DNA of 64,000 nt from Candidatus Woesearchaeota archaeon (lineage in GTDB: Archaea > Nanobdellota > Nanobdellia > Woesearchaeales > GW2011-AR4). The notes beneath the pieces are model-generated. The model made no database searches. It saw nothing but the letters and a program-made list of their open reading frames with translations, and was not told the origin of the DNA. How positions within the stretch are numbered: position 1 is the stretch's first letter; the number at the start of each line of letters is the position of its first letter. The stretch covers positions 1,553 through 65,552 of the forward strand of contig JACOUX010000057.1 in NCBI GenBank assembly GCA_016177615.1, in the 5' to 3' direction. A program made the translations under genes and the position numbers. Below are positions 1 to 64,000 of the stretch, piece after piece.

Positions 1-179
1 AGTAAGAAGTCCTTTACTGAATTCCAAGCGATATAATCGCGATATAATCCCGTGCTTCCAAAATTTAAATAACAAGTTCTGCCGTTGCTTGAATCGTACA
101 TAAAAAATAGAAATAACTGCTAATGATAAAAAGATTTAGTTCTTTTTTTATAAAATATGAAGTCCAAAAGAAATCTGCC

Positions 180-512
180 TCAAAACCCCATAACCCTTGC
201 ATTGCAGTAAGGGCAGCTCTTTGGCTTGCAGGTTTCTGGGTCTATCTTGAACTTGTAGCCGCAGGATGAGCATTTATGGGCTATTTTTGATGATTTTTCT
301 TCATTGCTTTGGAATACTGTTGCAGATCCATAAGCTATATTTTCCTTTGGAAGCTCTTTATGCAGCTCCTTCTCTATCTCCTTGTGCATCTTCTTGCTTT
401 TTATGCATTCTGGGCAGATCATTCTGCCTTCGTCAAGGTCAAGCTTTAGCGACGAGGATGGTAATTTATTGCCGCATTTCCTGCATGCAGCCATAACCTC
501 TTGCATTCCCAT
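180..512 (-). CDS. small double zinc-ribbon protein
   Basis: 110-aa ORF with CRKCG..CPEC near the N-terminus and CSSCG..CPYC near the C-terminus. Its ATG overlaps the stop of the upstream paralog (ATGA at 510-514). Confidence 0.5.
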   Translation of the reverse strand: MGMQEVMAACRKCGNKLPSSSLKLDLDEGRMICPECIKSKKMHKEIEKELHKELPKENIAYGSATVFQSNEEKSSKIAHKCSSCGYKFKIDPETCKPKSCPYCNARVMGF

Positions 513-859
513 CAGAAATCACCTTTTATCTTGGCTGCATCCGCTATTATTCTTGCAGCGCTGCCCTTTATCATCAGGGATTTTGAGCCGCAATAAGGGC
601 ATGTTTTTACTCCAAGATGCTTTGCCCTCTTGAAGCTGTATTTGCATTTCTTGCAAAAATGCTCTTTTATCCCTTCTTCCTGCTTTTTTGCCGCTGACTG
701 TGCCGCGAGCTGCTGCTTTTGAGCAGGCTTTCTCTCAAGGCAATTCCTGCAAACAAGATTCCTGCCATTTTTGTCAATGCGCATAATGTCCATAAGGTAT
801 TCATTGCCGCATTTGTAACACTTGATTTTTATATCTGTATTCTTTTCTATAATTATCAC
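512..859 (-). CDS. small double zinc-ribbon protein, paralog of 180-512
   Basis: CYKCG..CRNC and CKKCK..CPYCG pairs. The tracked ORF runs to 1063, but that 5' extension overlaps a well-formed tRNA gene. An in-frame GTG at 857-859 sits just upstream of the first zinc ribbon. Confidence 0.45.
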   Translation of the reverse strand: MIIIEKNTDIKIKCYKCGNEYLMDIMRIDKNGRNLVCRNCLERKPAQKQQLAAQSAAKKQEEGIKEHFCKKCKYSFKRAKHLGVKTCPYCGSKSLMIKGSAARIIADAAKIKGDF

Positions 860-920
860 CTTATAAGTAAACTTTTTATAGAGAAATATATAAATATTAT
901 TATTTATTCTTTCTTTCCAT

Positions 921-1084
921 ACGGCTGTGATCCAGTGGTTAAGATTCGAGCTTCCCAATAACTGTAGCCAGTTAGCATCTGCGGGTTTCGCTTCGCTCAA
1001 GCCCGCATAAGGAGAAAGCTTGATACCCGGGTTCGAATTGTGCCAAATGAGCGCATTTGGCATGCGCGATTCCCGGCAGCCGTA
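921..1084 (+). tRNA. tRNA-Gly (anticodon CCC) with two introns (958-1016 and about 1039-1071)
   Basis: 7-bp acceptor ACGGCTG/CAGCCGT plus discriminator A. D-arm with AGTGGTTA loop. Anticodon arm CGAGC-TTCCCA|..|A-GCTTG. T-arm CCGGG-TTCGAAT|..|CCCGG. Exons sum to 72 nt. A TATA-like ATATATAAATAT lies at 886-897. Confidence 0.8.
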
Positions 1085-1127
1085 CTCTTTAGAAACTTAT
1101 TTATACCCGCCCGTACAAATAAGATGC

Positions 1128-1736
1128 ATGGCTTTGGAATTTGTCCACGAAATCGGCCGGAAGATAGTGCACATAACAATCCTCATAGTGCTCGCGGCGT
1201 TTTTCCTGATTCAAGACAGGTTGGTGAGCGCAGGCTACACACCAGTGCTTGCAAGACAAGTTGGGCTGCTTTTTCTTGTTGCATTGCTTATAATTTTCCT
1301 CATCCTGGAATACTTAAGGCTTGAACTGAACTGGAGAATCCCTTTCTTTGCCAGGCTTATCAGGCCAAAAGAGCAAAACAGGATGTACGGTGTTATATAC
1401 TTTCTTTCGGCAACAATAATCTCCCTTGCAGTGTTTGACTACAAAATTGCTTTGGCAGCACTGCTTATGACCACTTTCGGGGATATGGTTGCTGCTCTTG
1501 TAGGAAAAAGGTATGGGTCCACACTGATTTACAGGAACAAGACTTGGGCTGGATTCCTTGGAGAGCTTATAACCAACATCGTTGTCGGTGTGCTGGTGCT
1601 TGACAATATCTATGTTATACTCACGATGGCGTCTGTTGCAACGATAGTAGAAACTTTGGTTGATGAGCTCGATGACAACCTGCTTATTCCGATATTCTCG
1701 GGCTTTATGGGCCAGGTAGTGCTTTTCAGCCTGTAA
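1128..1736 (+). CDS. polytopic membrane protein, dolichol/polyprenol kinase-like (CTP-transferase-1 family)
   Basis: Start taken at MALEFVHEIGRK, downstream of the tRNA. Multiple TM helices, GDMVAALVGKRYG and DDNLLIP motifs. A paralog lies at 59147-59737. Confidence 0.6.
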   Translation: MALEFVHEIGRKIVHITILIVLAAFFLIQDRLVSAGYTPVLARQVGLLFLVALLIIFLILEYLRLELNWRIPFFARLIRPKEQNRMYGVIYFLSATIISLAVFDYKIALAALLMTTFGDMVAALVGKRYGSTLIYRNKTWAGFLGELITNIVVGVLVLDNIYVILTMASVATIVETLVDELDDNLLIPIFSGFMGQVVLFSL

Positions 1737-2190
1737 TCTTTGCAACCAGCTGCTGCTCGTGTATTTGGTCTACCATCTGAAACATTGATTTTAGTCCTGC
1801 TTCCAGAGAGGCCTCATCGCAGATTTTATGATGGGTATGCGGGAATACTATCCATTTCTTGTCGCTTTCCGAGAACGGGTTTACGAAAATTATGCTGAGA
1901 AATTTGAATCCTGTCAGTGTATTCCAGTTCTTTAATACAATGTCAAAATTATCTTTTGAATTCAACACCACAATGCTGAAATGGGAATTGTTGTTGATTC
2001 TTCTAATTATTTGTTCTATATCCTTAATTGCCGGGCTGATTATAAAGTACTGGTCCCTGTCCTTGTACTTCACATACAAGTCAAAGCCTTCCTTGCCGTT
2101 TTCTATTTTCTCGATTTTCTTTGATATCGAATCTTTGTTTTTGACAAAGTCAGCTGCCCATCCAATCAAGAATTCCTTTATTTTATCCAT
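1726..2190 (-). CDS. hypothetical protein
   Basis: Clean 154-aa ORF with host-like composition; no motif recognised. Confidence 0.45.
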   Translation of the reverse strand: MDKIKEFLIGWAADFVKNKDSISKKIEKIENGKEGFDLYVKYKDRDQYFIISPAIKDIEQIIRRINNNSHFSIVVLNSKDNFDIVLKNWNTLTGFKFLSIIFVNPFSESDKKWIVFPHTHHKICDEASLEAGLKSMFQMVDQIHEQQLVAKITG

Positions 2191-2232
2191 GCCTTGGTTT
2201 TTAGGATAGTTATTTATAAAATTAGCGGTAGG

Positions 2233-2514
2233 CTATGGAATATAAACTCCGGATAAAAAGGCAATTCCGGCAAGTACTGCTGCCAGTGCATAACCATTGT
2301 CTGCTCTTGTCGGGGGATAAATAAGACCATAAGCCTTTCTCTTGGCAGCTAGCATTGCAGCCTTGGCTTTATTTTCATCTGGAGTCTTTGTCTGGCTCGC
2401 ATGCACGCCATGTTCCATCTGCTTTTTGTCTACTATATCTCTGACTCTCTGATCTTCCTGATATTTCTTAAAAAAAATATCATCAGTAAGTTTGTCAAGA
2501 TACATTTTATTCAC
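2233..2514 (-). CDS. hypothetical small protein with C-terminal hydrophobic helix
   Basis: 93-aa ORF ending in YALAAVLAGIAFLSGVYIP. Confidence 0.4.
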   Translation of the reverse strand: MNKMYLDKLTDDIFFKKYQEDQRVRDIVDKKQMEHGVHASQTKTPDENKAKAAMLAAKRKAYGLIYPPTRADNGYALAAVLAGIAFLSGVYIP

Positions 2515-2564
2515 TTGGCTATTATATCCAACAAAATTTATAAAAAAATAGGATATTGTGATTC

Positions 2565-3311
2565 TTAATCATTTTCAACCCTTGGAGCCAGAATAAAAGA
2601 AAGCATTACTTTGTCAACAGTCTTATAATCTAGCTTTAAGGGATAATCTTTGTTGAAATTTATAATCACGTCCTCGCTTAGCTTTGAGCCGTTTATCATC
2701 TTTTTTAAGTATTCAATGCTGTACTTTGCCTTTACCTTGTCGTCGCTGCTCGTGCTTATCTTCGTAATCTCATCTTCCTTGACCTCAATCTTTGCCTGAT
2801 TTAAATCGCCTTCTGCAAGAAGTGTGAATTTCTTGGGCTCAGCTATGAAAGCAACGCTTTCTCCTACAACATCAACATCTGCTATTGCCTCGTTAAGGAC
2901 ACTGGATGAAGTCTTGACAGATACAGGAAATTTTAGGTCAGGCACTTTCTGCTCTTTTTCCTCTATGTCTATTAGCGGTAGGTTGAATGTCCTATTTGTA
3001 TTGCTCTTCAGCTCTATCTTTAGTCTGTTGTCAGCATCAAGCTCAAGAGTCAGCATGTCTTTTGGAGAAGCCCTTCTCAATATCTGCTTCAAATTGCTCA
3101 AATTAATCGCAATTTCAATGTCTTTTTTCACATCATACTCTGTAAAGCAGCTGCTCAGAAGCTTGAAAACGACCATTGCCACATTTGCAGGGTCCATTGC
3201 AACAAGTTCGATTGCATTAGGTGTTATCTTGAACCTTGCTTCATTGACTAAGTCAGAAATTATGGATATGCTTTCCTTTAGGTAGCTTGGCTCTGCAAGA
3301 GTAAGTCTCAT
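2565..3311 (-). CDS. pcn: DNA polymerase sliding clamp (PCNA)
   Basis: 248 aa. The N-terminal pattern (LKESISIISDLVNEARFKITPNAIELVAMDPANVAMV) and the length are typical of archaeal PCNA. Confidence 0.9.
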   Translation of the reverse strand: MRLTLAEPSYLKESISIISDLVNEARFKITPNAIELVAMDPANVAMVVFKLLSSCFTEYDVKKDIEIAINLSNLKQILRRASPKDMLTLELDADNRLKIELKSNTNRTFNLPLIDIEEKEQKVPDLKFPVSVKTSSSVLNEAIADVDVVGESVAFIAEPKKFTLLAEGDLNQAKIEVKEDEITKISTSSDDKVKAKYSIEYLKKMINGSKLSEDVIINFNKDYPLKLDYKTVDKVMLSFILAPRVEND

Positions 3312-3436
3312 GTTAAAAACCCCCCTAATGTAAAGGGTATTCTGGTTAATTTATAATATTTGTGGTTTTAAGCATATCTGTTAGTTTAATCCTCAATTCA
3401 TTATTTTTATCATTCATTAAATATTGAACCAAAACC

Positions 3437-3444
3437 TTTAAATA
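3437..3444 (+). promoter_or_regulatory. TATA box (TTTAAATA) for 3470 gene
   Basis: Centred 26-29 nt upstream of the ATG at 3470, so the transcript is probably leaderless. Confidence 0.55.
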
Positions 3445-3469
3445 CTTATGTCTATACAATGTCTATACA

Positions 3470-4285
3470 ATGGAATTCAAGCAGCTGGCAGTAAAAGAAC
3501 AGATAATAAAGAGAGTTGTCCAGTCAGGCAACGGAGGAGCCGTATGGGTTCCCAAGAGCTGGCTGGGGCAGGAAGTTGTAGTCATACTTCCGCAAAAGCC
3601 GAAGCTTGATTTAAAGGAAAGAGTAATTCATTTGCTTGAGCCTTATTTAAAGGATATTCTCTCTGTTTTCATCTACGGATCTTACGCAAGGCATGAAGCA
3701 ACAAAAGAGTCCGATATTGATATAATGATTTTAACCAATAAAGAGCTGAAAATAAGCATAAATGAGCCAAATATTGAACTAACTGTTTTTCCTCTTGAAA
3801 AATTCAAGAAAGCAGTTGAGAAGCACCCTGTGGTGTACTACCAAATGGTTCAGGAAGCAGAGCCATTGGTCAACGGCCACGTCCTTGAAGAGCTAAAGAA
3901 TATAAAGATAGAAAATAAAAATTTTAAAGGATACATTATTGAAACCAAAGAGCAGATAAAAAGCAGCAAAGATCTTTTGGAACTTGATAAATTAGATGGT
4001 GAATTTATAAAGTCTTATTCTGCGATTTATTCTATAATTTTGAGATTGAGGGGTGTTTTTATAATGAAATGTATATTGCACAAGGAAAGATTTTCAAATA
4101 AAAATTTCAATGCATGGATTTTAAAAAATGAAATTCCAAATCAGGAGTTTGAGCGTTGTTATTTAGCTTATAGGTCAGTGAGAGATAAAAAATCAAATAA
4201 GTCCATAAAAATAAAAATTAACATTGCCGAAAAACTTTTGGATATTCTTATAAGAGAGGCTGATTTAATTGAATCAAGAATATGA
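3470..4285 (+). CDS. AbrB/SpoVT-like N-terminal hairpin fused to a minimal nucleotidyltransferase (Pol-beta fold) and a helical C-terminal domain
   Basis: GGAVWVPKSWLGQEVVVI (swapped-hairpin-like), then the NTase signature YGSYARHEATKESDIDIMIL. Confidence 0.6.
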   Translation: MEFKQLAVKEQIIKRVVQSGNGGAVWVPKSWLGQEVVVILPQKPKLDLKERVIHLLEPYLKDILSVFIYGSYARHEATKESDIDIMILTNKELKISINEPNIELTVFPLEKFKKAVEKHPVVYYQMVQEAEPLVNGHVLEELKNIKIENKNFKGYIIETKEQIKSSKDLLELDKLDGEFIKSYSAIYSIILRLRGVFIMKCILHKERFSNKNFNAWILKNEIPNQEFERCYLAYRSVRDKKSNKSIKIKINIAEKLLDILIREADLIESRI

Positions 4286-4473
4286 CAAACAGAAAAAATA
4301 GGCTTAAGAAAGGAATAGATTCTCTCGCAGAGCAGATAGAGCTTCACGAGGACAAGCTCAGAAGGGCTGAGGAAGAAGAAAATTTAGAGCTGGCTTTATA
4401 TTATAGGAAAGAGATTGAAGCTAAAAGAAGAGATAAAGAGGAAAAAGAAAGAATGCTTGGTAAAGGTGGGTAA
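4282..4473 (+). CDS. small charged coiled-coil protein
   Basis: 63-aa ORF whose start overlaps the upstream stop (ATGA). K/E/R-rich. Confidence 0.35.
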   Translation: MTNRKNRLKKGIDSLAEQIELHEDKLRRAEEEENLELALYYRKEIEAKRRDKEEKERMLGKGG

Positions 4474-5802
4474 TTACAGCCTTATCCTTTCGCCGTCTTT
4501 CATCAAATGGACGTTCTCCCCCTTGTTGTAGCCCATTTCGCCAGCCAAATCAGCCAGTGCAGAAAGCATGTCCGGATTTCCATGAGCCGGAATGATGTGC
4601 TTTGGCTTTACCAGATTTATCAAATCCCTTAAGTCTTCCCTCGCAGCATGCCCGCTCTGGTGGATGTCCTTGAATATCCTGACATTGTAATTTCTCAAAT
4701 CAGCCTCCAATCTCTTCCTATTCTCAATGTTGGTTGGCGTCGGGATAGTCTTGCAGGAGAAAATAATATGGTCCTCAGGCATAAAATTGAATTTCATCTC
4801 CCCATTCATCATCTTTGAAAGGGTCGAACTTGGCTCACCTTGATGGCCTGTGGCAACCATAAGGTATTTACCCCTTTCTTTTGCGATTTTTTTAAGCTTT
4901 CTTTTTATCTGCCCGCTGAATTTCAAAACCTCAACCCTGTTGGTGAATTTTGCAATCCCTGTCGCTTCTGCTGCGCGGACATATTTGGCCATAGAACGCC
5001 CCATGAAGACAATTTTCCTGTTCATCTTCTTCCCGAATTCTACAATGGAATTCAGCCTTGCGATATGGGAGGAGAAAGTTGTCACAACAACATGCTTGTG
5101 CTTTGATTCAATCCCGAGCATCACTTCATTCAGCATCTGCTTCGCAATAAATTCTGACGGCATCTTCCTGGCATCAGCGGCATAAGTCGAGTCGCAGACC
5201 AATGCAAGCACATTCTCTTTGCCAAGTTCCTCCAGTCTTTTGAAATTCGGCTTCTTGCCTAAAGTCGGAAACAGGTCAAACTTGAAGTCATTTGCGTAAA
5301 GGATAATTCCTTCTTTAGTGTGCAGTGCAATCATTACAGTATGCGGAGTAGAATGAGTCATATGGACAAATTCAATCCTTACATTGTTAGACGTTTGAAA
5401 TGATGAGTTAGCAGACATACTTTTTATCTTATTGTTTAATTTTATCTTATCTTCTGTAAGAATGCCGTTCAAAACCTCTGCGGTGAAAGGAGTGCACATT
5501 ATAGGCGCTTTGAAGTTATTTGCAAGGTAAGGCAGTGCCCCTATATGGTCAAGATGTGCGTGTGTTGGAAGCAGCATCTTCACATTGCTTTTCCAGTCGC
5601 TTATTGCGGAAATATTAGGAACAGCGCCGTTGTCCATAAGCTCCTGCGGATTGATGCTGACAATATCTTCATCTTGAGTGTATTTGATGTAATTTTCAAG
5701 ATGGATTCCGAGGTCAAGGATATAAACTTCATCTCCGATTTTTATAGCGGTTGAATTTCTCCCTACTTCATTATAGCCGCCGACAGTGCAGATTTCAACC
5801 AT
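4474..5802 (-). CDS. rnj: RNase J-like beta-CASP metallo-beta-lactamase ribonuclease
   Basis: 442 aa. HAHLDHIG metallo-beta-lactamase motif, with downstream beta-CASP-like D/H residues (HQSGHA). Confidence 0.85.
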   Translation of the reverse strand: MVEICTVGGYNEVGRNSTAIKIGDEVYILDLGIHLENYIKYTQDEDIVSINPQELMDNGAVPNISAISDWKSNVKMLLPTHAHLDHIGALPYLANNFKAPIMCTPFTAEVLNGILTEDKIKLNNKIKSMSANSSFQTSNNVRIEFVHMTHSTPHTVMIALHTKEGIILYANDFKFDLFPTLGKKPNFKRLEELGKENVLALVCDSTYAADARKMPSEFIAKQMLNEVMLGIESKHKHVVVTTFSSHIARLNSIVEFGKKMNRKIVFMGRSMAKYVRAAEATGIAKFTNRVEVLKFSGQIKRKLKKIAKERGKYLMVATGHQGEPSSTLSKMMNGEMKFNFMPEDHIIFSCKTIPTPTNIENRKRLEADLRNYNVRIFKDIHQSGHAAREDLRDLINLVKPKHIIPAHGNPDMLSALADLAGEMGYNKGENVHLMKDGERIRL

Positions 5803-5855
5803 TAAGCTGGAAATAAGAACACGATTTAAAAAGGTTTGTGGGGAATTAATTTAAG

Positions 5856-6551
5856 CTAATTAAATTTAATATCTTTATCAAGAGCAACAAGGGCACTATT
5901 ATCAAAATCGTATTTACCTGTAAGAACTAAAGTAAGTCTCTTTGTTAAATTGATTTCATTAAACGCTATATTTGTTGTAACTTTTTTTGTTATATGATCA
6001 CCTACAGCCAAACTCCACGTATCAAAATTAATCTCAGCCTTAGGTTGAATCCATTCATCTTTTTTATCATTATCGTCATGTAATACTACAAGAGCTTTCG
6101 GATTAATTGGGTCATTTCCTTTGTTGAGTACAGTAACAGTCATATCCACTATCTTACCCCAGTCATCACCTTTTTTTACAAAAGTATAATTATCTAGAGA
6201 AATTGATATTCCATTTTGTGTTGCAACAAAACTATTCGGGGAAAATTTAAATTCCTCCTTTTGCTCCATTATCTTATTAGTTAATGTGCCGGGATTTTCC
6301 TGAACTATTTTTCTTTGTTGGTCAGGTTCTTTGTAAGTTTGAGTAAAAACCTGATTGGGAGCATATTCTACATTTTTATAATTACTTTTTGTAGAAGCAT
6401 TGCTAGAGATTAAAATTCCAAAAAATAATCCAATTACCAACAATCCTAAAAAAATGCCGATAGTTATTCCGAATCCCTTGCCAATACCGCTAGAAACATT
6501 CTTATTTGTAATAACTTCAGCTTCAACTTTTATCTTAGTTTCTTTTGACAT
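5856..6551 (-). CDS. N-terminally membrane-anchored extracellular protein, unknown function
   Basis: 231 aa with one TM helix (GITIGIFLGLLVIGLFFGILI) followed by a beta-rich domain. Confidence 0.5.
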   Translation of the reverse strand: MSKETKIKVEAEVITNKNVSSGIGKGFGITIGIFLGLLVIGLFFGILISSNASTKSNYKNVEYAPNQVFTQTYKEPDQQRKIVQENPGTLTNKIMEQKEEFKFSPNSFVATQNGISISLDNYTFVKKGDDWGKIVDMTVTVLNKGNDPINPKALVVLHDDNDKKDEWIQPKAEINFDTWSLAVGDHITKKVTTNIAFNEINLTKRLTLVLTGKYDFDNSALVALDKDIKFN

Positions 6552-6630
6552 TGTTTAACTTGATTTATATCATAATATTTAATATATAAAATTTAGGGGA
6601 AGGCCGAATGCAGTTCATTAATAATATAAA

Positions 6631-6814
6631 TGCGGGGAGCAGGATTCGAACCTGCGAAGGCACTAAGCCAATAGATGGCTCATAAGTACTTCATCAGCTT
6701 TTGGCTTCATTACTCTTTTCCAAACTTGAGTATGGATGTTTAGCGCCTTGAACGCCGAACACTATCCCGTCTAGCCTCCCTTTTTCAAGGATTTGGCCGC
6801 TCCGGCATCCCCGC
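6631..6814 (-). tRNA. class-II-type tRNA with about 100 nt of insertions; probably tRNA-Leu (CAA)
   Basis: Acceptor GCGGGGA/TCCCCGC plus A. T-arm GCAGG-TTCGAAT-CCTGC. Short extra arm GGC-TTAGT-GCC. Candidate anticodon arm CGGCG-TTCAAGG-CGCTA at 6741-6757. The D-region and intron boundaries are not resolved. Confidence 0.65.
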
Positions 6815-6858
6815 ATATGAATAAGAATTCAAATTTTGTTTAAAAAAGTTACTAAAGC

Positions 6859-7659
6859 CTACTTCAATTTCTCCAGGTCTTTTTTGCTGTGGATGTGGAT
6901 CTCCTTCTCTGAGCTAAGATGGCCGTTAAGCAGTCCCTTTTCAGCAAGCTGCGGGAAAACATTAAACTCAAGGCTATTTCCGGAATACTCAAAAATTTGA
7001 GGCTCTGCGACAAAAATGGGTGAGAATACAAGGTAAATGTCGGATTTCTTCGGTTTTTGGGTAAAAGTAAGGACCTTGTTGCCTTCGACCCTCACAGTCC
7101 CTTTTTCGCTTGGCTGGGAAGAGGTGGTGAGCATAATGGTTGCAATTGCGCTTTGCTTTACATGGTCATTCCAAAGCTCGTCTATGCTTATCTTATTGAA
7201 AATGATGTCCCCATAAACAACTAGGAAATTTGTATTAATCCTGCCTTTCAGGAGCTTAATGGAGTCTGCTGTGCCATAGGAGTGCTTTTCCTCGATATAA
7301 GTTATTTTTACACCGTAATCAGAGCCATCCTTTAGCATTTCAAACAGCCTTGTAAGCAGATTGTGCCTCGCAACAATAAAAATTGTTTTAAAGCCATTTT
7401 CCCTTAGCTTCCTGATCCCCAGCTCTATTAGCGTGCTGTTTTTCGTTGCGGCAGTTGGCCTATACTCATTCCTTGATATTTTCAGGTTATCTTCACTGCC
7501 CCCAAGCAGGATAATGGCGCTTTTATTTTCTCCAAGGGCATTTTTTGCGAGGTGCTCTATAGCTTGCGACCTGTTCCTTATATAGACATTATCTATGATC
7601 GAGTCTATGCCCTGCAATGTCTTTTCATTGATCGTTATGGATATTTTTGTCTTGACCAT
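6859..7659 (-). CDS. ribbon-helix-helix (CopG-like) domain fused to a degenerate sugar-phosphate nucleotidyltransferase-like domain; putative regulator
   Basis: Start taken at MVKTKISITINEKTL..RNRSQAIEHL (RHH pattern). An NTP-transferase-like body follows (YGTADSI, VVYGDIIF), but GGSEDNLK replaces the GxGTRL loop. Confidence 0.6.
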   Translation of the reverse strand: MVKTKISITINEKTLQGIDSIIDNVYIRNRSQAIEHLAKNALGENKSAIILLGGSEDNLKISRNEYRPTAATKNSTLIELGIRKLRENGFKTIFIVARHNLLTRLFEMLKDGSDYGVKITYIEEKHSYGTADSIKLLKGRINTNFLVVYGDIIFNKISIDELWNDHVKQSAIATIMLTTSSQPSEKGTVRVEGNKVLTFTQKPKKSDIYLVFSPIFVAEPQIFEYSGNSLEFNVFPQLAEKGLLNGHLSSEKEIHIHSKKDLEKLK

Positions 7660-7688
7660 TGGTAGTATAAAGTAGGATAAAGGTAAGA

Positions 7689-7698
7689 TATTTAAATA
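7689..7698. promoter_or_regulatory. palindromic TATA element (TATTTAAATA) in a divergent intergenic region
   Basis: Its centre is 25-26 nt from the ATG at 7719 and about 34 nt from the ATG at 7659. Confidence 0.45.
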
Positions 7699-7718
7699 AG
7701 TTTGCATTTTAGGCAGCT

Positions 7719-9020
7719 ATGAAAATAGCTGTAATAGGGACGGGATACGTAGGGTTAGTCACGGGAGTATGCCTTGCTGAGCTTGGAAATGACGTTGCCT
7801 GCATTGATATTGACGAGGAAAAGATAGGCAAGCTAAACAACGGCATTATGCCGATCTACGAGCCCGGGCTTGAGGAGATGGTTGTCCGCAACAAGGCAAG
7901 CGGAAAACTGAGGTTTACACTTGACATTGGGAACTCTGTTAAAGAGGCCGAAGTAGTTTTCATTTGTGTAGGCACACCTCCAAAAGCCAACGGCGAAGCG
8001 GATCTGAGCTATGTCGAGAATGCAGCAAGAACTATCGCGGAAGTCATGGACTCTTATAAGCTTATAGTTGAAAAAAGCACGGTTCCGGTTCAGACAGGAG
8101 AGATGGTAGCAAAAACAATAAAATCCCATAATATGCATAATGCTGATTTCGATGTTGCAAGCAATCCGGAATTTTTAAGGGAAGGCAGCGCTGTAAGCGA
8201 CTTCATGAACCCTGACAGGATTGTAGTTGGGTGCGAGAGCCAAAAATCAAGGCAAATGATGGAAAAGCTGTATGCGCCGCTGAAAGCGCCAATAATATTT
8301 ACAGACATAAAAAGCGCCGAAATCATAAAGCATGCCTCAAACTCTTTTCTGGCAACAAAAATATCGTTCATTAATGCAATAGCTAATGTCTGTGAGCTGG
8401 CTGGGGCTGATGTTGAGAAGGTAGCTGAAGGAATGGGCTTGGACATGAGGATAGGAAGGCAATTCTTAAATGCCGGAATAGGCTATGGAGGATCATGCTT
8501 TCCAAAGGATGTTGACGCTTTTATAAAAATATCAGAAAAGCTGGGTTACGACTTCAGGCTGCTGAAGGCAGTGCAGGAAATAAATGATATGCAGAAAAAG
8601 CATTTCATAAATAAGATAGAGAGGGCACTATGGATTGTAAAAGGAAAGACAATAGGCGTTTTAGGCCTTGCTTTCAAGCCAAATACAGACGACATGAGGC
8701 TGGCCCCGTCGCTTGAGATAATAAGCAGGCTTCAGGAAGAAGGGGCAATAATCAAGGCTTATGATCCAAAGGCTATGGAAAAATCCAAGCTGGAACTGGA
8801 AAATATAGATTACTGTGACAGCCCGTACGATGTTGCAAAGGAATCCGATGCACTGCTCATTCTTACAGAATGGAAAGACTTCTTGGAGCTGGACTTAAAG
8901 AAGATAAAACACTTGATGAGGCACCCTCTGATAATTGACGGCAGGAACATCTACAGCCCGGATGTAATGAAGAAAGAGGGGTTTTCGTACATAAGCATAG
9001 GCAGGAAGGAGGTGGTATAA
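7719..9020 (+). CDS. ugd: UDP-glucose 6-dehydrogenase
   Basis: IAVIGTGYVGLVTG Rossmann start and catalytic GGSCFPKD motif; 433 aa. Confidence 0.9.
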   Translation: MKIAVIGTGYVGLVTGVCLAELGNDVACIDIDEEKIGKLNNGIMPIYEPGLEEMVVRNKASGKLRFTLDIGNSVKEAEVVFICVGTPPKANGEADLSYVENAARTIAEVMDSYKLIVEKSTVPVQTGEMVAKTIKSHNMHNADFDVASNPEFLREGSAVSDFMNPDRIVVGCESQKSRQMMEKLYAPLKAPIIFTDIKSAEIIKHASNSFLATKISFINAIANVCELAGADVEKVAEGMGLDMRIGRQFLNAGIGYGGSCFPKDVDAFIKISEKLGYDFRLLKAVQEINDMQKKHFINKIERALWIVKGKTIGVLGLAFKPNTDDMRLAPSLEIISRLQEEGAIIKAYDPKAMEKSKLELENIDYCDSPYDVAKESDALLILTEWKDFLELDLKKIKHLMRHPLIIDGRNIYSPDVMKKEGFSYISIGRKEVV

Positions 9021-9758
9021 GTGGAAGCTGTGATACTTGCTGCAGGATATGCAACGCGCCTGTATCCCTTAACAGAGAACACTCCAAAGCCCCTGCTCAA
9101 TATAGGTGACAAGCCAATAATACAGCATATAATAAAAAATCTTGAGGGCATAAAGGGGCTGAACAAGGTGTATGTTGTGACGAATGATAAGTTCGAAAAT
9201 CATTTTAACCAGTGGCTTAAAAGCTTCGATGCAAGAATCCCTATAGAAATAATAAGCGACGGAACAGCCAGCAATGATGACAGGCTTGGGGCATTGGGAG
9301 ACATACACTATACAATAAATAAACAGAGAATTGATGATGATATCCTGGTTGTTGCAGGAGATAATCTGTTTGAAATGTCCCTGGAAGATGCCCATAACTA
9401 TTTCAAAAAGAAAAAATCAAGCGTCGTAGTACTCTATGATGTGGGAGACTTGACACTTGCCAGACAATACGGAATAGTGGAAGTTGGCGCAAACAATCTT
9501 GTTGTTAATTTCGAGGAAAAGCCAAATTCGCCAAAATCAACTCTGGCATCAACAGGAATTTATATCTTTCCAAGAAAAACAATAGAATTGATAAGAAAGT
9601 ACATTGCCCAGGGAAACAATCCTGATAAGACAGGCTCTTTCATAGAATGGCTCCATAAAAGGGAAAATGTGCATTCTTATATAACAGATAAGGAATGGTA
9701 TGACATTGGAAGCATAGAGCAGCTGACAAAGGCAGATAAATATTACAGGGGCAAATAG
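9021..9758 (+). CDS. sugar-1-phosphate nucleotidyltransferase
   Basis: GTG start preceded by [23 protein letters not shown] signature; 245 aa. Confidence 0.8.
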
Positions 9759-9763
9759 GCAAA

Positions 9764-10696
9764 ATGAAATCAGTTCTTATCACAGGGGGTGCAGGATTTA
9801 TAGGCAGCCATCTTTGCGAATTTCTTTTGGAAAAAGGTTTTAAAGTTATCGCAATGGACAACGTAGTTACGGGAGACATAAGAAATATAGGGCATTTAAG
9901 GGGCAATGCCAATTTCCAATATATAAATCACGACGTCAGCAGGCATATCTCAATAAACGATGACTTGGATTTTGTTTTGCACTTTGCAAGCCCTGCAAGC
10001 CCTATTGATTACCAGAAGATTCCAATCCAGACTTTAAAGGCAGGCAGTCTTGGGACGCATAATACCATCGGGCTGGCTCTCGCAAAAAAGGCGAAATATC
10101 TTCTTGCCTCGACTTCAGAAGTCTATGGAGATCCTCTTGTCAATCCGCAGCCCGAGACTTACTGGGGAAATGTTAATCCTACAGGGATAAGAGCATGCTA
10201 CGACGAATCCAAAAGATTTTCAGAAGCGTTGACAATGGCATACCACAGAATACACGGGCTAGACACAAAAATTGTCCGCATATTCAACACCTTCGGCCCG
10301 AAAATGCGGAAAGAAGACGGAAGAGTCGTGCCAAATTTCATAAACCAGGCATTAAAAAATGCGCCAATAACAGTTTACGGCAGCGGCAACCAGACAAGAA
10401 GCTTTTGCTATGTTAGCGATTTGATTGAAGGAATTTATAGGCTTATGGCATCTCCCTTGAATGAGCCGGTAAATATAGGCAACCCCGAAGAACATACAAT
10501 CCTTGAATTTGCAGAGTTAATAAAAAAGCTGGCAAAAAGCAAAAGCAAGATTGCCTTTAAGCCGCTGCCCCAGGATGATCCCCATGTAAGGTGCCCTGAT
10601 ATAACCAAGGCAAAGAAAGAGCTGAAGTGGCAGCCGAAAGTCGAATTGAGGGAAGGGCTGATGAAGACGATAAAATGGTTTATGAAAGGGAATTAA
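9764..10696 (+). CDS. uxs: UDP-glucuronate decarboxylase (UDP-xylose synthase)
   Basis: [20 protein letters not shown] (YxxxK), and overall UXS-like sequence. It lies directly downstream of ugd. Confidence 0.8.
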
Positions 10697-11802
10697 GATT
10701 TTTTTAATCCAGCAAGTCTCCTTGCCACTGATGCAACTTTGTGCAGCAAGCTTTTGTTCGGCCTGTATCCAAAGTCAAAGAAAGCAGGAAAATGAAGATG
10801 CTCTGCTATTTCTGCCTGTGAGTTGATAACTTTGATGCGCCTCATTGCAATATCTGAATACCTGAGTCTGTATCTTGTTTTATTTGGGTGCAGGTTATTC
10901 CTAATATATCGGCTTATGGGGCCTTTCTGCCCGCTGTAGCAGACAAGTTGGGCAGCAAGATTGATTGGGAGCCTTACATAATCTTCAGATAATTCTGCAG
11001 CATCTGCTTTTTTCCAGCCTCTTTTAAAAATTGTCTTGTTTTTATTTCCGGAATAAGTGACTTTGCTTATTGAATCATCTACTGCAGTACTCCCATTCTT
11101 TTCCAGATAAAGATTGAATCCGTTAATAATCTCGGCTGAAACGCCAATTGCATTGCTTATCATCACAACAATCTCTTCCTTTTGCTTCTGCACATCAAGA
11201 TTAAACCAATCATTCCTTAATTCCAAAATTCTGTTTTCATAATCTGCAGCGCCTTTTATCCGATTTCCTGTCACTTGTGAACATAATCTTAAGCTGTAAT
11301 TTAATGAATTCAGCCTTAGAAGCGCAACCCTCGCATCTATTTTCCCGGAATGCGCAATAGCCAGAAAATCCCTTGGCAGGTGCCTTATTATTATGTCATT
11401 CAGCAATGCAGTTCTTACATCTTTGATTTTTGATGGTTCTTCAAATTTGATGTATTTTCCGAATATTTTTTTGAACTTCGCATCTGGATATATGAATCTG
11501 GCATGCTGCGCAATTTCTTCGCCAATCACAATAAAAGGGTGCACAAGAATATATCTTGCCTTTCTGCCCATCCAGTATATGCCGGAATGCCTTAAAGAGA
11601 GTCTCTTTCCTTTTTTCAGCACAACCATGATGTCAAGGTCCGAAATCCCCGGGCCGCTTATATTGCCCCATGTGTATAAGGAATGCACTGCGCCGGATTT
11701 TGATAATTTTTTAGACAGGCTCTGAATTAATTCATTATACTCCTCAATTGCAATCTTCTTTGGAAAATTATAAAATTCAAAATCTTCAGCATGCAAAGTC
11801 AT
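10693..11802 (-). CDS. Pol-beta-fold nucleotidyltransferase-domain protein, unknown substrate
   Basis: [19 protein letters not shown] (G-S..D-x-D) near the N-terminus, with a long helical C-terminal part. 4-nt overlap with the upstream gene. Confidence 0.5.
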
Positions 11803-13013
11803 TTTTCCGCCTTCAGCTTCTGCATTGCTTTTTGCATCAGCCCCCTCATCCCGTTTATTATCAATTTTTTATCTATGCTCTCATTTATAGCTTTAGCCAT
11901 CCCCAAATACCTGCTGTTCAGCAGATAGGCAGGAACAGGATTGATTTTTGACATGAGCTTAAGGAAAGGAACAGCGCCGTCCAGTTTCCAATTGCCCCTT
12001 ATGCTTTCTGCATGCTTTACTGCTTTCCATTCACTATCTGAAAAATCCTTTTCTGCAATTGCAAATGAGTATTTCTTGTACACGGACTTGCCTTTTGCCT
12101 GAAGATATAATGACGGAAACAAAGTTATAAGGGAAACAGCAAACTTCATCTCATATGGATTTTTCAGCTTTTTTTCATCCAACCCATTAAAATAGCTGTT
12201 AATCCATGATAGCTTTGAGAATGCATCCTGCTGGGAATTTCTTATTCTGAACCTTATTGATTTATCGTGTCCAAGAAGGGATTTGGAGCAGCTTAATGCA
12301 TCGACCGGCAAAAATGTTTCAGGATAAAAATCCAGGTCATACTCCGTAATAACCATAGTTCCATGGTGCTGCAATGCATCAATATGGAGGTATTCCTTCC
12401 TTAGGCTGTACAAGACATCGCTAATCCTGAGAAGATTTTTTGAGTCATCAAAAGCGCTTTCCTTCAGCACAAGCATTGTATCCACATCGCTCCAGCCCTT
12501 GATGTAGTCATTGGTGGCAAAGCTGCCGTGAATGTAAAACCCAAGAGCATACTCTTTAATATGTGATTCAGCAGCTTCTTTTATGCTTTCAATCGGCTTT
12601 AGATAGTCCCAGTCCTCCCGCCTGTAATCCTCCAAAAGGAAATCTTTTACTGGCTTTTTATTTTTGGATGAAACTGCCTTTCCCCCGAACTCAAAGTTTT
12701 TGTATATGTGGCAAAGAGCTTCTGCAAGCTTTGCCCTGCTGATATTTTTATTAAGCTTTAAGTGTGAAAACCTCTTGCTGTCAATATGGCTCAGCAGAAA
12801 AATGATATTGCTCAGTCTTTTCCTGTTTTCAGCAGAAACGTCCTTGATTAGTGGGTATAAAATAAACCCTTTTCCTGAAAAGCCGCCGTTCAGGAAGGAA
12901 TTCAGCAGGTCATGCAGCTCATTCTGGATAAAAGTTACTGCATCTGCGCTTAGCTCTTCATTCCTTTCAATTTTTTCCCTTATCAGCTGAAAATCATGCA
13001 GCTTCATTTCCAA
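11799..13013 (-). CDS. Pol-beta-fold nucleotidyltransferase-domain protein, unknown substrate
   Basis: HGSFATNDYIKGWSDVDTMLVLK signature at mid-protein. Overlaps the flippase gene upstream and the NTase gene downstream. Confidence 0.5.
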   Translation of the reverse strand: MEMKLHDFQLIREKIERNEELSADAVTFIQNELHDLLNSFLNGGFSGKGFILYPLIKDVSAENRKRLSNIIFLLSHIDSKRFSHLKLNKNISRAKLAEALCHIYKNFEFGGKAVSSKNKKPVKDFLLEDYRREDWDYLKPIESIKEAAESHIKEYALGFYIHGSFATNDYIKGWSDVDTMLVLKESAFDDSKNLLRISDVLYSLRKEYLHIDALQHHGTMVITEYDLDFYPETFLPVDALSCSKSLLGHDKSIRFRIRNSQQDAFSKLSWINSYFNGLDEKKLKNPYEMKFAVSLITLFPSLYLQAKGKSVYKKYSFAIAEKDFSDSEWKAVKHAESIRGNWKLDGAVPFLKLMSKINPVPAYLLNSRYLGMAKAINESIDKKLIINGMRGLMQKAMQKLKAEK

Positions 13014-14424
13014 TTACTCTCCGCAATAAGCCAATATCCTCTTTGTCGAACGCCTTAAGCAGCAGCAGCGCTGTAAAATATACTAACATTGATAGCGGAA
13101 CTATAAAAAAAATATTCAGATTTGAATATATTATAATCAGGCTCATTATTAGCGAAGCTATCAAAGGCTTCGGAATATCAGCAAGGAAATTGTGCCTGAA
13201 GAAATATTTTGAAGTGTAATAATAATAAACAACAAAAAGGAAAATTTCAGTGGCCAATGTTGCAATTGCAGCGCCGACAAATCCATAATAGGGTATCAAT
13301 GCAAAGTTCAATATGACATTAAACACAGCAGTCACCCCCTGAGCGCTCATCCTTCCATTTTGGGCATTGATGGAATAAAGAGTTATCCCAAGCAGATAGT
13401 TTACAAACTTGATGAATACAAACCAGGCAACTATCTTCAGTGCAAGTGCCGAGGATGCATACTTTGTTCCGTACAATATTGATATTATGCTGTCAGCCAG
13501 CAGGAAAATCCCGAATGAGATCGGAAGCCCTATCATGTAGAGGTATTTCCATGATTTTATGAAAATAAACTTCAAAGATACATCATCCTTTCCAAAATAC
13601 CTCGACATCACCGGATAGACTGCGGTTGTGTATATTGCGGGAACAAAAAGCAGTGCAAGCACCAGGTTGTACGCTGCGCCAAAGCTGGCGACTTCAACAT
13701 TCCCCTTTATTTTTGAGAGCATCACGCTGCTTATGTAGAAATAGACGCTTCCGAATACTATGGCAAGCCCGAAAGGAATTGAGCTTTTCAGAAGGGATTT
13801 TGCAGAGCTGAAGCTGAATCCAAATACCGGCTTTATGAATCTTGAAAACACCAATGACAAGGAGACAAGGAAAATGGCAATCTCCGTCACAACAAATGAC
13901 AGGCTGAATGCCACCACTCCATAGCCATTGGAGAGCACGTAAAATGTCAATGCAGTCAAAATCACCATCCTTAGTATTTTTATAAAAGAATCATAGCCCA
14001 TCCTTTCAAAAGACCTGAAAACAGAATATGAAAGGTCGGTAAATGAGGATAAGATTGCAAACAGCCACACAAGATAAGCTACAATCCTTGATTGCTGTGG
14101 GTAGCCAAGGAGCCAAAGCACTGCAAATATAAGGAAAAAAGTAGCTATTGCCAAGCCTGTTTTTACCAAAAAAGCGCTTCCATAATATTTTGCTGCCCTC
14201 TTTTTGTCCCTTGCAATCTCCCTTATAAGGTATGTGTTAATGCCCAAGTCTGCAAAAATTACAGCAATGAACGAGAAGGCAAGCGCGAAACTGAAAACAC
14301 CAAATGATTCCTTGTCAAGCTGCCTGGCAGCGTAAACCATGATTGCAAACTGCAGCAGTTTTGAGACTAATTCAGCAAAGCTCAATGCAGCCATATTGCT
14401 GCTTATTCTCCTGGCAGTTGCCAT
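12994..14424 (-). CDS. wzx: Wzx-type polysaccharide/oligosaccharide flippase (MOP superfamily)
   Basis: 476 aa and about 12-14 hydrophobic helices, with the typical N-terminal pattern (LVSKLLQFAIMVYAARQL). Confidence 0.8.
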   Translation of the reverse strand: MATARRISSNMAALSFAELVSKLLQFAIMVYAARQLDKESFGVFSFALAFSFIAVIFADLGINTYLIREIARDKKRAAKYYGSAFLVKTGLAIATFFLIFAVLWLLGYPQQSRIVAYLVWLFAILSSFTDLSYSVFRSFERMGYDSFIKILRMVILTALTFYVLSNGYGVVAFSLSFVVTEIAIFLVSLSLVFSRFIKPVFGFSFSSAKSLLKSSIPFGLAIVFGSVYFYISSVMLSKIKGNVEVASFGAAYNLVLALLFVPAIYTTAVYPVMSRYFGKDDVSLKFIFIKSWKYLYMIGLPISFGIFLLADSIISILYGTKYASSALALKIVAWFVFIKFVNYLLGITLYSINAQNGRMSAQGVTAVFNVILNFALIPYYGFVGAAIATLATEIFLFVVYYYYTSKYFFRHNFLADIPKPLIASLIMSLIIIYSNLNIFFIVPLSMLVYFTALLLLKAFDKEDIGLLRRVIGNEAA

Positions 14425-14457
14425 GCTTTTGCTATCAGAACTAGGTTTAAAAAGGTT

Positions 14458-14465
14458 TTTATATA
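14458..14465 (+). promoter_or_regulatory. TATA box (TTTATATA)
   Basis: Centre is 26.5 nt upstream of the ATG at 14488. Confidence 0.5.
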
Positions 14466-14487
14466 GTATTCACTAATGCGGTTTCAT

Positions 14488-15693
14488 ATGAAAAATGTTC
14501 TAGTGGCAGCCACAACATTCCCAAGGTGGCCAAACGACACAGAGCCTGGTTTTGTTTTTGAATTGAGCAGGCTATTGGCTAAGAAAGGATATAACATAAT
14601 CGTTCTTGCGCCACATTATCCTGGCGCCAAAAAGTTTGAAACAACTGGCGGCATGCAGATTTACAGGTTCCCTTATTTCTGGCCTTTAAAATACCAGAAA
14701 CTATGCTATGAGGGGGGAATTCTAGAAAACATTAAAAAAAACATGCTTGCAAGAGTCCAGGTCCCTTTCCTGCTCTTTTTTGAGCTTCTTCATATAATAG
14801 AGATAATCAAGAGAGAAAAAATTGACATTATTCATGCACATTGGCTCATCCCCCAGGGTTTCCTGGCAGCAGTCATCAAGAAATTCTGCAGAATCCATTA
14901 TATAGCAACCGCACATGCCGGAGACATATTTCCCCTAAGAAAAAGGCTTTTGAAAAGTGTAGGAGCATTCTCAATAAAGAATGCGGACTGCATGACTGCC
15001 AACAGCACCTTCACAAAAAACTCTGTTTTAGGCATTTACGGCAGGGATATTGAGATAATCCCGATGGGAGTGGATTTGAGGAGCTTCAGCCCAAAAAATA
15101 AGGATGCAAAAATAAGGGAGAAATATGGAATAAATGGCAGTTTCATATTATTTGTTGGCAGGCTTGCGGAGAAGAAAGGAACAGAATACCTTATAAGGGC
15201 AATTCCTATGGTTTTAGAAAAGCTGCCTAACTCAAAGCTGCTGATAGTCGGAGACGGCCCTGAAAAGGAAAGACTGGAAAATCTGACTAATGAGCTGAAA
15301 TTAAATAGAAATGTAATATTTGCTGGCAAGGTGATAAACCAGGATCTGCCAAAGTATTATGCAACAGCAGATATTTTTGTCGGGCCTTCTATAGTTGCCA
15401 AAGGCGGCGACACAGAAGGGCTTGGAATAGTATTTCTGGAAGCGATTGCATCAGGAACATGCGTTGTTGGAACAAATGTTGGCGGAATTCCAGACATCAT
15501 AAAAAATAATGAAACCGGGTTGCTTGTTGAGGAGAAAAATCTGGAAGAATTGGCAAAAGCAATTGTTAAATTATTAAAAGATAAAAAACTGCAGCAGAAA
15601 CTGAAAAAGAATGCGATGAATCATATAAGAAAAAATTATTCATGGGATATTGTTGCTGAAAAGTTTTCCAGTCTATATGCTAAAATATTATGA
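14488..15693 (+). CDS. GT4-family glycosyltransferase
   Basis: EGLGIVFLEAIASGTCVVGTNVGGIPDII (E-x7-E region). Start chosen at MKNVLVAATT because of the TATA spacing; the tracked ORF begins at 14476. Confidence 0.8.
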   Translation: MKNVLVAATTFPRWPNDTEPGFVFELSRLLAKKGYNIIVLAPHYPGAKKFETTGGMQIYRFPYFWPLKYQKLCYEGGILENIKKNMLARVQVPFLLFFELLHIIEIIKREKIDIIHAHWLIPQGFLAAVIKKFCRIHYIATAHAGDIFPLRKRLLKSVGAFSIKNADCMTANSTFTKNSVLGIYGRDIEIIPMGVDLRSFSPKNKDAKIREKYGINGSFILFVGRLAEKKGTEYLIRAIPMVLEKLPNSKLLIVGDGPEKERLENLTNELKLNRNVIFAGKVINQDLPKYYATADIFVGPSIVAKGGDTEGLGIVFLEAIASGTCVVGTNVGGIPDIIKNNETGLLVEEKNLEELAKAIVKLLKDKKLQQKLKKNAMNHIRKNYSWDIVAEKFSSLYAKIL

Positions 15694-16430
15694 AAGCCTA
15701 CAGGGAATGGGGGGAGCAGAAGCTTTTGATTGACGAAATTGAGCCAACCCACTACGTGAGAAATTTTCTAGTATACTCTACAATCAAGAAAATTTCTCAA
15801 AATAACAAAATAAATAATATATGCGAGATTGGATGCGGCGTAGGGAATTTGTCAAAAAAATTAGGTGAAAACGGGTTTAAAGTTGATGCTTTTGACTTGG
15901 ACAGGAACGCAATCCAGTTAGCAAAACAATACAATCAAACCAAAAATGTCAATTTCTTCTCAAAAGACGTACTGAAGCTGGAAACCAGGAAGAAATACGA
16001 TTTAGTGATGGCAATTGAAGTGATTGAGCACATTCAAGATGATATTGGTGCAATAAGAAATGCGGGCAGAATACTGAATAAAAACGGATTTTTGCTCATA
16101 ACCGTGCCAATCAACGAAAAGTACAGAACTAATTTTGACAATAGGTCAGGTCATGTAAGAAGATATTATGTTGAAGACTTGACAGGCAAATTAAGGCAAC
16201 AAGGTTTTAATATAGTTAAAACCAAGTATTTCAATTTTCCCTTCCTGTGGCTGTGGTATTTTTATGCGTACCTTCCATTCAGCGACAAATCAAGCAGGAA
16301 TGCAGGCAAGGAAAAGAAATTGCCATTTTACGTGCTGTTTTTGAGGATTTTCAACAAACTCTTTTTGATTGACTTATTGTTCAACAGCAAAAGAGCCACT
16401 AATGTTATGATTTTGGCGCAAAATGGCTAA
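15690..16430 (+). CDS. class I SAM-dependent methyltransferase
   Basis: Motif I ICEIGCGVGNL; ATGA overlap with the upstream GT4 gene. Confidence 0.75.
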   Translation: MKAYREWGEQKLLIDEIEPTHYVRNFLVYSTIKKISQNNKINNICEIGCGVGNLSKKLGENGFKVDAFDLDRNAIQLAKQYNQTKNVNFFSKDVLKLETRKKYDLVMAIEVIEHIQDDIGAIRNAGRILNKNGFLLITVPINEKYRTNFDNRSGHVRRYYVEDLTGKLRQQGFNIVKTKYFNFPFLWLWYFYAYLPFSDKSSRNAGKEKKLPFYVLFLRIFNKLFLIDLLFNSKRATNVMILAQNG

Positions 16431-17515
16431 CCACTAATTATTTTATCCAGTTTCTTCGCAATCCTGTCCCAGGAATATCTTCCTGCAATTTTCCTGTAAT
16501 TGGCCTTTTTTGATGATTTTAAGATTGATTTAATTTTATGCTTTAGCGAATCCGCATCATCTGGCTCGCAAAGGCTCTCTTTAGGGGCGACATAGGCAAC
16601 ATCTCCTACTTTAGTTGCAGCAATTCTTGCATTGCAGGCCATGTACTCAATTAATTTGTATGGAAAGCAGTATTTTGTGAACTCATTTTCTGTGTTTGGT
16701 ATAACCGCTACGTCAGCAGCATTTATTAAATCAACCACGCCGTTTTGATTCAGCTCTTTCAGCCAGATTATTCCTGTTCTGCCTAATTCCAGCTCCTCTC
16801 CTTTTACCTCCCTTATTTTTCCTGCAAGGACGAGATATAAATCTTTAAAATCGTTTCTTAAATCTTCAAATGCTTCAATCAATAAATGGATGCCCTGCAT
16901 CTTCTGCAGCGTCCCTGTGTATGCGATTATTTTGGCATTTAATGGAAGATTTAATTTTTTTCTTGAAGTAATTTTGTCTCTTGGCTTAAATAATTTTAAA
17001 TCAGCGCCATTCTCAATTACAAAGACATTCTTTTTTCTAATGCTGCTGATCTTATTTTTTAATGAATTGCTTACCATTGTGATAATATCCGCTTTTCTTA
17101 TAGCTTTTCTGTCAAGCAGCCCAAAAAATGGAATTTTATAGGTCAGGTATGTTTCATAATTGTCGTGCAGGTCATAAAGGAATTTAATATTGTATTTTTT
17201 CGCAAAATGATAGCCAAAAACGCCCCATAATGGATCGCTTGTTGCAATGAGTAAATCATATTTTTTGCCTTTTAGCTTTTCATTTAGATGTTTTATAAAG
17301 CTAAAGAGGTGCCTCATGCCAAACGGCCTGATATAAACATTTATTCCGTGAAGCTTTATGTCTTTGCCTTCAAATTTTTTATAATCAGCGCAGAAAAAGT
17401 CAATGTCGTGACCTATTTTTTTTAAAGCTTCAAATAGCCTGACTTGTCTTCCAAAATCCTCTTCTATGATGTCTCGGGTTGCTGTGTATCTGCTTGTAAG
17501 GACCAGGATTTTCAT
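16427..17515 (-). CDS. GT4-family glycosyltransferase
   Basis: 362 aa with GT-B-like C-terminal motif FPYKLIEYMACNARIAATKVGDV. Confidence 0.75.
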   Translation of the reverse strand: MKILVLTSRYTATRDIIEEDFGRQVRLFEALKKIGHDIDFFCADYKKFEGKDIKLHGINVYIRPFGMRHLFSFIKHLNEKLKGKKYDLLIATSDPLWGVFGYHFAKKYNIKFLYDLHDNYETYLTYKIPFFGLLDRKAIRKADIITMVSNSLKNKISSIRKKNVFVIENGADLKLFKPRDKITSRKKLNLPLNAKIIAYTGTLQKMQGIHLLIEAFEDLRNDFKDLYLVLAGKIREVKGEELELGRTGIIWLKELNQNGVVDLINAADVAVIPNTENEFTKYCFPYKLIEYMACNARIAATKVGDVAYVAPKESLCEPDDADSLKHKIKSILKSSKKANYRKIAGRYSWDRIAKKLDKIISG

Positions 17516-17539
17516 ATATACCCATATTCAGATTATTGA

Positions 17540-17547
17540 TTTAAAAA
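17540..17547 (-). promoter_or_regulatory. TATA box (TTTTTAAA on the minus strand)
   Basis: Centre is about 27 nt upstream of the ATG at 17515. Confidence 0.5.
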
Positions 17548-17620
17548 GCTTTTGGCAAACGAAGCTTTGTTGGGAATATTTTTAAATAAGATGAGTTTAA
17601 CCTGCCTTAGGGTGATATAA

Positions 17621-17941
17621 ATGAGCGTCATAAGTAAAAATGAAACCTATTTTAATGAACAGTTCATTCCAGCACAAGTTAATTTCCCACGCGGATTAGC
17701 TCCAGCCAAATTAAGATTACGGCGAAAAAATGGCGACTATGTAGTGCAGATTGTCGAATTATTGAAAGACAATCCAGTGAGGCCTTTTTACAATATATCT
17801 ATTCCATTTGATGATTATAGTAAAGCCGTTACGGAACAAAATAGAATTAAAAATATGTTAGAATCCGGAGCGAAAATTATTGTTACAGGCATTGGACAAG
17901 CTTCTGTCTGTTCTATTGATGAAATAGCTAATTGGCAATAA
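17621..17941 (+). CDS. hypothetical protein
   Basis: 106-aa ORF; no motif recognised. Confidence 0.35.
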   Translation: MSVISKNETYFNEQFIPAQVNFPRGLAPAKLRLRRKNGDYVVQIVELLKDNPVRPFYNISIPFDDYSKAVTEQNRIKNMLESGAKIIVTGIGQASVCSIDEIANWQ

Positions 17942-17949
17942 ATTTTTTA

Positions 17950-18828
17950 CTATTTCCTGCTCATATCCGCTATAAACCCAAATATTATTATTTGCAGTCC
18001 AATGCTTAAGATAAGTATGTCCAGCATCATGAGCGCAAAATGGCCCACTATTCCCGTGGTAAAATGAAGATAGGCAAGATAAAGCCCGATTAAGAAGCCA
18101 AGGCCGAATATTATTGATCCGATGCTGCCAAAAAATCTCAGCGGTTCATAATCCCTGTACGTCCTTATGATGTTGATCCATGCCCGGATTGCATAGCCAA
18201 ACGGGCTTGATATCAGCCTGCTTTTTCCGTCCCTTTTTGCAAAATAAACAGGCACTTCCTCAATTCTGAATTTTGCTTTCACGGCCCTTATTATCTGCTC
18301 CTGGGTATAAGTGTGGTTGGATGTTATGGGAAGCTGCGCGACTTTTTTTGTAAATGCCCTAAAGCCGGTCTGGGCATCGCTTATCCGGATTCCTGCAATC
18401 TGGGAGATCGCCTTTGAAAATGCCATGTTTCCAATTCTTTTGATGAAAGGCATGTACTCAATCCTGCCCTTGAACCTGCTTCCCAGCACAAGGTCACTGC
18501 CCCTTTTGATTTCTTCAAGGAGCTTCGGGATTTCTTCAGCCCTGTATTGCATGTCAGCGTCGATATGCACAATAACATCAGCTCCAAGCTCCAAAGCCTT
18601 TTCAATCTCTGTCCTGAAAGTCTCTGCAAGCCCGTAGTTCTTCGGATGAGAATAAACAACAGCCCCTGATTTTTTGGCTACACTTGCGGTCTTGTCTTTG
18701 CTTCCATCATCAACAACCAAAATTTTATAGTTATACCTGCCAGAATTCATTGCTTTCTTAATGCTTTCAACCACGCGTTTGATGCTTTTTTCTTCATTAA
18801 AAGCTGGTATCGTAACTGCTACTTTCAT
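17950..18828 (-). CDS. GT2 polyprenyl/dolichyl-phosphate sugar synthase-like glycosyltransferase with C-terminal TM helices
   Basis: IPAFNEEKSI, VVDDGSKDKT, HIDADMQY (DxD), plus two C-terminal TM helices. Confidence 0.8.
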   Translation of the reverse strand: MKVAVTIPAFNEEKSIKRVVESIKKAMNSGRYNYKILVVDDGSKDKTASVAKKSGAVVYSHPKNYGLAETFRTEIEKALELGADVIVHIDADMQYRAEEIPKLLEEIKRGSDLVLGSRFKGRIEYMPFIKRIGNMAFSKAISQIAGIRISDAQTGFRAFTKKVAQLPITSNHTYTQEQIIRAVKAKFRIEEVPVYFAKRDGKSRLISSPFGYAIRAWINIIRTYRDYEPLRFFGSIGSIIFGLGFLIGLYLAYLHFTTGIVGHFALMMLDILILSIGLQIIIFGFIADMSRK

Positions 18829-18848
18829 GCCTTTTGCAGAATAGTGAT

Positions 18849-18860
18849 ATATTTAAATAT
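18849..18860. promoter_or_regulatory. palindromic shared TATA element (ATATTTAAATAT)
   Basis: Its centre (18854.5) is 26.5 nt from the minus-strand ATG at 18828 and about 32 nt from the plus-strand ATG at 18887. Confidence 0.5.
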
Positions 18861-18886
18861 GTTACTGATTTTCTAATAAGTCGAAA

Positions 18887-20611
18887 ATGCTTTTTAAAAA
18901 ATTTTCAAAATTTCAGCTAATAGTGATAGCAGCGCTTCTTACGTCCTTAATAATGCAAATATTGATTGGAATGTTCCATAATTCAGTTGTATGGGACGAG
19001 CTTTGTTTTGTTGGGCAGGGAAGGGCTATATTAAGCACACTCAGCACTAAATATTCAATTTTTTCCGATCACCCCCCATTATCCTATTATCTCAACAGCT
19101 TGTTTCTTTTGCCATTAAAATTTGATAAAAATATACTGCAGGGTGGCGATGGCAACAAGCTCTGCTGGCAGATAGGGCATGATATTCTCTTTAATTCGGG
19201 ATACAATACAAACCTCATATTGCTGTTATCTAGGCTGCCTTTTATAATTTTGTCTGTAATATTGGGAGCATATGTGCTAAAATGGGCAACTGAGCTGTTC
19301 GGAGCAAAAAGCGGCACGCTTGCCCTATTCCTATACTCTTTTAACCCGTCAATTATAGCTTATTCCGGGCTGGCTACAACGGATTTTGCGGTTGCAGCGA
19401 TGATGTTCATCTCGATTTATTATTTCTGGAAGTTTGCAAACAACAGGTTTCAGAAAAATGTTGTTATGTGCGGGCTATTTTTTGCATTGGCCATGCTCTC
19501 TAAGGAGACTGCAATTATATTGCTGCCATTATTTTTATTAATAGGAATATTTGCTGCTTACCGCCATAAACTTGATTTAAGGATTTTTCTAAAAAGATTT
19601 GTTATAATCATTCTTATCGCATTTTTTGTAATGTGGCCATTTTATTTATTCCAGTTCGGCACAATATATGATCATCTCATGCCAAAATATTTTTCTGAAA
19701 AAGCCAGGGAAAAGATCATCAATATTCCATTAGTATCCAAGCCCGTACTTTTTGCATATGAAAGGATTAAGATGCCAATGCCGAGCCTTGTTGGAATGTA
19801 CATCTATTTACCATACCAAGCTGTTCAGGAGAAGAGCAATTTCGTTTTTGGCAGGATTACTGAAAAGAATGTGTGGTATATGGGGCTTTTGACCCTTTCC
19901 CTTAAGACCCACCTGTCTTTGCTGATTATACTAATTATGCTTGTATATTTTTGGAGAAAAAAGGAACACGCCAAATCAGCTGGTGTTTTCCTGATGCTTC
20001 CAATAGTGCTGATACTGCTCTTCTTCTCTGTGATTAACAAGTTTTCAGGGGTTCGGCACATTCTGGTAGCTTACCCTTTAATTTTTGTATTGGCTGGAAG
20101 CATAATTAATTTCACTATCAAGAAAAAATTTGTTTTCAATCTGGTTATCTTCCTCCTGCTTTTCTCTTATTTTATCTCGGCTGTTTTATCCCAGCCTTAC
20201 TATTTGTCTTACACCACTATTATAGTGGGCAGCAATGTGCAAAACATAGTTGTTGGGGCCAACCTGGATCAAGGCCAGGATTTATTGGAGCTAAAGGAGT
20301 ACCTTAAAGAGCACAATATAAATAAAATCAAGCTTAGCTACTGGGGCTCTGTTGACCCAAAAGACTATGGCATAAGTTATGAATATATGCCTTCCCCTTC
20401 ATTTCAGCCTTGGCAAAACAACTATTCCCATATTGTCGCTAACCAAACAAATGTCTCTGAAGACTGCTCTGAAAGAAAAGGGATGGTTGCAATCAGCGTA
20501 ACTAACCTTCAAAACGTGCACCTCTTTAACAAAACCTGCTATGATTGGCTCAAGAAATATGAACCAATAGAAAGAATAGGGCATTCAATATTTATTTATG
20601 ATATAAAATAA
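18887..20611 (+). CDS. GT-C fold membrane glycosyltransferase (ArnT/PMT-like, GT39/GT83-type)
   Basis: 574 aa with about 12 TM helices and a soluble C-terminal domain. Divergently paired with a Dol-P-sugar-synthase-like GT2. Confidence 0.7.
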   Translation: MLFKKFSKFQLIVIAALLTSLIMQILIGMFHNSVVWDELCFVGQGRAILSTLSTKYSIFSDHPPLSYYLNSLFLLPLKFDKNILQGGDGNKLCWQIGHDILFNSGYNTNLILLLSRLPFIILSVILGAYVLKWATELFGAKSGTLALFLYSFNPSIIAYSGLATTDFAVAAMMFISIYYFWKFANNRFQKNVVMCGLFFALAMLSKETAIILLPLFLLIGIFAAYRHKLDLRIFLKRFVIIILIAFFVMWPFYLFQFGTIYDHLMPKYFSEKAREKIINIPLVSKPVLFAYERIKMPMPSLVGMYIYLPYQAVQEKSNFVFGRITEKNVWYMGLLTLSLKTHLSLLIILIMLVYFWRKKEHAKSAGVFLMLPIVLILLFFSVINKFSGVRHILVAYPLIFVLAGSIINFTIKKKFVFNLVIFLLLFSYFISAVLSQPYYLSYTTIIVGSNVQNIVVGANLDQGQDLLELKEYLKEHNINKIKLSYWGSVDPKDYGISYEYMPSPSFQPWQNNYSHIVANQTNVSEDCSERKGMVAISVTNLQNVHLFNKTCYDWLKKYEPIERIGHSIFIYDIK

Positions 20612-20617
20612 GAAACA

Positions 20618-21634
20618 TCATTCTTTGTCATTGTTCTTCCACTTCCACATATGCTCTTCATCAATGAATTTTCTTTCCCATATCCACTGGCTTCCATTTC
20701 CCTTAAACCAGTCTATCGTCTTTTTCAGTCCTTCCTGAAAGCCAGTTGTCGGCTTCCATCCGGTCAATCTGTTCATTTTAGAATAATCTGCCTGCAGCCT
20801 TTCAACATCCAATGGCCTTAGGCGCCTGTTGATAACCTCTATATCCACCGAACTGTATCCCATTAAGGATCCTGCGATTTCTGCCATCTCCTTTATGCTC
20901 CAGTCTTTTCCGGAGCCCATGTTCACAACTTCGCCTACAGCATCGTTACACTTCATGAGTTCTATCGCGCCTCTGGCAGCATCCGTGACATAAGTCATGT
21001 CTCTTCTTGCATTTATGTTTCCAAGCTTTAGCCTGCTGCTTTTTGACAACTGCTTAATTAGCTCCGCAATTACATACGGCTGCGTTATTCTTGGGCCGTA
21101 AACGTTGAACTGCCTGAGAATAATCACCGGAATCTCTTGCTCATGGTGAAGTGTATAGCAAAGCCTGTCAGCTGCAAGCTTACTGACGGCATAGGTTGAG
21201 CACGGGAAAGTAGGATGGTTTTCATCCATTGGAACGTATTTTGCCGTGCCGTAAACCTCCGACGTTGAATATTGTATGATTCTCCTCACGCCTGCTTCTT
21301 TGGAGGCGAGCATCATGTTAAGAACGCCTCTTGCATCTACATCAAAAAATTCCTCTGGCTTGTCGTATGATTCCGGAATAAAGGGAAATGCAGCAAGATT
21401 AAAGATATACTCTATTCCGTGCTTGCTTAGGAGCTTGGAGAGATTTTTGTCCCTTATGTCGCCGTTGATTACAGTCAGCTCATCCTTGACTTCTTCTATA
21501 TTCGCTACATCCCCGCTCGTGAAATTATCAAGAATTATGACATTTGAGCCCTCGCCAAGAAGTTCCCTTACCAGCGTTGAGCCTATAAAGCCAGCGCCGC
21601 CAGATACCAAAATATTTTTATTTTTGAAGTTCAT
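20618..21634 (-). CDS. NAD-dependent NDP-sugar epimerase/dehydratase (extended SDR)
   Basis: [29 protein letters not shown] (YxxxK). Confidence 0.8.
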   Translation of the reverse strand: MNFKNKNILVSGGAGFIGSTLVRELLGEGSNVIILDNFTSGDVANIEEVKDELTVINGDIRDKNLSKLLSKHGIEYIFNLAAFPFIPESYDKPEEFFDVDARGVLNMMLASKEAGVRRIIQYSTSEVYGTAKYVPMDENHPTFPCSTYAVSKLAADRLCYTLHHEQEIPVIILRQFNVYGPRITQPYVIAELIKQLSKSSRLKLGNINARRDMTYVTDAARGAIELMKCNDAVGEVVNMGSGKDWSIKEMAEIAGSLMGYSSVDIEVINRRLRPLDVERLQADYSKMNRLTGWKPTTGFQEGLKKTIDWFKGNGSQWIWERKFIDEEHMWKWKNNDKE

Positions 21635-21704
21635 TAGCCCCGGAAGACATCAGATAAAAATATATAAATGTATCGGAAGTGGGAAACTTCCATATTAATA
21701 TCCT

Positions 21705-22730
21705 TTATTTAACCAGCTCTTTATAGTACTCTTCAAAACTTATTGGCTTCCAGTCAGGAAATTTTCCAGGGCCCTTTGGGACATTCCAGTATTCATTGTT
21801 CACAAGAATGCTAGCCTGCCAAATCCTGTTATATGCTTTATGCGGGACAAAATGCTGGATAAACTGTTTTTTTGCAGCGATGATTGAGCAGGCCCTCCAA
21901 AATAAATTTGGGAGCTTGATTGGCCTGTATGGTATTACGTATGCTCTGTGAATTATCCTGCTTATGTCAGCAAATGTTATTGCCTCTGATGACGGCGTAT
22001 AAATTTCGTAATGACCGCCCCTACTCTTTTTGCCAGACACCATTATCAAAAATCTTACCAAATCATTCACATTCGCGATGCTCATCTTCCCCGGCCAGTT
22101 CAGCCTTGTAATGAACGAGCCATTGATGACCATCTTGTGGGTCCCGTCAAACAATCCGCCGGTCCTTGCACCTATGCCGTATACAGCAGGCACCCTCATT
22201 ATAGACAGTCTAAATCCCATTTCTTTGCATTTCTTGATCAAATACTTTTCAGTAAGCAGCTTTCTGCGCCCGTACTCATTGGCAGGCTCATCGAATGGGC
22301 TGTTCTCATTGATTGGGTGAGAGTAGTCCTTCCTGTTATCTGTTACTGCAATCGAGCTGGTATATAGAAAATGAGTGCTTTTATTTAATGACCCTATCGC
22401 TTCAATCAGATTTTTGGTGCCGACATCATTGACGCTGTGATCCTTTACTGAAGTGTCTGTTATGGAAGCCAGATGATAGACAATCCTTGGATTTTTTGGG
22501 ACTTTCTTTAATGTGGACTTATCCATTAAGTCTACCGGCATATAAGACAAGCCTAATTTTTTAAGATTGTCCCTTCCGGTTATTTCCAGGAAGGAGGATG
22601 AATTTTCATGAACAAGGCAGAGAATATCTCTTCTGCTGTGGATCTCGGACAATTCTGCAACAAGATGCCTTCCAATGAAGCCGCTTGCGCCCGTAACCAG
22701 AATTCCAGGTTTTTTTTTGTAAGCTGCCAT
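21705..22730 (-). CDS. NAD-dependent epimerase/dehydratase-family protein
   Basis: VTGASGFIGRHLV and YGRRKLLTE. Confidence 0.7.
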   Translation of the reverse strand: MAAYKKKPGILVTGASGFIGRHLVAELSEIHSRRDILCLVHENSSSFLEITGRDNLKKLGLSYMPVDLMDKSTLKKVPKNPRIVYHLASITDTSVKDHSVNDVGTKNLIEAIGSLNKSTHFLYTSSIAVTDNRKDYSHPINENSPFDEPANEYGRRKLLTEKYLIKKCKEMGFRLSIMRVPAVYGIGARTGGLFDGTHKMVINGSFITRLNWPGKMSIANVNDLVRFLIMVSGKKSRGGHYEIYTPSSEAITFADISRIIHRAYVIPYRPIKLPNLFWRACSIIAAKKQFIQHFVPHKAYNRIWQASILVNNEYWNVPKGPGKFPDWKPISFEEYYKELVK

Positions 22731-22769
22731 GGAGCCAATTCTGGAAAGATTATCGTCTTATTTATAAAA

Positions 22770-23216
22770 TTATCTTTGGGTTTCCTTCAAGTCTTCCATA
22801 AATTTTTTTGATAGCGATTCAAACCTTTTTCTTGAAATTTCCTTTCTTTTCCATCTCCCAATCTTTATGCCGTCATTGGGATCTCGCGGAATAACGTGAA
22901 AATGGGCGTGATTAATGTACTGGCCTGCACATTTGCCGTTATTGACAAGTATGTTGCAGCCTTTATGGGACTTTCTTATCATTTTTGAGATAAGTGCGGC
23001 ATGCCCAGCCAGTTCATTCAATATATTTTTTGGGATATGCTCTACATACCTAAAGTGCTTTCTGGGGATAATTACAGTATGACCGTCCTCGTGCGCTGGA
23101 AAGTCTATAGAAAGGAAAGACATGATATTCTTGCTCTTGTGAATAGGAATAAATGGATACCTATTTTTGTTTGCCTTTCTTTTGCCGGAAGCAAATCCGC
23201 AAAAAACACATCCCAT
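22770..23216 (-). CDS. HIT (histidine triad) family nucleotide hydrolase/transferase
   Basis: HAHFHVIPR triad. Start taken at MGCVFCGF; the tracked ORF extends to 23237. Confidence 0.8.
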   Translation of the reverse strand: MGCVFCGFASGKRKANKNRYPFIPIHKSKNIMSFLSIDFPAHEDGHTVIIPRKHFRYVEHIPKNILNELAGHAALISKMIRKSHKGCNILVNNGKCAGQYINHAHFHVIPRDPNDGIKIGRWKRKEISRKRFESLSKKFMEDLKETQR

Positions 23217-23267
23217 AACAGATAAATATAAGACCAAGTATATTAATATTATGAGTACGCATTAAGA

Positions 23268-23936
23268 ATGAAAAATCTCTGGCTTTTTGACATTGACGGG
23301 ACTCTTGTAGACATTAACAGGCTGCATCTGGAATCCTATAAGAAAATATACTTGTCCAACGGAATAAAAGTTCCGGACAAAGTGATTATATCAACTTTCG
23401 GAATGACTGAAAAGGAGCTCCATAAGGAGATATTCAAGGAAATTGGGCTTAAGTATGATAGCCATCTGGCTGAAAAAATGAAGAAAGAGCATGGCAATGC
23501 CCTTTTCAGTTCCATCAGGGAAATAAGGCACATAAAGCCGATTAAAGGAGTTCGTGAGTTACTGGACAGCATGGCAAAAAATAAGGAGTTCATTGGAGTT
23601 GTTACAGGAAACATAAAAGAAAATGCAATGCTTATACTTAAAAAATCCAGGCTGGCGCATTTTTTTAGCATCATAGGGTATGATGATGGCGGAAAATCAA
23701 GGAAGCAGATAGTCAAGGATACCATTTCCAGGGCAAGGAAAAAATTTAATTTTGAAAATGTGATTGTGATTGGCGACACGATTTATGACATAGAAGCGGG
23801 AAAATATGCAAAAGCGTTTACTGTCGGGGTTGCTACCGGCTCTGACAGCTTGGGCAAATTGAGGAATGCGAAGCCTGATGCTGCTTTAAGAAGACTAACT
23901 GATTATAAAAAAATATTGAGAGCTTTGCGGTTATGA
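23268..23936 (+). CDS. HAD-superfamily phosphatase
   Basis: LFDIDGTLVD motif I and GDTIYDIEAG motif IV. Confidence 0.75.
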   Translation: MKNLWLFDIDGTLVDINRLHLESYKKIYLSNGIKVPDKVIISTFGMTEKELHKEIFKEIGLKYDSHLAEKMKKEHGNALFSSIREIRHIKPIKGVRELLDSMAKNKEFIGVVTGNIKENAMLILKKSRLAHFFSIIGYDDGGKSRKQIVKDTISRARKKFNFENVIVIGDTIYDIEAGKYAKAFTVGVATGSDSLGKLRNAKPDAALRRLTDYKKILRALRL

Positions 23937-23988
23937 CGTTACGATTTCCACGCGCTCAAATTATATATCTACTTTTTAGTAACGAAAA

Positions 23989-23996
23989 ATTTAAAA
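23989..23996 (+). promoter_or_regulatory. TATA box (ATTTAAAA)
   Basis: Centre is about 29 nt upstream of the ATG at 24022. Confidence 0.45.
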
Positions 23997-24021
23997 AGCA
24001 CACGCTCTTTCAATAACAAAA

Positions 24022-24915
24022 ATGAGAGATACAATCGAGCATATTGTCATTGAAACAAAGGACCATATTCCCCTTGACAGAAGTGCCGTGGAAAAGCGCA
24101 CATTAAGCTTTCGCAGGGGAAGGTCACCAGCAAATTTCCATTTGGGCGGTAGGCAAAAAAGAATGTCTTATGAGGATGCCTTAAAATATCGCCAGCACCT
24201 TGCCGATACTGGCCAGATAAATCTGCGACATCCTGAATATGGTGATGAAACAAGGCCTAGTTTTGATCGGGCAAGAATTGAAGGAAATTTGATTCATGTA
24301 TATGTTGGCTTAACGAGCTATCCTGCATTTAACGCTGATTTAGAGAGAGGTGCCCAAAGCCCAGAGATGAATGAGCGCTTAAAGCAGTTAGGCATCCGGC
24401 ACTTTAATGACCCATGGGCTTATTTTCAGCAGGCAATAGGAACTGCAGGATTGGTAATAACAGCAAATGGCTCAGCAGTAATTGGAAAAAGAAACGACAG
24501 GGCTTATAATGGATTTTTTGATTCTATTGCAGGATATGTATTAATAAGTCCTTGGGAAATTGAGAAGCCAAGCTCAATAGATCCTCAATTAGATCTTGAA
24601 AGATTAGCTGAAGAAGAACTCGGCATAAGGGGAGGGGAAATAGAAAGTATAATTCCAGTAGGGTTTCATGGACACATTAACACAGGAGAATTTGATATTA
24701 CATACATTGTCAAAGTAAATCTAGGCGACAGTCATTTTAGATCAGGATATTGGAAAAGCAAAGTAGATAAAACTAAACACAGAGAATTGGCGTTACTAAG
24801 CTTTGATGAAGTCCAATCTGTCTTAAAAGGGCAAATGATGCCAAATGAGCAATTTATGTATTCAACATGGGGTGCAATGAAAAGCCTTAGAAGAAAAGAT
24901 TTGGGGATGTTTTGA
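24022..24915 (+). CDS. hypothetical protein with a partial Nudix-box-like segment
   Basis: 297 aa. LERLAEEELGI resembles the REx2EExGU part of a Nudix box, but the full signature is absent. Confidence 0.4.
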   Translation: MRDTIEHIVIETKDHIPLDRSAVEKRTLSFRRGRSPANFHLGGRQKRMSYEDALKYRQHLADTGQINLRHPEYGDETRPSFDRARIEGNLIHVYVGLTSYPAFNADLERGAQSPEMNERLKQLGIRHFNDPWAYFQQAIGTAGLVITANGSAVIGKRNDRAYNGFFDSIAGYVLISPWEIEKPSSIDPQLDLERLAEEELGIRGGEIESIIPVGFHGHINTGEFDITYIVKVNLGDSHFRSGYWKSKVDKTKHRELALLSFDEVQSVLKGQMMPNEQFMYSTWGAMKSLRRKDLGMF

Positions 24916-24932
24916 TCTGATTTTTAATACCC

Positions 24933-25930
24933 CTAACTTCCAGATTTAATCTCTTTCTCCAACTCCTTCACGTCATGCTCTACCATGATCTTAACCAGTT
25001 CTTTAAGCTTGGTCTTGGGCCTGTAGCCAAACGCTTTGCTAGCTTTTGAAAAATCCCCTGTTAAAGTGTCTGTCTTGCCTGGCCTCAAAAGCTTTGGATC
25101 AATCCCTATGTATTTTTTGGCATTAAGCCCAACGCATTTGAATGCCTCTTCTGCGAATTCCCTTATTGAATAGGTTTCCCCTGTGCAGATGATAAATTCA
25201 TCAGGCTTTTTCTGCTGCATGATGCTCCAGGCAGCCTCAACATAGTCTTTTGCATATCCAAAATCTATTTTTATGCTTATGTCGCCTAAATACAGCTTTT
25301 TCTGCAGGCCTTTCGATATCCTTGCGGCTGCTTTTGTAATCTTTCTGGTTACATATTCCTCGCTTCTTCTTGGAGATTCATGGTTGTAGAAGATTGCTGT
25401 CGAGGCAAAAAGCCCAAAAACCTCTCTGTAATACCTTGCCAGGAGAAATGCGTATGCCTTGGCGCAGCCGTACATGCTCTGCGGTCTGAAGTAGGATTCT
25501 TCGGTTTGCGGAATGCGCGCCTTGCCGAACATGTTTGACGAGACCGGCTGGAAGAATTTTATTTTGCCGTCAACCTGCTTTATTATTTCAAGAATCCTGC
25601 CCACAGCAGCCCCTGTAATGTCAGACGTATAGTCAATAGAGTCATAGCTCCAGCTTACATGGTCCTGGTCTGCGAAATTATATACCTCCTGCGGCCTTAC
25701 AGAATTTATAACCCTGTACAGAGATGTAGCATCTGCAAGGTCTCCCTTATGCAATGTAATCTTATTTAGAATGCCAAGTATATTCTTCTTGTTCCCTGTG
25801 GCTGACCTTCTTATCAGGCCATGGACTTCATAACCCTTGCCGAGCAAAAGCTCTGCTAGATATGAACCGTCTGCCCTGCTGCTTCAACTTGGCCGGTTAT
25901 ACCCAAAACAAGGGCTTTTTTTTGTGGCAT
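24933..25930 (-). pseudogene. gmd: GDP-mannose 4,6-dehydratase interrupted by a 17-nt insertion inside the Rossmann loop
   Basis: The ATG at 25930 gives MPQKKALVLGITGQ, then VEAAGQTVHI and a stop. The -1 frame continues DGSYLAELLLGKGYEVHGLIRR and 300 more Gmd-like residues. Removing about 25872-25888 restores GITGQDGSYL. Confidence 0.7.
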
Positions 25931-26019
25931 TACCAATACACCTTTAGACTGCTATTTACTGCCTATTTATAAAATTAATCAAATTTCTCTATAACTAATT
26001 TTTTGCGGTTCATGAAGTC

Positions 26020-27261
26020 TTAAATCACCCTAAACTCCGGAATCGGGACAATAAACTTGCCTCCCTTTGCTCTCCATTCCCTTTCCCTTTCTAAAAACTC
26101 ATTCAGAAAGGCATAGGGCAAAACCAAAAAATAATCAGCATCTTTTCTTGCCTCATCTTCGCTCATTATTGGAATCCATGTGCCGATTGTGTACCTTCCC
26201 CATTTTTCAGGGCTTTTGTCAGCAGCGCCTTCTATGATATTGTTATCTAATCCGTAATATTGCAGGATTGTGTTGCCTTTTGTAGAAGCTCCGTATACAT
26301 AAACCTTTTTGCCTTTTTTAACTTCCTGCCTTATGAATTCAACGCATTTTTTTTTGTTGCCCTCAATTCTTTCAAAAAAATCCATGTAATCCTTTTTTGT
26401 GAACTTCTCATCAAATGCAATGCTTCCGCTCTTAAAGTGCCTTGCATACAGCCTGTAAGATCCGCCATTTATGTCATTTTCCTCTATCCTGAAAATTTCC
26501 ATGCCATTTTTCTCAAAAAGGTATTTCAAAGATTCCAAGGAGTAAAACTCAAGATGCTCGTGGCATAGATTTCCTACGTCATTTTTCTCAAGCATGTTCT
26601 TGAGGCACATGAGCTGTGCAACAAAAATTCCATTATTCGCCATTGCTTTAGCAGCATCAGCGACAAACTGATTTGGATCTTCCATATCATAAAACATCCC
26701 AAGTGCTGTTACAACTTTTGCTTTTGGAACGTCAAGCTTTTGATAAGCATCATAAGCCCAGAAATCATGAATTACATATTCGCAGTTCTTCTTCAAAGAA
26801 TCAATGAGGTTGTTTGCAGGCTCGCAGCCGACTCTTGTAATTCCTTTTCCGTAAAAGCTCAAAAGAGTTCCGTCATTTGCGCCAATGTCAAGCGCAACAT
26901 CCCCTTTGCCAAGATTTGCCATCTTAGACACAGTATCAACAATTTCCTTCAGAGCCCTTTTCATTGTATCTGTGACACCGGACCTGTACCAGTAAAACCT
27001 TGCATACATAAGCTCCTGCGGCGCAGTATGCCTTAGCTGCAGCAGCGAGCAGTTGTTGCATAAAACCAGCTCCAAAGGCGCCTTGATTCCTTTTCCTATG
27101 CCCTCTCTCTTGACAAAATTGTTTACATACTGCATGCCTATTGAAAATACAGGCTCCAGCCTATCAAAGCCACATACCCTGCAGGTCTTTCTTGCAATAA
27201 TCTGCAAATTCTCAATCGCAACAGTATCCTGGTCCATATAACATAAAGAGTCCTGAAACAT
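26020..27261 (-). CDS. NDP-hexose C-methyltransferase-like enzyme (zinc-ribbon N-terminus, SAM MTase, C-terminal domain)
   Basis: CRVCG..CNNC zinc ribbon, LDIGANDGT SAM motif; 413 aa. Confidence 0.7.
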   Translation of the reverse strand: MFQDSLCYMDQDTVAIENLQIIARKTCRVCGFDRLEPVFSIGMQYVNNFVKREGIGKGIKAPLELVLCNNCSLLQLRHTAPQELMYARFYWYRSGVTDTMKRALKEIVDTVSKMANLGKGDVALDIGANDGTLLSFYGKGITRVGCEPANNLIDSLKKNCEYVIHDFWAYDAYQKLDVPKAKVVTALGMFYDMEDPNQFVADAAKAMANNGIFVAQLMCLKNMLEKNDVGNLCHEHLEFYSLESLKYLFEKNGMEIFRIEENDINGGSYRLYARHFKSGSIAFDEKFTKKDYMDFFERIEGNKKKCVEFIRQEVKKGKKVYVYGASTKGNTILQYYGLDNNIIEGAADKSPEKWGRYTIGTWIPIMSEDEARKDADYFLVLPYAFLNEFLEREREWRAKGGKFIVPIPEFRVI

Positions 27262-27274
27262 TATTTAAATATGT

Positions 27275-27985
27275 TTATATCGTAAATCTGAATTTAATTA
27301 TTTTTAGCCCATACTGCATCCCATACTTGAGAAGCGTAAGAATATTGCCATCGGTTTTTGAGGTTCCGCCTTTTCTTTGGCTGTAAACATATCCAACCTC
27401 GGCAATCCTAAGCCCCTTTTTATGGCATCTGTACATCAGCTCAATAAAATATTCGCCAAAGCCTTCCTTTGGAAATTTCACCCTCTTAAACACGTTCCTT
27501 TTAGCGGCTGCAAATCCTGATGTGTGGTCTTTGATATATTTTCCCAGCACAAATGAGGCAAATAGGTTTATTAAATCGCTAAGGAAGACCCTCCATTTGG
27601 CCCTTGCATCTCTGCCTCCTTTCACATAGCGCGACCCTATGACTATATCACAACCGTCTAATTTTTCCAGAAGCTTTGGAATTTCCTCAGGCGGGATTCC
27701 CAAGTCGCAGTCAAGCCATACAACAATATCTCCTCTTGATTTTCCAACCCCTCTTGCCAATGCAGATGCAAGGCCCCTTTCATCAGCCCTTCTTATCACT
27801 TTTGCCCTGTATTTTTTCATTTTTTCCACTATTTTCCATGTCTCATCTGGGCTGTTGTCATCTACCACTATTATTTCAAATAACTCATCTCCAAGGGCAC
27901 TATAGGTCCTCTTGATGGCCTCTCCGATATTCGCGCTTTCATTATAGGAAGGAAATACAACAGAGACACGTTTTCTATTTTTCAT
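27275..27985 (-). CDS. GT2 glycosyltransferase (Dol-P-mannose synthase-like, soluble form)
   Basis: VVFPSYNESANI, VVDDNSPDET, WLDCDLG. Confidence 0.8.
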   Translation of the reverse strand: MKNRKRVSVVFPSYNESANIGEAIKRTYSALGDELFEIIVVDDNSPDETWKIVEKMKKYRAKVIRRADERGLASALARGVGKSRGDIVVWLDCDLGIPPEEIPKLLEKLDGCDIVIGSRYVKGGRDARAKWRVFLSDLINLFASFVLGKYIKDHTSGFAAAKRNVFKRVKFPKEGFGEYFIELMYRCHKKGLRIAEVGYVYSQRKGGTSKTDGNILTLLKYGMQYGLKIIKFRFTI

Positions 27986-29099
27986 TTTTAACTGACTTTA
28001 ATTTTATGCAATCAACAATAAATCTTATCTGCTCTTTGGTCAGGTGGCTGGAAGAAGGCAGATAAAATCCCTTCTCCTCAAGCTCATCTGAACATGGGTA
28101 CTTTCCGCCAATGTTCGGAAACCTTTTGTCTGCCCCCTTATAGGCAGGCTGCTTGTGCATCCCAATAAAAAAATTCCTAGTTTCAACCCCGGATTTTTCA
28201 AGATGGGCGACAAGCTCTTTCTTTCCCAATCCAAACTCCCTTTGCACGAGTATTCCATACATCCAATAAACATTTTTTGCCCATTCGGCTTCAGGAGGCG
28301 CAGTTATTCCTTTGGTATTCCTGAGCATTCTATTGTAGATTTGCGCATTTTTTCTCCTTGCCGATACAAGCTCCTCAACTCTCTCAAGCTGCGCCAGCCC
28401 GATTGCAGCCTGTATATTTGTCATCCTGTAATTATAGCCTATTTTCTGGTGCAGGAATCTAGGCTCGCCAAAATAATGGTTGCGCAGCTTTCTCGCATTC
28501 TCGGCCCATTTTTTGTTGCTTGTGACGACCATTCCGCCTTCTCCGCTTACTAAGATTTTGTTTCCATAAAAGCTGAAGCATGCTATGTCTCCAAGGCTGC
28601 CTGTTTTTTTACCCTTGTACTCCGCCCCGTGGGCTTCGGCAGCATCCTCGATTATTGGCAAATCATATTTTGAAGAAATTTTTTTCAGCTTATCCATGTC
28701 AACAGGATGCCCGTAAGTATGCACAACCATTATAGCTTTTGTTTTTTTGGTTATTTTTTCTTCAATTTTGCCGATGTCAATGTTCCATGTTCCAAATTCA
28801 GAATCAACCAAAACCGGCTTTGCTCCTGAGTAGATCACAGCGTTGCACGAAGCAATCATTGTGAATGTTGGTATTATGACTTCATCTCCGTGGCCTATCC
28901 CCATGGACTCGATGGCGAGGTGGAGGGCAGCAGTGCCATTGGAGCAGCTGATTCCATAAGGAACTTTGCAGTAGCTGCTGAATTTTTCTTCAAACTCTTT
29001 TATGAATCTTCCAGATGAAGATATCCATCCGGATTTGACGCATTCAATGACATACTTCAATTCATTTCCCCTTAAAGTTGGCTCGCAAACAGGTATCAT
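27975..29099 (-). CDS. DegT/DnrJ/EryC1-family PLP-dependent sugar aminotransferase
   Basis: 374 aa with the SFYGNKILVSGEGG lysine motif and an N-terminal EL.Y...V..GWIS pattern. Confidence 0.85.
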   Translation of the reverse strand: MIPVCEPTLRGNELKYVIECVKSGWISSSGRFIKEFEEKFSSYCKVPYGISCSNGTAALHLAIESMGIGHGDEVIIPTFTMIASCNAVIYSGAKPVLVDSEFGTWNIDIGKIEEKITKKTKAIMVVHTYGHPVDMDKLKKISSKYDLPIIEDAAEAHGAEYKGKKTGSLGDIACFSFYGNKILVSGEGGMVVTSNKKWAENARKLRNHYFGEPRFLHQKIGYNYRMTNIQAAIGLAQLERVEELVSARRKNAQIYNRMLRNTKGITAPPEAEWAKNVYWMYGILVQREFGLGKKELVAHLEKSGVETRNFFIGMHKQPAYKGADKRFPNIGGKYPCSDELEEKGFYLPSSSHLTKEQIRFIVDCIKLKSVKNEK

Positions 29100-29584
29100 T
29101 TAAACACCCCGCTGTCGTTCAACAGCCTTTTTATATAAGGATTAAAATTATTTTCGACTTTGCTGATTCTTTTATATGCGCTATATTCATCGTTGGGCTT
29201 AAGCCTGAACATCCTGTATTCAGGCTCGATGACAAAGCAGACGCTTATTGTATGTGCGCCTTTTTTGGTTTTTTGGCCGGATGATTCAAAGTATCCTGTG
29301 CCAAAAAATGCCTCATAAGTCCCGATTTGCTTTGTGATTTTAACTTTAATTCCTATTTCCTCCTTTGCTTTTCTGAGCATGGCTTCTTTAAATGTTTCCC
29401 ACTTGAATATCCTTCCTCCGACAGCCCACCACTGGTTTTTTGCCGGCGCCCTTGACCTTTTGAAAAGATATACATTTTTTCCGGATTTGAGAATGCCGTC
29501 AACGCAGCATATCGGCATCATGGCAACGATTTTCCTATACAATTGAGCCGGGATGTGCTTAACTGATATATTCTTTTTCTGCAT
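29096..29584 (-). CDS. Nudix hydrolase (GDP-mannose mannosyl hydrolase-like)
   Basis: Full Nudix box GGRIFKWETFKEAMLRKAKEEIGI; 162 aa; lies within a gmd-type cluster. Confidence 0.7.
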   Translation of the reverse strand: MQKKNISVKHIPAQLYRKIVAMMPICCVDGILKSGKNVYLFKRSRAPAKNQWWAVGGRIFKWETFKEAMLRKAKEEIGIKVKITKQIGTYEAFFGTGYFESSGQKTKKGAHTISVCFVIEPEYRMFRLKPNDEYSAYKRISKVENNFNPYIKRLLNDSGVFK

Positions 29585-29966
29585 CTTTTCCTCTGTAAGG
29601 CCCCTGCTTCAGCTCTGCAAGCTTGGAATCTTCAAGAAAGACAAGCTCATGAGCGCAGTTTAGGACTATCATGTCGCCTTTGTCCATGACTATTTTTTTG
29701 AACAGGGAATTTTTATGATATATTCCTACCTCAACCTTCCCCTTTTCAAGATAAAAGAATTCCTGCGGCGCAAGATTTTTGAGCTCCTTGAAAGGGATGT
29801 GCCTGTGCGGCTTGACATGGGTCCCTGCCTTGCTGAAATGCACCCCGAGCTGGAATGGGAAGCTGTCAGGCGTCACAAAGCTCAGGCTAGGAGCATCAAA
29901 ATCGTGCCTTACGACCACAGCAAGAAGCTCTTCGTTTGCGTATATTTTCTCGACCTTTTCGCCCAT
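29559..29966 (-). CDS. cupin-fold protein (WbuC/sugar-ketoisomerase-like)
   Basis: 135 aa with a HVKPHRH metal-site-like motif and beta-rich sequence. Glycan-cluster context. Confidence 0.45.
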   Translation of the reverse strand: MGEKVEKIYANEELLAVVVRHDFDAPSLSFVTPDSFPFQLGVHFSKAGTHVKPHRHIPFKELKNLAPQEFFYLEKGKVEVGIYHKNSLFKKIVMDKGDMIVLNCAHELVFLEDSKLAELKQGPYRGKDAEKEYIS

Positions 29967-29994
29967 TTTTTCTCCTCGGACAAATAGATAAAGA

Positions 29995-30002
29995 TTTAAA
30001 TA
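29995..30002. promoter_or_regulatory. shared TATA element (GATTTAAATAG) between divergent genes
   Basis: Its centre (29998.5) is about 25 nt from the ATG at 30023 and about 32 nt from the minus-strand ATG at 29966. Confidence 0.5.
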
Positions 30003-30022
30003 GATTTCTATTTTTCGGTATT

Positions 30023-32296
30023 ATGTACCTGTCTTTAATTTTATTTTTTCTGTATACATGGGGCCTTGGGTTTACCCTGCTGAAGCTATTGAAGGAGCCT
30101 GAAAATTTTTTTGAGAGAAACATCATAAGGGTTGGCGCAGGCCTGTGCCTTATCCCGCTTCTCGGCATAGTGCTCAGCATACTAAGCATCCCAGTGGACT
30201 GGAGGCTATTCGCTGTGATAAGCTTGATTGGCCCATTTTATTTTTTAATCAGAAATTATAAGGTCATTAAGGGCAGCATTGCCGGCATTAAACTTAAAAA
30301 ATCCGACTTGAGCCTGTTCTTGGTGCTGCTTGTTGCACTTGCTTCCTTTTTCATGTATTACAAGGGTGCATTTTCATACCCTTATTTGGAAGATGATGAC
30401 TCATGGTCGCATGCAGTCGGGGCAAAATACGTGTCATCAGAAAAAACATTCTTCAATCCCAATGGGGGAATTCATTACCTTGATCCTTATCCTCCGGCGT
30501 ATGACGGCACTTTTGGGCTGCTCCACCAAAGCTCCGGCTCTGTATACTGGACTCTTAAGTTTTTCAATGCTCTTGTCATTTCCCTAAGCATTCTTTTCTT
30601 TTACCTCTTTTTTAAAGAGCTGACAAGCAGCTCTGTAATTTCAGCATTCTCAACAATTGTGCTGGCTATGATTCCGTCATACCTAAGCCATTTCATATGG
30701 GCGCATTCATTCATTCCAGGATTCATCTTTTTGTCCTTCTTGTTTTTGGAAAAAATTAAGCATGACAAAAGATGGATCTTTGCAGCATCAGTTTCCATAT
30801 CAGCATTGATACTCACTTCATTCACGCAGGCCATAAAGTTTTACATGCTGCTTATGATATATTTTTCAGTAAAAAGTGTTGCTGATAAGAGGTTTCACTT
30901 GGAAACCATAAGCGCAGGAATTTTAGGGTTTTTATTATCTTTAGTTTGGTGGATTCCCCTGGTTTTTAGGTATGGGGGAATGTTCAATCTTCTGGAAGCC
31001 CTTGGAGCCAAACAAAGCAGGGCAACCATACCGCTGGACTATTTCAGCAGCACTTATCTCTATGCCGCTGCAATAATTTTGCTGGCTTTGGCATTTGCAT
31101 ATTATTTCCTTAAGAAAAAACTTTCTCCTCCTCAAGTGCATTATGCAGGCGTTGTAGCGGCAATTTTTGCATCAGCAGCCTATGCGGTCTTGTACTCATT
31201 TGTTAATGAGTCTGGAACTGCCGACAGGATTTACGATTTCAATGATTTCTTTATAGCGCAGAAGCAAAACATGGTCAACAATCCGATAGGGATTGGGACA
31301 GCTGCATTTCTGCTTTGCTTTGCCGCGCTGCTGCTTATCGGGCTGGAATTATATGGTATACTAAAGCAGAAAAAAGGAGCAATTTCAAGGCCTGTATATA
31401 ATTCTTTATTGGCTTTGGCAGTTGCAAGCTCAATCTCCTTATTTATTTCTGCAATTTCCTTTTCTTTTTTTAAGCTCGATAAAAATATCATTGCAAAATG
31501 GGGAGTTCCTGCCATAAAGCAGTGGATGCTGCGTGATGCTGATAAATACAACTACATTTATTCATTTTCGTTCAAGATTTGGGGAGTCTACCTTCTTATT
31601 GCGTCGCTGATTTTGATTGCGGCAATTTATCTGTACTTTGTATACAAGGAATATATCCAAAATCAGAAGCTATGGGTTCCATTATCTTTGCTTTGGCTTG
31701 CTTATGCTTTTGCAGGAATTTATGATATTCCGACGCAGCTATTTACCTTCAGGATATGGATGATAGTTGCATTTGCTGTAAGCATGCTGGCAGCATACCC
31801 TATACTTATGCTGCAGAGCCTTGGCAGCAGATTAAAAATCCTGAAAGCCGCAGTTGTTGTTTTGCTTGTAACCCTTATATTCTATACTTCAGGAATTCAA
31901 AAATATGCTGTAAACACTTCTCCAAACTGGCCTGCTGGCGGCTTTTGGACGTCTTTTGATGAAATAAACGGCTATGTGTGGATGAGAGATAATATAGCCC
32001 AAGACACAAATGTTTTTACATTCGCGAACTCGGGAGCCGTTATAGGCATGGACATGCATATTTGCCATTGGTGCAGGGAAGTAGCTGACTATCAGAAAAA
32101 CGGGTTCAATCAAACAGCAGAGGAAAATTACAACTGGCTGAAGAGCAACAAGTACAGGTACATTTTGATTGACGGGCAGACTGCCAGAAAATTCGGCATT
32201 AACCAAACAACCATTAAGCTGCAGTCAATGTCAAAATCCGGAATGTTCAAGCCAGTGCATCAAACTAATGGATTTATTTTGCTGGGGCTTTCCTAA
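30023..32296 (+). CDS. large polytopic membrane protein, probable GT-C fold glycosyltransferase
   Basis: Start taken at MYLSLILFFLY because of the TATA spacing. About 15 or more TM helices, an acidic first-loop motif YPYLEDDDSWSH, and a soluble C-terminal domain. Confidence 0.55.
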   Translation: MYLSLILFFLYTWGLGFTLLKLLKEPENFFERNIIRVGAGLCLIPLLGIVLSILSIPVDWRLFAVISLIGPFYFLIRNYKVIKGSIAGIKLKKSDLSLFLVLLVALASFFMYYKGAFSYPYLEDDDSWSHAVGAKYVSSEKTFFNPNGGIHYLDPYPPAYDGTFGLLHQSSGSVYWTLKFFNALVISLSILFFYLFFKELTSSSVISAFSTIVLAMIPSYLSHFIWAHSFIPGFIFLSFLFLEKIKHDKRWIFAASVSISALILTSFTQAIKFYMLLMIYFSVKSVADKRFHLETISAGILGFLLSLVWWIPLVFRYGGMFNLLEALGAKQSRATIPLDYFSSTYLYAAAIILLALAFAYYFLKKKLSPPQVHYAGVVAAIFASAAYAVLYSFVNESGTADRIYDFNDFFIAQKQNMVNNPIGIGTAAFLLCFAALLLIGLELYGILKQKKGAISRPVYNSLLALAVASSISLFISAISFSFFKLDKNIIAKWGVPAIKQWMLRDADKYNYIYSFSFKIWGVYLLIASLILIAAIYLYFVYKEYIQNQKLWVPLSLLWLAYAFAGIYDIPTQLFTFRIWMIVAFAVSMLAAYPILMLQSLGSRLKILKAAVVVLLVTLIFYTSGIQKYAVNTSPNWPAGGFWTSFDEINGYVWMRDNIAQDTNVFTFANSGAVIGMDMHICHWCREVADYQKNGFNQTAEENYNWLKSNKYRYILIDGQTARKFGINQTTIKLQSMSKSGMFKPVHQTNGFILLGLS

Positions 32297-33228
32297 TCCT
32301 CATAGAACAATTCAAGATTGCCCATGCTTTTTTCATACCATTTATAGGTCATCCTTATTCCGTCTTGAATACTGACATTGGGGCACCATCCCAAAGATTC
32401 TAATTTTTCAATTGAAGGAATCCTTCTTAATATTTCTCTCTCCCTTGTCCTTGTATCTTTGCCGAATCCTGCGATTTTTGGCTTCAGGCTTTTTCCAGAC
32501 ACTTTTATTATCATCTCTGCCAAGTCTTTCATTGTTATCTGGCCAGTGCCGGCTATGTTGTAAGCCTCACCCTTTGCGCCTTTCTTTCTCACAGTTTCAA
32601 TGCCGCTGATTATATCAGATATGTGCGTAAAGCACCTTACCTGGCTTCCATCCCCAAATACAACAGGAGCCTCGTTGTTGAACGCTTTCTGAATAAAAAT
32701 CGGCACAACCCATTCAAACCCCTGCCCAGGACCATAAACGTTGAAAAGCCTTACAGGATTTATATCCATCCCATATTCTTTCACATATCCGTAAGCATAC
32801 ATTTCAGCAGCCAGCTTAGAAACGCCATATATGCTGACAGGGCTTTTTGGGCTTTCTTCCCTTAATGGGATTTCCCTTGCCTCGCCATACACTTCAGAAG
32901 AAGAGGTGTAAACAATTTTTTTGACACTTGTCCCAAGGGCGCTCCTGAAAACATTTACAGTCCCGTCTATGTTGACTGCCAGCGTATTCAGCGGCTTTTT
33001 GTCAGAGCTGATGACGCCAAGCTCAGCAGCAAGATGATACACCATGCTGCAATCGCGCATATCCCACCTCAGGTCTTCAAGCACGGATTTCTTTACAAAC
33101 TCCAGGTTAGGGTGGCTGAACTTTATCGTCTTGATGTCTATCACTTTTACATTATTTCCCTCATTGAGAAGGTGCTTCACTAAGGCATGCCCTATGAACC
33201 CGTTGCCGCCTGTAACAAGTATCTTCAT
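32293..33228 (-). CDS. NAD-dependent NDP-sugar epimerase (extended SDR)
   Basis: VTGGNGFIGHALV, SSSEVYG, YGVSKLAAE. Confidence 0.8.
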   Translation of the reverse strand: MKILVTGGNGFIGHALVKHLLNEGNNVKVIDIKTIKFSHPNLEFVKKSVLEDLRWDMRDCSMVYHLAAELGVISSDKKPLNTLAVNIDGTVNVFRSALGTSVKKIVYTSSSEVYGEAREIPLREESPKSPVSIYGVSKLAAEMYAYGYVKEYGMDINPVRLFNVYGPGQGFEWVVPIFIQKAFNNEAPVVFGDGSQVRCFTHISDIISGIETVRKKGAKGEAYNIAGTGQITMKDLAEMIIKVSGKSLKPKIAGFGKDTRTREREILRRIPSIEKLESLGWCPNVSIQDGIRMTYKWYEKSMGNLELFYED

Positions 33229-33329
33229 TCCCCGGCGAAACGCAAGTTTGTTTATAAATTTTGTTTAATTGGCAACTTAGTGATTTTTCTTTAATCTGGC
33301 AAACATTTTTAAACGAATTTGTTTTCTGG

Positions 33330-33920
33330 ATGGGCATGGCTGAAGCTGAAAACCAGGGGCAGAATGCCCATATAAGATGCAGAACTATTATAGAGGTGCT
33401 TGGCAAGCCCAAGGAGCATGTTGAAGCTTCGCTTAATGAATACACTAAGCATATCAGGGAGGATTCTGAGCTTGTTGTATTGAATGAGGAATCCTCTGAG
33501 ACAGTTGAGCGAGGGCATCTATGGAGCAAATTTGCAGAGCTTGATTTGGTGATAAAAGGAACTGGCAAGCTCATCAGCTTTTGCTTTGAGTATATGCCCT
33601 CCTCTTTAGAGGTAGTCAAGCCAGAGAGCTTAATGATGCAAAACTCGGAATTGTCAGGATTTCTCAATGACCTTCAGGCAAGGCTCCACAATGTGGACAT
33701 GGTTGTCAAGCAGCAAAAGGCTGAAAATGAATTCCTGAAGCAGAATTTCAATGCCCTTATCCACAATGCAATACTTATATGCCTGAAAGTGAGCCCCTTC
33801 TCTTTGGAGCAGCTTTCCGGAATAACAGGGGTAGCAGGCAAAGAGCTTGAAATTTTTGCTGGTAACCTCGTAAAGGAGAATAAGGTTAAAAAAGAGAACG
33901 GAACTTACAGCCTGGCATGA
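33330..33920 (+). CDS. hypothetical protein with a possible C-terminal winged-helix
   Basis: Start taken at MGMAEAE, downstream of a TTTTTAAA at 33306-33313. The C-terminal segment LSGITGVAGKELEIFAGNLVKENKV..YSLA looks wHTH-like. Confidence 0.4.
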   Translation: MGMAEAENQGQNAHIRCRTIIEVLGKPKEHVEASLNEYTKHIREDSELVVLNEESSETVERGHLWSKFAELDLVIKGTGKLISFCFEYMPSSLEVVKPESLMMQNSELSGFLNDLQARLHNVDMVVKQQKAENEFLKQNFNALIHNAILICLKVSPFSLEQLSGITGVAGKELEIFAGNLVKENKVKKENGTYSLA

Positions 33921-33955
33921 TTTTAATTCGTTAAACAATATAATATTATAATTTT

Positions 33956-35020
33956 ATGGCAGACCAGAAAAAACCCCCTGTTAAAAGCAAGGTGGAAGCG
34001 GTGCTTTTTTCCACAGGCCACAGGATAAGCCTTGATGAAATGAGCAGGCTGTGCCGCTCCGGAAAAGAAGAGGTTCTTTCCTCTCTGAAAGAGCTTCAGC
34101 ATGAATATGACGAGAAGCAGTCCTCATTAATGCTTGCTGAAGAAGGCGATTTCTGGAAATTCACTGTAAGAGACCATTTCATTCCGATTGTGAGGAAGAT
34201 AGTTACAGAAACCGAGCTTACAAAAAGCGTTATGGAAACGCTTGCAGTAATAGCGTTTAAATATCCCATTCTTCAGTCAGACCTTATAAAAATAAGGACT
34301 AACAAGGCATACGACCACTTAGTAGAGCTCGAAAAATCAGGATATATAACCAGGCAGAAGCGCGGAAGGACCAATCTAGTAAAGCTGACTGAAAAATTCT
34401 TCAAGTATTTTGACCTTACAGAGGAAAATCTCAGGGACAAGTTCAAGGATTTTGAAAGCATAGCAAAGGCAATAAAAGAAAAAGAGCTGGAAGTAGAAGG
34501 CATCAAGGAAGACCAGCGAAAAAAGGCAGAAGAGCTGAAGCAGCAGGATGAGAAAATCAGGAAGGAGATTGAATCATTGGATCAGCCAGGAGAAGAATTC
34601 AAAGTGCCTTTGGAAACCTATGAAGCTAAACAAAGCAAAGTCATAACAGAGGAGTTTGTAAATAAAAACAATTTGATTGTTGAAAAAGAAAAAATGGGCG
34701 AATTGGAAATTGTTGAAGATGTTCATCGCGAAAAGCATCCGCTGAAAAAAGATGCGATAAGGCACCGAGAGCTTGAGGAAGATTTCTTGCGCCAGGAGCC
34801 GCAGCAAAATGACATTCAAAATGCAGCTCATCTGCAAGCAGAGCAAATGTCAGTACCTCAGGAAAAGCCAAATGCTCCACATGTTAAAAGGGAAAAAAGA
34901 GGAATTAAGCTCACTCCGGAAATGGAAAAAAAAGTGGAGCAGAAAGTAGATGAGATGCTCGGCATTCAAGCCAAATCCAAGGAAAAGGAAGAAAGTTCCG
35001 ATCAATCAAATCAAAATTAG
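33956..35020 (+). CDS. scpB: ScpB-like segregation/condensation protein with a long charged C-terminal extension
   Basis: VEAVLFSTGHRISLDEMSRL and a second wHTH (ETLAVIAFKYPILQSDL); then about 190 aa of K/E-rich tail. Confidence 0.7.
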   Translation: MADQKKPPVKSKVEAVLFSTGHRISLDEMSRLCRSGKEEVLSSLKELQHEYDEKQSSLMLAEEGDFWKFTVRDHFIPIVRKIVTETELTKSVMETLAVIAFKYPILQSDLIKIRTNKAYDHLVELEKSGYITRQKRGRTNLVKLTEKFFKYFDLTEENLRDKFKDFESIAKAIKEKELEVEGIKEDQRKKAEELKQQDEKIRKEIESLDQPGEEFKVPLETYEAKQSKVITEEFVNKNNLIVEKEKMGELEIVEDVHREKHPLKKDAIRHRELEEDFLRQEPQQNDIQNAAHLQAEQMSVPQEKPNAPHVKREKRGIKLTPEMEKKVEQKVDEMLGIQAKSKEKEESSDQSNQN

Positions 35021-35028
35021 CAACTAAA

Positions 35029-35169
35029 ATGTTACTTCTGCAATGCCCAAAATGCAAAAATAAGATGAAATACCAAAGCAAAGACATTTATTTGCCCGGA
35101 AAGAAAAAGAAATGTGTTTATTGCGGCTTTGCGATGTCTGCCAGCAAGTCAATCATTAACAAGATATAA
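35029..35169 (+). CDS. 46-aa zinc-ribbon mini-protein (not in the ORF track)
   Basis: MLLLQCPKCKNK..KKCVYCGF, a CPxC..CxxC pattern, ending in TAA at 35167-35169. Confidence 0.4.
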   Translation: MLLLQCPKCKNKMKYQSKDIYLPGKKKKCVYCGFAMSASKSIINKI

Positions 35170-35283
35170 TTTATTTTCTATATTGTAAATTTCTATATAG
35201 TAAATAATGTAAAAACATAACCCTTATAAATCTCAAAATATCCCGTTTTATAGACGACAAAACCTCCTTCAAATTCTCAAAAA

Positions 35284-38200
35284 ATGACAGAAGAAACACA
35301 AGAGAAAATAGGCACAAAAATAATACCTAGAGTCATACAAGACGAGATGAAACAGGCATATTTAGATTACTCTATGTCTGTTATTGTTGGAAGAGCATTA
35401 CCAGATGCAAGGGATGGCTTAAAGCCTGTGCATAGACGTGTTTTGTTTGCAATGAATGAATTAGGGCTAAAAAATAACCAGCCATTTAAAAAAAGTGCGC
35501 GTGTGGTAGGAGAAGTACTTGGAAAATTTCATCCCCATTCTGATATTGCAGTCTACGATACTCTAGTTCGCTTAGCCCAAGACTTTTCAATGCGATATCT
35601 TTTAGTTGACGGCCAGGGAAATTTTGGATGCTTTACATCAGATACAAAAGTCAAGCTAGCAGACGGAAGAGACTTATCTTTTGCAGAGCTGATAAGAGAA
35701 CATGAAGAAGGAAAAAAGAATTTTACATTTACTGTTGGCGAAAAAGGAATTATCAAAATAGCTGAAATAAAAAATCCCAGATTGACAAAAAAAGACGCAG
35801 AAATAATGAAAGTCATTTTGGATAATGGGGAAGAAATTAAATGCACATTAAATCATAAGTTTATGCTAAGAGATGGAATTTATCGTGAAGCTCAGAATTT
35901 AATGGCTGGAGATTCTTTAATGCCGGCATATTTCAGAATTTCTACTAAAGAAGATGATCCCAATGTTTCTGGTTATTCAATGATTTTGCAGCCCAAATTA
36001 AACCTTTGGAATTATGTACATGTTTTATCGGACGAAATTAATTTAGAAAATGGCGTTTATTCAAGATCTGCTGGCAGAATTAGGCATCATATAGATTTTA
36101 ATAAGCTAAATAATAATCCAACGAAGACTCCAGAATACCGCAAACAGATTCACGATAAAATTGCCGCAAGCAGCAAAAGAAGATTAACAAACTTTACAGG
36201 CAAAAAGAAATTTCTGAATATTTGCGCATATATCAAGAAAAATAACTTAGGAATTGAAAAATATTATGGAAACGACATAAATTTAGTTTTATGCGAGGTC
36301 AATGGAAATCATAAAGTATCCAGAATCGAGTTTTTAAATGAATTTACTGATGTATATGATATAACGATAGATGGAAATCACAATTTTCCTTTAAGTGCGG
36401 GAGTTTTTGTGCATAATTCTGTCGACGGTGACCCTGCAGCGGCCATGAGGTATACAGAATGCCGCCTGACAAAACTTGCAGAAGAAATGCTTGCAGATAT
36501 CGACAGGAAGACAGTAAGGTTCATTCCAAATTTTGACAATACAACAGCTGAGCCAGTCGTTCTTCCTTCAAAGCTTCCTAATCTGCTAATCAACGGCAGC
36601 TCAGGAATTGCAGTCGGAATGGCAACAAACATTCCTCCGCATAATATTGTTGAAATAATTGATGCCGTGGTAATGCAGATAGACAGGCCTGATGTTGAAA
36701 TTTCAGATATTCTGGCTGTTGTTCATGGCCCTGACTTTCCAACAGGGGCGCTGATATGCGGCAGAAGCGGGATAAGGGAGGCGTATTCTACAGGCAGGGG
36801 AAAGATTCTCGTAAGGGCTAGAACAAGCATCGAGGAAGACAAGAATAGGCGCACAATAATTGTTACTGAAATACCTTTTATGGTCAACAAGTCAGAGCTT
36901 CTTGAGGAGATAGCAGACCTTGTAAGCGAAAAGAAAATTATTGGCATCTCTGATTTAAGGGACGAAAGCGACAGGCATGGCATAAGGGTTGTCGTTGAAT
37001 TGAAAAAAGATGCTGATCCTAATGTGGTCATTAATCAATTATTCCAGCATACAAGGATGCAGACGACATTCGGGATAATAATGCTTGCATTGGTCAACAA
37101 TGAGCCAAAAGTGCTGAGCATAAAGCAGCTGATTCACTATTATATAGAGCACAGAAAAGATGTCATAAGAAAGAGGACATTGTTTGATCTTAACAAGGCA
37201 CAGACAAGGGCGCATATCCTGGAAGGGCTGCTTGTTGCCCTTGCAAACATAAATGACGTAATAAATCTGATAAAGGGCAGCAGCTCAGTTGAATCCGCAA
37301 AGCAGTCCCTGGAAGAATCCTATAATCTCACATCAGAGCAGTCAAATGCAATCCTTGAGATGAGGCTCCAAAGATTGACTTCGCTTGAGCAGGAAAAGTT
37401 AAGGCAGGAGCATTCTGGCCTGCTAAAGCTTATTGAGGAGCTTGAGTCAATTCTTTCAAACCCGCAGAAAATTCTGGATATAATAAAAAAGGAGCTTGGC
37501 GAACTGAAAGAGAAATATAATGACAAAAGAAGAACAGAAATCATCGAAGAGGAAAGCACGGACCTCGAGACAGAGGATTTGATAAAGGATGAGGAAATGG
37601 CTATAACAATCACCAATTCAGGCTACATAAAGAGGCTGCCATTGCAGACATACAAAATCCAAAGGAGGGGCGGCAAGGGAGTTATTGCGGCAGCTACAAA
37701 AGATGAAGATATTGTGAAGGATATTTTTGTAGCAAGCACGCATTCATACATGCTTTTTTTTACAAACAAGGGAAAAGTGCACTGGCTCAAAGTCTACAAT
37801 ATACCTGAGGCCAGCAGGCAGGCAAGAGGAAAGGCAATAATAAACCTTCTTCAGCTTTCAAATGATGAAATTGTTAATGCATTTGTTCCTGTCAGGGCTT
37901 TTGACAATACCCATTATCTTATTATGGCCACAAAAAAAGGGACTGTAAAGAAAACAGAGCTTATGGCTTACAGCAACCCGAGAAAAAACGGAATCGTTGC
38001 AATCACGCTTGAGCAGGGAGATGAACTTATCAATGTCGAGCTGACTGACGGAAACCAGCAGATAATTTTAGCAACTAAAAATGGGAATGCAGCAAGATTT
38101 GAGGAAAAAGATGTTAGGTCAACAGGAAGGTCTGCCCAGGGAGTCAGAGGAATAAGATTAAGGGATAATGACGAAGTCATAGGAATGGTTGTTGCATCAG

Positions 38201-38520
38201 ATGAAAAGACTCTGCTGACAGTGACTGAGAACGGCTATGGAAAAAGAACCCTCATATCAGAATACAGGCTAATTAGCAGAGGCGGCTCAGGAGTGATAAA
38301 CATCCAGTGCAGCGAAAGAAATGGAAAAGTTGTCACAATATGCGACGTAACAGATAATGACGATTTAATCTTTGTCAGCAGGAACGGAATTGTAATAAGG
38401 TGCCCTTCAACTGATATTTCTGTTATTGGAAGAAATACACAAGGAGTTAGGGTTATGAAGCTGGAAGAAAATGACAAAGTTGTGAGTGCTGTCAAGATTG
38501 CAAAAGAAAATGTTGTTTAA
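35284..38520 (+). CDS. gyrA: DNA gyrase subunit A, intein-containing precursor
   Basis: [17 protein letters not shown], then QGNFG|intein|[14 protein letters not shown] (catalytic Tyr region), plus C-terminal beta-pinwheel repeats. 1078 aa, or 815 aa without the intein. Confidence 0.9.
35629..36417 (+). mobile_element. 263-aa intein in gyrA with an HNH-like internal segment
   Basis: Starts [13 protein letters not shown] (block A) and has TLNHKF (block B). Ends [18 protein letters not shown], followed by +1 Ser. The internal [15 protein letters not shown] resembles an HNH core. Confidence 0.8.
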
Positions 38521-38525
38521 AAAGA

Positions 38526-38533
38526 TTTAAATA
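38526..38533 (+). promoter_or_regulatory. TATA box (TTTAAATA) of the giant gene
   Basis: Centre is about 27 nt upstream of the ATG at 38557, in the 36-nt gap after gyrA. Confidence 0.55.
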
Positions 38534-38556
38534 CTTTTCATTTAGATGAAGAATGG

Positions 38557-41500
38557 ATGAAAATTAATAAAGGGGAAAAAGAGTCGAGTTCATTTTTTTT
38601 TATATCGGCTGCATTGATATTGATAGCTGGCATATTCTTCTTTATGGGCTATTTTGATAATAGGCTTTCATCAATAACAAATAAAGTAGTGGCAGCTGGG
38701 GCTGTTACACCTACTGCAAATCTCTATGTCCGTGATGGCGGAACTGGTACGACGTGCACAGATTGGGGAGCAAACGCTTGTGATACTCTTCCAGCCATTC
38801 TCCAGCGAGGAGCGACGTACTATATCGCTGATGGCTTCTATGGCAGCTACACCTTTGATGATCCTGTTTCTGGGACACAACCGATTACCGTCAAAAAAGC
38901 CACCATTGCTGAGCATGGAACTGCCACCGGCTGGGATAATACTTATGGCGACGGAACTGCTGTTTTTAGTGGTATAACTTTTACTACTTCCTACTGGGTT
39001 TTTGATGGCGTAACAGGTGGGGGGACAAGCACCTGGAATTCCGGCAAGGCTACTTCAGGTTTTGGCTTTGAGGTTACGAGGACTCCTCCGAATGTCTGTG
39101 GGGACAATGGCAATCTGGTTACTTTAGGTGCGAGCGTTTCTAATATTATTATCAAACATGCCAATATTCATGCTGGCAGCAACAACTATCCCATAAATGG
39201 CATCAAAGGTACGAATGGAGCAAGTAACATCATTATTTCTGACAATGCCATTTACACAACCTTCGGGCCAGCATTCCATATCGGAACGTGGAGCAATGCG
39301 GTCATAGAACGAAACTACATAGCGGATGTGAGAAATACTGGCGCTACCGATCCGCGTGGCTTTTGCGCGAACTGGCACGCCGAAGGGATTTCCTCGATCG
39401 GCACCAACAACAACCTAACCGTCCGCCACAATCTCTGGGATCGGATCGACGGCACCGCGGTCATCGCCGGAGTTAATGTAGGTACCTCAAACAACTGGAA
39501 AGTATATGGCAACATATTCTCGCGGAGCGTTACCCCAATCTACTACTACTTTGAGCCATCGCCCGGTACGAACCGGCAGACGATGAATAATCTCGAGTTT
39601 TACAACAACAACATCGTCAATATGCTCGGGGGTTCCCAAGGAGGCATTATGATCCAATCCGGCTCCAATAACCGAATTTACAACAATATCTGGTACAACA
39701 ATATTGCGAACTCTTTCGCCATATCCGGGACGCACGATTACAATTTCTTCTCTGATAACCGAAGAACCGAGGGCTGCAACCCCGCCTGCGACAAGGACGC
39801 GGAAGGCGCTGCCGGCGAAGCCAATGCCCAGACTTCATCCGGCGATCCTTTCGCCGGCGGCAGCAACGTGGATCCTTTGACCGGTAATTTCCATTTAAAG
39901 TCAGCCACCAATCGGGGAACTTCTCTGCCTTCACCCTATGATGTTGATCCAGATAACGCTATCCGCGGCGTTGATGGTGTGTGGGACAGAGGAGCGTATG
40001 AATATGTTCCTTCTACTTTGCGCATTTACTATGTTGCCCAGGCAGGGAATGATGCTAATCCAGGCACTTTATCACAACCATGGAAAACCATTCAGAAAGC
40101 GGCAAACACGGTGCAGGCCGGCGACACAGTCATTGTGAGCGCAGGAACGTACAACGAGCGTGTCACTTTTTCTGCTGGCCATTCCGGCAGCGCCGGCAAG
40201 AAGATCACTTTCATCGCCTCTCCGCTCAAGTCCGTGATCATGCAGGGATTTGACACCACCAACGCCAACTACCTGCGCATCGAGGGCTTCAATATCACCG
40301 GTTCGCCGCCGTGGTGGAAAGGCGGCGGCGTGTGGCTGTCAAGCAACAACGTGGAGATTGTCGGGAATTATTTTTATGATTTGATCGGCGCGGGGGTATT
40401 AACGTTCTGGGACCAGAATAAGCTGCTGCAGAATACCTACATAGCCAACAACCACATTTATCACTCCGGAGCAGGGATTTATGCCGTTGGTAATAACGTG
40501 CTTGTAGAAAACAATGAAGTGGAGCGGTTGTATACCCAAGCAGGCAGTCCGGATGCGGATTACGCGCGCTTTTTTGGCAGCAATATCACTTTCAGAAATA
40601 ATTTTTTCCATGGCACGCAGGAAAACGAAACCGGTGCGTCGCACGTTGATTGTTTCCAGACGTATGACGTCAATGGGGAATATGCCCAGCACGTTCTGAT
40701 AGAAAACAATGCCTGCTATAACTACGATCAAGGGCTGATGGTGAGTACCGCCAAATACCGCAATAGCTATGACTTTACGTTACGAAATAACGTCTTTGCC
40801 CACTCCCTAGCATGGGGGCTGTCGGTCTATGCTGTTACTGATGTCAAGGTCTACAACAATGTGTTTGCGGACGTGAAGTATCACGGCGTGGGATTCGGTG
40901 CGGGCGCGACGGGAGAAGTAAAAAACAATATCTTTTATAATGCCGGCAGCAATTACTGGGCAGACGCCGAGACCAATGCCACCGTGACCGGCGGCTACAA
41001 CATTCTCTATCCCGAACACTACCCCTGGTTCAAAACAGCAACGGATATTATCAAAGACCCGCTGTTTGTGGATGCGGCCAATGATAATTTTCATCTCAAA
41101 AGCAATTCGCCTGCAATTAATGCGGGAACGGTTATAAGCGAGTTTAATTATGACAAAGATGGCACCTCCCGCCTCCAAGGCACGGCATGGGACATCGGAG
41201 CGTATGAATATGCCACAGGAGCTCCACCAACCGCCACCTATTACATCCGAAGCGGCGCGACTGGTTTGACCTGTGCTGACTGGGGAGCCAATGCCTGCAA
41301 TGCATTGCCTGCAACTCTCCAGAGAGGAGCCATCTATTATATCGCTGATGGCAGCTATGGTTCATATACATTCGACGATCCGGTTTCAGGAACACAAACC
41401 ATTACCATAAAAAAAGCGACTGTTGCAGAGCACGGCACGAGCACAGGATGGTCAGACTCTTACGGCGACGGCACAGCCGCATGGGGAGCCGTGACGTTCA

Positions 41501-44500
41501 GCACCTCATACTGGGTTTTTGATGGCGCTACAGGCGGCGGGCATGGATCGTGGACATCAGGACATGGCTTTACGTTTTCCTCGCCTGCGGGAACTAATGT
41601 CGCTTACGTCAGCCTTCCAGACGGAGTTTCAAATATCATCGTCCGGCATTCCTCATTTACCCAGACTGGCAACACTGAAGCAACGACTATTGGTGCGCAT
41701 GCATTTTACGCTCCTGGCACACTCAGCAATTCCCTATTTGAATATAACTACTTCGAGAACTTGGGTGGGTTGCCATTTCTCTTCCGAAATGGGGCTGGCA
41801 ACGTAATTCAATACAACTGGTTGGGGAACATCTGCGGTCAAAGCGTAGCAGATGTAAATCAGCACTGCGAGGCACTGGTGTTGTGGGACATGGATGACGT
41901 GCATTTCCGGTGGAACTATATCGGAGAGTCACCGTCCAGCGGCGGATTCGTCAAAAACGCCAATCCAACATCTGACTCGATTCGCATCTATGGCAACGTC
42001 TTTCGCAATGGTTTTCCAATTAACTGCAACACAGGACCCTGCACCAATTGGCGCATCTTCAACAACGCTTTTGTCACTGGCATTACTGGACCGCTTGGCG
42101 GAGATGGAGCCCGCTCCGGATTTTTGGTTTACAACAATATCATTCGCAATGCCAACGTGGCATCGTTAGGTGGCACGCACGACTACAACTGGTACAGCGC
42201 TGTTACTGGCACTAGCTGCAGCATGCAGTCAAGCGCTCACGAAAACGTTAACAAATTGTATCCCGGTAATTGCGACACGGTCACTGAGACGCTCAATCCA
42301 TTCGTTAACATAAATGGAGCGACTCCAGAGTCTTTGAAACTGGCTAATCCACTGAGCGGCAATCCTGGAACAGATGTTTGCGCTCTGGACTCGTGTACCG
42401 GGAATAAGTTTTATAATCTCGATGCATTCGGAAACATCCGCGGCGCTGACGGTGTGTGGGATAGAGGAGCATACGAATACACTGGCTCTTCCCCGCTCTC
42501 ACCGCCAGCAGGCACGTTCTACATACGCGATGGAGCTACTGGCACAACATGCACTGACTGGGGAGCAAATGCTTGTGATACTCTTCCAGCCATTCTCCAG
42601 CGAGGAGCGACGTACTACATCGCTGATGGCTCCTATGGTAGCTACACCTTTGATGATCCTGTTTCTGGGACACAAACCATTACCATCAAAAAGGCCACTC
42701 TCGCGGATCATGGGACGAATACAGGATGGCAATCGAGTTATGGCGACGGCGTGGCGTCCTTTTCAGGCATCAGGTTTTCCACCCCCTACTATACCTTTGA
42801 TGGTGTAGTTGGGTCGGGTAAGACCGGACATGGTTTCGAAGTCCAACCCAGTTCGCCCGCTGACGCTATAGTTTTGTCAGGAAACGTGAACAACATCGTT
42901 TTCAGACACATCAATGCTCACATATATAACGAAGGTACAGCGAAGACTTCCATGACGACATTTACCATGATCCTCAAGGCAACAACCGGCACGACAAATA
43001 ACATCATAATAGAAGACTCCTATTTCCATCACGTTTTCGGATGCCAAATGCAGGTTGTCGGCGCCAACAATTGGATTATTCAGAACAATTATATGTCTAA
43101 TCAAAGGTCTACGGCAGAGCAGCATGCTGCACTCTGGTGTGACCAGTCAAGCGACAACGTGATATTCAGAAATAATATGTTTGTGGATATTGAAGGAACG
43201 TCTTTCATTGACTTAATCGAGGGACCGGATACAGCAAATGGATTCAAAATCTACAACAACTTATTTTGGCACTCCAATAGCAACCCGTGGGGGGCGTCTG
43301 TTTCAGGAGTCATTACAGTCGCCAATGATGCTTCCAATGCCAGGACTGCGACCAACTGGGAGATTTACGGGAATTCAATAGTCAATATAAAAGGCAGGAG
43401 CGCTATTGACATTGCATCAGGAAGCGGGAACGATGTCAAAAACAATTATTGGTTCTGTAACCGACAAGATGATTCCTATACTAACTATATGTTCATTTCT
43501 GGTGCTGCATCTAGTTACAATTATTATTCAGCATGTGCGCATCCGTACTCCTTCAGTAGCGGTACTGGAGAACCTGTCCTTTTGGATGGTCCTAACAGCA
43601 AACTGTCCGCAAATTCAACCAATCCATTCATGGATTGGCCTAACGGCGATTTCACATTAAGAACAGCAACCTGGTCGGGCGCCAACTTACCTTCTCCGTA
43701 CAATACAGACTTGCTTGGCAACATCCGCGGCGCCGACGGTGTATGGGACAGGGGCGCATACGAATTTGCTGGTGGAGCAACACCGCCTCCGCCTTCTTCT
43801 AGGAACTGGTACTTGCGATCGGGTGCCACGGGCAACGGGTCATCGTGGACAAACGCATGGGGCAGCGTGGGCAGCATTGCTTGGAGCTCGATCCAGCCAG
43901 GGGACACGCTTTGGATTGCCGGCGGAACTTACGGCAGTCTGGTCGTCGGCAAAAGCGGAAATGCCGATACGGATGCCGGACGCATATTTATCAAGCGCGC
44001 GACACAGTCTGCTCACGGCTCAGACACGGGCTGGAGTTCATCCTATGATTCACAGGTGGTTTTTGCGAGCATTTCCTGGACCTCACCCAATGTCGGAAGC
44101 TACGTCACCGTAGATGGTCAAGTGGACAGCGGAATAAGAGTGGCAACCAGAGCAACCGGAGGAAGAGAGGGAACAGCAGTTTTTATCGGACGAGGGCAAA
44201 ACTACATCACTCTTAGGAACATGGAAATGGCCGGCCCATGCGGCTCGACTCCGTGTATGCAGGGCGGCGATAATCGCGCTCTTTCAACGACGGCTTGGAG
44301 CGGCTCTTCTTATGAGTTAGTGGATAATCTGAAAGTACAATATTCAAAGATTCATGGGGCCTGTACGAACATCTGGCTGATGAATGCGGATAATGCCATT
44401 CTCGAGTACAACGAAATCTACAATTCCCATGCCACTGATACGGTACCTTGTCATCCAAATGTTGTGGCCACTTCTCAATCCAGCAATGTCATATTTCGCT

Positions 44501-47500
44501 ACAACAAGGTGCACGACTACGCGACAGAGGGAATAATGATGCTCTCGGGCAATTCTGGAACATGGTACGTTTATGGAAATCTCTGGTACGCGGGCACGGG
44601 ATATGCGAGGGTGCTGGAGTCACAAGACGGAACAAATGGGCCAGTTTATTTTTATGGCAATACGATGGTGGACTTACAGCAAAGCGTCAGAACTGCTAAC
44701 AATGGGGTTTGGCATTCTGCTTCGCAAGGCAGAAATAACATTTATTGGAATGCCAGCAGTCCCGGTCTGCCGAGCGAAAGCAACAATATAGTTGGCAGCG
44801 GGAGCAGTTCGCCTTTCGTCAATTATGCGGGAAGGGATTATCATCTCACGTCAACTTCAGCCGCTCGAAACGCAGGTGCTACCCTAACCAATGACGGGTT
44901 CATCAATAAAGATCTCGAAGGCAATACCCGCGGCGCCGATGGCGCCTGGGACATCGGGGCGTATGAATATATCAGTTCTGGAATACCTCCTCTAGCCGAC
45001 AACGCCTCACTCACCCTCTTCGACGACTTCGGGAGCACTACCCTTGATTCAGCCTGGCTTTTTACCGATCCTCTGCTAAACTCCAATTTCTCCCTCATGG
45101 CAAATCCAGGGCATCTCCAAGTTAATGTTCCCGCAGGCTCAACTCATGACTGCTGGCCGGGAACCAGTAATTGCGTGCGAATGCTACGGAGCGTGAACAA
45201 TGCAGATGCAGTCTACGAAACCAAGATTGATGGCGTCAACATAGGTGCGTCCTACCAAACATATGGCATCATGCTCTCCCAGGACAGCGCTAACTATCTC
45301 CGCTTCGAGTTTTGGAACGGCGGGTCAGGAGCACAGCCATCGGTTTGGAGAATCATCGGTGGATCTGGATCAAACGTAATCCTAGCGCCCGCAACTACTT
45401 TGGGTTCTTCCAACTATATTCGCGTAACAAGAACCGGTTCTGTCTTCCAACTTGACTACAGTACTAACGGCATGACCTGGACAACGGCCGGCTCATTTAC
45501 CCAAAGCGGATTTACCGTTAACCAAGCCGGTGTCTATGTTATCAATGCCGGAGCTAATCCGGCGACCACTGGGAATTTTGATTATTTTTCGGTGGCTCAA
45601 TTTACACCGCCTCCTCCCACCGATACCACCCCGCCAGTCGTCAGATCCTTTGTCATCCCCGCTACTGCCACCTCACTCACTGTCCCCATCACCGCCTTCA
45701 CCGCCACGGATAATGTCGCGGTGACCGGCTATCTCATAACCGAGACCGCCACTGCCCCGGCTGCCACTGCCACTGGCTGGACTGCCTCGGCTCCTGCTTC
45801 CTACACATTTGCTTCGGCTGGCGCCAAGACGCTTTATGCCTGGGCCAAGGATGCGGCGGGAAAAGTATCAGCACAATCAGCAAGTGCCTCTGCCACAACG
45901 CTTGCTTTGCCTCCATCTGGCGATATTCCTTTTGCTTCTGTCACCATTGACGCAAACAATCCGGTTGACCCTCATAATAAAGCCGTTGGCGATATCAATG
46001 GAGACGGGTTCGTGGATGTGCTGGCAGCCGGCAGTAGTTCAAGCGGCCTTTATTGGTATGAGTATCCCAGCTGGACCAAGCGTCTCATTGCTTCCGGAGC
46101 GTTTACGACTGATATGGAGACAGGAGATATTGATGGTGACGGCGATGTAGACGTTGTCATTCCTAATGGATTAGGCCTGATGTGGTATAAAAATCCCAGA
46201 CCTCTGGGTAACCCGGCCACTGATGCTTGGACACCCGTTAACATCGGGGGAGCCGGCGCCAATAATCATGATGTTGAACTTGCGGATTTGAATAAAGATG
46301 GGAAACTTGACGTTGTGAGCCGCCCCAAAGGTGGCGGAGCCACCAACGTCTGGCTCCAAAATACTCCCACCTCTTGGACGCGAGTCGTTGCAAGCACTAG
46401 AGCAGGTGAGGGCACTGCGCTTGGCGATATCGATGGGGACGGAGATGTCGATATTGCCCATAACGGGTTCTGGCTCGAGAATCTAGGCAACGGCGCTTCT
46501 TGGTCAGAACGTAACATTGATGTGAATTGGCCCTTGGATGTTGGGGTGCATATCGCTGATATCAACAAAGACGGCCGCAATGATGTCGTGCTGGCACCAT
46601 CCGAAAGCGGCGGACGGTTTTCGTGGTATGAGTCCATCAATCCCAAAACTGGGCCATGGACTGAACACGCGATCAGTAGCACGATTTCATACGCCCACAC
46701 CTTTAAATCCGCAGACATGGACAAAGACGGCAAGTTGGATCTGGTGACGGCGGAAATGCACCAGTCCAGTAACGATGAGGTGAGTGTTTGGCGCAATAAT
46801 GGCGGGGGTCTTTCCTGGACGAAACAAGTGGTGGTCAACACAGGGTCACATAACTTACGACTGGCTGACATTGGCAATGATGGGGATATCGATATTGTTG
46901 GCGCCAATTGGAACGACGCCGCTCCCGATTCAGCGATTATTCGCATGTGGCGAAACGATTTGAACTCCAAGTCGACGCTGGATAGTTGGCAGCGGTCTGT
47001 GGCGGATGTCGCCAAGCCCGCCAGAGCTGTTTTTATTCGATCAGCTGATTTAGACAGTGACGGCAAAAAGGATCTCGTGACGGGTGGTTGGTGGTATAAA
47101 AACCCAGGCACTCTCTCTGGTGGCTGGACAAGAAAGACCATTGGTGCCCCGCTTAATAATATAGCAGTGATATACGACTTTGATTCTGACGGCGATCTGG
47201 ATCTCTTGGGCACCCAAGGAGTTGGCAGTGATGTCAATAACCGGTTTGCTTGGGCGCGTAACGACGGCAAGGGTAATTTTACCGTCTTGACCAACATCGC
47301 TACCGGAGGCAGCGGCGATTTCTTGCAAGGAGCGGTCGCAGGCCGGTTCTCAAGCGCTGGATCGATTCAAGTGGCCCTGTCCTGGCATAACGGCGGAGGC
47401 GGGGTTCAGATGCTGACGGTGCCTGCCGACCCCTCGACGACTACCTGGACCTGGAAAGTGATTTCAACGACTTCCCAAGACGAGGACTTATCGGCCGGCG

Positions 47501-50500
47501 ACATTGATCGTGATGGCGATTTGGATCTGCTGTTGGGCACTCAATGGCTGCACAATGATGGCAGTAGCTGGACACCGCTTACCCTCTTTTCTACCACTGC
47601 TTCTCCGGATCGCAATCGCCTGTCTGACATTAATCGCGACGGACGGCTGGATTCAGTAGTCGGGTACGAGGCTATCAGTGTGTTTGGAAAGCTTGCTTGG
47701 TATGAGCAGCCGCTTAATCCTACTAACGCTTGGACTGAACATGTGATCGCTAATGTGATAGGTCCTATGAGTTTGGACGTAGCAGATATGGATTTTGACG
47801 GTGACCTGGATGTCGTTGTGGGAGAGCATAATTTAGCTAATTCCGCTAGCGCCAAACTTTATGTTTTTGAAAATGTTGACACAATAGGCGGAACGTGGAG
47901 TTCACACGTCGTCTATACGGGAGATGAGCATCATGACGGAACCCAAGTGGCCGATCTGGATAGTGATGGTGATCCAGACATCTATTCTATCGGCTGGAAT
48001 AATAATCAGCTAACGGTTTATGAGAACAAAGCTACAGTCGCTATTCTTCCTCCACTTACTCCCACTCCCAATAATTTTTATGTTCGACCAAAGGGAAATG
48101 TTTATGGTTCTGGAAATGGTTTGGACTGGAACAACGCATGGTCCGACGTAACCGCAATCAATTGGAACGCCGTCTCGGCTGGAGACACGATCTGGATCGC
48201 CGGAGGCAGCTACGGTGTCCTGACTATTGGCAAAAGCGGTACGGCAGGGAATCCAATCAAGATATACCGGGTTCGTGCGACTGACCCTGTGCCGACTTCA
48301 GCAGCAGGGTGGAGCGCCTCCTATGATTCCACGGTCACGATGGTTCGGGTTGTCAGCGAAAGCCGCAGCTATTGGACCCTTGACGGGCGGGTGCCCCACA
48401 TCGGGATATCTGTGGTGAATCCCTCGCTGACTTCACACGGCGTCTACCTTGGTACTAGCAACTGGAGCGGCATCACCCTGACGAATTTGTTGCTTTCTGG
48501 GCCGGTGCCAGATAACACCATTTCCGGAGTGACAGAGCAAATAAGAGCGATCCACTACAACGGTTATCAAGGATCTGGCAGCGGACTCACTGTCAGTTAC
48601 TCAACTCTGGAGAAATATCCCAATCTTGCATTGCTTATCAACATAAACAATGTGCTCATCGAGCATAACAAATTTCAGAAGAACTACAGGGGATCAGGCA
48701 GCGTACACCCCGGTGTGATGTCTGTCATAGGCCTGACAAATGTCAAATTTCGCTTCAACGAGATAACGGAATGGCAGGCCGAAGGCATTATGATGGATTT
48801 CATCGGTGCCGGTGACGCCGTTAATGACAATTGGGACATATACGGCAATCTATGGCATGACAGTATCGCTGGGTCGACCAACAATATACTTACTGCTCAA
48901 TACAAGCCCCAGACCAACATTCGCTTGTACAGCAATACCGTCGTAAATTCCTGGCTTGGTATTATTGTAGGGAATGGAGGTTCCTGGGCAAGCAGTAGCA
49001 TAAGCAGAAATAATCTTATCTACTTTGCTCAGACGTACACGACTCTGGACTTTCCCGGCGGGGATAATGATTACAACTATGGCAATGCGCCGGCGAGGGG
49101 CGCTCATTCCATATCGAATCTGAGCAGCAACGTGTTCGCAAATTACGCTGGGCGTGATTATCGCATTGTCTCCACGATTGGTGCGGGCTATCCACGAGAT
49201 AAGGGAGTTGCCCTAGGATCATTGTACGGTGTGGATTTTGCGGGCAACACGAGGATTGGTGCTTGGGACATTGGGGCGTATGAATATACTGGCATTACAC
49301 CTCTGGTTGACACAACTCCGCCTATAGTTACTTCGTTTAGCATTCCGTCAACATCTAACTCTCTTACTGTTCCAATTTCTTTATTTACTGCGACTGATAA
49401 TGTCGCTGTGACCGGCTACCTTGTAACCGAGACTGCAACCGCGCCTGCTGCCAGTGCTGCGGGCTGGACTGCATCGGCCCCTCCTTCCTATACGTTCTCT
49501 TCTGCTGGCGCAAAGACACTCTACGCGTGGGCCAAGGATGCGGCTGGCAAGGTGTCGGCGAGCGCAAGCCGTTCTGTAACCATTACATTACCGCCGGAAA
49601 CCTGGAAAACTTATTATGTAGATTACGACTCCGGCTCTGATTCCAATAACGGATTATCGGCATCTGCGCCATGGAAGCATGCGCCTGGCGATAGCAATGC
49701 AGTTGGAAATCCCAAATCAAAGGTTCTCGCTGCCGGAGATACCGTGCTTTTCAAGGGCAGCGTGAAGTATCAGGGAAGCATTGCGCTGGACGGCAGATAT
49801 GCGTTTGGTGCCACAGGAAACCCGATCACCCTCAAGGGAGATGGCTGGGGAAGCGGTAAAGCTGTTATAGATGGCTCTGAACCGATCACCGCTGCTTTCA
49901 AAAAGTGCCAGTCCTCGGCCCAGTGCGCTGGCAATCCCAACTGGAACAGCATGTACTACGCGGACATCGGCAGCGGCTACACATTTGAGACAGGATTTTA
50001 TGAAGACGATAATTTCCTTTGGTATGCGCAGGATCCGAATCCTACTGACCCATTCAATTACGACCGCAGAGATTCCATGAGGGTTATTCCAAAAGGAAGC
50101 ACAACCATCACACAAACACGAACGTCCATTACTGATCCTACGTACTTTACCCAAAGCGACCCGGCATTTTGGAACAGCGCCTATGTCATTGCCTGGCGCG
50201 TGCCCAACGTGATGTCGATCAAAAAGATCACCGGGTACAACCCCGCAACGCGCACCATCTCCCATGAAGATCTCGGTGGCGATCTTTACGACCACACAAG
50301 CTACGATAGCTATTATGCCATTCTCAACCACCCTTCTGTCATTAATGCGGAGCGCGAATACAGCTACGACCAGCCAACGGGCAGGTTCTACCTCTGGCCC
50401 AAGGGAGGAGATATCAGCGGGCATACCTACAGCGTACGAAAGCAGAGCGCTGGCATCTATGCCAATTCGGTGAAGAATCTCGTCATTGAAGGATTTGGTG

Positions 50501-53500
50501 TCCAAAAATTCACCTTTGGCATTCGCGCCGTAGATGGCGGCAGCGGGATTACGCCAGAGAATGTCGTCATTCGTAATAATGAAGTTCGCAAGCTGAAATC
50601 GAATGACTGGTATGGCATCCAGGTAAATGGAATGAACATTTCTGTCGAGAATAACAAAGTCACCGATGCCCAACGGGCAATTGGCATTCTTGTCGGCGGC
50701 AATGGAATCATGGTCAGGAACAACTTTGTACAGAGGACGTCTCGCAACGGCATTTGGTTTATGGGTGCGGCAAACAGCCAGATACTCAATAACACCATCA
50801 CCGAAATACTCGGGACGCACGCGAATTCCATCACGGTATATCAGGACAGCCAGAATATTCTAGTGGCGAACAATAAGGTGTTCAATTCGGAGCGGCCGCT
50901 GACATTCGAACGGTCGCAGAATTTGACGGTTATAAACAATCTTTTTGATGGCCGGCTGGACGGAAAATTTTTGGATTCCCACATCGTTGCTGACTGGGGG
51001 AACATGACAGGGGCTGTGAATTTGCTCAATAATGTCATAGTAGGGAGCAATCGCACTTCTCTGCTGCTTCAGAGTACGGCAAATTTCGTCGTCAAGAACA
51101 ATATCATCGGCAACCAGGTCCCATCGGGAAGCTCGGCCCTTCCTTACACGAACAACATTTTTACCAATCCAAGCAGTGCGCCATTGAGCAATGGCAACAT
51201 CCAAGTCACTGACCTTTCAAAAATATTCGTCGACCCAATATCTGTTCCAGCAGACTACCGCCTCAAACAGGGTTCTGCGGCAATAGACAAAGGAGGCGGT
51301 ATCTCTTCTGTCTTCCCGTCAACTCTTTTTGCCGGTTATGAGTATGCTAAAGATTTCGCCGGCACCTCCCGCCCCAAGGGCTCAGCATGGGATATCGGGG
51401 CGTATGAATCATCCGCTAGCGGTGCTAACTGGTACGTTGATAACCTCGCAACCGGAAAAAATGACGGCACGTCATGGGCAAATGCATGGAAATCTTTCGG
51501 GTCTATAGTCTGGGGTGCCAGTGGAGTCAAGGCAGGCGACACATTACACATTTCAGGCGGCACGAGTTCAAAAGTGTACCATGAGACATTGGCAATGATG
51601 TCAAATAGTGGGACGGCAAATGCGTGGATTACAATCTCAGTCGGCCAGGACGCTGGTCATAATGGCCAGGTAATTGTAGATGGGGATAATATCAGAAATA
51701 AGGGGATCAGTATTGGCAGCTACACTCTTCTCACAGGAAAAGTCGGCAATTCATCCAAATTGACATTGAGGAATTTTGTCGTAAACCAAACCGGCAACCG
51801 TGAGGTGGATAGCGGCACGGCAATCTGGGCTGCCGCGAATACTATAATTGAATATACGGAAATTAACCATGCGAATAACGGGATCTATGCTTATGGGCAA
51901 AATACTGAAATTAGAAACAGCTATCTTCACGACATCTGGGGGGATTTCGCAATTCGCGCAGTGCAATACCTTGGAACTGATTTTGATAACATCAGGATTC
52001 ACCATAACACAATCGAGGTCAATGGCGACTTCACCGGAAGCAACGGCGGGCCGGACGGCGTGCAATCCCGCAACGGCTTGACCATGAATGATAATGTTTT
52101 GAGGGTCGTTTCCGGACCGGTAAATCCCGGCCAGCATCCTGACGGGGTCCAGGCCATGGGCAGCTATAACAAGATCTACAACAATTACTTTGCTAATTTC
52201 ATCAACTCCGGCATAAAGATCGAGCCTTTCCAAGATACGGCCTGGGAAGGAGATTACATCTACAATAATATAATTACAGTTGACTCAAGCCCTTTGCCGA
52301 ATTTGTATGAGCGCGGCATTGAATTCGGGGCAGCTGTCAATGTAACTTCTGTCAAAAATGTACTCATCTTGAACAACAATTTTATCGACCTGAATTTTCT
52401 GGGAATAAATGGGGGCGTCAAGACGACAAACGTTTCGAATGTTGTCATCAGGAATAATGTTTTCCACAACACAGGAAGAAATTCAGGCAAGGCGGTTATA
52501 GCGTGGAATGACCCGGGCAAGAAAACAGACATTGACTACAACCTTATAAGCCCGGGCTCTGACGGGGGCAATCTGATTATTTTAAACGGCAACTGGAGCT
52601 CTAGTTATGTTCAAGCCCATCCAAGGGCAGGCACGCCATCATTTCTTTCTTATTCCTTGCCGAGAAACCGGAATAACAATTTCCATCTCGCTACGAGTGA
52701 CACTGCTGCGAGAGATTTGGGCATGGACGCTTCTGCCTATTTTAATTCAGACAAAGATGGCGTTATCAGGCCCCAGGGCTCGGCCTGGGACATAGGGGCT
52801 TACGAATATAATAGCTCTATTATTTCTGCAAAACAGAATGTTCATTATATCCGAGCAGGAGCTGCAGGAGCAAATGACGGTTCTGACTGGGCAAATGCTT
52901 ATTTCTCTTTTCCAGCTAATTTAGTGGCGGGCGATACTTATTATGTTGCAGGCGGAAATTTCAACACAACAACTATTCGAAGCGCATTGACAAGCACATC
53001 ATGGACATACATAAAAAAAGCAACTGCTTCATCTCATGGAACTGGGACTGGTTGGTCTGACTCTTATGGCGGCCAAGTCACCATTAACGGCACTTTGTTT
53101 GTGAGCAGCCCTTACTTGGATATTGATGGAGTTACAGGCGCGGATAATTCAGGATATGGAATTAAAGTGGTGATGAAGAATTGCAACACAAATGCTCAAG
53201 GTATCTATATTGCCCAAAATCAAGGGCATATCCATCTCTCCCATATAGAAGTCCAAGGGTGCGGAGAAGATATTCCCTTTGATCAAAGGGGGGTTTTTAC
53301 AGTGAACACTTTGCCCGTATCTGATCAGTACTATAGTTACCTTTGGGTTCATGACCTTAGCGGCAATCCAATAAGCCTTGGCCAGTATACTAACAACTTT
53401 ACTCTCGAATACTCAAGGCTTGAGAGAATGCATCAAATAGATCCATCAATTCACGGACAAGCGATACAGATCACTGCGCCGCCATCAAACAACATAACAA

Positions 53501-55824
53501 TAAGATATAACAAGTTCATTGACACCAGCGGAACAGCGGCAGTAGCCCTTCTCGGCGCCAATGGAGAAACATTTTCCAACATTTTTGTCTATGACAATTT
53601 ATTTTGGTCGTCCGACAAGAACAGATACACTTTTTCGCCAGGAGCTATTTATGGAAGGGTCAATGTCAGCCAGAACAATGTTCTTGTATACAACAATATT
53701 TTTTACAGTATAACCAATCCTGAAACGTTTATGAGCGGAGATATCGTAACCAAAAGCGATAACAAGAATAATATTTATGTGAATAGTATATTTAATTTCC
53801 CGCACTATAAAACTAATTCATCAAATAATTTATATTTCAATAACACAGGGAAAAACATTCCTTTAGGGGAACCTAACCAAATTAGCGCAGCAAGATCTCC
53901 TTTTGTAAATGCTCCCACAAACTTCTATTTAGCCTCAAATGCAGAAGCAATAGATAAAGGAGTTGCCCTTAGCCAACCATATAATGTAGATATCCTTGGC
54001 ACCTCCCGTCCACAGGGCTCAGCATGGGATATCGGAGCGTATGAATACACTGGCGAATCTCTAATTCAAACCTACAGTTTGACAGTCACTTCAATGGGAA
54101 ATGGCTTTGGAATCGTTACCTGCGGAGGGACAACCTGTCCTTCTTCCGTATCTGCAAATACTCAGCTCACTTTTGTTGCTAATCCTTCTGCTGGATCAGT
54201 TTTTAGCGGCTGGTCAGGAGCCTGTGCTGGCACTGCTCCCGCCTGTACTTTGAAGATAACCGCTACTACCTCGGTCACTGCTTCTTTTGCTGTTACAGCT
54301 TCTCCAGATACAACTCCTCCTTCAATCTTCTTGACAGCTCCGGTTTCCGGAGACAATATTTCTGGAGGCATAGTTGTATCTGCCCGTGCCACAGATCCTA
54401 TCGTTCAGGGCCAGACTACATCAGGAATAGCCAGCGTCCAGTTCAAGATTGATGGCTTAAATTTAGGGCCAATGTTGACAATGACGCCTTATGGAATTTT
54501 TTGGAATGCAAGCACAGCAACTGCAGGCTCGCATGTGCTTAGTGCAGCGGCAACTGATGCGGCAGGAAACAATGCGACAGCAATCCCTGTTGTGATAAAT
54601 GTTACCAGCTACCAACCGCCTGATTCAGATGATGACGGTGTTCCAGACAATATCGACAAGTGCCGCCATACCCCATCAAAAATGCAAATCAACATATATG
54701 GGTGCCCGCTTCCGATTTTTGGAAAATTTACCCCTGCGCTTACAGTCAATTTCAGCGCAGTGGACTTGACAAATTTCACTGGCTTTAGAATCGGTGTGCA
54801 GAACTTTGGACAGATAGATTATGGCAATAGGATGTTTAGCTTTATAGGTGACAACTCCAGCATGTCTAATATATCCCCTCTTGTGCAGATTGACATGGAA
54901 TCTCTTATACAGTTCCAGCCGCTAAAAGTTATAGTAAATTCAGAATATTTCAGAAGCTTAAATGCTCCAGCAACTGTCACGCTTATGAACATAAGCAATA
55001 TCACAAATCCTGTTGTGCTTAAAAATGGAGTGATTTGCACAGAGTGCAGAATAAGAAGCTTTGCAAACAGCCAGATAGTGTTTGATGTTCAAAATTTCTC
55101 AGAATATTCTGTTGCAGAAGGCAGCTACTGCGGCGACAATTATTGCAGCTCTAATGAGGATTGCTCTGCCTGCCAAAGTGATTGTGGCGCATGCCCTGCT
55201 CCCTCTGGAGGGGGTGGAGGCAGCTCAGGCGGCGGAGGCGGCGGCTCTTCCGGAGGTGGTGGTGGAGGTGGAGGAGGTGGAACCCCGGGATTTGTCTGCA
55301 ACATGGATTGGCAGTGCACTTCATGGGGCAACTGCATTAGCAGCTGGCAGATAAGGCAGTGCGAGTTTGTGAAAGTGCCACAGTATGTGCGGAACGAGAC
55401 ATGCTCAACGTCATCACAGCAGCCATCTACAAGCCAGCAGTGCGCATCCCCTCAGGCTGATCAAGGGCAGCCCATCACTGATCCAAAAACACAACAGCCT
55501 GAAATCCTGCAACAAACTCCGCAGCAACCTCAAGCTCCTGAAGCCAAAGAAATCAGAAAGGACAACAAAAACTTAATGCGCTCGATAATAATCAGCTCAC
55601 TGGCGATTGTAATGCTCATCACCTTAGTTGCAGTAATAAAGACCTATAAATCAAAAAGCCAAGCACCGAAGCTGGAGCCTGGGCTTGACAGAAAAACAAT
55701 GCAGCAGCTTAACTCTTATGTAAAAACAATGAGAAACCTGGGCAAAGAAGATAATGAAATCAAGAAGTCTTTGCTTAAGGTTGGGTGGAAGGAGAAAGAA
55801 GTTGAATGGATGTTTAGGAAGTAG
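38557..55824 (+). CDS. giant (5,755 aa) membrane-anchored multi-domain surface protein; putative adhesin/glycan-binding or glycan-degrading array
   Basis: One uninterrupted ORF. Order: N-terminal hydrophobic anchor, nine beta-helix modules each ending in WDxGAYE, a ConA/LamG-like domain, 14 FG-GAP repeats, Ig-like modules, a Cys-rich/poly-Gly/Gln-Pro stalk, a C-terminal TM helix, and a short basic tail. Confidence 0.85.
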   Translation: MKINKGEKESSSFFFISAALILIAGIFFFMGYFDNRLSSITNKVVAAGAVTPTANLYVRDGGTGTTCTDWGANACDTLPAILQRGATYYIADGFYGSYTFDDPVSGTQPITVKKATIAEHGTATGWDNTYGDGTAVFSGITFTTSYWVFDGVTGGGTSTWNSGKATSGFGFEVTRTPPNVCGDNGNLVTLGASVSNIIIKHANIHAGSNNYPINGIKGTNGASNIIISDNAIYTTFGPAFHIGTWSNAVIERNYIADVRNTGATDPRGFCANWHAEGISSIGTNNNLTVRHNLWDRIDGTAVIAGVNVGTSNNWKVYGNIFSRSVTPIYYYFEPSPGTNRQTMNNLEFYNNNIVNMLGGSQGGIMIQSGSNNRIYNNIWYNNIANSFAISGTHDYNFFSDNRRTEGCNPACDKDAEGAAGEANAQTSSGDPFAGGSNVDPLTGNFHLKSATNRGTSLPSPYDVDPDNAIRGVDGVWDRGAYEYVPSTLRIYYVAQAGNDANPGTLSQPWKTIQKAANTVQAGDTVIVSAGTYNERVTFSAGHSGSAGKKITFIASPLKSVIMQGFDTTNANYLRIEGFNITGSPPWWKGGGVWLSSNNVEIVGNYFYDLIGAGVLTFWDQNKLLQNTYIANNHIYHSGAGIYAVGNNVLVENNEVERLYTQAGSPDADYARFFGSNITFRNNFFHGTQENETGASHVDCFQTYDVNGEYAQHVLIENNACYNYDQGLMVSTAKYRNSYDFTLRNNVFAHSLAWGLSVYAVTDVKVYNNVFADVKYHGVGFGAGATGEVKNNIFYNAGSNYWADAETNATVTGGYNILYPEHYPWFKTATDIIKDPLFVDAANDNFHLKSNSPAINAGTVISEFNYDKDGTSRLQGTAWDIGAYEYATGAPPTATYYIRSGATGLTCADWGANACNALPATLQRGAIYYIADGSYGSYTFDDPVSGTQTITIKKATVAEHGTSTGWSDSYGDGTAAWGAVTFSTSYWVFDGATGGGHGSWTSGHGFTFSSPAGTNVAYVSLPDGVSNIIVRHSSFTQTGNTEATTIGAHAFYAPGTLSNSLFEYNYFENLGGLPFLFRNGAGNVIQYNWLGNICGQSVADVNQHCEALVLWDMDDVHFRWNYIGESPSSGGFVKNANPTSDSIRIYGNVFRNGFPINCNTGPCTNWRIFNNAFVTGITGPLGGDGARSGFLVYNNIIRNANVASLGGTHDYNWYSAVTGTSCSMQSSAHENVNKLYPGNCDTVTETLNPFVNINGATPESLKLANPLSGNPGTDVCALDSCTGNKFYNLDAFGNIRGADGVWDRGAYEYTGSSPLSPPAGTFYIRDGATGTTCTDWGANACDTLPAILQRGATYYIADGSYGSYTFDDPVSGTQTITIKKATLADHGTNTGWQSSYGDGVASFSGIRFSTPYYTFDGVVGSGKTGHGFEVQPSSPADAIVLSGNVNNIVFRHINAHIYNEGTAKTSMTTFTMILKATTGTTNNIIIEDSYFHHVFGCQMQVVGANNWIIQNNYMSNQRSTAEQHAALWCDQSSDNVIFRNNMFVDIEGTSFIDLIEGPDTANGFKIYNNLFWHSNSNPWGASVSGVITVANDASNARTATNWEIYGNSIVNIKGRSAIDIASGSGNDVKNNYWFCNRQDDSYTNYMFISGAASSYNYYSACAHPYSFSSGTGEPVLLDGPNSKLSANSTNPFMDWPNGDFTLRTATWSGANLPSPYNTDLLGNIRGADGVWDRGAYEFAGGATPPPPSSRNWYLRSGATGNGSSWTNAWGSVGSIAWSSIQPGDTLWIAGGTYGSLVVGKSGNADTDAGRIFIKRATQSAHGSDTGWSSSYDSQVVFASISWTSPNVGSYVTVDGQVDSGIRVATRATGGREGTAVFIGRGQNYITLRNMEMAGPCGSTPCMQGGDNRALSTTAWSGSSYELVDNLKVQYSKIHGACTNIWLMNADNAILEYNEIYNSHATDTVPCHPNVVATSQSSNVIFRYNKVHDYATEGIMMLSGNSGTWYVYGNLWYAGTGYARVLESQDGTNGPVYFYGNTMVDLQQSVRTANNGVWHSASQGRNNIYWNASSPGLPSESNNIVGSGSSSPFVNYAGRDYHLTSTSAARNAGATLTNDGFINKDLEGNTRGADGAWDIGAYEYISSGIPPLADNASLTLFDDFGSTTLDSAWLFTDPLLNSNFSLMANPGHLQVNVPAGSTHDCWPGTSNCVRMLRSVNNADAVYETKIDGVNIGASYQTYGIMLSQDSANYLRFEFWNGGSGAQPSVWRIIGGSGSNVILAPATTLGSSNYIRVTRTGSVFQLDYSTNGMTWTTAGSFTQSGFTVNQAGVYVINAGANPATTGNFDYFSVAQFTPPPPTDTTPPVVRSFVIPATATSLTVPITAFTATDNVAVTGYLITETATAPAATATGWTASAPASYTFASAGAKTLYAWAKDAAGKVSAQSASASATTLALPPSGDIPFASVTIDANNPVDPHNKAVGDINGDGFVDVLAAGSSSSGLYWYEYPSWTKRLIASGAFTTDMETGDIDGDGDVDVVIPNGLGLMWYKNPRPLGNPATDAWTPVNIGGAGANNHDVELADLNKDGKLDVVSRPKGGGATNVWLQNTPTSWTRVVASTRAGEGTALGDIDGDGDVDIAHNGFWLENLGNGASWSERNIDVNWPLDVGVHIADINKDGRNDVVLAPSESGGRFSWYESINPKTGPWTEHAISSTISYAHTFKSADMDKDGKLDLVTAEMHQSSNDEVSVWRNNGGGLSWTKQVVVNTGSHNLRLADIGNDGDIDIVGANWNDAAPDSAIIRMWRNDLNSKSTLDSWQRSVADVAKPARAVFIRSADLDSDGKKDLVTGGWWYKNPGTLSGGWTRKTIGAPLNNIAVIYDFDSDGDLDLLGTQGVGSDVNNRFAWARNDGKGNFTVLTNIATGGSGDFLQGAVAGRFSSAGSIQVALSWHNGGGGVQMLTVPADPSTTTWTWKVISTTSQDEDLSAGDIDRDGDLDLLLGTQWLHNDGSSWTPLTLFSTTASPDRNRLSDINRDGRLDSVVGYEAISVFGKLAWYEQPLNPTNAWTEHVIANVIGPMSLDVADMDFDGDLDVVVGEHNLANSASAKLYVFENVDTIGGTWSSHVVYTGDEHHDGTQVADLDSDGDPDIYSIGWNNNQLTVYENKATVAILPPLTPTPNNFYVRPKGNVYGSGNGLDWNNAWSDVTAINWNAVSAGDTIWIAGGSYGVLTIGKSGTAGNPIKIYRVRATDPVPTSAAGWSASYDSTVTMVRVVSESRSYWTLDGRVPHIGISVVNPSLTSHGVYLGTSNWSGITLTNLLLSGPVPDNTISGVTEQIRAIHYNGYQGSGSGLTVSYSTLEKYPNLALLININNVLIEHNKFQKNYRGSGSVHPGVMSVIGLTNVKFRFNEITEWQAEGIMMDFIGAGDAVNDNWDIYGNLWHDSIAGSTNNILTAQYKPQTNIRLYSNTVVNSWLGIIVGNGGSWASSSISRNNLIYFAQTYTTLDFPGGDNDYNYGNAPARGAHSISNLSSNVFANYAGRDYRIVSTIGAGYPRDKGVALGSLYGVDFAGNTRIGAWDIGAYEYTGITPLVDTTPPIVTSFSIPSTSNSLTVPISLFTATDNVAVTGYLVTETATAPAASAAGWTASAPPSYTFSSAGAKTLYAWAKDAAGKVSASASRSVTITLPPETWKTYYVDYDSGSDSNNGLSASAPWKHAPGDSNAVGNPKSKVLAAGDTVLFKGSVKYQGSIALDGRYAFGATGNPITLKGDGWGSGKAVIDGSEPITAAFKKCQSSAQCAGNPNWNSMYYADIGSGYTFETGFYEDDNFLWYAQDPNPTDPFNYDRRDSMRVIPKGSTTITQTRTSITDPTYFTQSDPAFWNSAYVIAWRVPNVMSIKKITGYNPATRTISHEDLGGDLYDHTSYDSYYAILNHPSVINAEREYSYDQPTGRFYLWPKGGDISGHTYSVRKQSAGIYANSVKNLVIEGFGVQKFTFGIRAVDGGSGITPENVVIRNNEVRKLKSNDWYGIQVNGMNISVENNKVTDAQRAIGILVGGNGIMVRNNFVQRTSRNGIWFMGAANSQILNNTITEILGTHANSITVYQDSQNILVANNKVFNSERPLTFERSQNLTVINNLFDGRLDGKFLDSHIVADWGNMTGAVNLLNNVIVGSNRTSLLLQSTANFVVKNNIIGNQVPSGSSALPYTNNIFTNPSSAPLSNGNIQVTDLSKIFVDPISVPADYRLKQGSAAIDKGGGISSVFPSTLFAGYEYAKDFAGTSRPKGSAWDIGAYESSASGANWYVDNLATGKNDGTSWANAWKSFGSIVWGASGVKAGDTLHISGGTSSKVYHETLAMMSNSGTANAWITISVGQDAGHNGQVIVDGDNIRNKGISIGSYTLLTGKVGNSSKLTLRNFVVNQTGNREVDSGTAIWAAANTIIEYTEINHANNGIYAYGQNTEIRNSYLHDIWGDFAIRAVQYLGTDFDNIRIHHNTIEVNGDFTGSNGGPDGVQSRNGLTMNDNVLRVVSGPVNPGQHPDGVQAMGSYNKIYNNYFANFINSGIKIEPFQDTAWEGDYIYNNIITVDSSPLPNLYERGIEFGAAVNVTSVKNVLILNNNFIDLNFLGINGGVKTTNVSNVVIRNNVFHNTGRNSGKAVIAWNDPGKKTDIDYNLISPGSDGGNLIILNGNWSSSYVQAHPRAGTPSFLSYSLPRNRNNNFHLATSDTAARDLGMDASAYFNSDKDGVIRPQGSAWDIGAYEYNSSIISAKQNVHYIRAGAAGANDGSDWANAYFSFPANLVAGDTYYVAGGNFNTTTIRSALTSTSWTYIKKATASSHGTGTGWSDSYGGQVTINGTLFVSSPYLDIDGVTGADNSGYGIKVVMKNCNTNAQGIYIAQNQGHIHLSHIEVQGCGEDIPFDQRGVFTVNTLPVSDQYYSYLWVHDLSGNPISLGQYTNNFTLEYSRLERMHQIDPSIHGQAIQITAPPSNNITIRYNKFIDTSGTAAVALLGANGETFSNIFVYDNLFWSSDKNRYTFSPGAIYGRVNVSQNNVLVYNNIFYSITNPETFMSGDIVTKSDNKNNIYVNSIFNFPHYKTNSSNNLYFNNTGKNIPLGEPNQISAARSPFVNAPTNFYLASNAEAIDKGVALSQPYNVDILGTSRPQGSAWDIGAYEYTGESLIQTYSLTVTSMGNGFGIVTCGGTTCPSSVSANTQLTFVANPSAGSVFSGWSGACAGTAPACTLKITATTSVTASFAVTASPDTTPPSIFLTAPVSGDNISGGIVVSARATDPIVQGQTTSGIASVQFKIDGLNLGPMLTMTPYGIFWNASTATAGSHVLSAAATDAAGNNATAIPVVINVTSYQPPDSDDDGVPDNIDKCRHTPSKMQINIYGCPLPIFGKFTPALTVNFSAVDLTNFTGFRIGVQNFGQIDYGNRMFSFIGDNSSMSNISPLVQIDMESLIQFQPLKVIVNSEYFRSLNAPATVTLMNISNITNPVVLKNGVICTECRIRSFANSQIVFDVQNFSEYSVAEGSYCGDNYCSSNEDCSACQSDCGACPAPSGGGGGSSGGGGGGSSGGGGGGGGGGTPGFVCNMDWQCTSWGNCISSWQIRQCEFVKVPQYVRNETCSTSSQQPSTSQQCASPQADQGQPITDPKTQQPEILQQTPQQPQAPEAKEIRKDNKNLMRSIIISSLAIVMLITLVAVIKTYKSKSQAPKLEPGLDRKTMQQLNSYVKTMRNLGKEDNEIKKSLLKVGWKEKEVEWMFRK
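38590..38655 (+). other. N-terminal signal-anchor/TM helix of the giant protein
   Basis: SFFFISAALILIAGIFFFMGYF. Confidence 0.6.
38716..40005 (+). other. beta-helix module 1 (N-cap class A)
   Basis: Begins NLYVRDGGTGTTCTDWGANACDTLPAILQRGATYYIADG and ends GVWDRGAYEY. Confidence 0.6.
40018..41211 (+). other. beta-helix module 2 (N-cap class C)
   Basis: Begins YYVAQAGNDANPGTLSQPWKTIQKAANTVQAGDTVIV and ends TAWDIGAYEY. Confidence 0.6.
41233..42480 (+). other. beta-helix module 3 (class A)
   Basis: Begins ATYYIRSGATGLTCADWGANACNALPATLQRGAIYYIADG and ends GVWDRGAYEY. Confidence 0.6.
42511..43767 (+). other. beta-helix module 4 (class A)
   Basis: Begins GTFYIRDGATGTTCTDWGANACDTLPAILQRGATYYIADG and ends GVWDRGAYEF. 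Confidence 0.6.
43801..44970 (+). other. beta-helix module 5 (class B)
   Basis: Begins RNWYLRSGATGNGSSWTNAWGSVGSIAWSSIQPGDTLWIAGGTYG and ends GAWDIGAYEY. Confidence 0.6.
45001..45600 (+). other. concanavalin-A/LamG-like lectin-fold domain
   Basis: FDDFGSTTLDSAW..HLQVNVP..YGIMLSQDSANYLRFEFW..YIRVTRTGSVFQLDYSTNGMTW..FDYFSV. This pattern is typical of jelly-roll LamG_3-like domains. Confidence 0.55.
45622..45873 (+). repeat. 84-aa Ig-like module, copy 1
   Basis: DTTPPVVRSFVIPATATSLTVPITAFTATDNVAVTGYLITETATAPAA..GAKTLYAWAKDAAGKVSA. About 80% nucleotide identity (by eye) to 49309-49560. Confidence 0.7.
45931..48030 (+). repeat. 14 FG-GAP/VCBS-type repeats (two predicted 7-bladed beta-propellers)
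   Basis: Fourteen D-x-[DN]-x-D-G-x-x-D-type calcium-loop motifs (GDINGDGFVDV, GDIDGDGDVDV, ADLNKDGKLDV ... ADLDSDGDPDI), spaced about 45-55 aa apart. One of them is degenerate. Confidence 0.75.
48070..49287 (+). other. beta-helix module 6 (class B)
   Basis: Begins NNFYVRPKGNVYGSGNGLDWNNAWSDVTAINWNAVSAGDTIWIAGGSYG and ends GAWDIGAYEY. Confidence 0.6.
49309..49560 (+). repeat. 84-aa Ig-like module, copy 2
   Basis: DTTPPIVTSFSIPSTSNSLTVPISLFTATDNVAVTGYLVTETATAPAA..GAKTLYAWAKDAAGKVSA. Confidence 0.7.
49600..51408 (+). other. beta-helix module 7 (class C, longest)
   Basis: Begins TWKTYYVDYDSGSDSNNGLSASAPWKH..AAGDTVLF. Contains repeated NN-x-[IV] rungs and ends SAWDIGAYES. Confidence 0.6.
51424..52809 (+). 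other. beta-helix module 8 (class B)
   Basis: Begins ANWYVDNLATGKNDGTSWANAWKSFGSIVWG..AGDTLHISGG and ends SAWDIGAYEY. Confidence 0.6.
52837..54048 (+). other. beta-helix module 9 (class B, host-like AT-rich codons)
   Basis: Begins NVHYIRAGAAGANDGSDWANAY..AGDTYYVAGG and ends SAWDIGAYEY. Confidence 0.6.
54073..54291 (+). other. divergent InlB-B-repeat-like module
   Basis: YSLTVTSMGNGFGIVTCGGTTC..TQLTFVANPSAGSVFSGWSGACAG..CTLKITATTSVTASFA. Confidence 0.5.
54307..54606 (+). other. Ig-like (Big-type) domain
   Basis: DTTPPSIFLTAPVSGDNISGGIVVSARATD..VQFKIDGLNLG..GSHVLSAAATDAAGNNATAIPVVINVT. Confidence 0.55.
55120..55368 (+). other. Cys-rich modules flanking a 25-residue Gly/Ser run (55207-55281)
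   Basis: GSYCGDNYCSSNEDCSACQSDCGACP, then GGGGGSSGGGGGGSSGGGGGGGGGG, then FVCNMDWQCTSWGNCISSWQIRQCEF. Confidence 0.7.
55576..55647 (+). other. C-terminal TM anchor of the giant protein
   Basis: MRSIIISSLAIVMLITLVAVIKTY follows a Gln/Pro-rich stalk and precedes a 58-aa K/E-rich tail. Confidence 0.7.
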
Positions 55825-55951
55825 GTGTGCAGGGAATTTTAAAAAATGTCAAATGACGAGCTGCTCAGTGTGGTGAAGGTTGCAAAAGAAGGGAATGGCG
55901 GCAATGAAGATTAGCTCAAATCCTTTAGTCTGTAATCCACCATATTATGAA

Positions 55952-56194
55952 TCAAAAAACAGCCAATAAGCCGCCTGAATAAATAAAAAATTTCCACGAC
56001 TTCTTGAATATTGAGTAAGAGACTATCCAGATTGCTATCAGGCCGCCCATAATGGGCAAAAACAAGGAAATAAAGAATTCCATTCCAAGCTCATAATTTA
56101 ACTGATATACGCCAACGAAAAGAACTATCAGGCTCAGTACGGCTAAAATTACTGATTCCATCTTCAGCCATTTAGGCAGTTCTTTCCAATTCAT
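55952..56194 (-). CDS. small membrane protein (3 predicted TM helices)
   Basis: 80-aa hydrophobic ORF. Confidence 0.4.
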   Translation of the reverse strand: MNWKELPKWLKMESVILAVLSLIVLFVGVYQLNYELGMEFFISLFLPIMGGLIAIWIVSYSIFKKSWKFFIYSGGLLAVF

Positions 56195-56264
56195 ATGATT
56201 CCAATTTCATCATAACTATTTAATACTTTCCTTACAGCGACGTTAAAATTGAAAACCCAAACAT

Positions 56265-56272
56265 TTTTATAA
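56265..56272 (+). promoter_or_regulatory. TATA box (TTTTATAA)
   Basis: Centre is 26.5 nt upstream of the ATG at 56295. Confidence 0.5.
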
Positions 56273-56294
56273 GCTTAAATTAGAATTTTTTCTT

Positions 56295-57557
56295 ATGAAA
56301 GCCATTCAAAAAATCTTAAATGAATCTCTTCAGGATATACAGCCGGACAGGAATTACGAGAAGGAAATATTCGAAAAACTAAACCATATTATTAAAAAAA
56401 TCAATCAAAACCAAAAAGGAATAAAGGCAGTCCTTGGCGGCTCAGGAGCAAAAGGCACATGGCTCAAGACTTTTGATGCAGACATTTTTGCGCTTTTTAA
56501 CTACAGCAGATACAAGGACAAAAGCGGCAAAATATCTGATATTCTTGAATCTGTCTTGAAGAAAAAGTTCGGCAAAGTTGCAAGAATCCACGGCTCAAGG
56601 GATTATTTCCAGATAAAAGAAGAAAAGTTCACGTTCGAGATAATACCAATACTTAAAATCAGCAAGGCAGAGCAGGCAAAAAACATAACTGACGTAAGCC
56701 CGTTGCATTCAAAATGGGTCATGAAGCACAAAAAACTTGTCAATGAGATGAAGCTGACAAAGCAGTTCTGCAAGGCAAATAATGTTTATGGGGCAGAGAG
56801 CCATATCAGGGGCTTTTCAGGCTATGTTTGTGAAATATTAACGGCTTATTACGGTTCCTTCCTGAAATTGGTTAAGAACGCATCAAAATGGCAGGACAAG
56901 GTTGTAATAGATGCAGCAAAATATTACAGGGGAAAAGACGTGTTTAAGATAGTCAATATATCAAAATTGCTCTCGCCTTTGATTGTTATAGACCCTGTGC
57001 AGAAGGACAGGAATGCGGCTGCGGCATTAAGCGCTGAAAAGTTCGAGGCATTCAAGAAGGCAGCAAGGGAGTTTTTGAAAATGCCATCAAAGGAATTTTT
57101 TGAAAAAAAAGACTTAAGGGCAGCCTTCCTTGAATTAAGGAGCAATTCATGCAAGCTCATAGAAGTACATGCAGAACCCTTGGAAGGGAAAGCCGATGTG
57201 GTCGGATCTAAATTAATGAAGATTTACGAGTACTTTCTTCAGAAGCTGCAAAATCATGAATTCAAGATGATAAAATCCGGGTGGGAATGGGACAAGAGCA
57301 AGGATGCAGCTTTTTATTTTTTGCTTGTCAAGGAACTTTTGCCTGAAAATATTGAGATAGAGGGCCCGCCTGCTGCAATAAAGCATCATGCCGGGCATTT
57401 CAAAAAAATCCACAAAAATACCTATATTAAGAACAAAAAAATATATGCAGCAGAGAAAAGGAAATATGTCAAGCCTGAAGAGCTTCTGAAAAGCCTAGCT
57501 AATGACGAATTTGTGAAGGAAAGATCAAAATCTATTAAGATTATAAATTTTGCATAA
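56295..57557 (+). CDS. cca: archaeal class-I CCA-adding enzyme (tRNA nucleotidyltransferase)
   Basis: LGGSGAKGTWLKTFDADIF NTase signature and a 420-aa archaeal-type architecture. Neither tRNA gene in the window encodes CCA. Confidence 0.85.
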   Translation: MKAIQKILNESLQDIQPDRNYEKEIFEKLNHIIKKINQNQKGIKAVLGGSGAKGTWLKTFDADIFALFNYSRYKDKSGKISDILESVLKKKFGKVARIHGSRDYFQIKEEKFTFEIIPILKISKAEQAKNITDVSPLHSKWVMKHKKLVNEMKLTKQFCKANNVYGAESHIRGFSGYVCEILTAYYGSFLKLVKNASKWQDKVVIDAAKYYRGKDVFKIVNISKLLSPLIVIDPVQKDRNAAAALSAEKFEAFKKAAREFLKMPSKEFFEKKDLRAAFLELRSNSCKLIEVHAEPLEGKADVVGSKLMKIYEYFLQKLQNHEFKMIKSGWEWDKSKDAAFYFLLVKELLPENIEIEGPPAAIKHHAGHFKKIHKNTYIKNKKIYAAEKRKYVKPEELLKSLANDEFVKERSKSIKIINFA

Positions 57558-57558
57558 A

Positions 57559-58596
57559 ATGCAGGCAGTAATACTGGCAGCTGGAAAATCCACAAGAACA
57601 TACCCATTGACACTCACAAGGCCAAAGCCGCTGCTCAAGATTGCCAACAAGCCGATTCTAGAGCACAATCTTGATAAACTAAACGGGATTGCTGATGAGG
57701 CTGTTCTTGTAGTTGGATATAAAAAAGAGCTTATTATGCAGTATTTTGGATATAAACATAAGAATATCAAATTAAAGTACATTGAGCAAAAACAGCAGCT
57801 AGGCACAGCCCATGCGCTTTCTGTTGCAGAGCCATATATTAAAAACAGGTTCATTTTGATGGCCGGCGATGATATCTATTCAAAAGAGGACATCAAGAGA
57901 TGCATTAAGCATGGATATTCTATACTGGCTGCTAAAGTGAAAAACCCTGGAGATTTTGGAGTCATATTGCAAAAAAGCGGAATCTTAACTGATATTATCG
58001 AGAAGCCAAAAAGATTTGTTTCAAACCTGATAACCACTTCATTCTATGTTTTGGACAAGAAAATTTTTGCATATATTAGGCAGCTGAAGAAATCCGAAAG
58101 AAATGAATTTGAGATGCCGGACGCAATAAGGATGATTTCCAAGAAAAACAACATTCATTGCGTCAATTCAAGCCAGTGGCTACCTGTTGGCTATCCTTGG
58201 GATTTGCTAAAGGCAGACAAGATTTTAAGAAAAGGAAAAAACATTATTGGAAAAGGCTCAAGAGTATATGGGAAAATAATGAATTCCAGCATAGGAAACA
58301 ACTGCGTAATCAAGGGCAATGTCAAAAACTCGATAATTATGGACAATTCAATAATTCAGGAAGGCTCTATTGTAGGGGATTCCATCATTGGAGAGAATGT
58401 TACTTTTAGTGGAAAAATTCATTCCAAGAAAAATACTTTCTCAATAATTAATAATAAAAAGATTAGAATAAGTGTAGCATTTGGCGCTGTAGTATCAGAC
58501 AATGTGAATGCAAAAAAAGTGATAATAAATCCAGGCTGCAAGATTTGGCCGAATAAAATCATATCAAACAGGAATATCAAGGAAGACGTGGTATGA
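57559..58596 (+). CDS. bifunctional-type sugar-1-phosphate nucleotidyltransferase with C-terminal left-handed beta-helix (GlmU-like)
   Basis: MQAVILAAGKSTRTYPLT..KPLL N-terminus and hexapeptide-like repeats (IGNNCVIKGNVKNSIIMDNSIIQEGSIVGDSIIGENV). Confidence 0.8.
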   Translation: MQAVILAAGKSTRTYPLTLTRPKPLLKIANKPILEHNLDKLNGIADEAVLVVGYKKELIMQYFGYKHKNIKLKYIEQKQQLGTAHALSVAEPYIKNRFILMAGDDIYSKEDIKRCIKHGYSILAAKVKNPGDFGVILQKSGILTDIIEKPKRFVSNLITTSFYVLDKKIFAYIRQLKKSERNEFEMPDAIRMISKKNNIHCVNSSQWLPVGYPWDLLKADKILRKGKNIIGKGSRVYGKIMNSSIGNNCVIKGNVKNSIIMDNSIIQEGSIVGDSIIGENVTFSGKIHSKKNTFSIINNKKIRISVAFGAVVSDNVNAKKVIINPGCKIWPNKIISNRNIKEDVV

Positions 58597-59150
58597 TGAA
58601 GAAATTGAATTGCTTGTTAATTTTAGTTGCAGGAATTTTGATTTTTGCATTGGCTGGGATAGACAGTCTAGCGGCATCCATGTTTAAGAATGCCCAAGAC
58701 CCAGCGCTGGATTTCATCCTGAATATAGCGACAAATTTTGCTTTTCTGTTTTTTGTAATGTTCATTATTCCTACCTTAATCCTGTACATGAAGAAAAGCA
58801 AGGCATTTTATCTGCCCTTGGTAGCATTCCTGGCTTCATTTGTTCTTGCCTTCATTATCAAGCTGCTTGTTTTAAGGCAGAGGCCTGTAGGGGATATCAC
58901 ATATCCGCTCATCCACATGATAGATTATTCGTTTCCCAGCATGCATTCCATGGTTGCATTTGCGCTGCTCCCTGTGCTGAACAGGCACATCCCAAAAGCT
59001 TGGCTTTTCTGGACTGGATTTGCTTTCCTCATTGCCTTTACCAGAATTTATTTCAGCTTTCATTTCCTCAGCGATATATTTTTCGGGGCATTGTTCGGCT
59101 ATTTCATAGGAGACCATCTTTTAGAAATGCATGAGAAGGGAAGGCTATGA
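58593..59150 (+). CDS. PAP2-family polyprenyl/dolichyl-diphosphate phosphatase
   Basis: The three PAP2 motifs LRQRP, SFPSMHS and SFHFLSD. ATGA overlap with the upstream gene. Confidence 0.8.
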   Translation: MMKKLNCLLILVAGILIFALAGIDSLAASMFKNAQDPALDFILNIATNFAFLFFVMFIIPTLILYMKKSKAFYLPLVAFLASFVLAFIIKLLVLRQRPVGDITYPLIHMIDYSFPSMHSMVAFALLPVLNRHIPKAWLFWTGFAFLIAFTRIYFSFHFLSDIFFGALFGYFIGDHLLEMHEKGRL

Positions 59151-59737
59151 GACTGAATGATTTTGAGTGGAACAGGCAGCTTTTTCATATTTTTTTGGGA
59201 TTGGCGATAGTTGCTCTGCTAAAATTCGGATTTTTGGACAAGAAACTTATGCTTATTATAATCATTATTGGCTTGGCGCTTTCATTTTTAAACAGAAAAA
59301 TAAAAATCCCCGTCATTCATGAGCTTCTTCAAAAGCTTGAGAGAAAAAAAGAGCTTGGAACTTTTCCTGGCAAGGGCATGATTTTCTATTTCATTGGAGG
59401 CTATCTTTCACTGCTTTTGTTTCCGAAGGAAGTTGCAATGGCTTCAATGATGGTATTGGCCCTCGGAGATTCAGTATCGCATCTATATGGGCTGCATTAC
59501 GGAAAGCTGAAGCATCCATTGTCAAAGACAAAATTCCTTGAGGGAACAATTGCCGGGTTTGCAGCAGGATTTATTGGGGCATTGGTCTTTCTTCCATGGC
59601 ACGAGGCGCTTGTTGCATCACTTGCAGCGATGATTGTTGAGGCAATTGAGATTAAAATAGGAACAGAGCAGGTTGATGATAATTTGATAATACCGGCTGT
59701 GGCTGGGGCTGCTGTGTGGATTGTAAGAATGATTTGA
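59147..59737 (+). CDS. dolichol/polyprenol kinase-like membrane protein
   Basis: GDSVSHLYGLHYGK and DDNLIIP motifs. Paralog of 1128-1736. ATGA overlap with the upstream gene. Confidence 0.6.
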   Translation: MRLNDFEWNRQLFHIFLGLAIVALLKFGFLDKKLMLIIIIIGLALSFLNRKIKIPVIHELLQKLERKKELGTFPGKGMIFYFIGGYLSLLLFPKEVAMASMMVLALGDSVSHLYGLHYGKLKHPLSKTKFLEGTIAGFAAGFIGALVFLPWHEALVASLAAMIVEAIEIKIGTEQVDDNLIIPAVAGAAVWIVRMI

Positions 59738-59762
59738 CGATATGTATTAAATTACGCGTGTT

Positions 59763-60380
59763 TTAAGAACCCAAGATATTTAATATTTGTCTTGGCTTGT
59801 CTGCAATGTAATCAGGTTTTTCTTTTTCCAGCAATCTTTTAGAATTATACCCCCAGGAAACTGCTATTACTTTAATGCCTAGCTTTTTAGCTGCCCTCAC
59901 ATCCCTATCCTCATCCCCGATGTAAATAACATCCTTGTAAGGAAGATTATATTTTTTGCACAACCTCTTTAAAGCTCTATGTTTTCCAAAAATGGAGCTA
60001 TTGGAACTTATGAATTTAAATAATTCCAGTATTCTGTATTTAGCCAAAAAGCGATTTATGGATTCCTCAGAATTTGTTGATGCAATTCCCAATTGATGCT
60101 TTTTTGACAGCTGATGCAGCACTTCCCTCATTCCATCAAATAACGTCACTTTTTTATCAAGCTTTAAAGCAATTGTCCTCTTGAATTCAGCAAGAATCAC
60201 AGGAATTCTCCATAATGGGAATTTTAACTTCAAAAAAAGCGTCTTTAAGCCAAGCTCTCTGGCTTCTTTTGAGCTTATGGCGATAGAATATTTTTTAGCA
60301 TATTTGTTGCCTATCTCCTCCGCTATAAAGAAAGTGTCTGCAATAGTTCCATCAAAGTCAAAAATTATGGTTTTTTTCAT
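59763..60380 (-). CDS. HAD-superfamily phosphatase
   Basis: IIFDFDGTIADT and IGDEDRDVRAA motifs. Confidence 0.75.
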   Translation of the reverse strand: MKKTIIFDFDGTIADTFFIAEEIGNKYAKKYSIAISSKEARELGLKTLFLKLKFPLWRIPVILAEFKRTIALKLDKKVTLFDGMREVLHQLSKKHQLGIASTNSEESINRFLAKYRILELFKFISSNSSIFGKHRALKRLCKKYNLPYKDVIYIGDEDRDVRAAKKLGIKVIAVSWGYNSKRLLEKEKPDYIADKPRQILNILGS

Positions 60381-60513
60381 TTAATCGGCTTGTGACCTAT
60401 GCCATATTTAAGTATTCCTATAGCAGGTGGGATAATCTCCAAAGGTTATGACGCATACTTTTATAAACAAATATCCTTTATCTTTCCGTCTATAAATTTT
60501 TGAACAAACAAAA

Positions 60514-61557
60514 ATGCTAAACGACCAGCTAAAAGAAATTTTCCTCAAAAACAAAGACCCTTTCATAGACATTTTGGGGCAGGAAGCTGCAAAACAGGGG
60601 ATTAAGTCGGCTTTGCTGATGAACAGGCATATCATCATAGTCGGAGCTCCGGGAATCGGAAAGACAACTCTAGCAAAGAATATTGCAAAATTGCTGCCTG
60701 ACATTGATGTGATTTTGGGCTGCTCTTATCATTGCACTCCAAAAGCTCCAATATGCCCTTCATGCAAAGAGAACAGGAATAAAAAATCCATTAAGCTGGA
60801 AGGCATAAAAAGGTTCGTAAGGATACAGGGAAGCCCTGACTTGACTGTTGAAGACTTATTGGGAGACATAGACCCGATAAAAGCGCTTAAGTTCGGGCCA
60901 TTAAGTCTGGAAGCATTTACTCCAGGAAAGATTTTCAAAGCCAACAACGGAATTCTGTTCTTTGATGAATTAAACAGGTGCCCTGAAAAGCTCCAGAATG
61001 CCTTATTGCAGGTGCTTGAGGAGAGAAAGGCTACCATAGGCTCTTATGATGTTGATTTTGACATAAGCTTCATCTTTGTTGCGACAATGAATCCCGAAGA
61101 CACTTCAACAGAAAAATTATCCGATGTTTTGCTGGACAGGTTTGACATAATCTATATGGATTATCCCGAGGATATTGAAACAGAAGAGAAGATTGTGTTG
61201 ATGAAAGGAAAAAAGATTGCAAATGTAAGCGAAGAGCTTTTGACCTTGATGTCATATTTTGTAAGGCTGTTAAGAGAAGATGAAAAGCTTGAAAAAAAGC
61301 CAAGCGTAAGGGCATCTTTAGGGCTTTACGAAAGATCACAATCTAATGCCCTGCTTAAGGGAAGAAAAAATGTTCAGTTTGAAGACATAAAGGAAGTTCT
61401 TGTTTCTGTCTTATCGCACAGGATAAGGCTGAAGCCAAGCGTAAGGTATCTTGAAAGCGTTGAGAACTATATCATTGAAAAATTCCACAAGAACATTGAA
61501 GGCACAAAATGGCAGAATCAGATTGGGCAGGAGCAAGAAAGCGGTGATTTACGGTAG
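60514..61557 (+). CDS. ChlI/BchI-like (MoxR-related) AAA+ ATPase with a Cys4 insert
   Basis: Walker A GAPGIGKTT, Walker B ILFFDELNR, Cys cluster CSYHCTPKAPICPSC, sensor region VATMNPED. Confidence 0.8.
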   Translation: MLNDQLKEIFLKNKDPFIDILGQEAAKQGIKSALLMNRHIIIVGAPGIGKTTLAKNIAKLLPDIDVILGCSYHCTPKAPICPSCKENRNKKSIKLEGIKRFVRIQGSPDLTVEDLLGDIDPIKALKFGPLSLEAFTPGKIFKANNGILFFDELNRCPEKLQNALLQVLEERKATIGSYDVDFDISFIFVATMNPEDTSTEKLSDVLLDRFDIIYMDYPEDIETEEKIVLMKGKKIANVSEELLTLMSYFVRLLREDEKLEKKPSVRASLGLYERSQSNALLKGRKNVQFEDIKEVLVSVLSHRIRLKPSVRYLESVENYIIEKFHKNIEGTKWQNQIGQEQESGDLR

Positions 61558-62734
61558 CGAGCAGGTACAGCTGAAAGAATTCAGCAAATCAGAGGAATTA
61601 ACAGGCAAGCTGTCATTCCAGCAGCTTGAGGACAAGTTCATGCATTCTGTCCTTGAGAATGACCGGAAGGTCATAGATGAAGGCAAGCTGATAAGCGATG
61701 CAATAAGCCAAGGCATTTCTTCTTTTTCCCCTGACATGATGTTTGAGCAGCTTGTAAAGAACTATTCAATAGCGAAGCATATCTATGGTGAATCAATAAT
61801 AAGATTGGTTTCAGGATACGAGCCAGATTACATAAAGAAGAATATAGGAATTCCAGAATTTCAGAAGCATCTAAAGGAGAAGATTCAGCAGAAAATTGAG
61901 GAGTTAAAAGAGGAAGGATTTCTTGATAAAGGCAGCTCGATTTCAGAAAAAGGAGTTGAATTGGCTTCTCTTGTTTTGTATTTTGAGGAATTGGACAGGA
62001 TTGTGCCGAAAGGAATTGTAGGAGAGAAACTAAGCAAGAAAGCATTTATTTATGGCGAAAAGGAAGATTCCAGGATTTTCAAGAAAGGCGACAGGTACCG
62101 GGACATTGCGCTTAAGAAGTCGGTGAAATTGGCCATAAGAAGGGGGCATGATTATTTTGAGGATAAAGATTTGCAGGTTTATGAGAAGCGAAGCAAAGGC
62201 AAGACATACATTGTTTATGCGCTTGATGCATCAGGCTCTATGAAAGGGAGGAAAATAGATGCATGCAAAAAGGCAGGGATTGCCCTTGCCTACAAGGCGA
62301 TAAATGAAAAGGACAAGGTTGGATTGATTGTATTCGGACCTGAAGTCAAGGAAGTCATAGAGCCCACATCCGACTTTACTGCGCTCATAAAGAAAATAAC
62401 AAAGATAAGGGCTTCAAAGGAAACCGATATAGTTTCCACCTTGCACAAGGCTGTTGAGATTTTTCCGTCCGAGAGCATAACAAAGCACCTTATATTGATA
62501 ACTGACGCATTGCCGACAAAAGGGGATGAGCCTGAAAAGTCAACCCTTGAAGAGGTTTCAGTGGCAAGGAGCAAGGGGATAACAATCTCCTTAATTGGAA
62601 TAAATCTTGACGAGAAAGGAAGGAAGCTGGCAGAGCAGATAGTTGAAATAGGGGAGGGGAGGCTTTATGTAATCAGGAATTTGGAGAATGTTGATCAGGT
62701 TGTGCTGGAGGATTATTATAATTTACAGAATTAG
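61544..62734 (+). CDS. von Willebrand factor A (vWA) domain protein, partner of the AAA+ ATPase
   Basis: MIDAS motif YALDASGSM in the C-terminal half. Start uncertain: GTG at 61544 lies behind a GGAG; alternatives are TTG at 61451 or ATG at 61640. Confidence 0.7.
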   Translation: MIYGSEQVQLKEFSKSEELTGKLSFQQLEDKFMHSVLENDRKVIDEGKLISDAISQGISSFSPDMMFEQLVKNYSIAKHIYGESIIRLVSGYEPDYIKKNIGIPEFQKHLKEKIQQKIEELKEEGFLDKGSSISEKGVELASLVLYFEELDRIVPKGIVGEKLSKKAFIYGEKEDSRIFKKGDRYRDIALKKSVKLAIRRGHDYFEDKDLQVYEKRSKGKTYIVYALDASGSMKGRKIDACKKAGIALAYKAINEKDKVGLIVFGPEVKEVIEPTSDFTALIKKITKIRASKETDIVSTLHKAVEIFPSESITKHLILITDALPTKGDEPEKSTLEEVSVARSKGITISLIGINLDEKGRKLAEQIVEIGEGRLYVIRNLENVDQVVLEDYYNLQN

Positions 62735-63195
62735 AACCCTAGTTTAGCAAGTTCTTCAAGGTCGTCAGTTGTAATCCCACTTCCAGCGTTGCGATTATTG
62801 TTATCTTCAGGCCTCCATAACTCAAAACGGCGCAGATTACCGATAATAACTACTGTAAAAGGCTCCTTTATGCCTAAATAAAGAAGGGCATATTCTGGCA
62901 ATATAAATCTAGGATTGCCTCTTCTAGTATGTGCGCGCTCTAAATCATAACTCGAAGCAGCCAAAGTATTTCTACCAGCTTGACTCAAAATATCATATGC
63001 AATATTCCATAAACCTTCTGGGACAAATGACAAATGCTTATATCCATCTGTCTTATCCTCTCTTAATACATAAACACTATCAGGTATATGAAATGTATTT
63101 GGAACAAATAGTGATCTATCCTTATTTATTCTTGCAGAGGTACTTCCCCGAAATATAGGGTAGTTAGTAATCTCACTTATTGATGCTGCTTTCAT
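62731..63195 (-). CDS. mraZ: MraZ-family (tandem SpoVT/AbrB) protein homolog
   Basis: IFRGSTSARINKDRSLFVPNTFH and VVIIGNLRRFELWRPED mirror the two MraZ signature segments (FRG..LD.KGR..vP..fR and vG....fEiW). 154 aa. Confidence 0.55.
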   Translation of the reverse strand: MKAASISEITNYPIFRGSTSARINKDRSLFVPNTFHIPDSVYVLREDKTDGYKHLSFVPEGLWNIAYDILSQAGRNTLAASSYDLERAHTRRGNPRFILPEYALLYLGIKEPFTVVIIGNLRRFELWRPEDNNNRNAGSGITTDDLEELAKLGF

Positions 63196-63267
63196 TTTAT
63201 GTCAACTATATTTTGTATATTTATAAACCTTTCCCTTTTATTTCTCTTATGAGTAGTAACAATTACA

Positions 63268-63275
63268 TTTAAATA
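63268..63275 (+). promoter_or_regulatory. TATA box (TTTAAATA)
   Basis: Centre is about 26 nt upstream of the ATG at 63297. Confidence 0.5.
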
Positions 63276-63296
63276 TATGCGGAATTTCCTCAAAAA

Positions 63297-63902
63297 ATGA
63301 AAATCCTCGCTTTTACAGACACTCATGGCTCCATGATGCTGCTAAAAAAGATAGAGCGGAAAGCAAGATACTACAATGCAGATTTATTAGTGTGCGCAGG
63401 TGATATTTCCATATTTGAAAGAGGGATATTCAGCATATTGAAGAGATTGAACAAAATCGGCAAGAAAATAATAATCGTACATGGCAACCATGAAGATGCG
63501 CACACATTATCTAAATATTCAAAATCATTCAAAAATCTCATATTTATCCATAAAAAACCCTATGCTGAAAATAATCTACTATTTCTCGGCTACGGAGGCG
63601 GGGGGTTTTCAATAAGGGACAGGGAATTCGAGAAAATCATTCAGCAGAGATTCAGTAAAATCATCAATGACAATAAAGATAAAAAAATAATTCTTATAAC
63701 CCACGCCCCACCATATGGCACAAGGCTGGACAGGATTGGAAAGAATTACTGCGGGAACAAGTCAATAAGAAAATTCATCGAAAGAAATAAGGTTGATTTG
63801 CATATATGCGGACATCTGCATGAGAATTTTGGTAAAGAGGATAAAATCGGAAAGACCAAACTAATCAACCCAGGCCCTTTTGGGAAGATGATTTTAATTT
63901 AA
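63297..63902 (+). CDS. calcineurin-like metallophosphoesterase
   Basis: FTDTHG, AGDIS, HGNHED, THAPP and GHLHE motifs. Confidence 0.8.
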   Translation: MKILAFTDTHGSMMLLKKIERKARYYNADLLVCAGDISIFERGIFSILKRLNKIGKKIIIVHGNHEDAHTLSKYSKSFKNLIFIHKKPYAENNLLFLGYGGGGFSIRDREFEKIIQQRFSKIINDNKDKKIILITHAPPYGTRLDRIGKNYCGNKSIRKFIERNKVDLHICGHLHENFGKEDKIGKTKLINPGPFGKMILI

Positions 63903-64000
63903 GATTAATAACATTTTAACCTCATATATTTAAAATTTATAATGATTAATTATTTTGTGTTAAACCCGTTATAACTATAATAACGCCTATCAAGAAAATT

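What the first reader, a model, noticed from the sequence alone, without database searches (positions are those of the whole stretch)
38557..55824. Single 17.3-kb ORF encoding a 5,755-aa membrane-anchored, multi-module surface protein
One reading frame stays open for 17,268 nt, more than a quarter of the window, and it has its own TATA box. The product is anchored at both ends: an N-terminal hydrophobic helix and a C-terminal TM helix with a basic tail. Between the anchors lie nine parallel-beta-helix modules, a ConA/LamG-like lectin fold, 14 FG-GAP repeats, at least three Ig-like modules, an InlB-B-like module and a Cys-rich/poly-Gly/Gln-Pro stalk. Beta-helix (pectate-lyase-like) folds and FG-GAP propellers are classical carbohydrate-active or adhesive folds. 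An archaeon of this type would plausibly use such an array to bind or remodel another cell's envelope (inference). I know of no characterised protein with this arrangement.
Basis: partly seen in the sequence, partly recalled or inferred. Interest (0 to 1): 0.85.

Follow-up and report, generated by a model that had tools for sequence, protein, structure and literature searches.

The report
Giant mosaic surface protein of archaeon
A real 17.3-kb gene in a tiny, probably symbiotic (DPANN-type) archaeon encodes a 5,755-residue membrane-tethered surface protein whose sugar-binding or sugar-cutting modules look largely borrowed from bacteria, and whose lineage-specific stalk contains an unexpected relative of the self-cleaving domain of the nuclear-pore protein Nup98.

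Summary
Window 38557-55824 (+) is one uninterrupted 5,755-codon ORF. It has an archaeal TATA box at -31 and two hydrophobic segments, aa 9-34 and aa 5672-5699.

- nine right-handed beta-helix modules
- a ConA-like domain
- a 14-blade FG-GAP region
- an InlB-B repeat
- a Big_7 Ig domain plus two weaker beta-sandwiches
- a Cys/poly-Gly/Gln-Pro stalk

- The last ~400 aa are a reusable anchoring cassette. It occurs at the C-terminus of many Woesearchaeota/Nanoarchaeota proteins.
- The cassette's 'unknown' domain is a homolog of the Nup98 autoproteolytic (S59) domain. It belongs to a family of at least 4,085 protein clusters, often in giants of up to 7,646 aa.
- Modules M1-M8 are compositionally foreign. 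Their closest relatives are bacterial secreted proteins, with 79.8% nucleotide identity to a Yanofskybacteria (CPR) gene.

No full-length ortholog was found. The most likely function is a long, displayed glycan-binding and probably glycan-cleaving array for contact with another cell's envelope; this is inferred, not shown. Giant DPANN surface proteins are a known class, so I rate this a new variant of a known kind.

The parts
38526..38533 (+). Archaeal TATA-like box TTTAAATA, starting at -31 from the ATG. This position implies a leaderless or near-leaderless mRNA.
   Evidence: Boxes of the same kind sit at -28 to -35 before at least ten other genes in the window.
38557..55824 (+). Complete ORF of 5,755 codons plus stop.
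38581..38658 (+). N-terminal hydrophobic segment, aa 9-34, after a K-rich n-region. It is either a Sec signal peptide or a signal anchor.
   Evidence: Kyte-Doolittle 2.5. A comparable K-rich, hydrophobic N-terminus occurs in P0080; the BLAST alignment covers P0080 aa 1-940 against giant aa 3-893.
38695..40020 (+). Beta-helix module M1 (aa 47-488), of the M1/M3/M4/M9 subfamily. It ends in a choice-of-anchor-Q motif.
   Evidence: AF2 pLDDT 94.3 with a right-handed beta-helix fold. It is 55-59% identical to stand-alone bacterial proteins of about 470-550 aa.
40021..41235 (+). Beta-helix module M2 (aa 489-893), of the DUF1565/Pel9A-like type.
   Evidence: Pfam Beta_helix and DUF1565. It is 79% aa and 79.8% nt identical to the Yanofskybacteria protein P0078.
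41236..42492 (+). Beta-helix module M3 (aa 894-1312).
   Evidence: 38% identical to M1 and 39% to M4. Colinear with the second module of P0078.
42493..43776 (+). Beta-helix module M4 (aa 1313-1740).
   Evidence: 40% identical to M1, E = 1e-102.
43777..44991 (+). Beta-helix module M5 (aa 1741-2145).
   Evidence: Pfam Beta_helix 26.7 bits against a cut-off of 25.9. 34% identical to M6.
44992..45594 (+). ConA-like lectin/glucanase-fold domain (aa 2146-2346).
   Evidence: GH43_C2 29.6 bits against 22.7; DUF1349 31.4 against 32.4. Weak hit to a GH43 chain.
45595..45927 (+). Beta-sandwich spacer Ig1 (aa 2347-2457), probably Fn3/Ig-like.
   Evidence: 59% identical to Ig2. Weak hit to the chitinase A1 chain 1k85, E = 0.0019. 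No Pfam hit above threshold.
45928..48006 (+). FG-GAP region (aa 2458-3150) of 14 blades with DxDxDGxxD Ca loops. It probably forms two seven-bladed propellers.
   Evidence: FG-GAP_3 E = 1e-32. 13 Ca-loop motifs. The same discrete ~690-aa module occurs in 76 metagenome loci.
48007..49311 (+). Beta-helix module M6 (aa 3151-3585).
   Evidence: 34% identical to M5; end motif.
49312..49596 (+). Beta-sandwich spacer Ig2 (aa 3586-3680).
   Evidence: Weak Big_13 hit, E = 0.057.
49597..51426 (+). Beta-helix module M7 (aa 3681-4290), the largest module, of the NosD/Beta_helix type with an N-terminal extension.
   Evidence: Beta_helix 51.3 bits and NosD 38.6 bits.
51427..52836 (+). Beta-helix module M8 (aa 4291-4760). 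It is the last module with raised GC3.
   Evidence: related to M2, M5 and M9.
52837..54066 (+). Beta-helix module M9 (aa 4761-5170). Its GC3 of 0.36 is like that of the rest of the genome.
   Evidence: 28-29% identical to M1 and M4.
54067..54291 (+). InlB B-repeat-like domain (aa 5171-5245).
   Evidence: Flg_new_2 24.1 bits against 23.6. Many homologs carry PF18998.
54292..54576 (+). Bacterial Ig domain, Big_7 (aa 5246-5340).
   Evidence: Big_7 40.1 bits against 24.1.
54577..55116 (+). Domain X (aa 5341-5520). It consists of a thrombospondin-type-3-like Ca loop followed by a Nup98-autoproteolytic-domain-like beta-sandwich. The sandwich ends in VQ-N-F5514-S5515-E-Y.
   Evidence: AF2 core pLDDT > 90. 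The top 18 Foldseek PDB hits are all Nup98/Nup145N/Nup116 autoproteolytic domains. The family profile against PDB gives E = 9e-5, with the F-S motif aligned to the Nup98 HF|S site. All 19 family members tested hit PF04096.
55117..55287 (+). Cys-rich knuckle (YCGDNYCSSNEDCSACQSDCGACP) followed by a poly-Gly/Ser linker (aa 5521-5577).
   Evidence: conserved in P0001 and P0002.
55288..55455 (+). Six-Cys 'knot' GFVCNMDWQC..W..C....R.C.FVKVPQ..C..C (aa 5578-5633). It is the signature of the lineage-specific anchor.
   Evidence: 29 GTDB loci carry it, most labelled Woesearchaeota or Nanoarchaeota, always 59-195 aa before the end of the ORF.
55456..55569 (+). Gln/Pro/Glu-rich linker (aa 5634-5671).
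55570..55653 (+). C-terminal transmembrane helix (aa 5672-5699).
   Evidence: Kyte-Doolittle 2.8.
55654..55821 (+). Basic cytoplasmic tail with the conserved motif Y..(M/A)R..G....IK..L...G(W/H) (aa 5700-5755).
   Evidence: Shared with P0001, P0002 and P0056.

Best explanation
**What it is.** This is a genuine, intact gene of a Woesearchaeota/Nanoarchaeota-type (DPANN) archaeon. It encodes a membrane-tethered cell-surface protein. The protein is exported through an N-terminal Sec-type hydrophobic segment. It is held in the membrane by a C-terminal helix with a short conserved cytoplasmic tail.

**The anchor.** The membrane-proximal ~400 residues are a reusable, lineage-specific anchoring cassette. 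From N- to C-terminus it reads: Ca loop, Nup98-autopeptidase-like beta-sandwich, Cys-rich knuckle, poly-Gly, six-Cys knot, Gln/Pro linker, TM helix, tail. This lineage attaches the same cassette to many different passengers.

**The passenger.** The passenger here is exceptionally long. It contains nine divergent right-handed beta-helix modules in three subfamilies, a ConA-like lectin domain, a 14-blade Ca-binding FG-GAP region (probably a double propeller), and beta-sandwich spacers.

**How it was built (inferred).** Modules M1-M8, about 4,700 aa, were acquired horizontally from bacteria. There they occur as stand-alone secreted proteins fused to dockerins, lectin domains or T9SS signals. The block was inserted between a native signal sequence and a native core of M9 plus cassette.

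**What it does (inferred from the families' known biology).** From my own estimate based on beta-helix geometry (not a tool result), the extended protein would project on the order of 100 nm from a very small cell. It would act as a multivalent glycan-binding array, and probably a glycan-cleaving one of the lyase or hydrolase type. Its role would be to grip and locally open the polysaccharide or glycoprotein envelope of a partner cell, or to harvest extracellular polysaccharide. The Nup98-like domain next to the stalk may self-cleave, leaving the passenger attached non-covalently. That step is hypothetical.
For: **Gene reality and promoter:**

**Archaeal host.**
- The window encodes an archaeal class-I CCA-adding enzyme, and its genes have TATA boxes at about -30.
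- The Cys-knot cassette was found in 29 GTDB loci, most labelled Woesearchaeota or Nanoarchaeota.

**Cassette is modular.**
- It sits at the C-terminus of ORFs of 550 to more than 3,528 aa.
- Those ORFs share nothing else with this protein.

**Passenger folds:**

**Enzyme-like context.**
- The closest structures to M1 are GH136, PL9 and PL6 enzymes and phage depolymerase-like tailspikes.
- Stand-alone homologs of M1 are fused to dockerin, LamG, F5/8-C, Fn3, peptidoglycan-binding and T9SS domains.
- Polar residues K68, H74, H228, N305, N330 and N331 are invariant across 43 sequences, including M1, M3, M4 and M9.

**Horizontal origin.**
- GC3 is 0.48-0.62 for aa 301-4500, against 0.424 +/- 0.065 (maximum 0.498) for 40 other ORFs in the window.
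- GC3 is 0.30 for aa 1-46 and 0.36-0.41 from M9 through domain X (0.36 for M9, InlB and Ig3; 0.41 for domain X).
- M2 is 79.8% nt identical over 1,141 nt to a gene on a bacterial (RNase Y, HU) Yanofskybacteria contig. That gene is itself GC-atypical there.

**Nup98-like domain:**
- Across 408 copies, the residue aligned with the Nup98 nucleophile is T or S in 97%. By an independent motif count it is 98-99%.
- The preceding residue is F or W in 98%.
Against: - No catalytic residues were identified for any beta-helix module. Identity to solved enzymes is only 10-14%. The same fold searches also return the adhesin PfbA and structural phage proteins.
- There is no expression, localisation or host information.
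- The raised GC3 could partly reflect selection on this gene rather than transfer.
- Lineage assignment rests on the distribution of the cassette, not on marker genes. The window has no rRNA or tRNA, and the genome itself was not found in the collections.
- In this protein the His of the Nup98 HFS motif is Asn.
- Domain X also occurs in up to 11 internal copies in other giants. That fits a purely structural beta-sandwich as well as a cleavage module.
Confidence: 0.55

Rival explanations
1. **Non-catalytic adhesin or envelope scaffold.** In this reading the beta-helices and propellers are rigid, sticky building blocks, as in pertactin, FHA or PfbA-type adhesins and archaeal PbH1 surface proteins. 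They would give reach and multivalent binding, or form part of the cell's own sheath, without cutting anything.
For: - PfbA, a beta-helix adhesin, is among the fold matches.
- Most modules (M1, M3, M4, M6, M8, M9) have no Pfam enzyme-family hit.
- FG-GAP propellers, Ig-like domains and InlB-B repeats are classic adhesion or spacer modules.
- Other giants of the lineage that carry the same Nup98-like domain, several also with the Cys-knot anchor, look like repetitive scaffolds.
Against: - The best fold matches are dominated by GH, PL and depolymerase enzymes.
- The stand-alone homologs carry dockerins and carbohydrate-binding partners typical of secreted glycan-degrading enzymes.
- Polar His, Lys and Asn residues are invariant across 43 homologs at 28-60% identity. 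A pure spacer would not need them.
- The nine modules are divergent (21-40% identity) rather than recently duplicated spacers.
Confidence: 0.3
2. **Assembly artefact.** In this reading a metagenomic chimera or mis-join has fused a bacterial (CPR-like) multi-module gene into an archaeal contig, creating an artificial giant ORF.
For: - GC and GC3 step up at about aa 47 and down at about aa 4760.
- There is 79.8% nt identity to a gene on a bacterial contig.
- Read mapping was not possible.
Against: - Both composition steps fall exactly at module boundaries and keep the reading frame over 17.3 kb.
- P0080, a 1,482-aa protein from a uniformly 38% GC contig, has a comparable architecture of N-terminal segment plus M1 plus M2. 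It aligns with the giant from its first residue at 40% identity.
- The Yanofskybacteria gene is equally GC-atypical in its own contig. That points to real transfer from a third source.
- No long near-identical repeats exist that could mislead an assembler.
Confidence: 0.04
3. **Secretion or effector-delivery device.** In this reading the protein works like the SPEARE-type giant proteins of Nanohaloarchaeota, which are proposed to work with VirB4/TraG ATPases, or like a polymorphic-toxin carrier whose C-terminal part is released by an autopeptidase.
For: - Giant size in a DPANN host, as for the described giant surface proteins (PMC10266531).
- An autopeptidase-like domain is present.
Against: - No ATPase, toxin or peptidase domain was found anywhere in the protein.
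- What follows the Nup98-like domain is a stalk, a TM helix and a short tail, not an effector.
- The neighbouring genes are gyrA, the CCA-adding enzyme and a sugar nucleotidyltransferase, not secretion ATPases.
Confidence: 0.03

Closest known systems
Giant surface proteins of DPANN archaea ('SPEARE' proteins of Nanohaloarchaeota; SVXNc_0300 of 9,409 aa and BNXNv_0298 of 8,880 aa; PMC10266531, citing Hamm et al. 2019)
   Same: - A single enormous gene in a very small DPANN genome.
- An N-terminal Sec-type signal and a large modular ectodomain with Ig-like or lectin-like parts.
- A proposed role in contact with the host cell.
   Different: - Those proteins contain a VirB4/TraG-like ATPase domain, sit next to a secretion ATPase, and are rich in Ig/fibronectin arrays.
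- This protein has no ATPase. It is built mainly of beta-helices and carries a different, Woesearchaeota-type anchor cassette.
- Sequence similarity to the SPEARE proteins was not tested directly.
Uncharacterised metagenomic giants carrying domain X, some also with the Cys-knot anchor (for example P0214, 4,527 aa)
   Same: - The same Nup98-like domain X. P0214, like 26 of the best 140 hits, also has the six-Cys knot near the C-terminus.
- P0214 also carries nine Beta_helix/NosD stretches, so a multi-beta-helix giant with this anchor is not unique to the window.
   Different: - There is no BLAST-detectable similarity between their passengers and M1-M9, ConA or FG-GAP.
- They carry several interspersed copies of domain X (up to 11; P0214 has 8). 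P0214 also has a subtilase.
- The window protein has a single X copy, next to the stalk.
Secreted beta-helix carbohydrate-active enzymes (PL9 Pel9A 1ru4, PL6 chondroitinase B and alginate lyases, GH136 lacto-N-biosidase, GH120 XylC, phage tailspike depolymerases) and 'choice-of-anchor Q' surface proteins (NF041518)
   Same: - A right-handed parallel beta-helix fold.
- A DUF1565/Pel9A-type N-terminal cap in M2.
- A choice-of-anchor-Q C-terminal motif.
- Homologs fused to dockerin, lectin and T9SS domains.
   Different: - Identity is 10-14% and TM-scores are 0.3-0.57.
- No catalytic residues could be matched.
- Nine modules sit in one membrane-anchored archaeal polypeptide, rather than one catalytic module per protein.
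Nup98 / Nup145N / Nup116 autoproteolytic domain (peptidase family S59, Pfam PF04096)
   Same: - The fold: the top 18 PDB matches are all this domain.
- Profile similarity: E = 9e-5 against PDB, and 19 of 19 family members hit PF04096.
- The C-terminal strand motif F-N-V-T-x-F-[S/T]-x-Y aligns with Nup98 F-K-V-S-H-F|S-K-Y.
- Ser and Thr alternate at the nucleophile position, as among nucleoporins (5hb6 is a T994A mutant).
   Different: - It is extracellular, prokaryotic and often multi-copy.
- The His is not conserved: H 34%, then S, G, Q, R; it is Asn in this protein.
- It is shorter than the eukaryotic domain.
- Cleavage is untested.
- The giant's own score of 20.4 bits is below Pfam's gathering score of 28.4.
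Very large genes of Omnitrophota ('Archaeovorins'; bioRxiv 10.1101/2023.11.21.568195)
   Same: Very large multi-domain surface proteins, proposed to attach to and degrade another cell's wall.
   Different: - They are bacterial and larger than 10,000 aa.
- They have different domain sets: glycosyltransferases, peptidases, a SecA-like helicase and antiparallel beta-helices.
- That paper reports far fewer archaeal giants, mostly in Asgard archaea.

Membership tests
Right-handed parallel beta-helix (pectin-lyase fold; Pfam Beta_helix PF13229 / NosD / DUF1565) | A profile match above the curated threshold. | tested here: met
   M2 scores 63.3 bits, M5 26.7 bits and M7 51.3 bits, against a cut-off of 25.9. 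DUF1565 scores 34.1 against 20.3 in M2. M1, M3, M4, M6, M8 and M9 have no direct Pfam hit. They are linked to the others by BLAST at E = 1e-8 to 1e-102.
Right-handed parallel beta-helix | A three-dimensional fold of stacked three-strand coils. | tested here: met
   The M1 model has pLDDT 94.3 and pTM 0.93. Foldseek gives probability 1.0 to Pel9A, PL6, GH136 and GH28 structures. Only M1 was modelled.
Polysaccharide lyase or glycoside hydrolase (an enzymatically active beta-helix) | A catalytic constellation (Ca-binding acidic cluster plus Lys/Arg base for lyases; paired carboxylates for hydrolases), and measured activity. | tested here: inconclusive
   Invariant K68, H74, H228, N305, N330 and N331 exist in the M1 family. 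Identity to solved enzymes is 10-14%.
Choice-of-anchor Q domain proteins (NCBIfam NF041518) | A domain-model match above the cut-off. | tested here: met
   Scores of 75.3 and 102.1 bits against a cut-off of 25, over five stretches. Eight modules end in WD[IR]GAYE[YF]. M7 ends in WDIGAYES, read from the translation.
FG-GAP / integrin-alpha-type beta-propeller | FG-GAP repeats with Ca-binding DxDxDGxxD loops, in multiples of seven blades. | tested here: met
   FG-GAP_3 scores 112.7 bits. There are 13 Ca loops spaced about 45-55 aa apart, plus one 108-aa gap that fits a degenerate blade, giving 14 blades. Closure into two seven-bladed rings was not modelled.
ConA-like lectin/glucanase (GH43_C2 / DUF1349) | A profile match above the curated threshold. 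| tested here: met
   GH43_C2 scores 29.6 against 22.7. DUF1349 scores 31.4, just under its cut-off of 32.4.
Peptidase S59 (Nup98-96 autopeptidase, PF04096) | The domain fold. | tested here: met
   The top 18 Foldseek PDB hits are all Nup98/Nup145N/Nup116 autoproteolytic domains, with probability 1.0 and TM-scores of 0.42-0.53. GAIN domains come next. The model core has pLDDT > 90.
Peptidase S59 | A profile match above Pfam's gathering score. | tested here: inconclusive
   The window protein scores 19-20.4 bits, below 28.4. However, 19 of 19 family members hit PF04096 and no competing family (best E = 3.1e-8). The family profile also finds Nup98 in the PDB at E = 9e-5.
Peptidase S59 | The H-F-[S/T] scissile motif at the end of the domain. 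| tested here: inconclusive
   F5514 and S5515 are present and align with the Nup98 F|S site. Across 408 copies, F or W is 98% and T or S is 97%. The His is Asn in this protein and only 34% His in the family. Nup98 H862Q and H862A mutants are reported to cleave almost normally (PMC3210808).
Peptidase S59 | Actual self-cleavage. | not testable with these tools
   This needs expression of aa ~5340-5640, wild type and S5515A, followed by SDS-PAGE and mass spectrometry.
SPEARE-type nanohaloarchaeal giant proteins | A VirB4/TraG-like ATPase domain within the protein and an adjacent secretion ATPase. | tested here: not met
   No ATPase domain appears in any Pfam or NCBIfam scan of the protein. The neighbours are gyrA and the CCA-adding enzyme. 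The MoxR AAA gene lies about 4.7 kb downstream and is of a different family.
Woesearchaeota-type C-terminal anchor cassette (unnamed) | A poly-Gly/Ser linker, the six-Cys knot (C.{3}W.C.{2}W.{2}C...FVKVPQ), a polar linker and a TM helix, all within the last ~200 aa. | tested here: met
   The knot lies 59-195 aa from the ORF end in 29 GTDB loci. In the window protein it lies 175 aa from the end.

The most novel reading that the evidence does not exclude
Domain X would be a functional prokaryotic counterpart of the Nup98 autoproteolytic domain. On this reading it undergoes an N-O acyl shift at F5514|S5515, and at the equivalent F/W-T/S site in thousands of DPANN surface proteins. The huge ectodomain would then be held on its stalk only non-covalently, as a 'breakaway' or shedding joint like the SEA and GAIN domains of animal surface proteins. 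This archaeal extracellular family would also be the evolutionary source of a domain so far regarded, as far as I could find, as specific to eukaryotic nucleoporins. In addition, the passenger would document recent exchange of multi-kilobase surface-protein modules between CPR bacteria and DPANN archaea.
Probability: 0.25. Interest if true: 0.85.

Novelty: new variant of a known kind. Interest (0 to 1): 0.62.

Why it matters
DPANN archaea are thought to live attached to other cells, yet very little is known about the molecules that mediate contact. This gene gives three concrete leads.

1. **A defined anchoring cassette.** It can be used to catalogue the whole surface proteome of Woesearchaeota-type archaea from sequence alone.
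2. **Cross-domain module exchange.** Large blocks of glycan-active modules appear to move between CPR bacteria and DPANN archaea, the two main groups of ultra-small episymbionts. This suggests a shared toolbox for attacking or holding on to cell envelopes.
3. **A large prokaryotic family homologous to the Nup98 autoproteolytic domain.** It makes two questions testable:
   - Do archaeal surface proteins use self-cleaving joints?
   - Where did this nucleoporin domain come from?

The existence of a giant surface protein in a DPANN genome is not surprising in itself.

Tried and rejected
- **Whole-protein homolog search.** I used module-level searches instead.
- **Exact look-up of a neighbouring protein, to identify the source genome.** The CCA-adding enzyme is not on record. 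The source organism therefore remains inferred.
- **rRNA, tRNA and Rfam scans of the window.** Nothing was found, so no marker-based taxonomy is possible.
- **PDB sequence search of the two halves of the protein.** Only the DUF1565 cap of M2 matched, to GH120 and PL9 structures.
- **Search for full-length orthologs through the central FG-GAP module, with 10-kb flanks.** It returned 76 loci, none sharing anything beyond that module.
- **Search through the anchor knot in GTDB genomes.** It returned 29 loci sharing only the cassette, with or without domain X.
- **A thrombospondin type-1-like reading of the six-Cys knot.** This came from memory only. No Pfam TSP_1 hit appeared at E <= 1, so I do not claim it.
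- **Source names for metagenomic giants of the domain-X family.** None were available.
- **Membership of the SPEARE and Archaeovorin classes.** Both were considered and rejected because defining domains are missing.
- **Literature searches for prokaryotic Nup98-autoproteolytic-domain homologs.** They found nothing relevant in the held library. That is absence of evidence only.

Full report
**1. The observation**

Window 38557..55824 (+) is a single ORF of 5,755 codons starting at ATG. Its translation has no internal stop. From the ORF's own base composition, the log-probability of 5,755 stop-free codons is about -292. The other five frames are broken; the longest antisense ORFs are 343 and 367 aa.

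Internal DNA repeats reach at most 83.6% identity over 232 nt. There is therefore nothing that would make an assembler collapse or mis-join copies. I could not map reads.

A TTTAAATA box lies at 38526-38533, starting 31 nt before the ATG. In this window at least ten other genes that begin a transcription unit have a TTTAWATA-like box starting at -28 to -35. The box therefore fits the local, archaeal, leaderless-type promoter pattern and is not an isolated chance match.

Only two segments of the protein are strongly hydrophobic: aa 9-34 and aa 5672-5699. The latter is followed by a basic stretch.

**2. Anatomy**

*The nine beta-helix modules.* Self-comparison divides the protein into nine related modules of about 400-610 aa:

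| Module | Residues |
|---|---|
| M1 | 47-488 |
| M2 | 489-893 |
| M3 | 894-1312 |
| M4 | 1313-1740 |
| M5 | 1741-2145 |
| M6 | 3151-3585 |
| M7 | 3681-4290 |
| M8 | 4291-4760 |
| M9 | 4761-5170 |

- Eight modules end in WD[IR]GAYE[YF], and M7 ends in the variant WDIGAYES. NCBIfam recognises this as the 'choice-of-anchor Q' domain.
- The modules fall into three subfamilies: M1/M3/M4 (38-40% identical), with M9 more distant; M5/M6 (34%); and the DUF1565/NosD-like M2/M7/M8 (24-28%).
- M2, M5 and M7 pass Pfam's Beta_helix threshold.
- M1 has no Pfam hit. Modelled with a 43-sequence alignment, it reached pLDDT 94.3 and pTM 0.93. It is a right-handed parallel beta-helix.
- Its best solved-structure matches are GH136 lacto-N-biosidase, PL9 pectate lyase Pel9A, PL6 lyases and GH28 enzymes. 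The adhesin PfbA also appears.
- Among viral models it resembles tailspike and EPS-depolymerase proteins.

*Between and after the beta-helices.*
- A ConA-like domain, aa 2146-2346 (GH43_C2 above threshold).
- Two 59%-identical beta-sandwich spacers, Ig1 and Ig2. These give only weak Big_13 and FnIII hits.
- A 693-aa FG-GAP region with 13 recognisable Ca loops and room for a 14th blade.
- An InlB-B repeat.
- A Big_7 Ig domain.

The one reservation is that only one of the three 'Ig-like' modules reaches a curated threshold.

**3. The C-terminal ~400 residues are a reusable anchor**

A search with aa 5170-5755 found much smaller proteins that share only this end. Reading toward the C-terminus, the shared part contains:
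- a poly-Gly/Ser linker;
- a six-Cys motif, (G/F)(F/Y)VCNMDWQC..W..C...Q.R.C.FVKVPQ...C...C;
- a polar linker;
- a TM helix;
- and sometimes the tail motif Y..(M/A)R..G....IK..L...G(W/H).

Scanning one genome per GTDB species with the knot gave 29 loci. Seventeen are labelled Woesearchaeota or Nanoarchaeota. Twelve are low-GC co-assembly MAGs labelled 'uncultured Methanosarcinales'; I could not check that label.

In every locus the knot lies 59-195 aa before the end of an ORF of 550 to more than 3,528 aa. Those ORFs share nothing else with the window protein except, in some, the preceding domain X.

The cassette is therefore a lineage-specific surface anchor fitted to many different passengers. 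Three observations together place the window in a Woesearchaeota/Nanoarchaeota-type DPANN archaeon:
- the distribution of the cassette;
- the archaeal class-I CCA-adding enzyme encoded downstream;
- the TATA pattern of the window's genes.

This placement is an inference. The window has no rRNA or tRNA, and its genome is not in the searchable collections.

**4. Domain X is a Nup98-autopeptidase homolog**

*Evidence for homology.*
- The stretch aa 5341-5520 gave only sub-threshold Pfam hits, to TSP_3 and to Nucleoporin2/S59.
- I collected homologs and modelled the domain. The core has pLDDT above 90.
- The top 18 Foldseek matches in the PDB are all Nup98/Nup145N/Nup116 autoproteolytic domains, at probability 1.0 and TM-scores of 0.42-0.53. 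GAIN domains follow.
- Independently, a sequence profile of 19 family members finds Nup98 in the PDB at E = 9e-5, and its 16 best hits are all these nucleoporins.
- HMMER aligns the family's C-terminal strand, G-t-l-v-F-n-v-t-e-F-S-v-Y, with Nup98's GSWVFKVSHF(S->A)KY. That is the HF|S self-cleavage site.
- All 19 members hit Pfam PF04096 and no competing family.

*Size of the family.*
- An exhaustive profile search of 1.84 billion representative proteins found 4,085 proteins at E <= 1e-3 and 2,756 at E <= 1e-10.
- Of the best 140, 64 are at least 2,000 aa long (up to 7,646 aa), with up to 11 copies of the domain per protein.

*Conservation of the motif across 408 copies.*

| Position (relative to Nup98) | Residues |
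|---|---|
| Phe (P1) | F 84%, W 14% |
| Nucleophile (P1') | T 66%, S 31% |
| +2 | Y or F, 100% |
| +6 | E or D, 91% |
| His (P2) | H 34%, S 22%, G 20%, Q 11%, R 7% |

The window protein reads N-F5514-S5515-E-Y.

*What the literature says.* According to PMC3210808 (citing Hodel 2002 and Sun & Guo 2008):
- the buried Phe and the Ser/Thr/Cys nucleophile are the critical features;
- H862Q and H862A mutations affect Nup98 cleavage only slightly.

*Interpretation.* The family keeps what matters for an N-O acyl shift, but whether it cleaves is untested. The multi-copy arrangement in other giants is equally compatible with a purely structural beta-sandwich. I found no paper describing prokaryotic homologs of this domain in the held library.

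**5. The passenger is a mosaic with bacterial relatives**

*Homologs of M1 and M2.* A search with M1+M2 gave 279 hits.
- M1 is 55-59% identical to stand-alone proteins of about 470-550 aa from Deltaproteobacteria, WOR-3 (with a T9SS sorting domain) and Parcubacteria/Patescibacteria.
- Related proteins carry dockerin, LamG, F5/8-C, Fn3 or peptidoglycan-binding domains.
- Only one listed hit, P0106, is labelled Woesearchaeota.

*The Yanofskybacteria gene.*
- The best hit, P0078, lies at the end of a 166-kb Candidatus Yanofskybacteria contig. That contig carries RNase Y and HU and is therefore bacterial.
- P0078 has a signal sequence, then an M2-type module 79% identical to M2, then an M1/M3-type module.
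- It is colinear with aa 487-1310 of the giant before the contig ends.
- At the DNA level the M2 parts are 79.8% identical over 1,141 nt.

*Composition.*

| Region | GC3 |
|---|---|
| aa 301-4500, in 900-nt blocks | 0.48-0.62 |
| 40 other ORFs of the window | 0.424 +/- 0.065 (maximum 0.498) |
| aa 1-46 | 0.30 |
| M9 through domain X | 0.36-0.41 |

The Yanofskybacteria gene is likewise at 51% GC (GC3 0.57) in a 40% GC contig.

*The FG-GAP module.*
- It recurs as a sharply delimited ~690-aa unit in 76 metagenome loci.
- It is either stand-alone (about 730-820 aa) or embedded in unrelated proteins of 2,000-3,120 aa.

*Most economical reading (inference).* A native gene of the common type, signal plus one beta-helix (M9) plus cassette, was expanded. 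Horizontally acquired modules were inserted and shuffled between the signal and M9.

*Why an assembly chimera is unlikely.*
- Both composition steps coincide with module boundaries, in frame.
- P0080, from a uniformly 38% GC contig, aligns with the giant from its first residues through M2 at 40% identity.

No full-length ortholog was found anywhere.

**6. How it most likely works**

*Shown.* The protein has an export signal, a single C-terminal membrane helix, a flexible stalk, and a very long ectodomain of rigid beta-helices. That ectodomain also holds one lectin-fold domain and a Ca-binding FG-GAP propeller region.

*Inferred from what is known of these families.*
- Beta-helix proteins of this kind are mostly polysaccharide lyases, hydrolases or depolymerases, and sometimes adhesins.
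- ConA-like domains and FG-GAP propellers bind ligands, often glycans.
- Nine divergent modules (21-40% identity) imply several specificities.
- At about 4.8 Å per coil, nine helices plus spacers and stalk would span roughly 100 nm. This is my own estimate from known beta-helix geometry, not a tool result.

*Best explanation (confidence about 0.55).* The protein is a displayed, multivalent glycan-binding and probably glycan-cleaving array. A DPANN cell would use it to hold on to and locally open the envelope of a partner cell, or to scavenge polysaccharide.

*Main rival (about 0.3).* The same structure acts only as an adhesin or scaffold.

*Evidence that tilts toward enzymes, without deciding the matter.*
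- Polar residues are invariant across 43 M1-type sequences.
- The stand-alone homologs have CAZyme-like fusion partners.

The upstream 7-29 kb of the window is a glycosylation cluster, and the protein has 43 N-x-S/T sequons. A glycosylated surface protein is therefore plausible, though the count was not compared with chance expectation.

**7. Comparison with the known, and novelty**

- Giant surface proteins are an established feature of DPANN genomes (PMC10266531).
- Very large cell-wall-targeting proteins are described for Omnitrophota (bioRxiv 10.1101/2023.11.21.568195).
- This protein is not a member of either group, because their defining domains are absent.
- It does belong to a large, undescribed population of DPANN-type surface proteins that share domain X. 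26 of the best 140 members also carry the Cys-knot anchor, and at least one (P0214) is itself a multi-beta-helix giant.
- I therefore rate the giant ORF as a new variant of a known kind.

The more surprising results are side products of following it up: the modular anchor cassette, the bacterium-to-archaeon (CPR/DPANN) module sharing at 80% nucleotide identity, and the large prokaryotic family homologous to the Nup98 autoproteolytic domain.

**8. Verdict**

A giant surface protein in such an organism is expected, and its function remains inferred.
- It is still well above ordinary because of the testable Nup98-like self-cleavage hypothesis and the cross-domain mosaicism.

Noticed in passing
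window 35284-38520 (+): The gene immediately upstream encodes DNA gyrase subunit A interrupted by an intein. The Intein_splicing domain lies at aa 125-378, inside the DNA_topoisoIV domain. The gene ends 36 nt before the giant gene.
   Followed up: no
window ~7700-29100: This stretch is a dense glycosylation and polysaccharide-synthesis cluster. It includes UDP-glucose dehydrogenase, two GT4 glycosyltransferases, a Wzx-type flippase, a PMT_2 mannosyltransferase-like protein, a DegT aminotransferase and a sugar C-methyltransferase. A similar cluster surrounds the small cassette-bearing protein P0011 in a Woesearchaeota MAG.
   Followed up: partly
L033 10001-12971 (Candidatus Yanofskybacteria GCA_016185525.1, JACPNK010000002.1, end of contig): A CPR-bacterial multi-beta-helix gene is colinear with giant aa 487-1310. 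It is cut off by the contig end at 990 aa, so it may itself be much longer. Its GC (0.51) is foreign to its 0.40 GC contig.
   Followed up: partly
L006, L008, L012-L014, L018, L021, L025, L026, L028, L030: Twelve MAG contigs that carry the Woesearchaeota-type anchor knot are labelled 'uncultured Methanosarcinales' in their records. Their GC is only 0.32-0.42. The label may be wrong, or the cassette may reach beyond DPANN. This was not resolved.
   Followed up: no
giant aa 5700-5755 (window 55654-55821); P0001, P0002, P0056: A conserved ~35-aa cytoplasmic tail motif, Y..(M/A)R..G....IK..L...G(W/H), follows the TM helix in some but not all cassette proteins. It has no Pfam match. It could be a docking site for an intracellular partner.
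   Followed up: no
domain-X family alignment, profile positions 110-112 (giant aa ~5510-5512 reads D-V-Q): A conserved N-V-[T/S] sequon (N 80%, V 90%, T/S 91%) sits immediately before the F-[T/S] motif in the family. It is absent from the window protein, which has D-V-Q there. It may be a conserved N-glycosylation site next to the putative cleavage site.
   Followed up: no
window 55952-56194 (-): In the 470-nt gap after the giant gene lies a convergent 80-aa ORF. It appears to contain two or three hydrophobic helices and has a terminator-like hairpin. It may encode a small membrane protein.
   Followed up: no
window 60514-62734 (+): A MoxR-type AAA ATPase and a VWA-domain protein form a pair about 4.7 kb downstream. 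Such pairs often act as chaperones for large complexes. No link to the giant gene was tested.
   Followed up: no
window 46266-47297 (-) and 49717-50820 (-): Two long antisense ORFs (343 and 367 aa) lie inside the giant gene. They are most likely by-products of the raised GC content and the codon pattern of the sense frame, and not genes.
   Followed up: no
window 29936-32296 (+): A 786-aa ORF starting at TTG has no Pfam match. It lies between the glycosylation cluster and scpB.
   Followed up: no

Follow-up and report, generated by a model that had tools for sequence, protein, structure and literature searches.

The compositional signature of acquired DNA gradually adapts to that of its host, a process known as amelioration in the concept of Lawrence and Ochman. 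In DPANN archaea, large extracellular proteins with bacterial-type domains have been described for Woesearchaeota and Pacearchaeota, alongside lateral gene transfer from bacteria to DPANN (Castelle et al. 2021, PMC8204110), and large Cys-rich surface proteins are also known (Probst et al. 2018, PMC6792436). Like the protein analysed below, those described in the parts of these two papers drawn on here have DPANN hosts, are extracellular, membrane-anchored and very large, contain Cys-rich and Ca-binding-like segments as well as domains otherwise typical of bacteria, and are presumed to act in partner-cell contact. They feature a lytic transglycosylase, whereas the present protein combines beta-helix, choice-of-anchor Q, FG-GAP and lectin domains. 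Its probable foreign origin is, unlike in those accounts, visible as a codon-usage step within a single ORF, of which we noticed no report in the same parts of either paper. Giant multidomain surface genes also occur in Omnitrophota and other bacteria (West-Roberts et al. 2023, bioRxiv 10.1101/2023.11.21.568195), likewise with very long ORFs, domains that degrade or bind carbohydrates and a proposed role in attack on or attachment to other cells; some named homologs of module 7 of our protein come from Omnitrophica. However, those proteins exceed 30 kaa, compared with 5.8 kaa here, and the host in our case is an archaeon and the architecture different. In a term search of that preprint, codon usage did not occur and GC content appeared in figure legends only.

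The window (the whole 64,000-nt stretch analysed, which contains no non-ACGT bases) derives from a Woesearchaeota archaeon (DPANN) and contains a giant ORF whose product is predicted to comprise nine right-handed beta-helix modules, a ConA-like lectin, an FG-GAP beta-propeller, several Ig-like domains and a C-terminal cassette (Table 1). Choice-of-anchor Q domains lie at module ends; five of the nine beta-helix modules score above the NCBIfam cut-off (NF041518) for this tail, and the other four carry the WDxGAYE[YF] motif too. Module tails and folds are those of choice-of-anchor Q proteins and of right-handed parallel beta-helix proteins (PF13229, PF05048, PF07602): modules 2 and 7 match Beta_helix, NosD and DUF1565, the structural model of module 9 is a beta-helix, and modules 2, 3, 7 and 9 each correspond to a whole stand-alone protein. 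By contrast, the giant protein concatenates nine such units without signal peptides and ends in an archaeal transmembrane (TM) cassette as its final anchor instead of a bacterial sorting signal.

Table 1 Features of the giant gene and the inserted segment (positions are those of the window)
Feature	Position	Strand	Remarks
Inserted segment, ~17.7 kb, relative to related Woesearchaeota	38521..56251	.	gyrA stop codon to conserved cca promoter motif
Giant ORF, 5755 aa, single unbroken reading frame	38557..55824	+	
Putative N-terminal signal or membrane anchor and linker, aa 1-55	38557..38721	+	AT-rich third positions; hydrophobic stretch FFFISAALILIAGIFFFMGYF
Module 1, aa 56-484, beta-helix, M1/M3/M4 type	38722..40008	+	5′ transition at aa ~150-270
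Gene-conversion tract in common with module 4 (42555-42695)	38760..38900	+	~94% identical; 47-nt exact repeat, 38776-38822 (module 1) = 42571-42617 (module 4)
Core with foreign codon usage, codons 206-4745	39172..52791	+	GC 0.50, GC3 0.54, Arg CGN 68%
Module 2, aa 485-886	40009..41214	+	DUF1565 and Beta_helix matches, choice-of-anchor Q tail
Modules 3 and 4, aa 887-1737	41215..43767	+	module 1 paralogs
Module 5, aa 1738-2145	43768..44991	+	module 6 paralog
ConA-like lectin (aa 2146-2352), Ig-like repeat 1 (aa 2353-2454), FG-GAP beta-propeller (aa 2455-3160)	44992..48036	+	Pfam DUF1349/GH43_C2 and FG-GAP_3, the latter in 8 stretches
Module 6 (aa 3161-3585) and Ig-like repeat 2 (aa 3586-3681)	48037..49599	+	includes repeat family D3; 78% amino-acid identity between Ig repeats 1 and 2
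Module 7, aa 3682-4290	49600..51426	+	Beta_helix/NosD matches, choice-of-anchor Q tail
Module 8, aa 4291-4756	51427..52824	+	
WDIGAYEY-coding motif ending module 8	52779..52810	+	repeat family D4; houses the 3′ step (nt 52792)
Module 9, aa 4757-5170, beta-helix	52825..54066	+	host-like codons, GC3 0.36
Flg_new_2 (divergent InlB B-repeat) domain	54067..54306	+	host-like codons
Predicted C-terminal anchor cassette, lineage-typical, aa 5251-5755	54307..55824	+	Big_13 Ig domain, DSDDDGVPD motif, Cys-rich segment, poly-Gly linker (from 55204), CNMDWQC..FVKVPQ Cys knot (55288-55455), Q/P-rich stalk, TM helix (55582-55638), cytoplasmic tail
Small ORF, 80 aa, within the inserted segment	55952..56194	-	three hydrophobic (TM-like) stretches; no homolog found in L001-L017

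The compositional step in the giant gene is real after control for amino-acid composition, and sliding GC, GC3, codon-usage and tetranucleotide profiles all bear out its description from sequence alone. In 1-kb windows, GC was 0.48–0.53 at 39–51 kb compared with 0.33–0.44 elsewhere, so that earlier hand counts of 50–60% against 28–40% had the direction right but made the contrast too large. The 42 other ORFs of the window have a GC of 0.400 (sd 0.030) and a GC3 of 0.425 (sd 0.065), compared with 0.50 and 0.54 in the core (~39,170–52,790). About 58% of the raw GC rise of the core reflects amino-acid composition (Gly, Ala, Thr, Ser and Asn; GC2 0.48 versus ~0.32), because the sequence of the giant protein alone predicts a GC of 0.459 under host codon usage. 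The remaining ~42% is a genuine synonymous change (GC3 0.538 observed versus 0.430 expected). Individual codon families shift as well: CGN codons make up 68% of Arg codons in the core versus 11% in the host (P = 1e-46), and Ile ATA/ATC stand at 20/42% versus 43/19%. Only 1 of 174 ORFs from relatives reaches at least 50% CGN. All 400-codon core windows fit host codon usage 4.5–6.2 sd below host ORFs, whereas aa 4801–5755 yielded z-scores of −1.0 and −0.3. Tetranucleotide usage deviations in the core correlated with those of the remaining contig at 0.27–0.52, compared with 0.84–0.95 for 3-kb windows outside the giant gene.

Two-change-point segmentation of the GC3 residual along the gene placed the 5′ step at codon 205 (nt 39172) and the 3′ step at codon 4745 (nt 52792), with a fit gain of 20.3 compared with a null mean of 3.3 and maximum of 7.0 in 300 within-gene synonymous shuffles. 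Through both, the reading frame continues unbroken for 5,755 codons, as the sequence-only reading had stated. The 3′ step is sharp and coincides with the boundary between modules 8 and 9. The 5′ step, although small, is significant (reached by 0 of 500 shuffles) and can be placed only to 38.7–39.4 kb, inside module 1, where GC3 is 0.39 at aa 56–152 and 0.6–0.8 from aa 271. The first 150 nt had been called host-like; their third positions are indeed AT-rich (GC3 0.37 in codons 1–30, 0.20 in codons 31–60) and codon usage of aa 1–55 is best fitted by Woesearchaeota models, but the step lies within module 1 rather than at nt 150. The ‘native’ 5′ part is also weakly defined, with nt 38760–38900 being ~94% identical to core module 4. 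Module 8, described as intermediate, is so in Arg usage (CGN 5/16) and host-codon fit (z = −2.4 at aa 4401–4800), but its GC3 is core-like (0.53). DNA motifs repeated between modules occur at or close to each of the two compositional junctions, places where an assembler could misjoin.

The complete giant gene is accessory, a 17.7-kb insertion between gyrA and cca. These two genes are neighbours in at least 10 relatives, which is why the segment, including its host-like ends, must be regarded as inserted. They are spaced by 57–67 bp in L003, L006, L007 and L010–L013, where the motif AAAACCCAAAC..TTTTTATA follows 3′ of the gyrA stop codon; in the window, this motif is found at 56252. A tblastn search with the giant protein yielded no match in 17 relatives’ loci. 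As the whole gene is inserted, ‘native’ can refer only to what the lineage typically carries and not to residence at the locus.

In this restricted sense, the C-terminal 505 aa are an anchor cassette typical of the Woesearchaeota lineage. The whole cassette is present in L023, L034, L038 and L042 at 37–41% identity, and its Cys knot in 43 metagenome loci, on low-GC contigs; the cassette is also shared with P0131 and P0176, which carry the NCBI name Woesearchaeota. Beta-helix modules like those of the giant protein are absent from the 17 relatives’ loci and from all 43 loci that carry the cassette. Two cassette-bearing genes are similar, independent single-gene mosaics with different passengers: that of L038 has GC3 values up to 0.75 and CGN in 22 of 25 Arg codons over codons 1–700, versus ~0.30 and 0 of 18 over codons 701–1284, and that of L023 has CGN 19/22 at codons 101–800 versus 3/20 at codons 801–1815.

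The nearest relatives of the searched core modules (2, 3, 4 and 7) are stand-alone secreted proteins, and all named matches are bacterial; identities between core modules and these bacterial-type beta-helix proteins span 45–61%. Modules 2, 3, 7 and 9 align over their full length with proteins of 420–650 aa at 48–61% identity. For module 2, a full-length stand-alone homolog (48% identity) adjoins a module 7 homolog in L019, and the best match in the representative library is 57% identical. Alignments of module 7 with stand-alone proteins of 600–650 aa cover 99% of the module, with identities reaching 55%, and its named matches include Omnitrophica, Planctomycetota and Desulfobacteraceae. Bacterial gene contexts of module homologs are NAD-dependent DNA ligase (LigA) with type IV pilin genes, on the contig of the top module 7 match, and exosortase with exopolysaccharide genes. 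The closest homologs of modules 7 and 2 reside in low-GC genomes (0.33–0.41) and hence give no indication of a GC-rich donor. Core codon usage fitted every tested model poorly, modules 3, 4 and 8 being slightly better described by host than by bacterial models. As the databases contain no close donor or ortholog (best match 61% identity, for modules 3/4), we infer the direction and timing of transfer.

Module 9 had been read as host-like, which applies to its codons (GC3 0.36) but not to a native origin. At residues identical to those of paralogous core modules, it uses AT3 where the core uses GC3 (28–39 versus 7–17 discordant sites per pair; paired tests against each core module, P = 0.03 to 5e-6). 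Yet its best matches are stand-alone proteins of ~450 aa (53% identity) from bacterial exopolysaccharide loci with a GC of 0.51–0.56. A neighbour-joining tree without bootstrap support, with homologs picked using module 9 as the query, places module 9 with the stand-alone proteins, apart from the M1/M3/M4 clade. Module 9 belongs to the same bacterial-type family and looks less like a native part than like an acquisition that is older or had another source. Its AF2 model is a right-handed beta-helix (pLDDT 94.9), for which Foldseek returned PL9, PL6 and GH136 families and phage tailspikes (E 2e-7 to 1e-3, TM 0.43–0.52); no sequence-level match was found in the PDB. The likeness to PL9 pectate lyase Pel9A (1ru4), PL6 alginate lyase/chondroitinase B, GH136 lacto-N-biosidase and phage tailspike depolymerases is at the level of the fold, with only 10–15% sequence identity, and on the basis of the model, polysaccharide binding without catalysis and catalysis are equally possible.

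Together, these data favour, with a probability of roughly two in three, in-frame capture of bacterial modules onto a lineage-typical anchor, followed by only partial adaptation to host codon usage. The proposal that a native anchor was fused to an acquired block stands as regards foreign core codons, bacterial-type homologs and the lineage-typical cassette, but not as regards an anchor resident at this locus. Bacterial-type secreted modules would have accreted in frame onto the anchoring cassette: module 9, host-type in its codons like the cassette, may have come first or from an AT-rich source, and the central 13.6 kb, which runs from aa ~200 in module 1 through module 8 and has foreign-source codon usage, higher GC3 and CGN arginine, afterwards. 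The modules of the core had probably duplicated and diverged before it arrived, given that modules 1, 3 and 4 are only 40–45% identical to one another in amino acids and all have raised GC3; modules 1 and 4 may still undergo intragenic gene conversion. The core resembles ameliorating acquired DNA in its atypical GC3, codons and tetranucleotides, its absence from relatives and its values intermediate between host and putative donor. Unlike in classical acquired DNA, the boundary falls within one reading frame rather than between genes, and neither an integrase, a tRNA gene nor a flanking repeat of at least 30 nt was found at the insert.

An unlikely variant is that the mosaic arose elsewhere, in the genome of another low-GC DPANN or Woesearchaeota archaeon, and moved as a whole into the gyrA–cca spacer. 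The entire gene with its AT-rich ends is an insertion, the same spacer is occupied by an IS element in L009 and by further inserts in L002, L004, L005 and L017, and the cassette is widespread across other contigs. However, this variant differs from capture onto a lineage-typical anchor only in the place of fusion, the codon usage of the ends fits the window’s genes at least as well as pooled relatives, and the insert is without mobility genes.

That a beta-helix segment of a GC-richer organism was misjoined at shared k-mers into a smaller Woesearchaeota surface gene during metagenomic assembly is, in our estimate, improbable. The 3′ step does fall within the best-conserved inter-module DNA and the 5′ transition starts within ~100–200 nt 3′ of the 47-nt exact repeat; moreover, the window’s own proteins are absent from the public collection, such that no second assembly confirms the joins. 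Against a chimera, the frame is unbroken, modules 1, 8 and 9 are colinear and intact, the junctions show no indel, the window has no Ns, and module 8 takes intermediate values instead of turning foreign abruptly. In addition, the 47-nt identity and the ~140-nt tract of 94% identity tie the AT3-richer 5′ part to core module 4, most simply by gene conversion within a single molecule, and two independent contigs carry a like in-frame mosaic with the same cassette.

Finally, a wholly native gene with a differently evolving core, its GC3 raised by GC-biased conversion or by codon selection (for beta-helix translation or folding, or against oligo-T terminators, given the great length of the gene), is likewise improbable: although inter-module conversion occurs and T5+ runs are rarer in the core than in host coding sequence (1.3 versus 2.4 per kb), GC3 within the core is lowest (0.39–0.49) where conversion is evident, towards the N-terminal ends of modules 1, 3 and 4, and highest (0.57–0.59) in modules 2 and 7, which do not recombine, contradicting GC-biased conversion among repeats, module 9 has a low GC3 despite the same fold and mRNA, T-runs are not depleted in the last 3 kb of the transcript, a single ORF allows no expression difference along its length, and the syntenic site in relatives lacks the gene.

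The product of the captured modules and their anchor would be a giant protein on the surface of a Woesearchaeota archaeon, exported by the Sec pathway and anchored in the membrane by its C-terminal TM helix, with a long ectodomain that may bind, and possibly cleave, polysaccharides on the surface of partner cells. The gene represents a clear example of a known process rather than a new one, with a foreign codon block kept inside a single archaeal ORF.

A single open reading frame on the forward strand of the window (38557–55824) encodes a giant protein of 5755 amino acids, the domain order of which was derived from self-comparison and domain scans.

Domain order of the giant protein
Feature	Residues (aa)
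Signal or membrane-anchor segment	1–55
Beta-helix modules M1–M5	56–2145
ConA-like lectin domain	2146–2352
Ig-like repeat 1	2353–2454
FG-GAP propeller	2455–3160
Beta-helix module M6	3161–3585
Ig-like repeat 2	3586–3681
Beta-helix modules M7, M8, M9	3682–5170
Flg_new_2 domain	5171–5250
C-terminal cassette	5251–5755

The C-terminal cassette starts with a Big_13 Ig domain, a DSDDDGVPD motif, a Cys-rich stretch and a poly-Gly linker, followed by a CNMDWQC..FVKVPQ Cys knot, a Q/P-rich stalk, a TM helix (aa 5676–5694) and a cytoplasmic tail. All nine beta-helix modules end in WDxGAYE[YF], a domain that NCBIfam names choice-of-anchor Q; NF041518 scored above cut-off at the ends of modules 2, 5, 7, 8 and 9, and modules 1, 3, 4 and 6, which are not among these matches, carry the motif. 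Pfam Beta_helix/NosD matches fell on modules 2 and 7, and an AlphaFold (AF2) model of M9 from an alignment of 52 sequences (pLDDT 94.9) is a right-handed beta-helix. Modules other than 2, 7 and 9 are predicted by homology to adopt the same right-handed parallel fold. The best PDB fold matches of the M9 model were GH136 lacto-N-biosidases, the PL9 pectate lyase Pel9A (TM 0.50/0.52), PL6 lyases and phage tailspikes, overall at TM 0.43–0.52 and 10–15% sequence identity. PDB sequence searches with modules 7 and 9 gave no match, and the giant protein has no CAZy-type Pfam match; M9 resembles PL9, PL6 and GH136 enzymes at the level of fold only and does not qualify as a member by sequence. As in choice-of-anchor Q proteins, the NF041518 domain lies C-terminal to a beta-helix passenger. 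However, those proteins carry a single passenger and a bacterial C-terminal sorting signal, whereas the giant protein concatenates nine passengers and terminates in a TM-helix cassette of archaeal type.

The sequence-only reading had proposed that a GC-rich block of this gene is embedded between host-like, AT-rich ends, and such a compositional step was recovered with 1-kb GC windows, GC3 residuals, codon fit and tetranucleotide usage alike. GC was 0.48–0.53 across 39–51 kb compared with 0.33–0.44 elsewhere; the 42 other ORFs of the window of at least 150 aa each, which served as the host reference set, had a GC of 0.400 (s.d. among ORFs, 0.030) and a GC3 of 0.425 (s.d. 0.065). Conditioned on its amino-acid sequence, the giant protein has a predicted GC of 0.459 under host codon usage, because Gly, Ala, Thr, Ser and Asn are abundant in it and Lys, Glu and Ile scarce (GC2 0.48 versus about 0.32). 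About 58% of the GC rise of the core (nt 39172–52791) is due to amino-acid composition and about 42% is synonymous: its GC3 was 0.538 against 0.430 expected, leaving a residual of +0.11 after conditioning on the amino-acid sequence. CGN makes up 68% of Arg codons in the core and 11% in host ORFs (p = 1e-46), ATA/ATC account for 20/42% of Ile codons compared with 43/19%, and codon choice for Ala, Thr, Val, Leu, Gly and Pro is shifted likewise.

Two-change-point segmentation of the GC3 residual placed the boundaries at codon 205 (nt 39172) and codon 4745 (nt 52792), with a fit gain of 20.3 compared with a maximum of 7.0 among 300 within-gene synonymous shuffles; the second change point bears out the 3′ boundary read from the sequence. 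All 400-codon windows of the core fitted host codons less well than did host ORFs, by 4.5–6.2 s.d., with z values of −2.4 for aa 4401–4800 and of −1.0 and −0.3 for aa 4801–5755. The proposed tetranucleotide check gave correlations of usage deviation with the rest of the contig of 0.27–0.52 for the core versus 0.84–0.95 for 3-kb windows not overlapping the giant gene. Among 174 ORFs of relatives, the GC3 residual had an s.d. of 0.065 and only one ORF had at least 50% CGN. Thus, the core shows the host-atypical codon usage and oligonucleotide composition of horizontally acquired DNA. Three antisense ORFs of 160–367 aa lie within the GC-richer core (46266–47297, 49717–50820 and 51751–52233, all on the minus strand) and are most likely composition-caused shadow ORFs, not genes.

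The 5′ boundary is softer. A step there is significant (reached by 0 of 500 shuffles), but it does not follow the first 150 nt as originally placed; the change point is nt 39172. GC3 is 0.2–0.4 over aa 1–60, 0.39 over aa 56–152, 0.4–0.5 up to aa 270 and 0.6–0.8 thereafter. The subdomain equivalent to aa 56–152 is also low in M3 (0.49) and M4 (0.47), and a portion of the 5′ ‘host-like’ stretch is nearly identical to M4, which itself lies within the core. A host-type 5′ part can be assigned with confidence for only the first 55 codons or so.

Several controls bear on the cause of the step. At identical residues of paralogous modules, AT-ending codons of M9 stand against GC-ending codons of core modules, with discordant counts of 28–39 versus 7–17 per module pair (p = 0.03 to 5e-6). 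As fold, residues and mRNA are the same, the step is not explicable by amino-acid composition or expression level: composition as sole cause is ruled out by the residual GC3 of +0.11 together with this identical-residue test, and translational selection by the presence, in one ORF and one mRNA, of a paralogous M9 without the bias. Avoidance of oligo-T terminators was likewise rejected; T-runs are rarer in the core but not in the 3′ 3 kb of the gene. M1 and M4 share an exact 47-nt direct repeat (38776–38822 and 42571–42617) within a roughly 140-nt tract at about 94% identity, with flanks at about 60–65%, a pattern that points to recent gene conversion between the two modules. GC-biased gene conversion is ruled out, because recently converted segments (the N-terminal parts of M1, M3 and M4) have the lowest GC3 of the core (0.39–0.49) and the non-recombining M2 and M7 the highest (0.57–0.59). 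M1, M3 and M4 are only 40–45% identical in amino-acid sequence and all have raised GC3, and would therefore have been duplicated before residence in the AT-rich host. Codons of aa 1–55, M9 and the cassette clearly fit Woesearchaeota tables; those of the core are poorly fitted by the host table and by the available bacterial ones alike. Partial adaptation to the host would be expected to look like this.

Where named, the nearest homologs of the modules searched are all bacterial, although most top matches have no taxon name; cluster membership of ten unnamed NCBI matches supplied a taxon for just one of the ten clusters, Planctomycetota. M7 aligned over 99% of length with stand-alone proteins of 600–650 aa at up to 55% identity, its named matches belonging to Omnitrophica, Planctomycetota, Desulfobacteraceae, Kiritimatiellae and Verrucomicrobia relatives; genes for a type IV pilin, a prepilin peptidase and an NAD-dependent DNA ligase lie on the contig of the top match. 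When M2-M3-M4 was searched exhaustively against 1.84 billion representatives, 21,028 matches were obtained, the best of which were 61% (M3-like) and 57% (M2-like) identical. Nearly all were single-module proteins of 420–1000 aa, and the few multi-module matches (2.3–4.9 kaa) reached only 33–36% identity. Despite its host-like codons, M9 is from the same kind of family as the core modules: bacterial exopolysaccharide loci encode its best matches (53% and 48% identity, full length), each about 450 aa long. One such locus (GC 0.56) carries exosortase, histidine kinase and toxin–antitoxin genes; in another, the adjoining gene encodes a Laminin_G/FG-GAP protein, and a second contig of the same protein has a GC of 0.51. 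In an unbootstrapped neighbour-joining tree, with a homolog set biased by its origin in the M9 search, M9 grouped with stand-alone exopolysaccharide-locus proteins, M1, M3 and M4 formed their own clade, M5 and M6 paired and M8 stood alone.

Homologs of different modules also occur side by side elsewhere. In one locus (L019, 8570–11944; unassigned), the M7 homolog adjoins a full-length M2 homolog (48% identity); an M9-like gene lies next to a Laminin_G gene in another (L021, 140–2831), and next to a Laminin_G/FG-GAP gene on the 60-kb JGI contig of the homologous protein P0195, which is bacterial by gene context. Such pairs sit within polysaccharide loci, and the domain repertoire of the giant protein therefore mirrors those gene neighbourhoods. 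Full-length M1/M9-type relatives at 27–44% identity were also present on 16 IMG/VR contigs classed as viral (L065–L080), which says little. Among the sampled sequences, we found no colinear close relative or donor of the core. No donor can be named, because none of the candidate codon tables (L018, L019 and L020) fits the core well.

The giant gene shares the window with genes for an archaeal CCA-adding enzyme, GyrA with an intein, ScpB, PCNA and RNase J and with a glycan-biosynthesis cluster. Searching GTDB species representatives with the CCA enzyme yielded 17 loci, fifteen of them 66–74% and two about 41% identical. They carry the label Candidatus Woesearchaeota, apart from some MAGs that share the gene order but are recorded as ‘Methanosarcinales’. 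Several of these (among L001, L002, L009–L012 and L016) are titled ‘uncultured Methanosarcinales archaeon’, with genes 66–74% identical and Woesearchaeota gene order, and their labels look wrong. The order scpB–gyrA–cca–NTP transferase–PAP2–…–MoxR–VWA is kept in most relatives. At least 10 have gyrA next to cca, with only 57–67 bp between the two genes in L003, L006, L007 and L010–L013, where the gyrA stop codon is followed by the motif AAAACCCAAAC..TTTTTATA. This motif, probably the cca promoter, lies at 56252 in the window. tblastn of the giant protein gave no match in any of the 17 relatives’ loci, and no orthologous giant gene was present in synteny. Given this absence and the adjacency of gyrA and cca in relatives, 38521–56251 (about 17.7 kb) is an insertion relative to them, comprising the entire giant gene with its AT-rich ends and an 80-aa minus-strand ORF. 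Syntenic absence, as for horizontally acquired DNA, thus applies to the whole gene and not to the core alone.

The 80-aa ORF (55952–56194), between the giant gene and cca, has three hydrophobic, TM-like stretches and no homolog in the 17 relatives’ loci. tRNA and Rfam scans of the window found nothing, and the insert borders, which neighbour gyrA and cca, show no tRNA gene, integrase or direct repeat of at least 30 nt, and so lack the mobility signature of horizontally acquired DNA. The gyrA–cca spacer is nevertheless a recurrent insertion site, since it holds other inserts and is enlarged, at 0.25–1.1 kb, in L002, L004, L005 and L017, and that of L009 (8328–9904) contains a 202-aa minus-strand membrane ORF and a 289-aa ORF resembling an IS-type DDE transposase, with motifs judged by eye. 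The intein of GyrA (35284–38520, plus strand; Pfam Intein_splicing at aa 125–378) varies in presence and size: it is missing in most relatives (GyrA of L009 has 813 aa), L002, L005 and L013 have an insert at the intein site, where L017 shows a gap of about 1.26 kb. The surface-glycan biosynthesis cluster is large (about 6.8–33.2 kb) and precedes the giant gene; it encodes NTP transferases, UDP-glucose dehydrogenase, several epimerases and dehydratases, a Polysacc_synt flippase, a PMT_2 protein and GT1/GT2/GT4 glycosyltransferases. Codon usage is atypical in two small ORFs: 62731–63195 (minus strand; GC3 0.245, CGN 5/13) has the poorest fit to host usage among flanking ORFs (−0.11), and 5856–6551 (minus strand; GC3 0.21) has no Pfam match.

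The C-terminal 586 aa match two proteins named Woesearchaeota by NCBI (P0131 and P0176) and several further proteins with different N-terminal parts. Scanning metagenomes with an alignment of the Cys knot (A1; 19 invariant columns) retrieved 43 loci on contigs of GC 0.31–0.47, with a knot identity to the window of 39–61% and passengers of 330–1640 aa. The family shares a poly-Gly/Ser linker, a CNMDWQC..R.C.FVKVPQH Cys knot, a stalk, a TM helix and a basic tail at the C terminus, and the whole 505-aa cassette is present at 37–41% identity in L023, L034, L038 and L042. No M1–M9-type beta-helix module was found in the 43 cassette loci, and IMG/VR viral contigs gave no match to the cassette. NCBI names two members Woesearchaeota, and most of the 43 contigs are unlabelled; one of the loci, L029, has one gene in common with the window (61% identical).

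In L038, a 5-kb contig (Ga0209211_10034650, gene 1–3852), the same cassette carries a different passenger, made up of Ig domains and a region without Pfam match. Codons 1–700 of this gene have a GC3 of about 0.7 (up to 0.75) and CGN at 22/25, codons 701–1284 a GC3 of about 0.30 and CGN at 0/18, and a low-GC3 Ig-domain island occupies codons 201–300 of the GC-rich part. In L023 (gene 1482–6926), CGN is 19/22 in codons 101–800 and 3/20 afterwards. Passenger GC3 in most other cassette genes does not exceed that of the contig’s other ORFs. L038 and L023 are independent within-gene compositional mosaics on the same cassette and suggest that the pattern recurs.

We put at roughly two in three the probability that secreted modules of bacterial type were fused in frame, by capture, to an anchor cassette typical of the lineage, with the core acquired later than M9 or less adapted, and that the finished gene is an accessory one inserted between gyrA and cca. 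An improbable variant, in which the mosaic was built in another DPANN genome and then transferred whole, differs from this capture reading only in the place of fusion. We give slightly less weight to an assembly chimera at module-repeat motifs: both junctions do lie near motifs repeated between modules, but the modules are intact and colinear, the conversion tract joins the two sides, M8 is in an intermediate state and independent mosaics exist on other contigs. A native gene with locally different evolution is the least credible, being contradicted by the identical-residue, conversion-GC3 and codon-table controls.

DPANN archaea depend on contact with other cells, and their large surface proteins are prime candidates for the choice of attachment partner; to our knowledge, the origin of these proteins is poorly documented. 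Export of the giant protein would use the Sec pathway, with the C-terminal TM helix as its anchor, and an ectodomain of roughly 5,600 aa would project on the stalk and Cys knots. Its nine beta-helix units, lectin and propeller are predicted to bind, and perhaps cleave, surface polysaccharides of partner cells, catalysis being putative. Published work describes lateral transfer from bacteria to DPANN archaea and large extracellular proteins with bacterial domains in Woesearchaeota and Pacearchaeota (PMC8204110), large Cys-rich DPANN surface proteins (PMC6792436) and giant surface genes (bioRxiv 10.1101/2023.11.21.568195). The locus clearly belongs to the kind described there and brings no new principle; what it adds is a codon-usage step legible within one ORF and a recurrent anchor cassette.

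If captured in this way, bacterial glycan-binding and putatively glycan-cleaving modules on an archaeal anchor, unequally adapted in codon usage, make the history of the protein legible within one reading frame. This offers a concrete, testable case of inter-domain domain capture shaping the surface of a symbiont, and the anchor cassette can be used as a probe for more such proteins. It is possible, if on balance doubtful, that the cassette is a reusable landing platform onto which Woesearchaeota serially capture genes for bacterial secreted proteins in frame, giving rise to giant adhesins or glycan degraders. The gradient of codon adaptation would then reflect the order of capture, with the cassette and M9 fully host-like, M8 intermediate and modules 1–7 least adapted, and the L038 and L023 mosaics would be other products of the same process. 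Such a platform would provide a lineage-wide mechanism for rapid change of partner-cell specificity.
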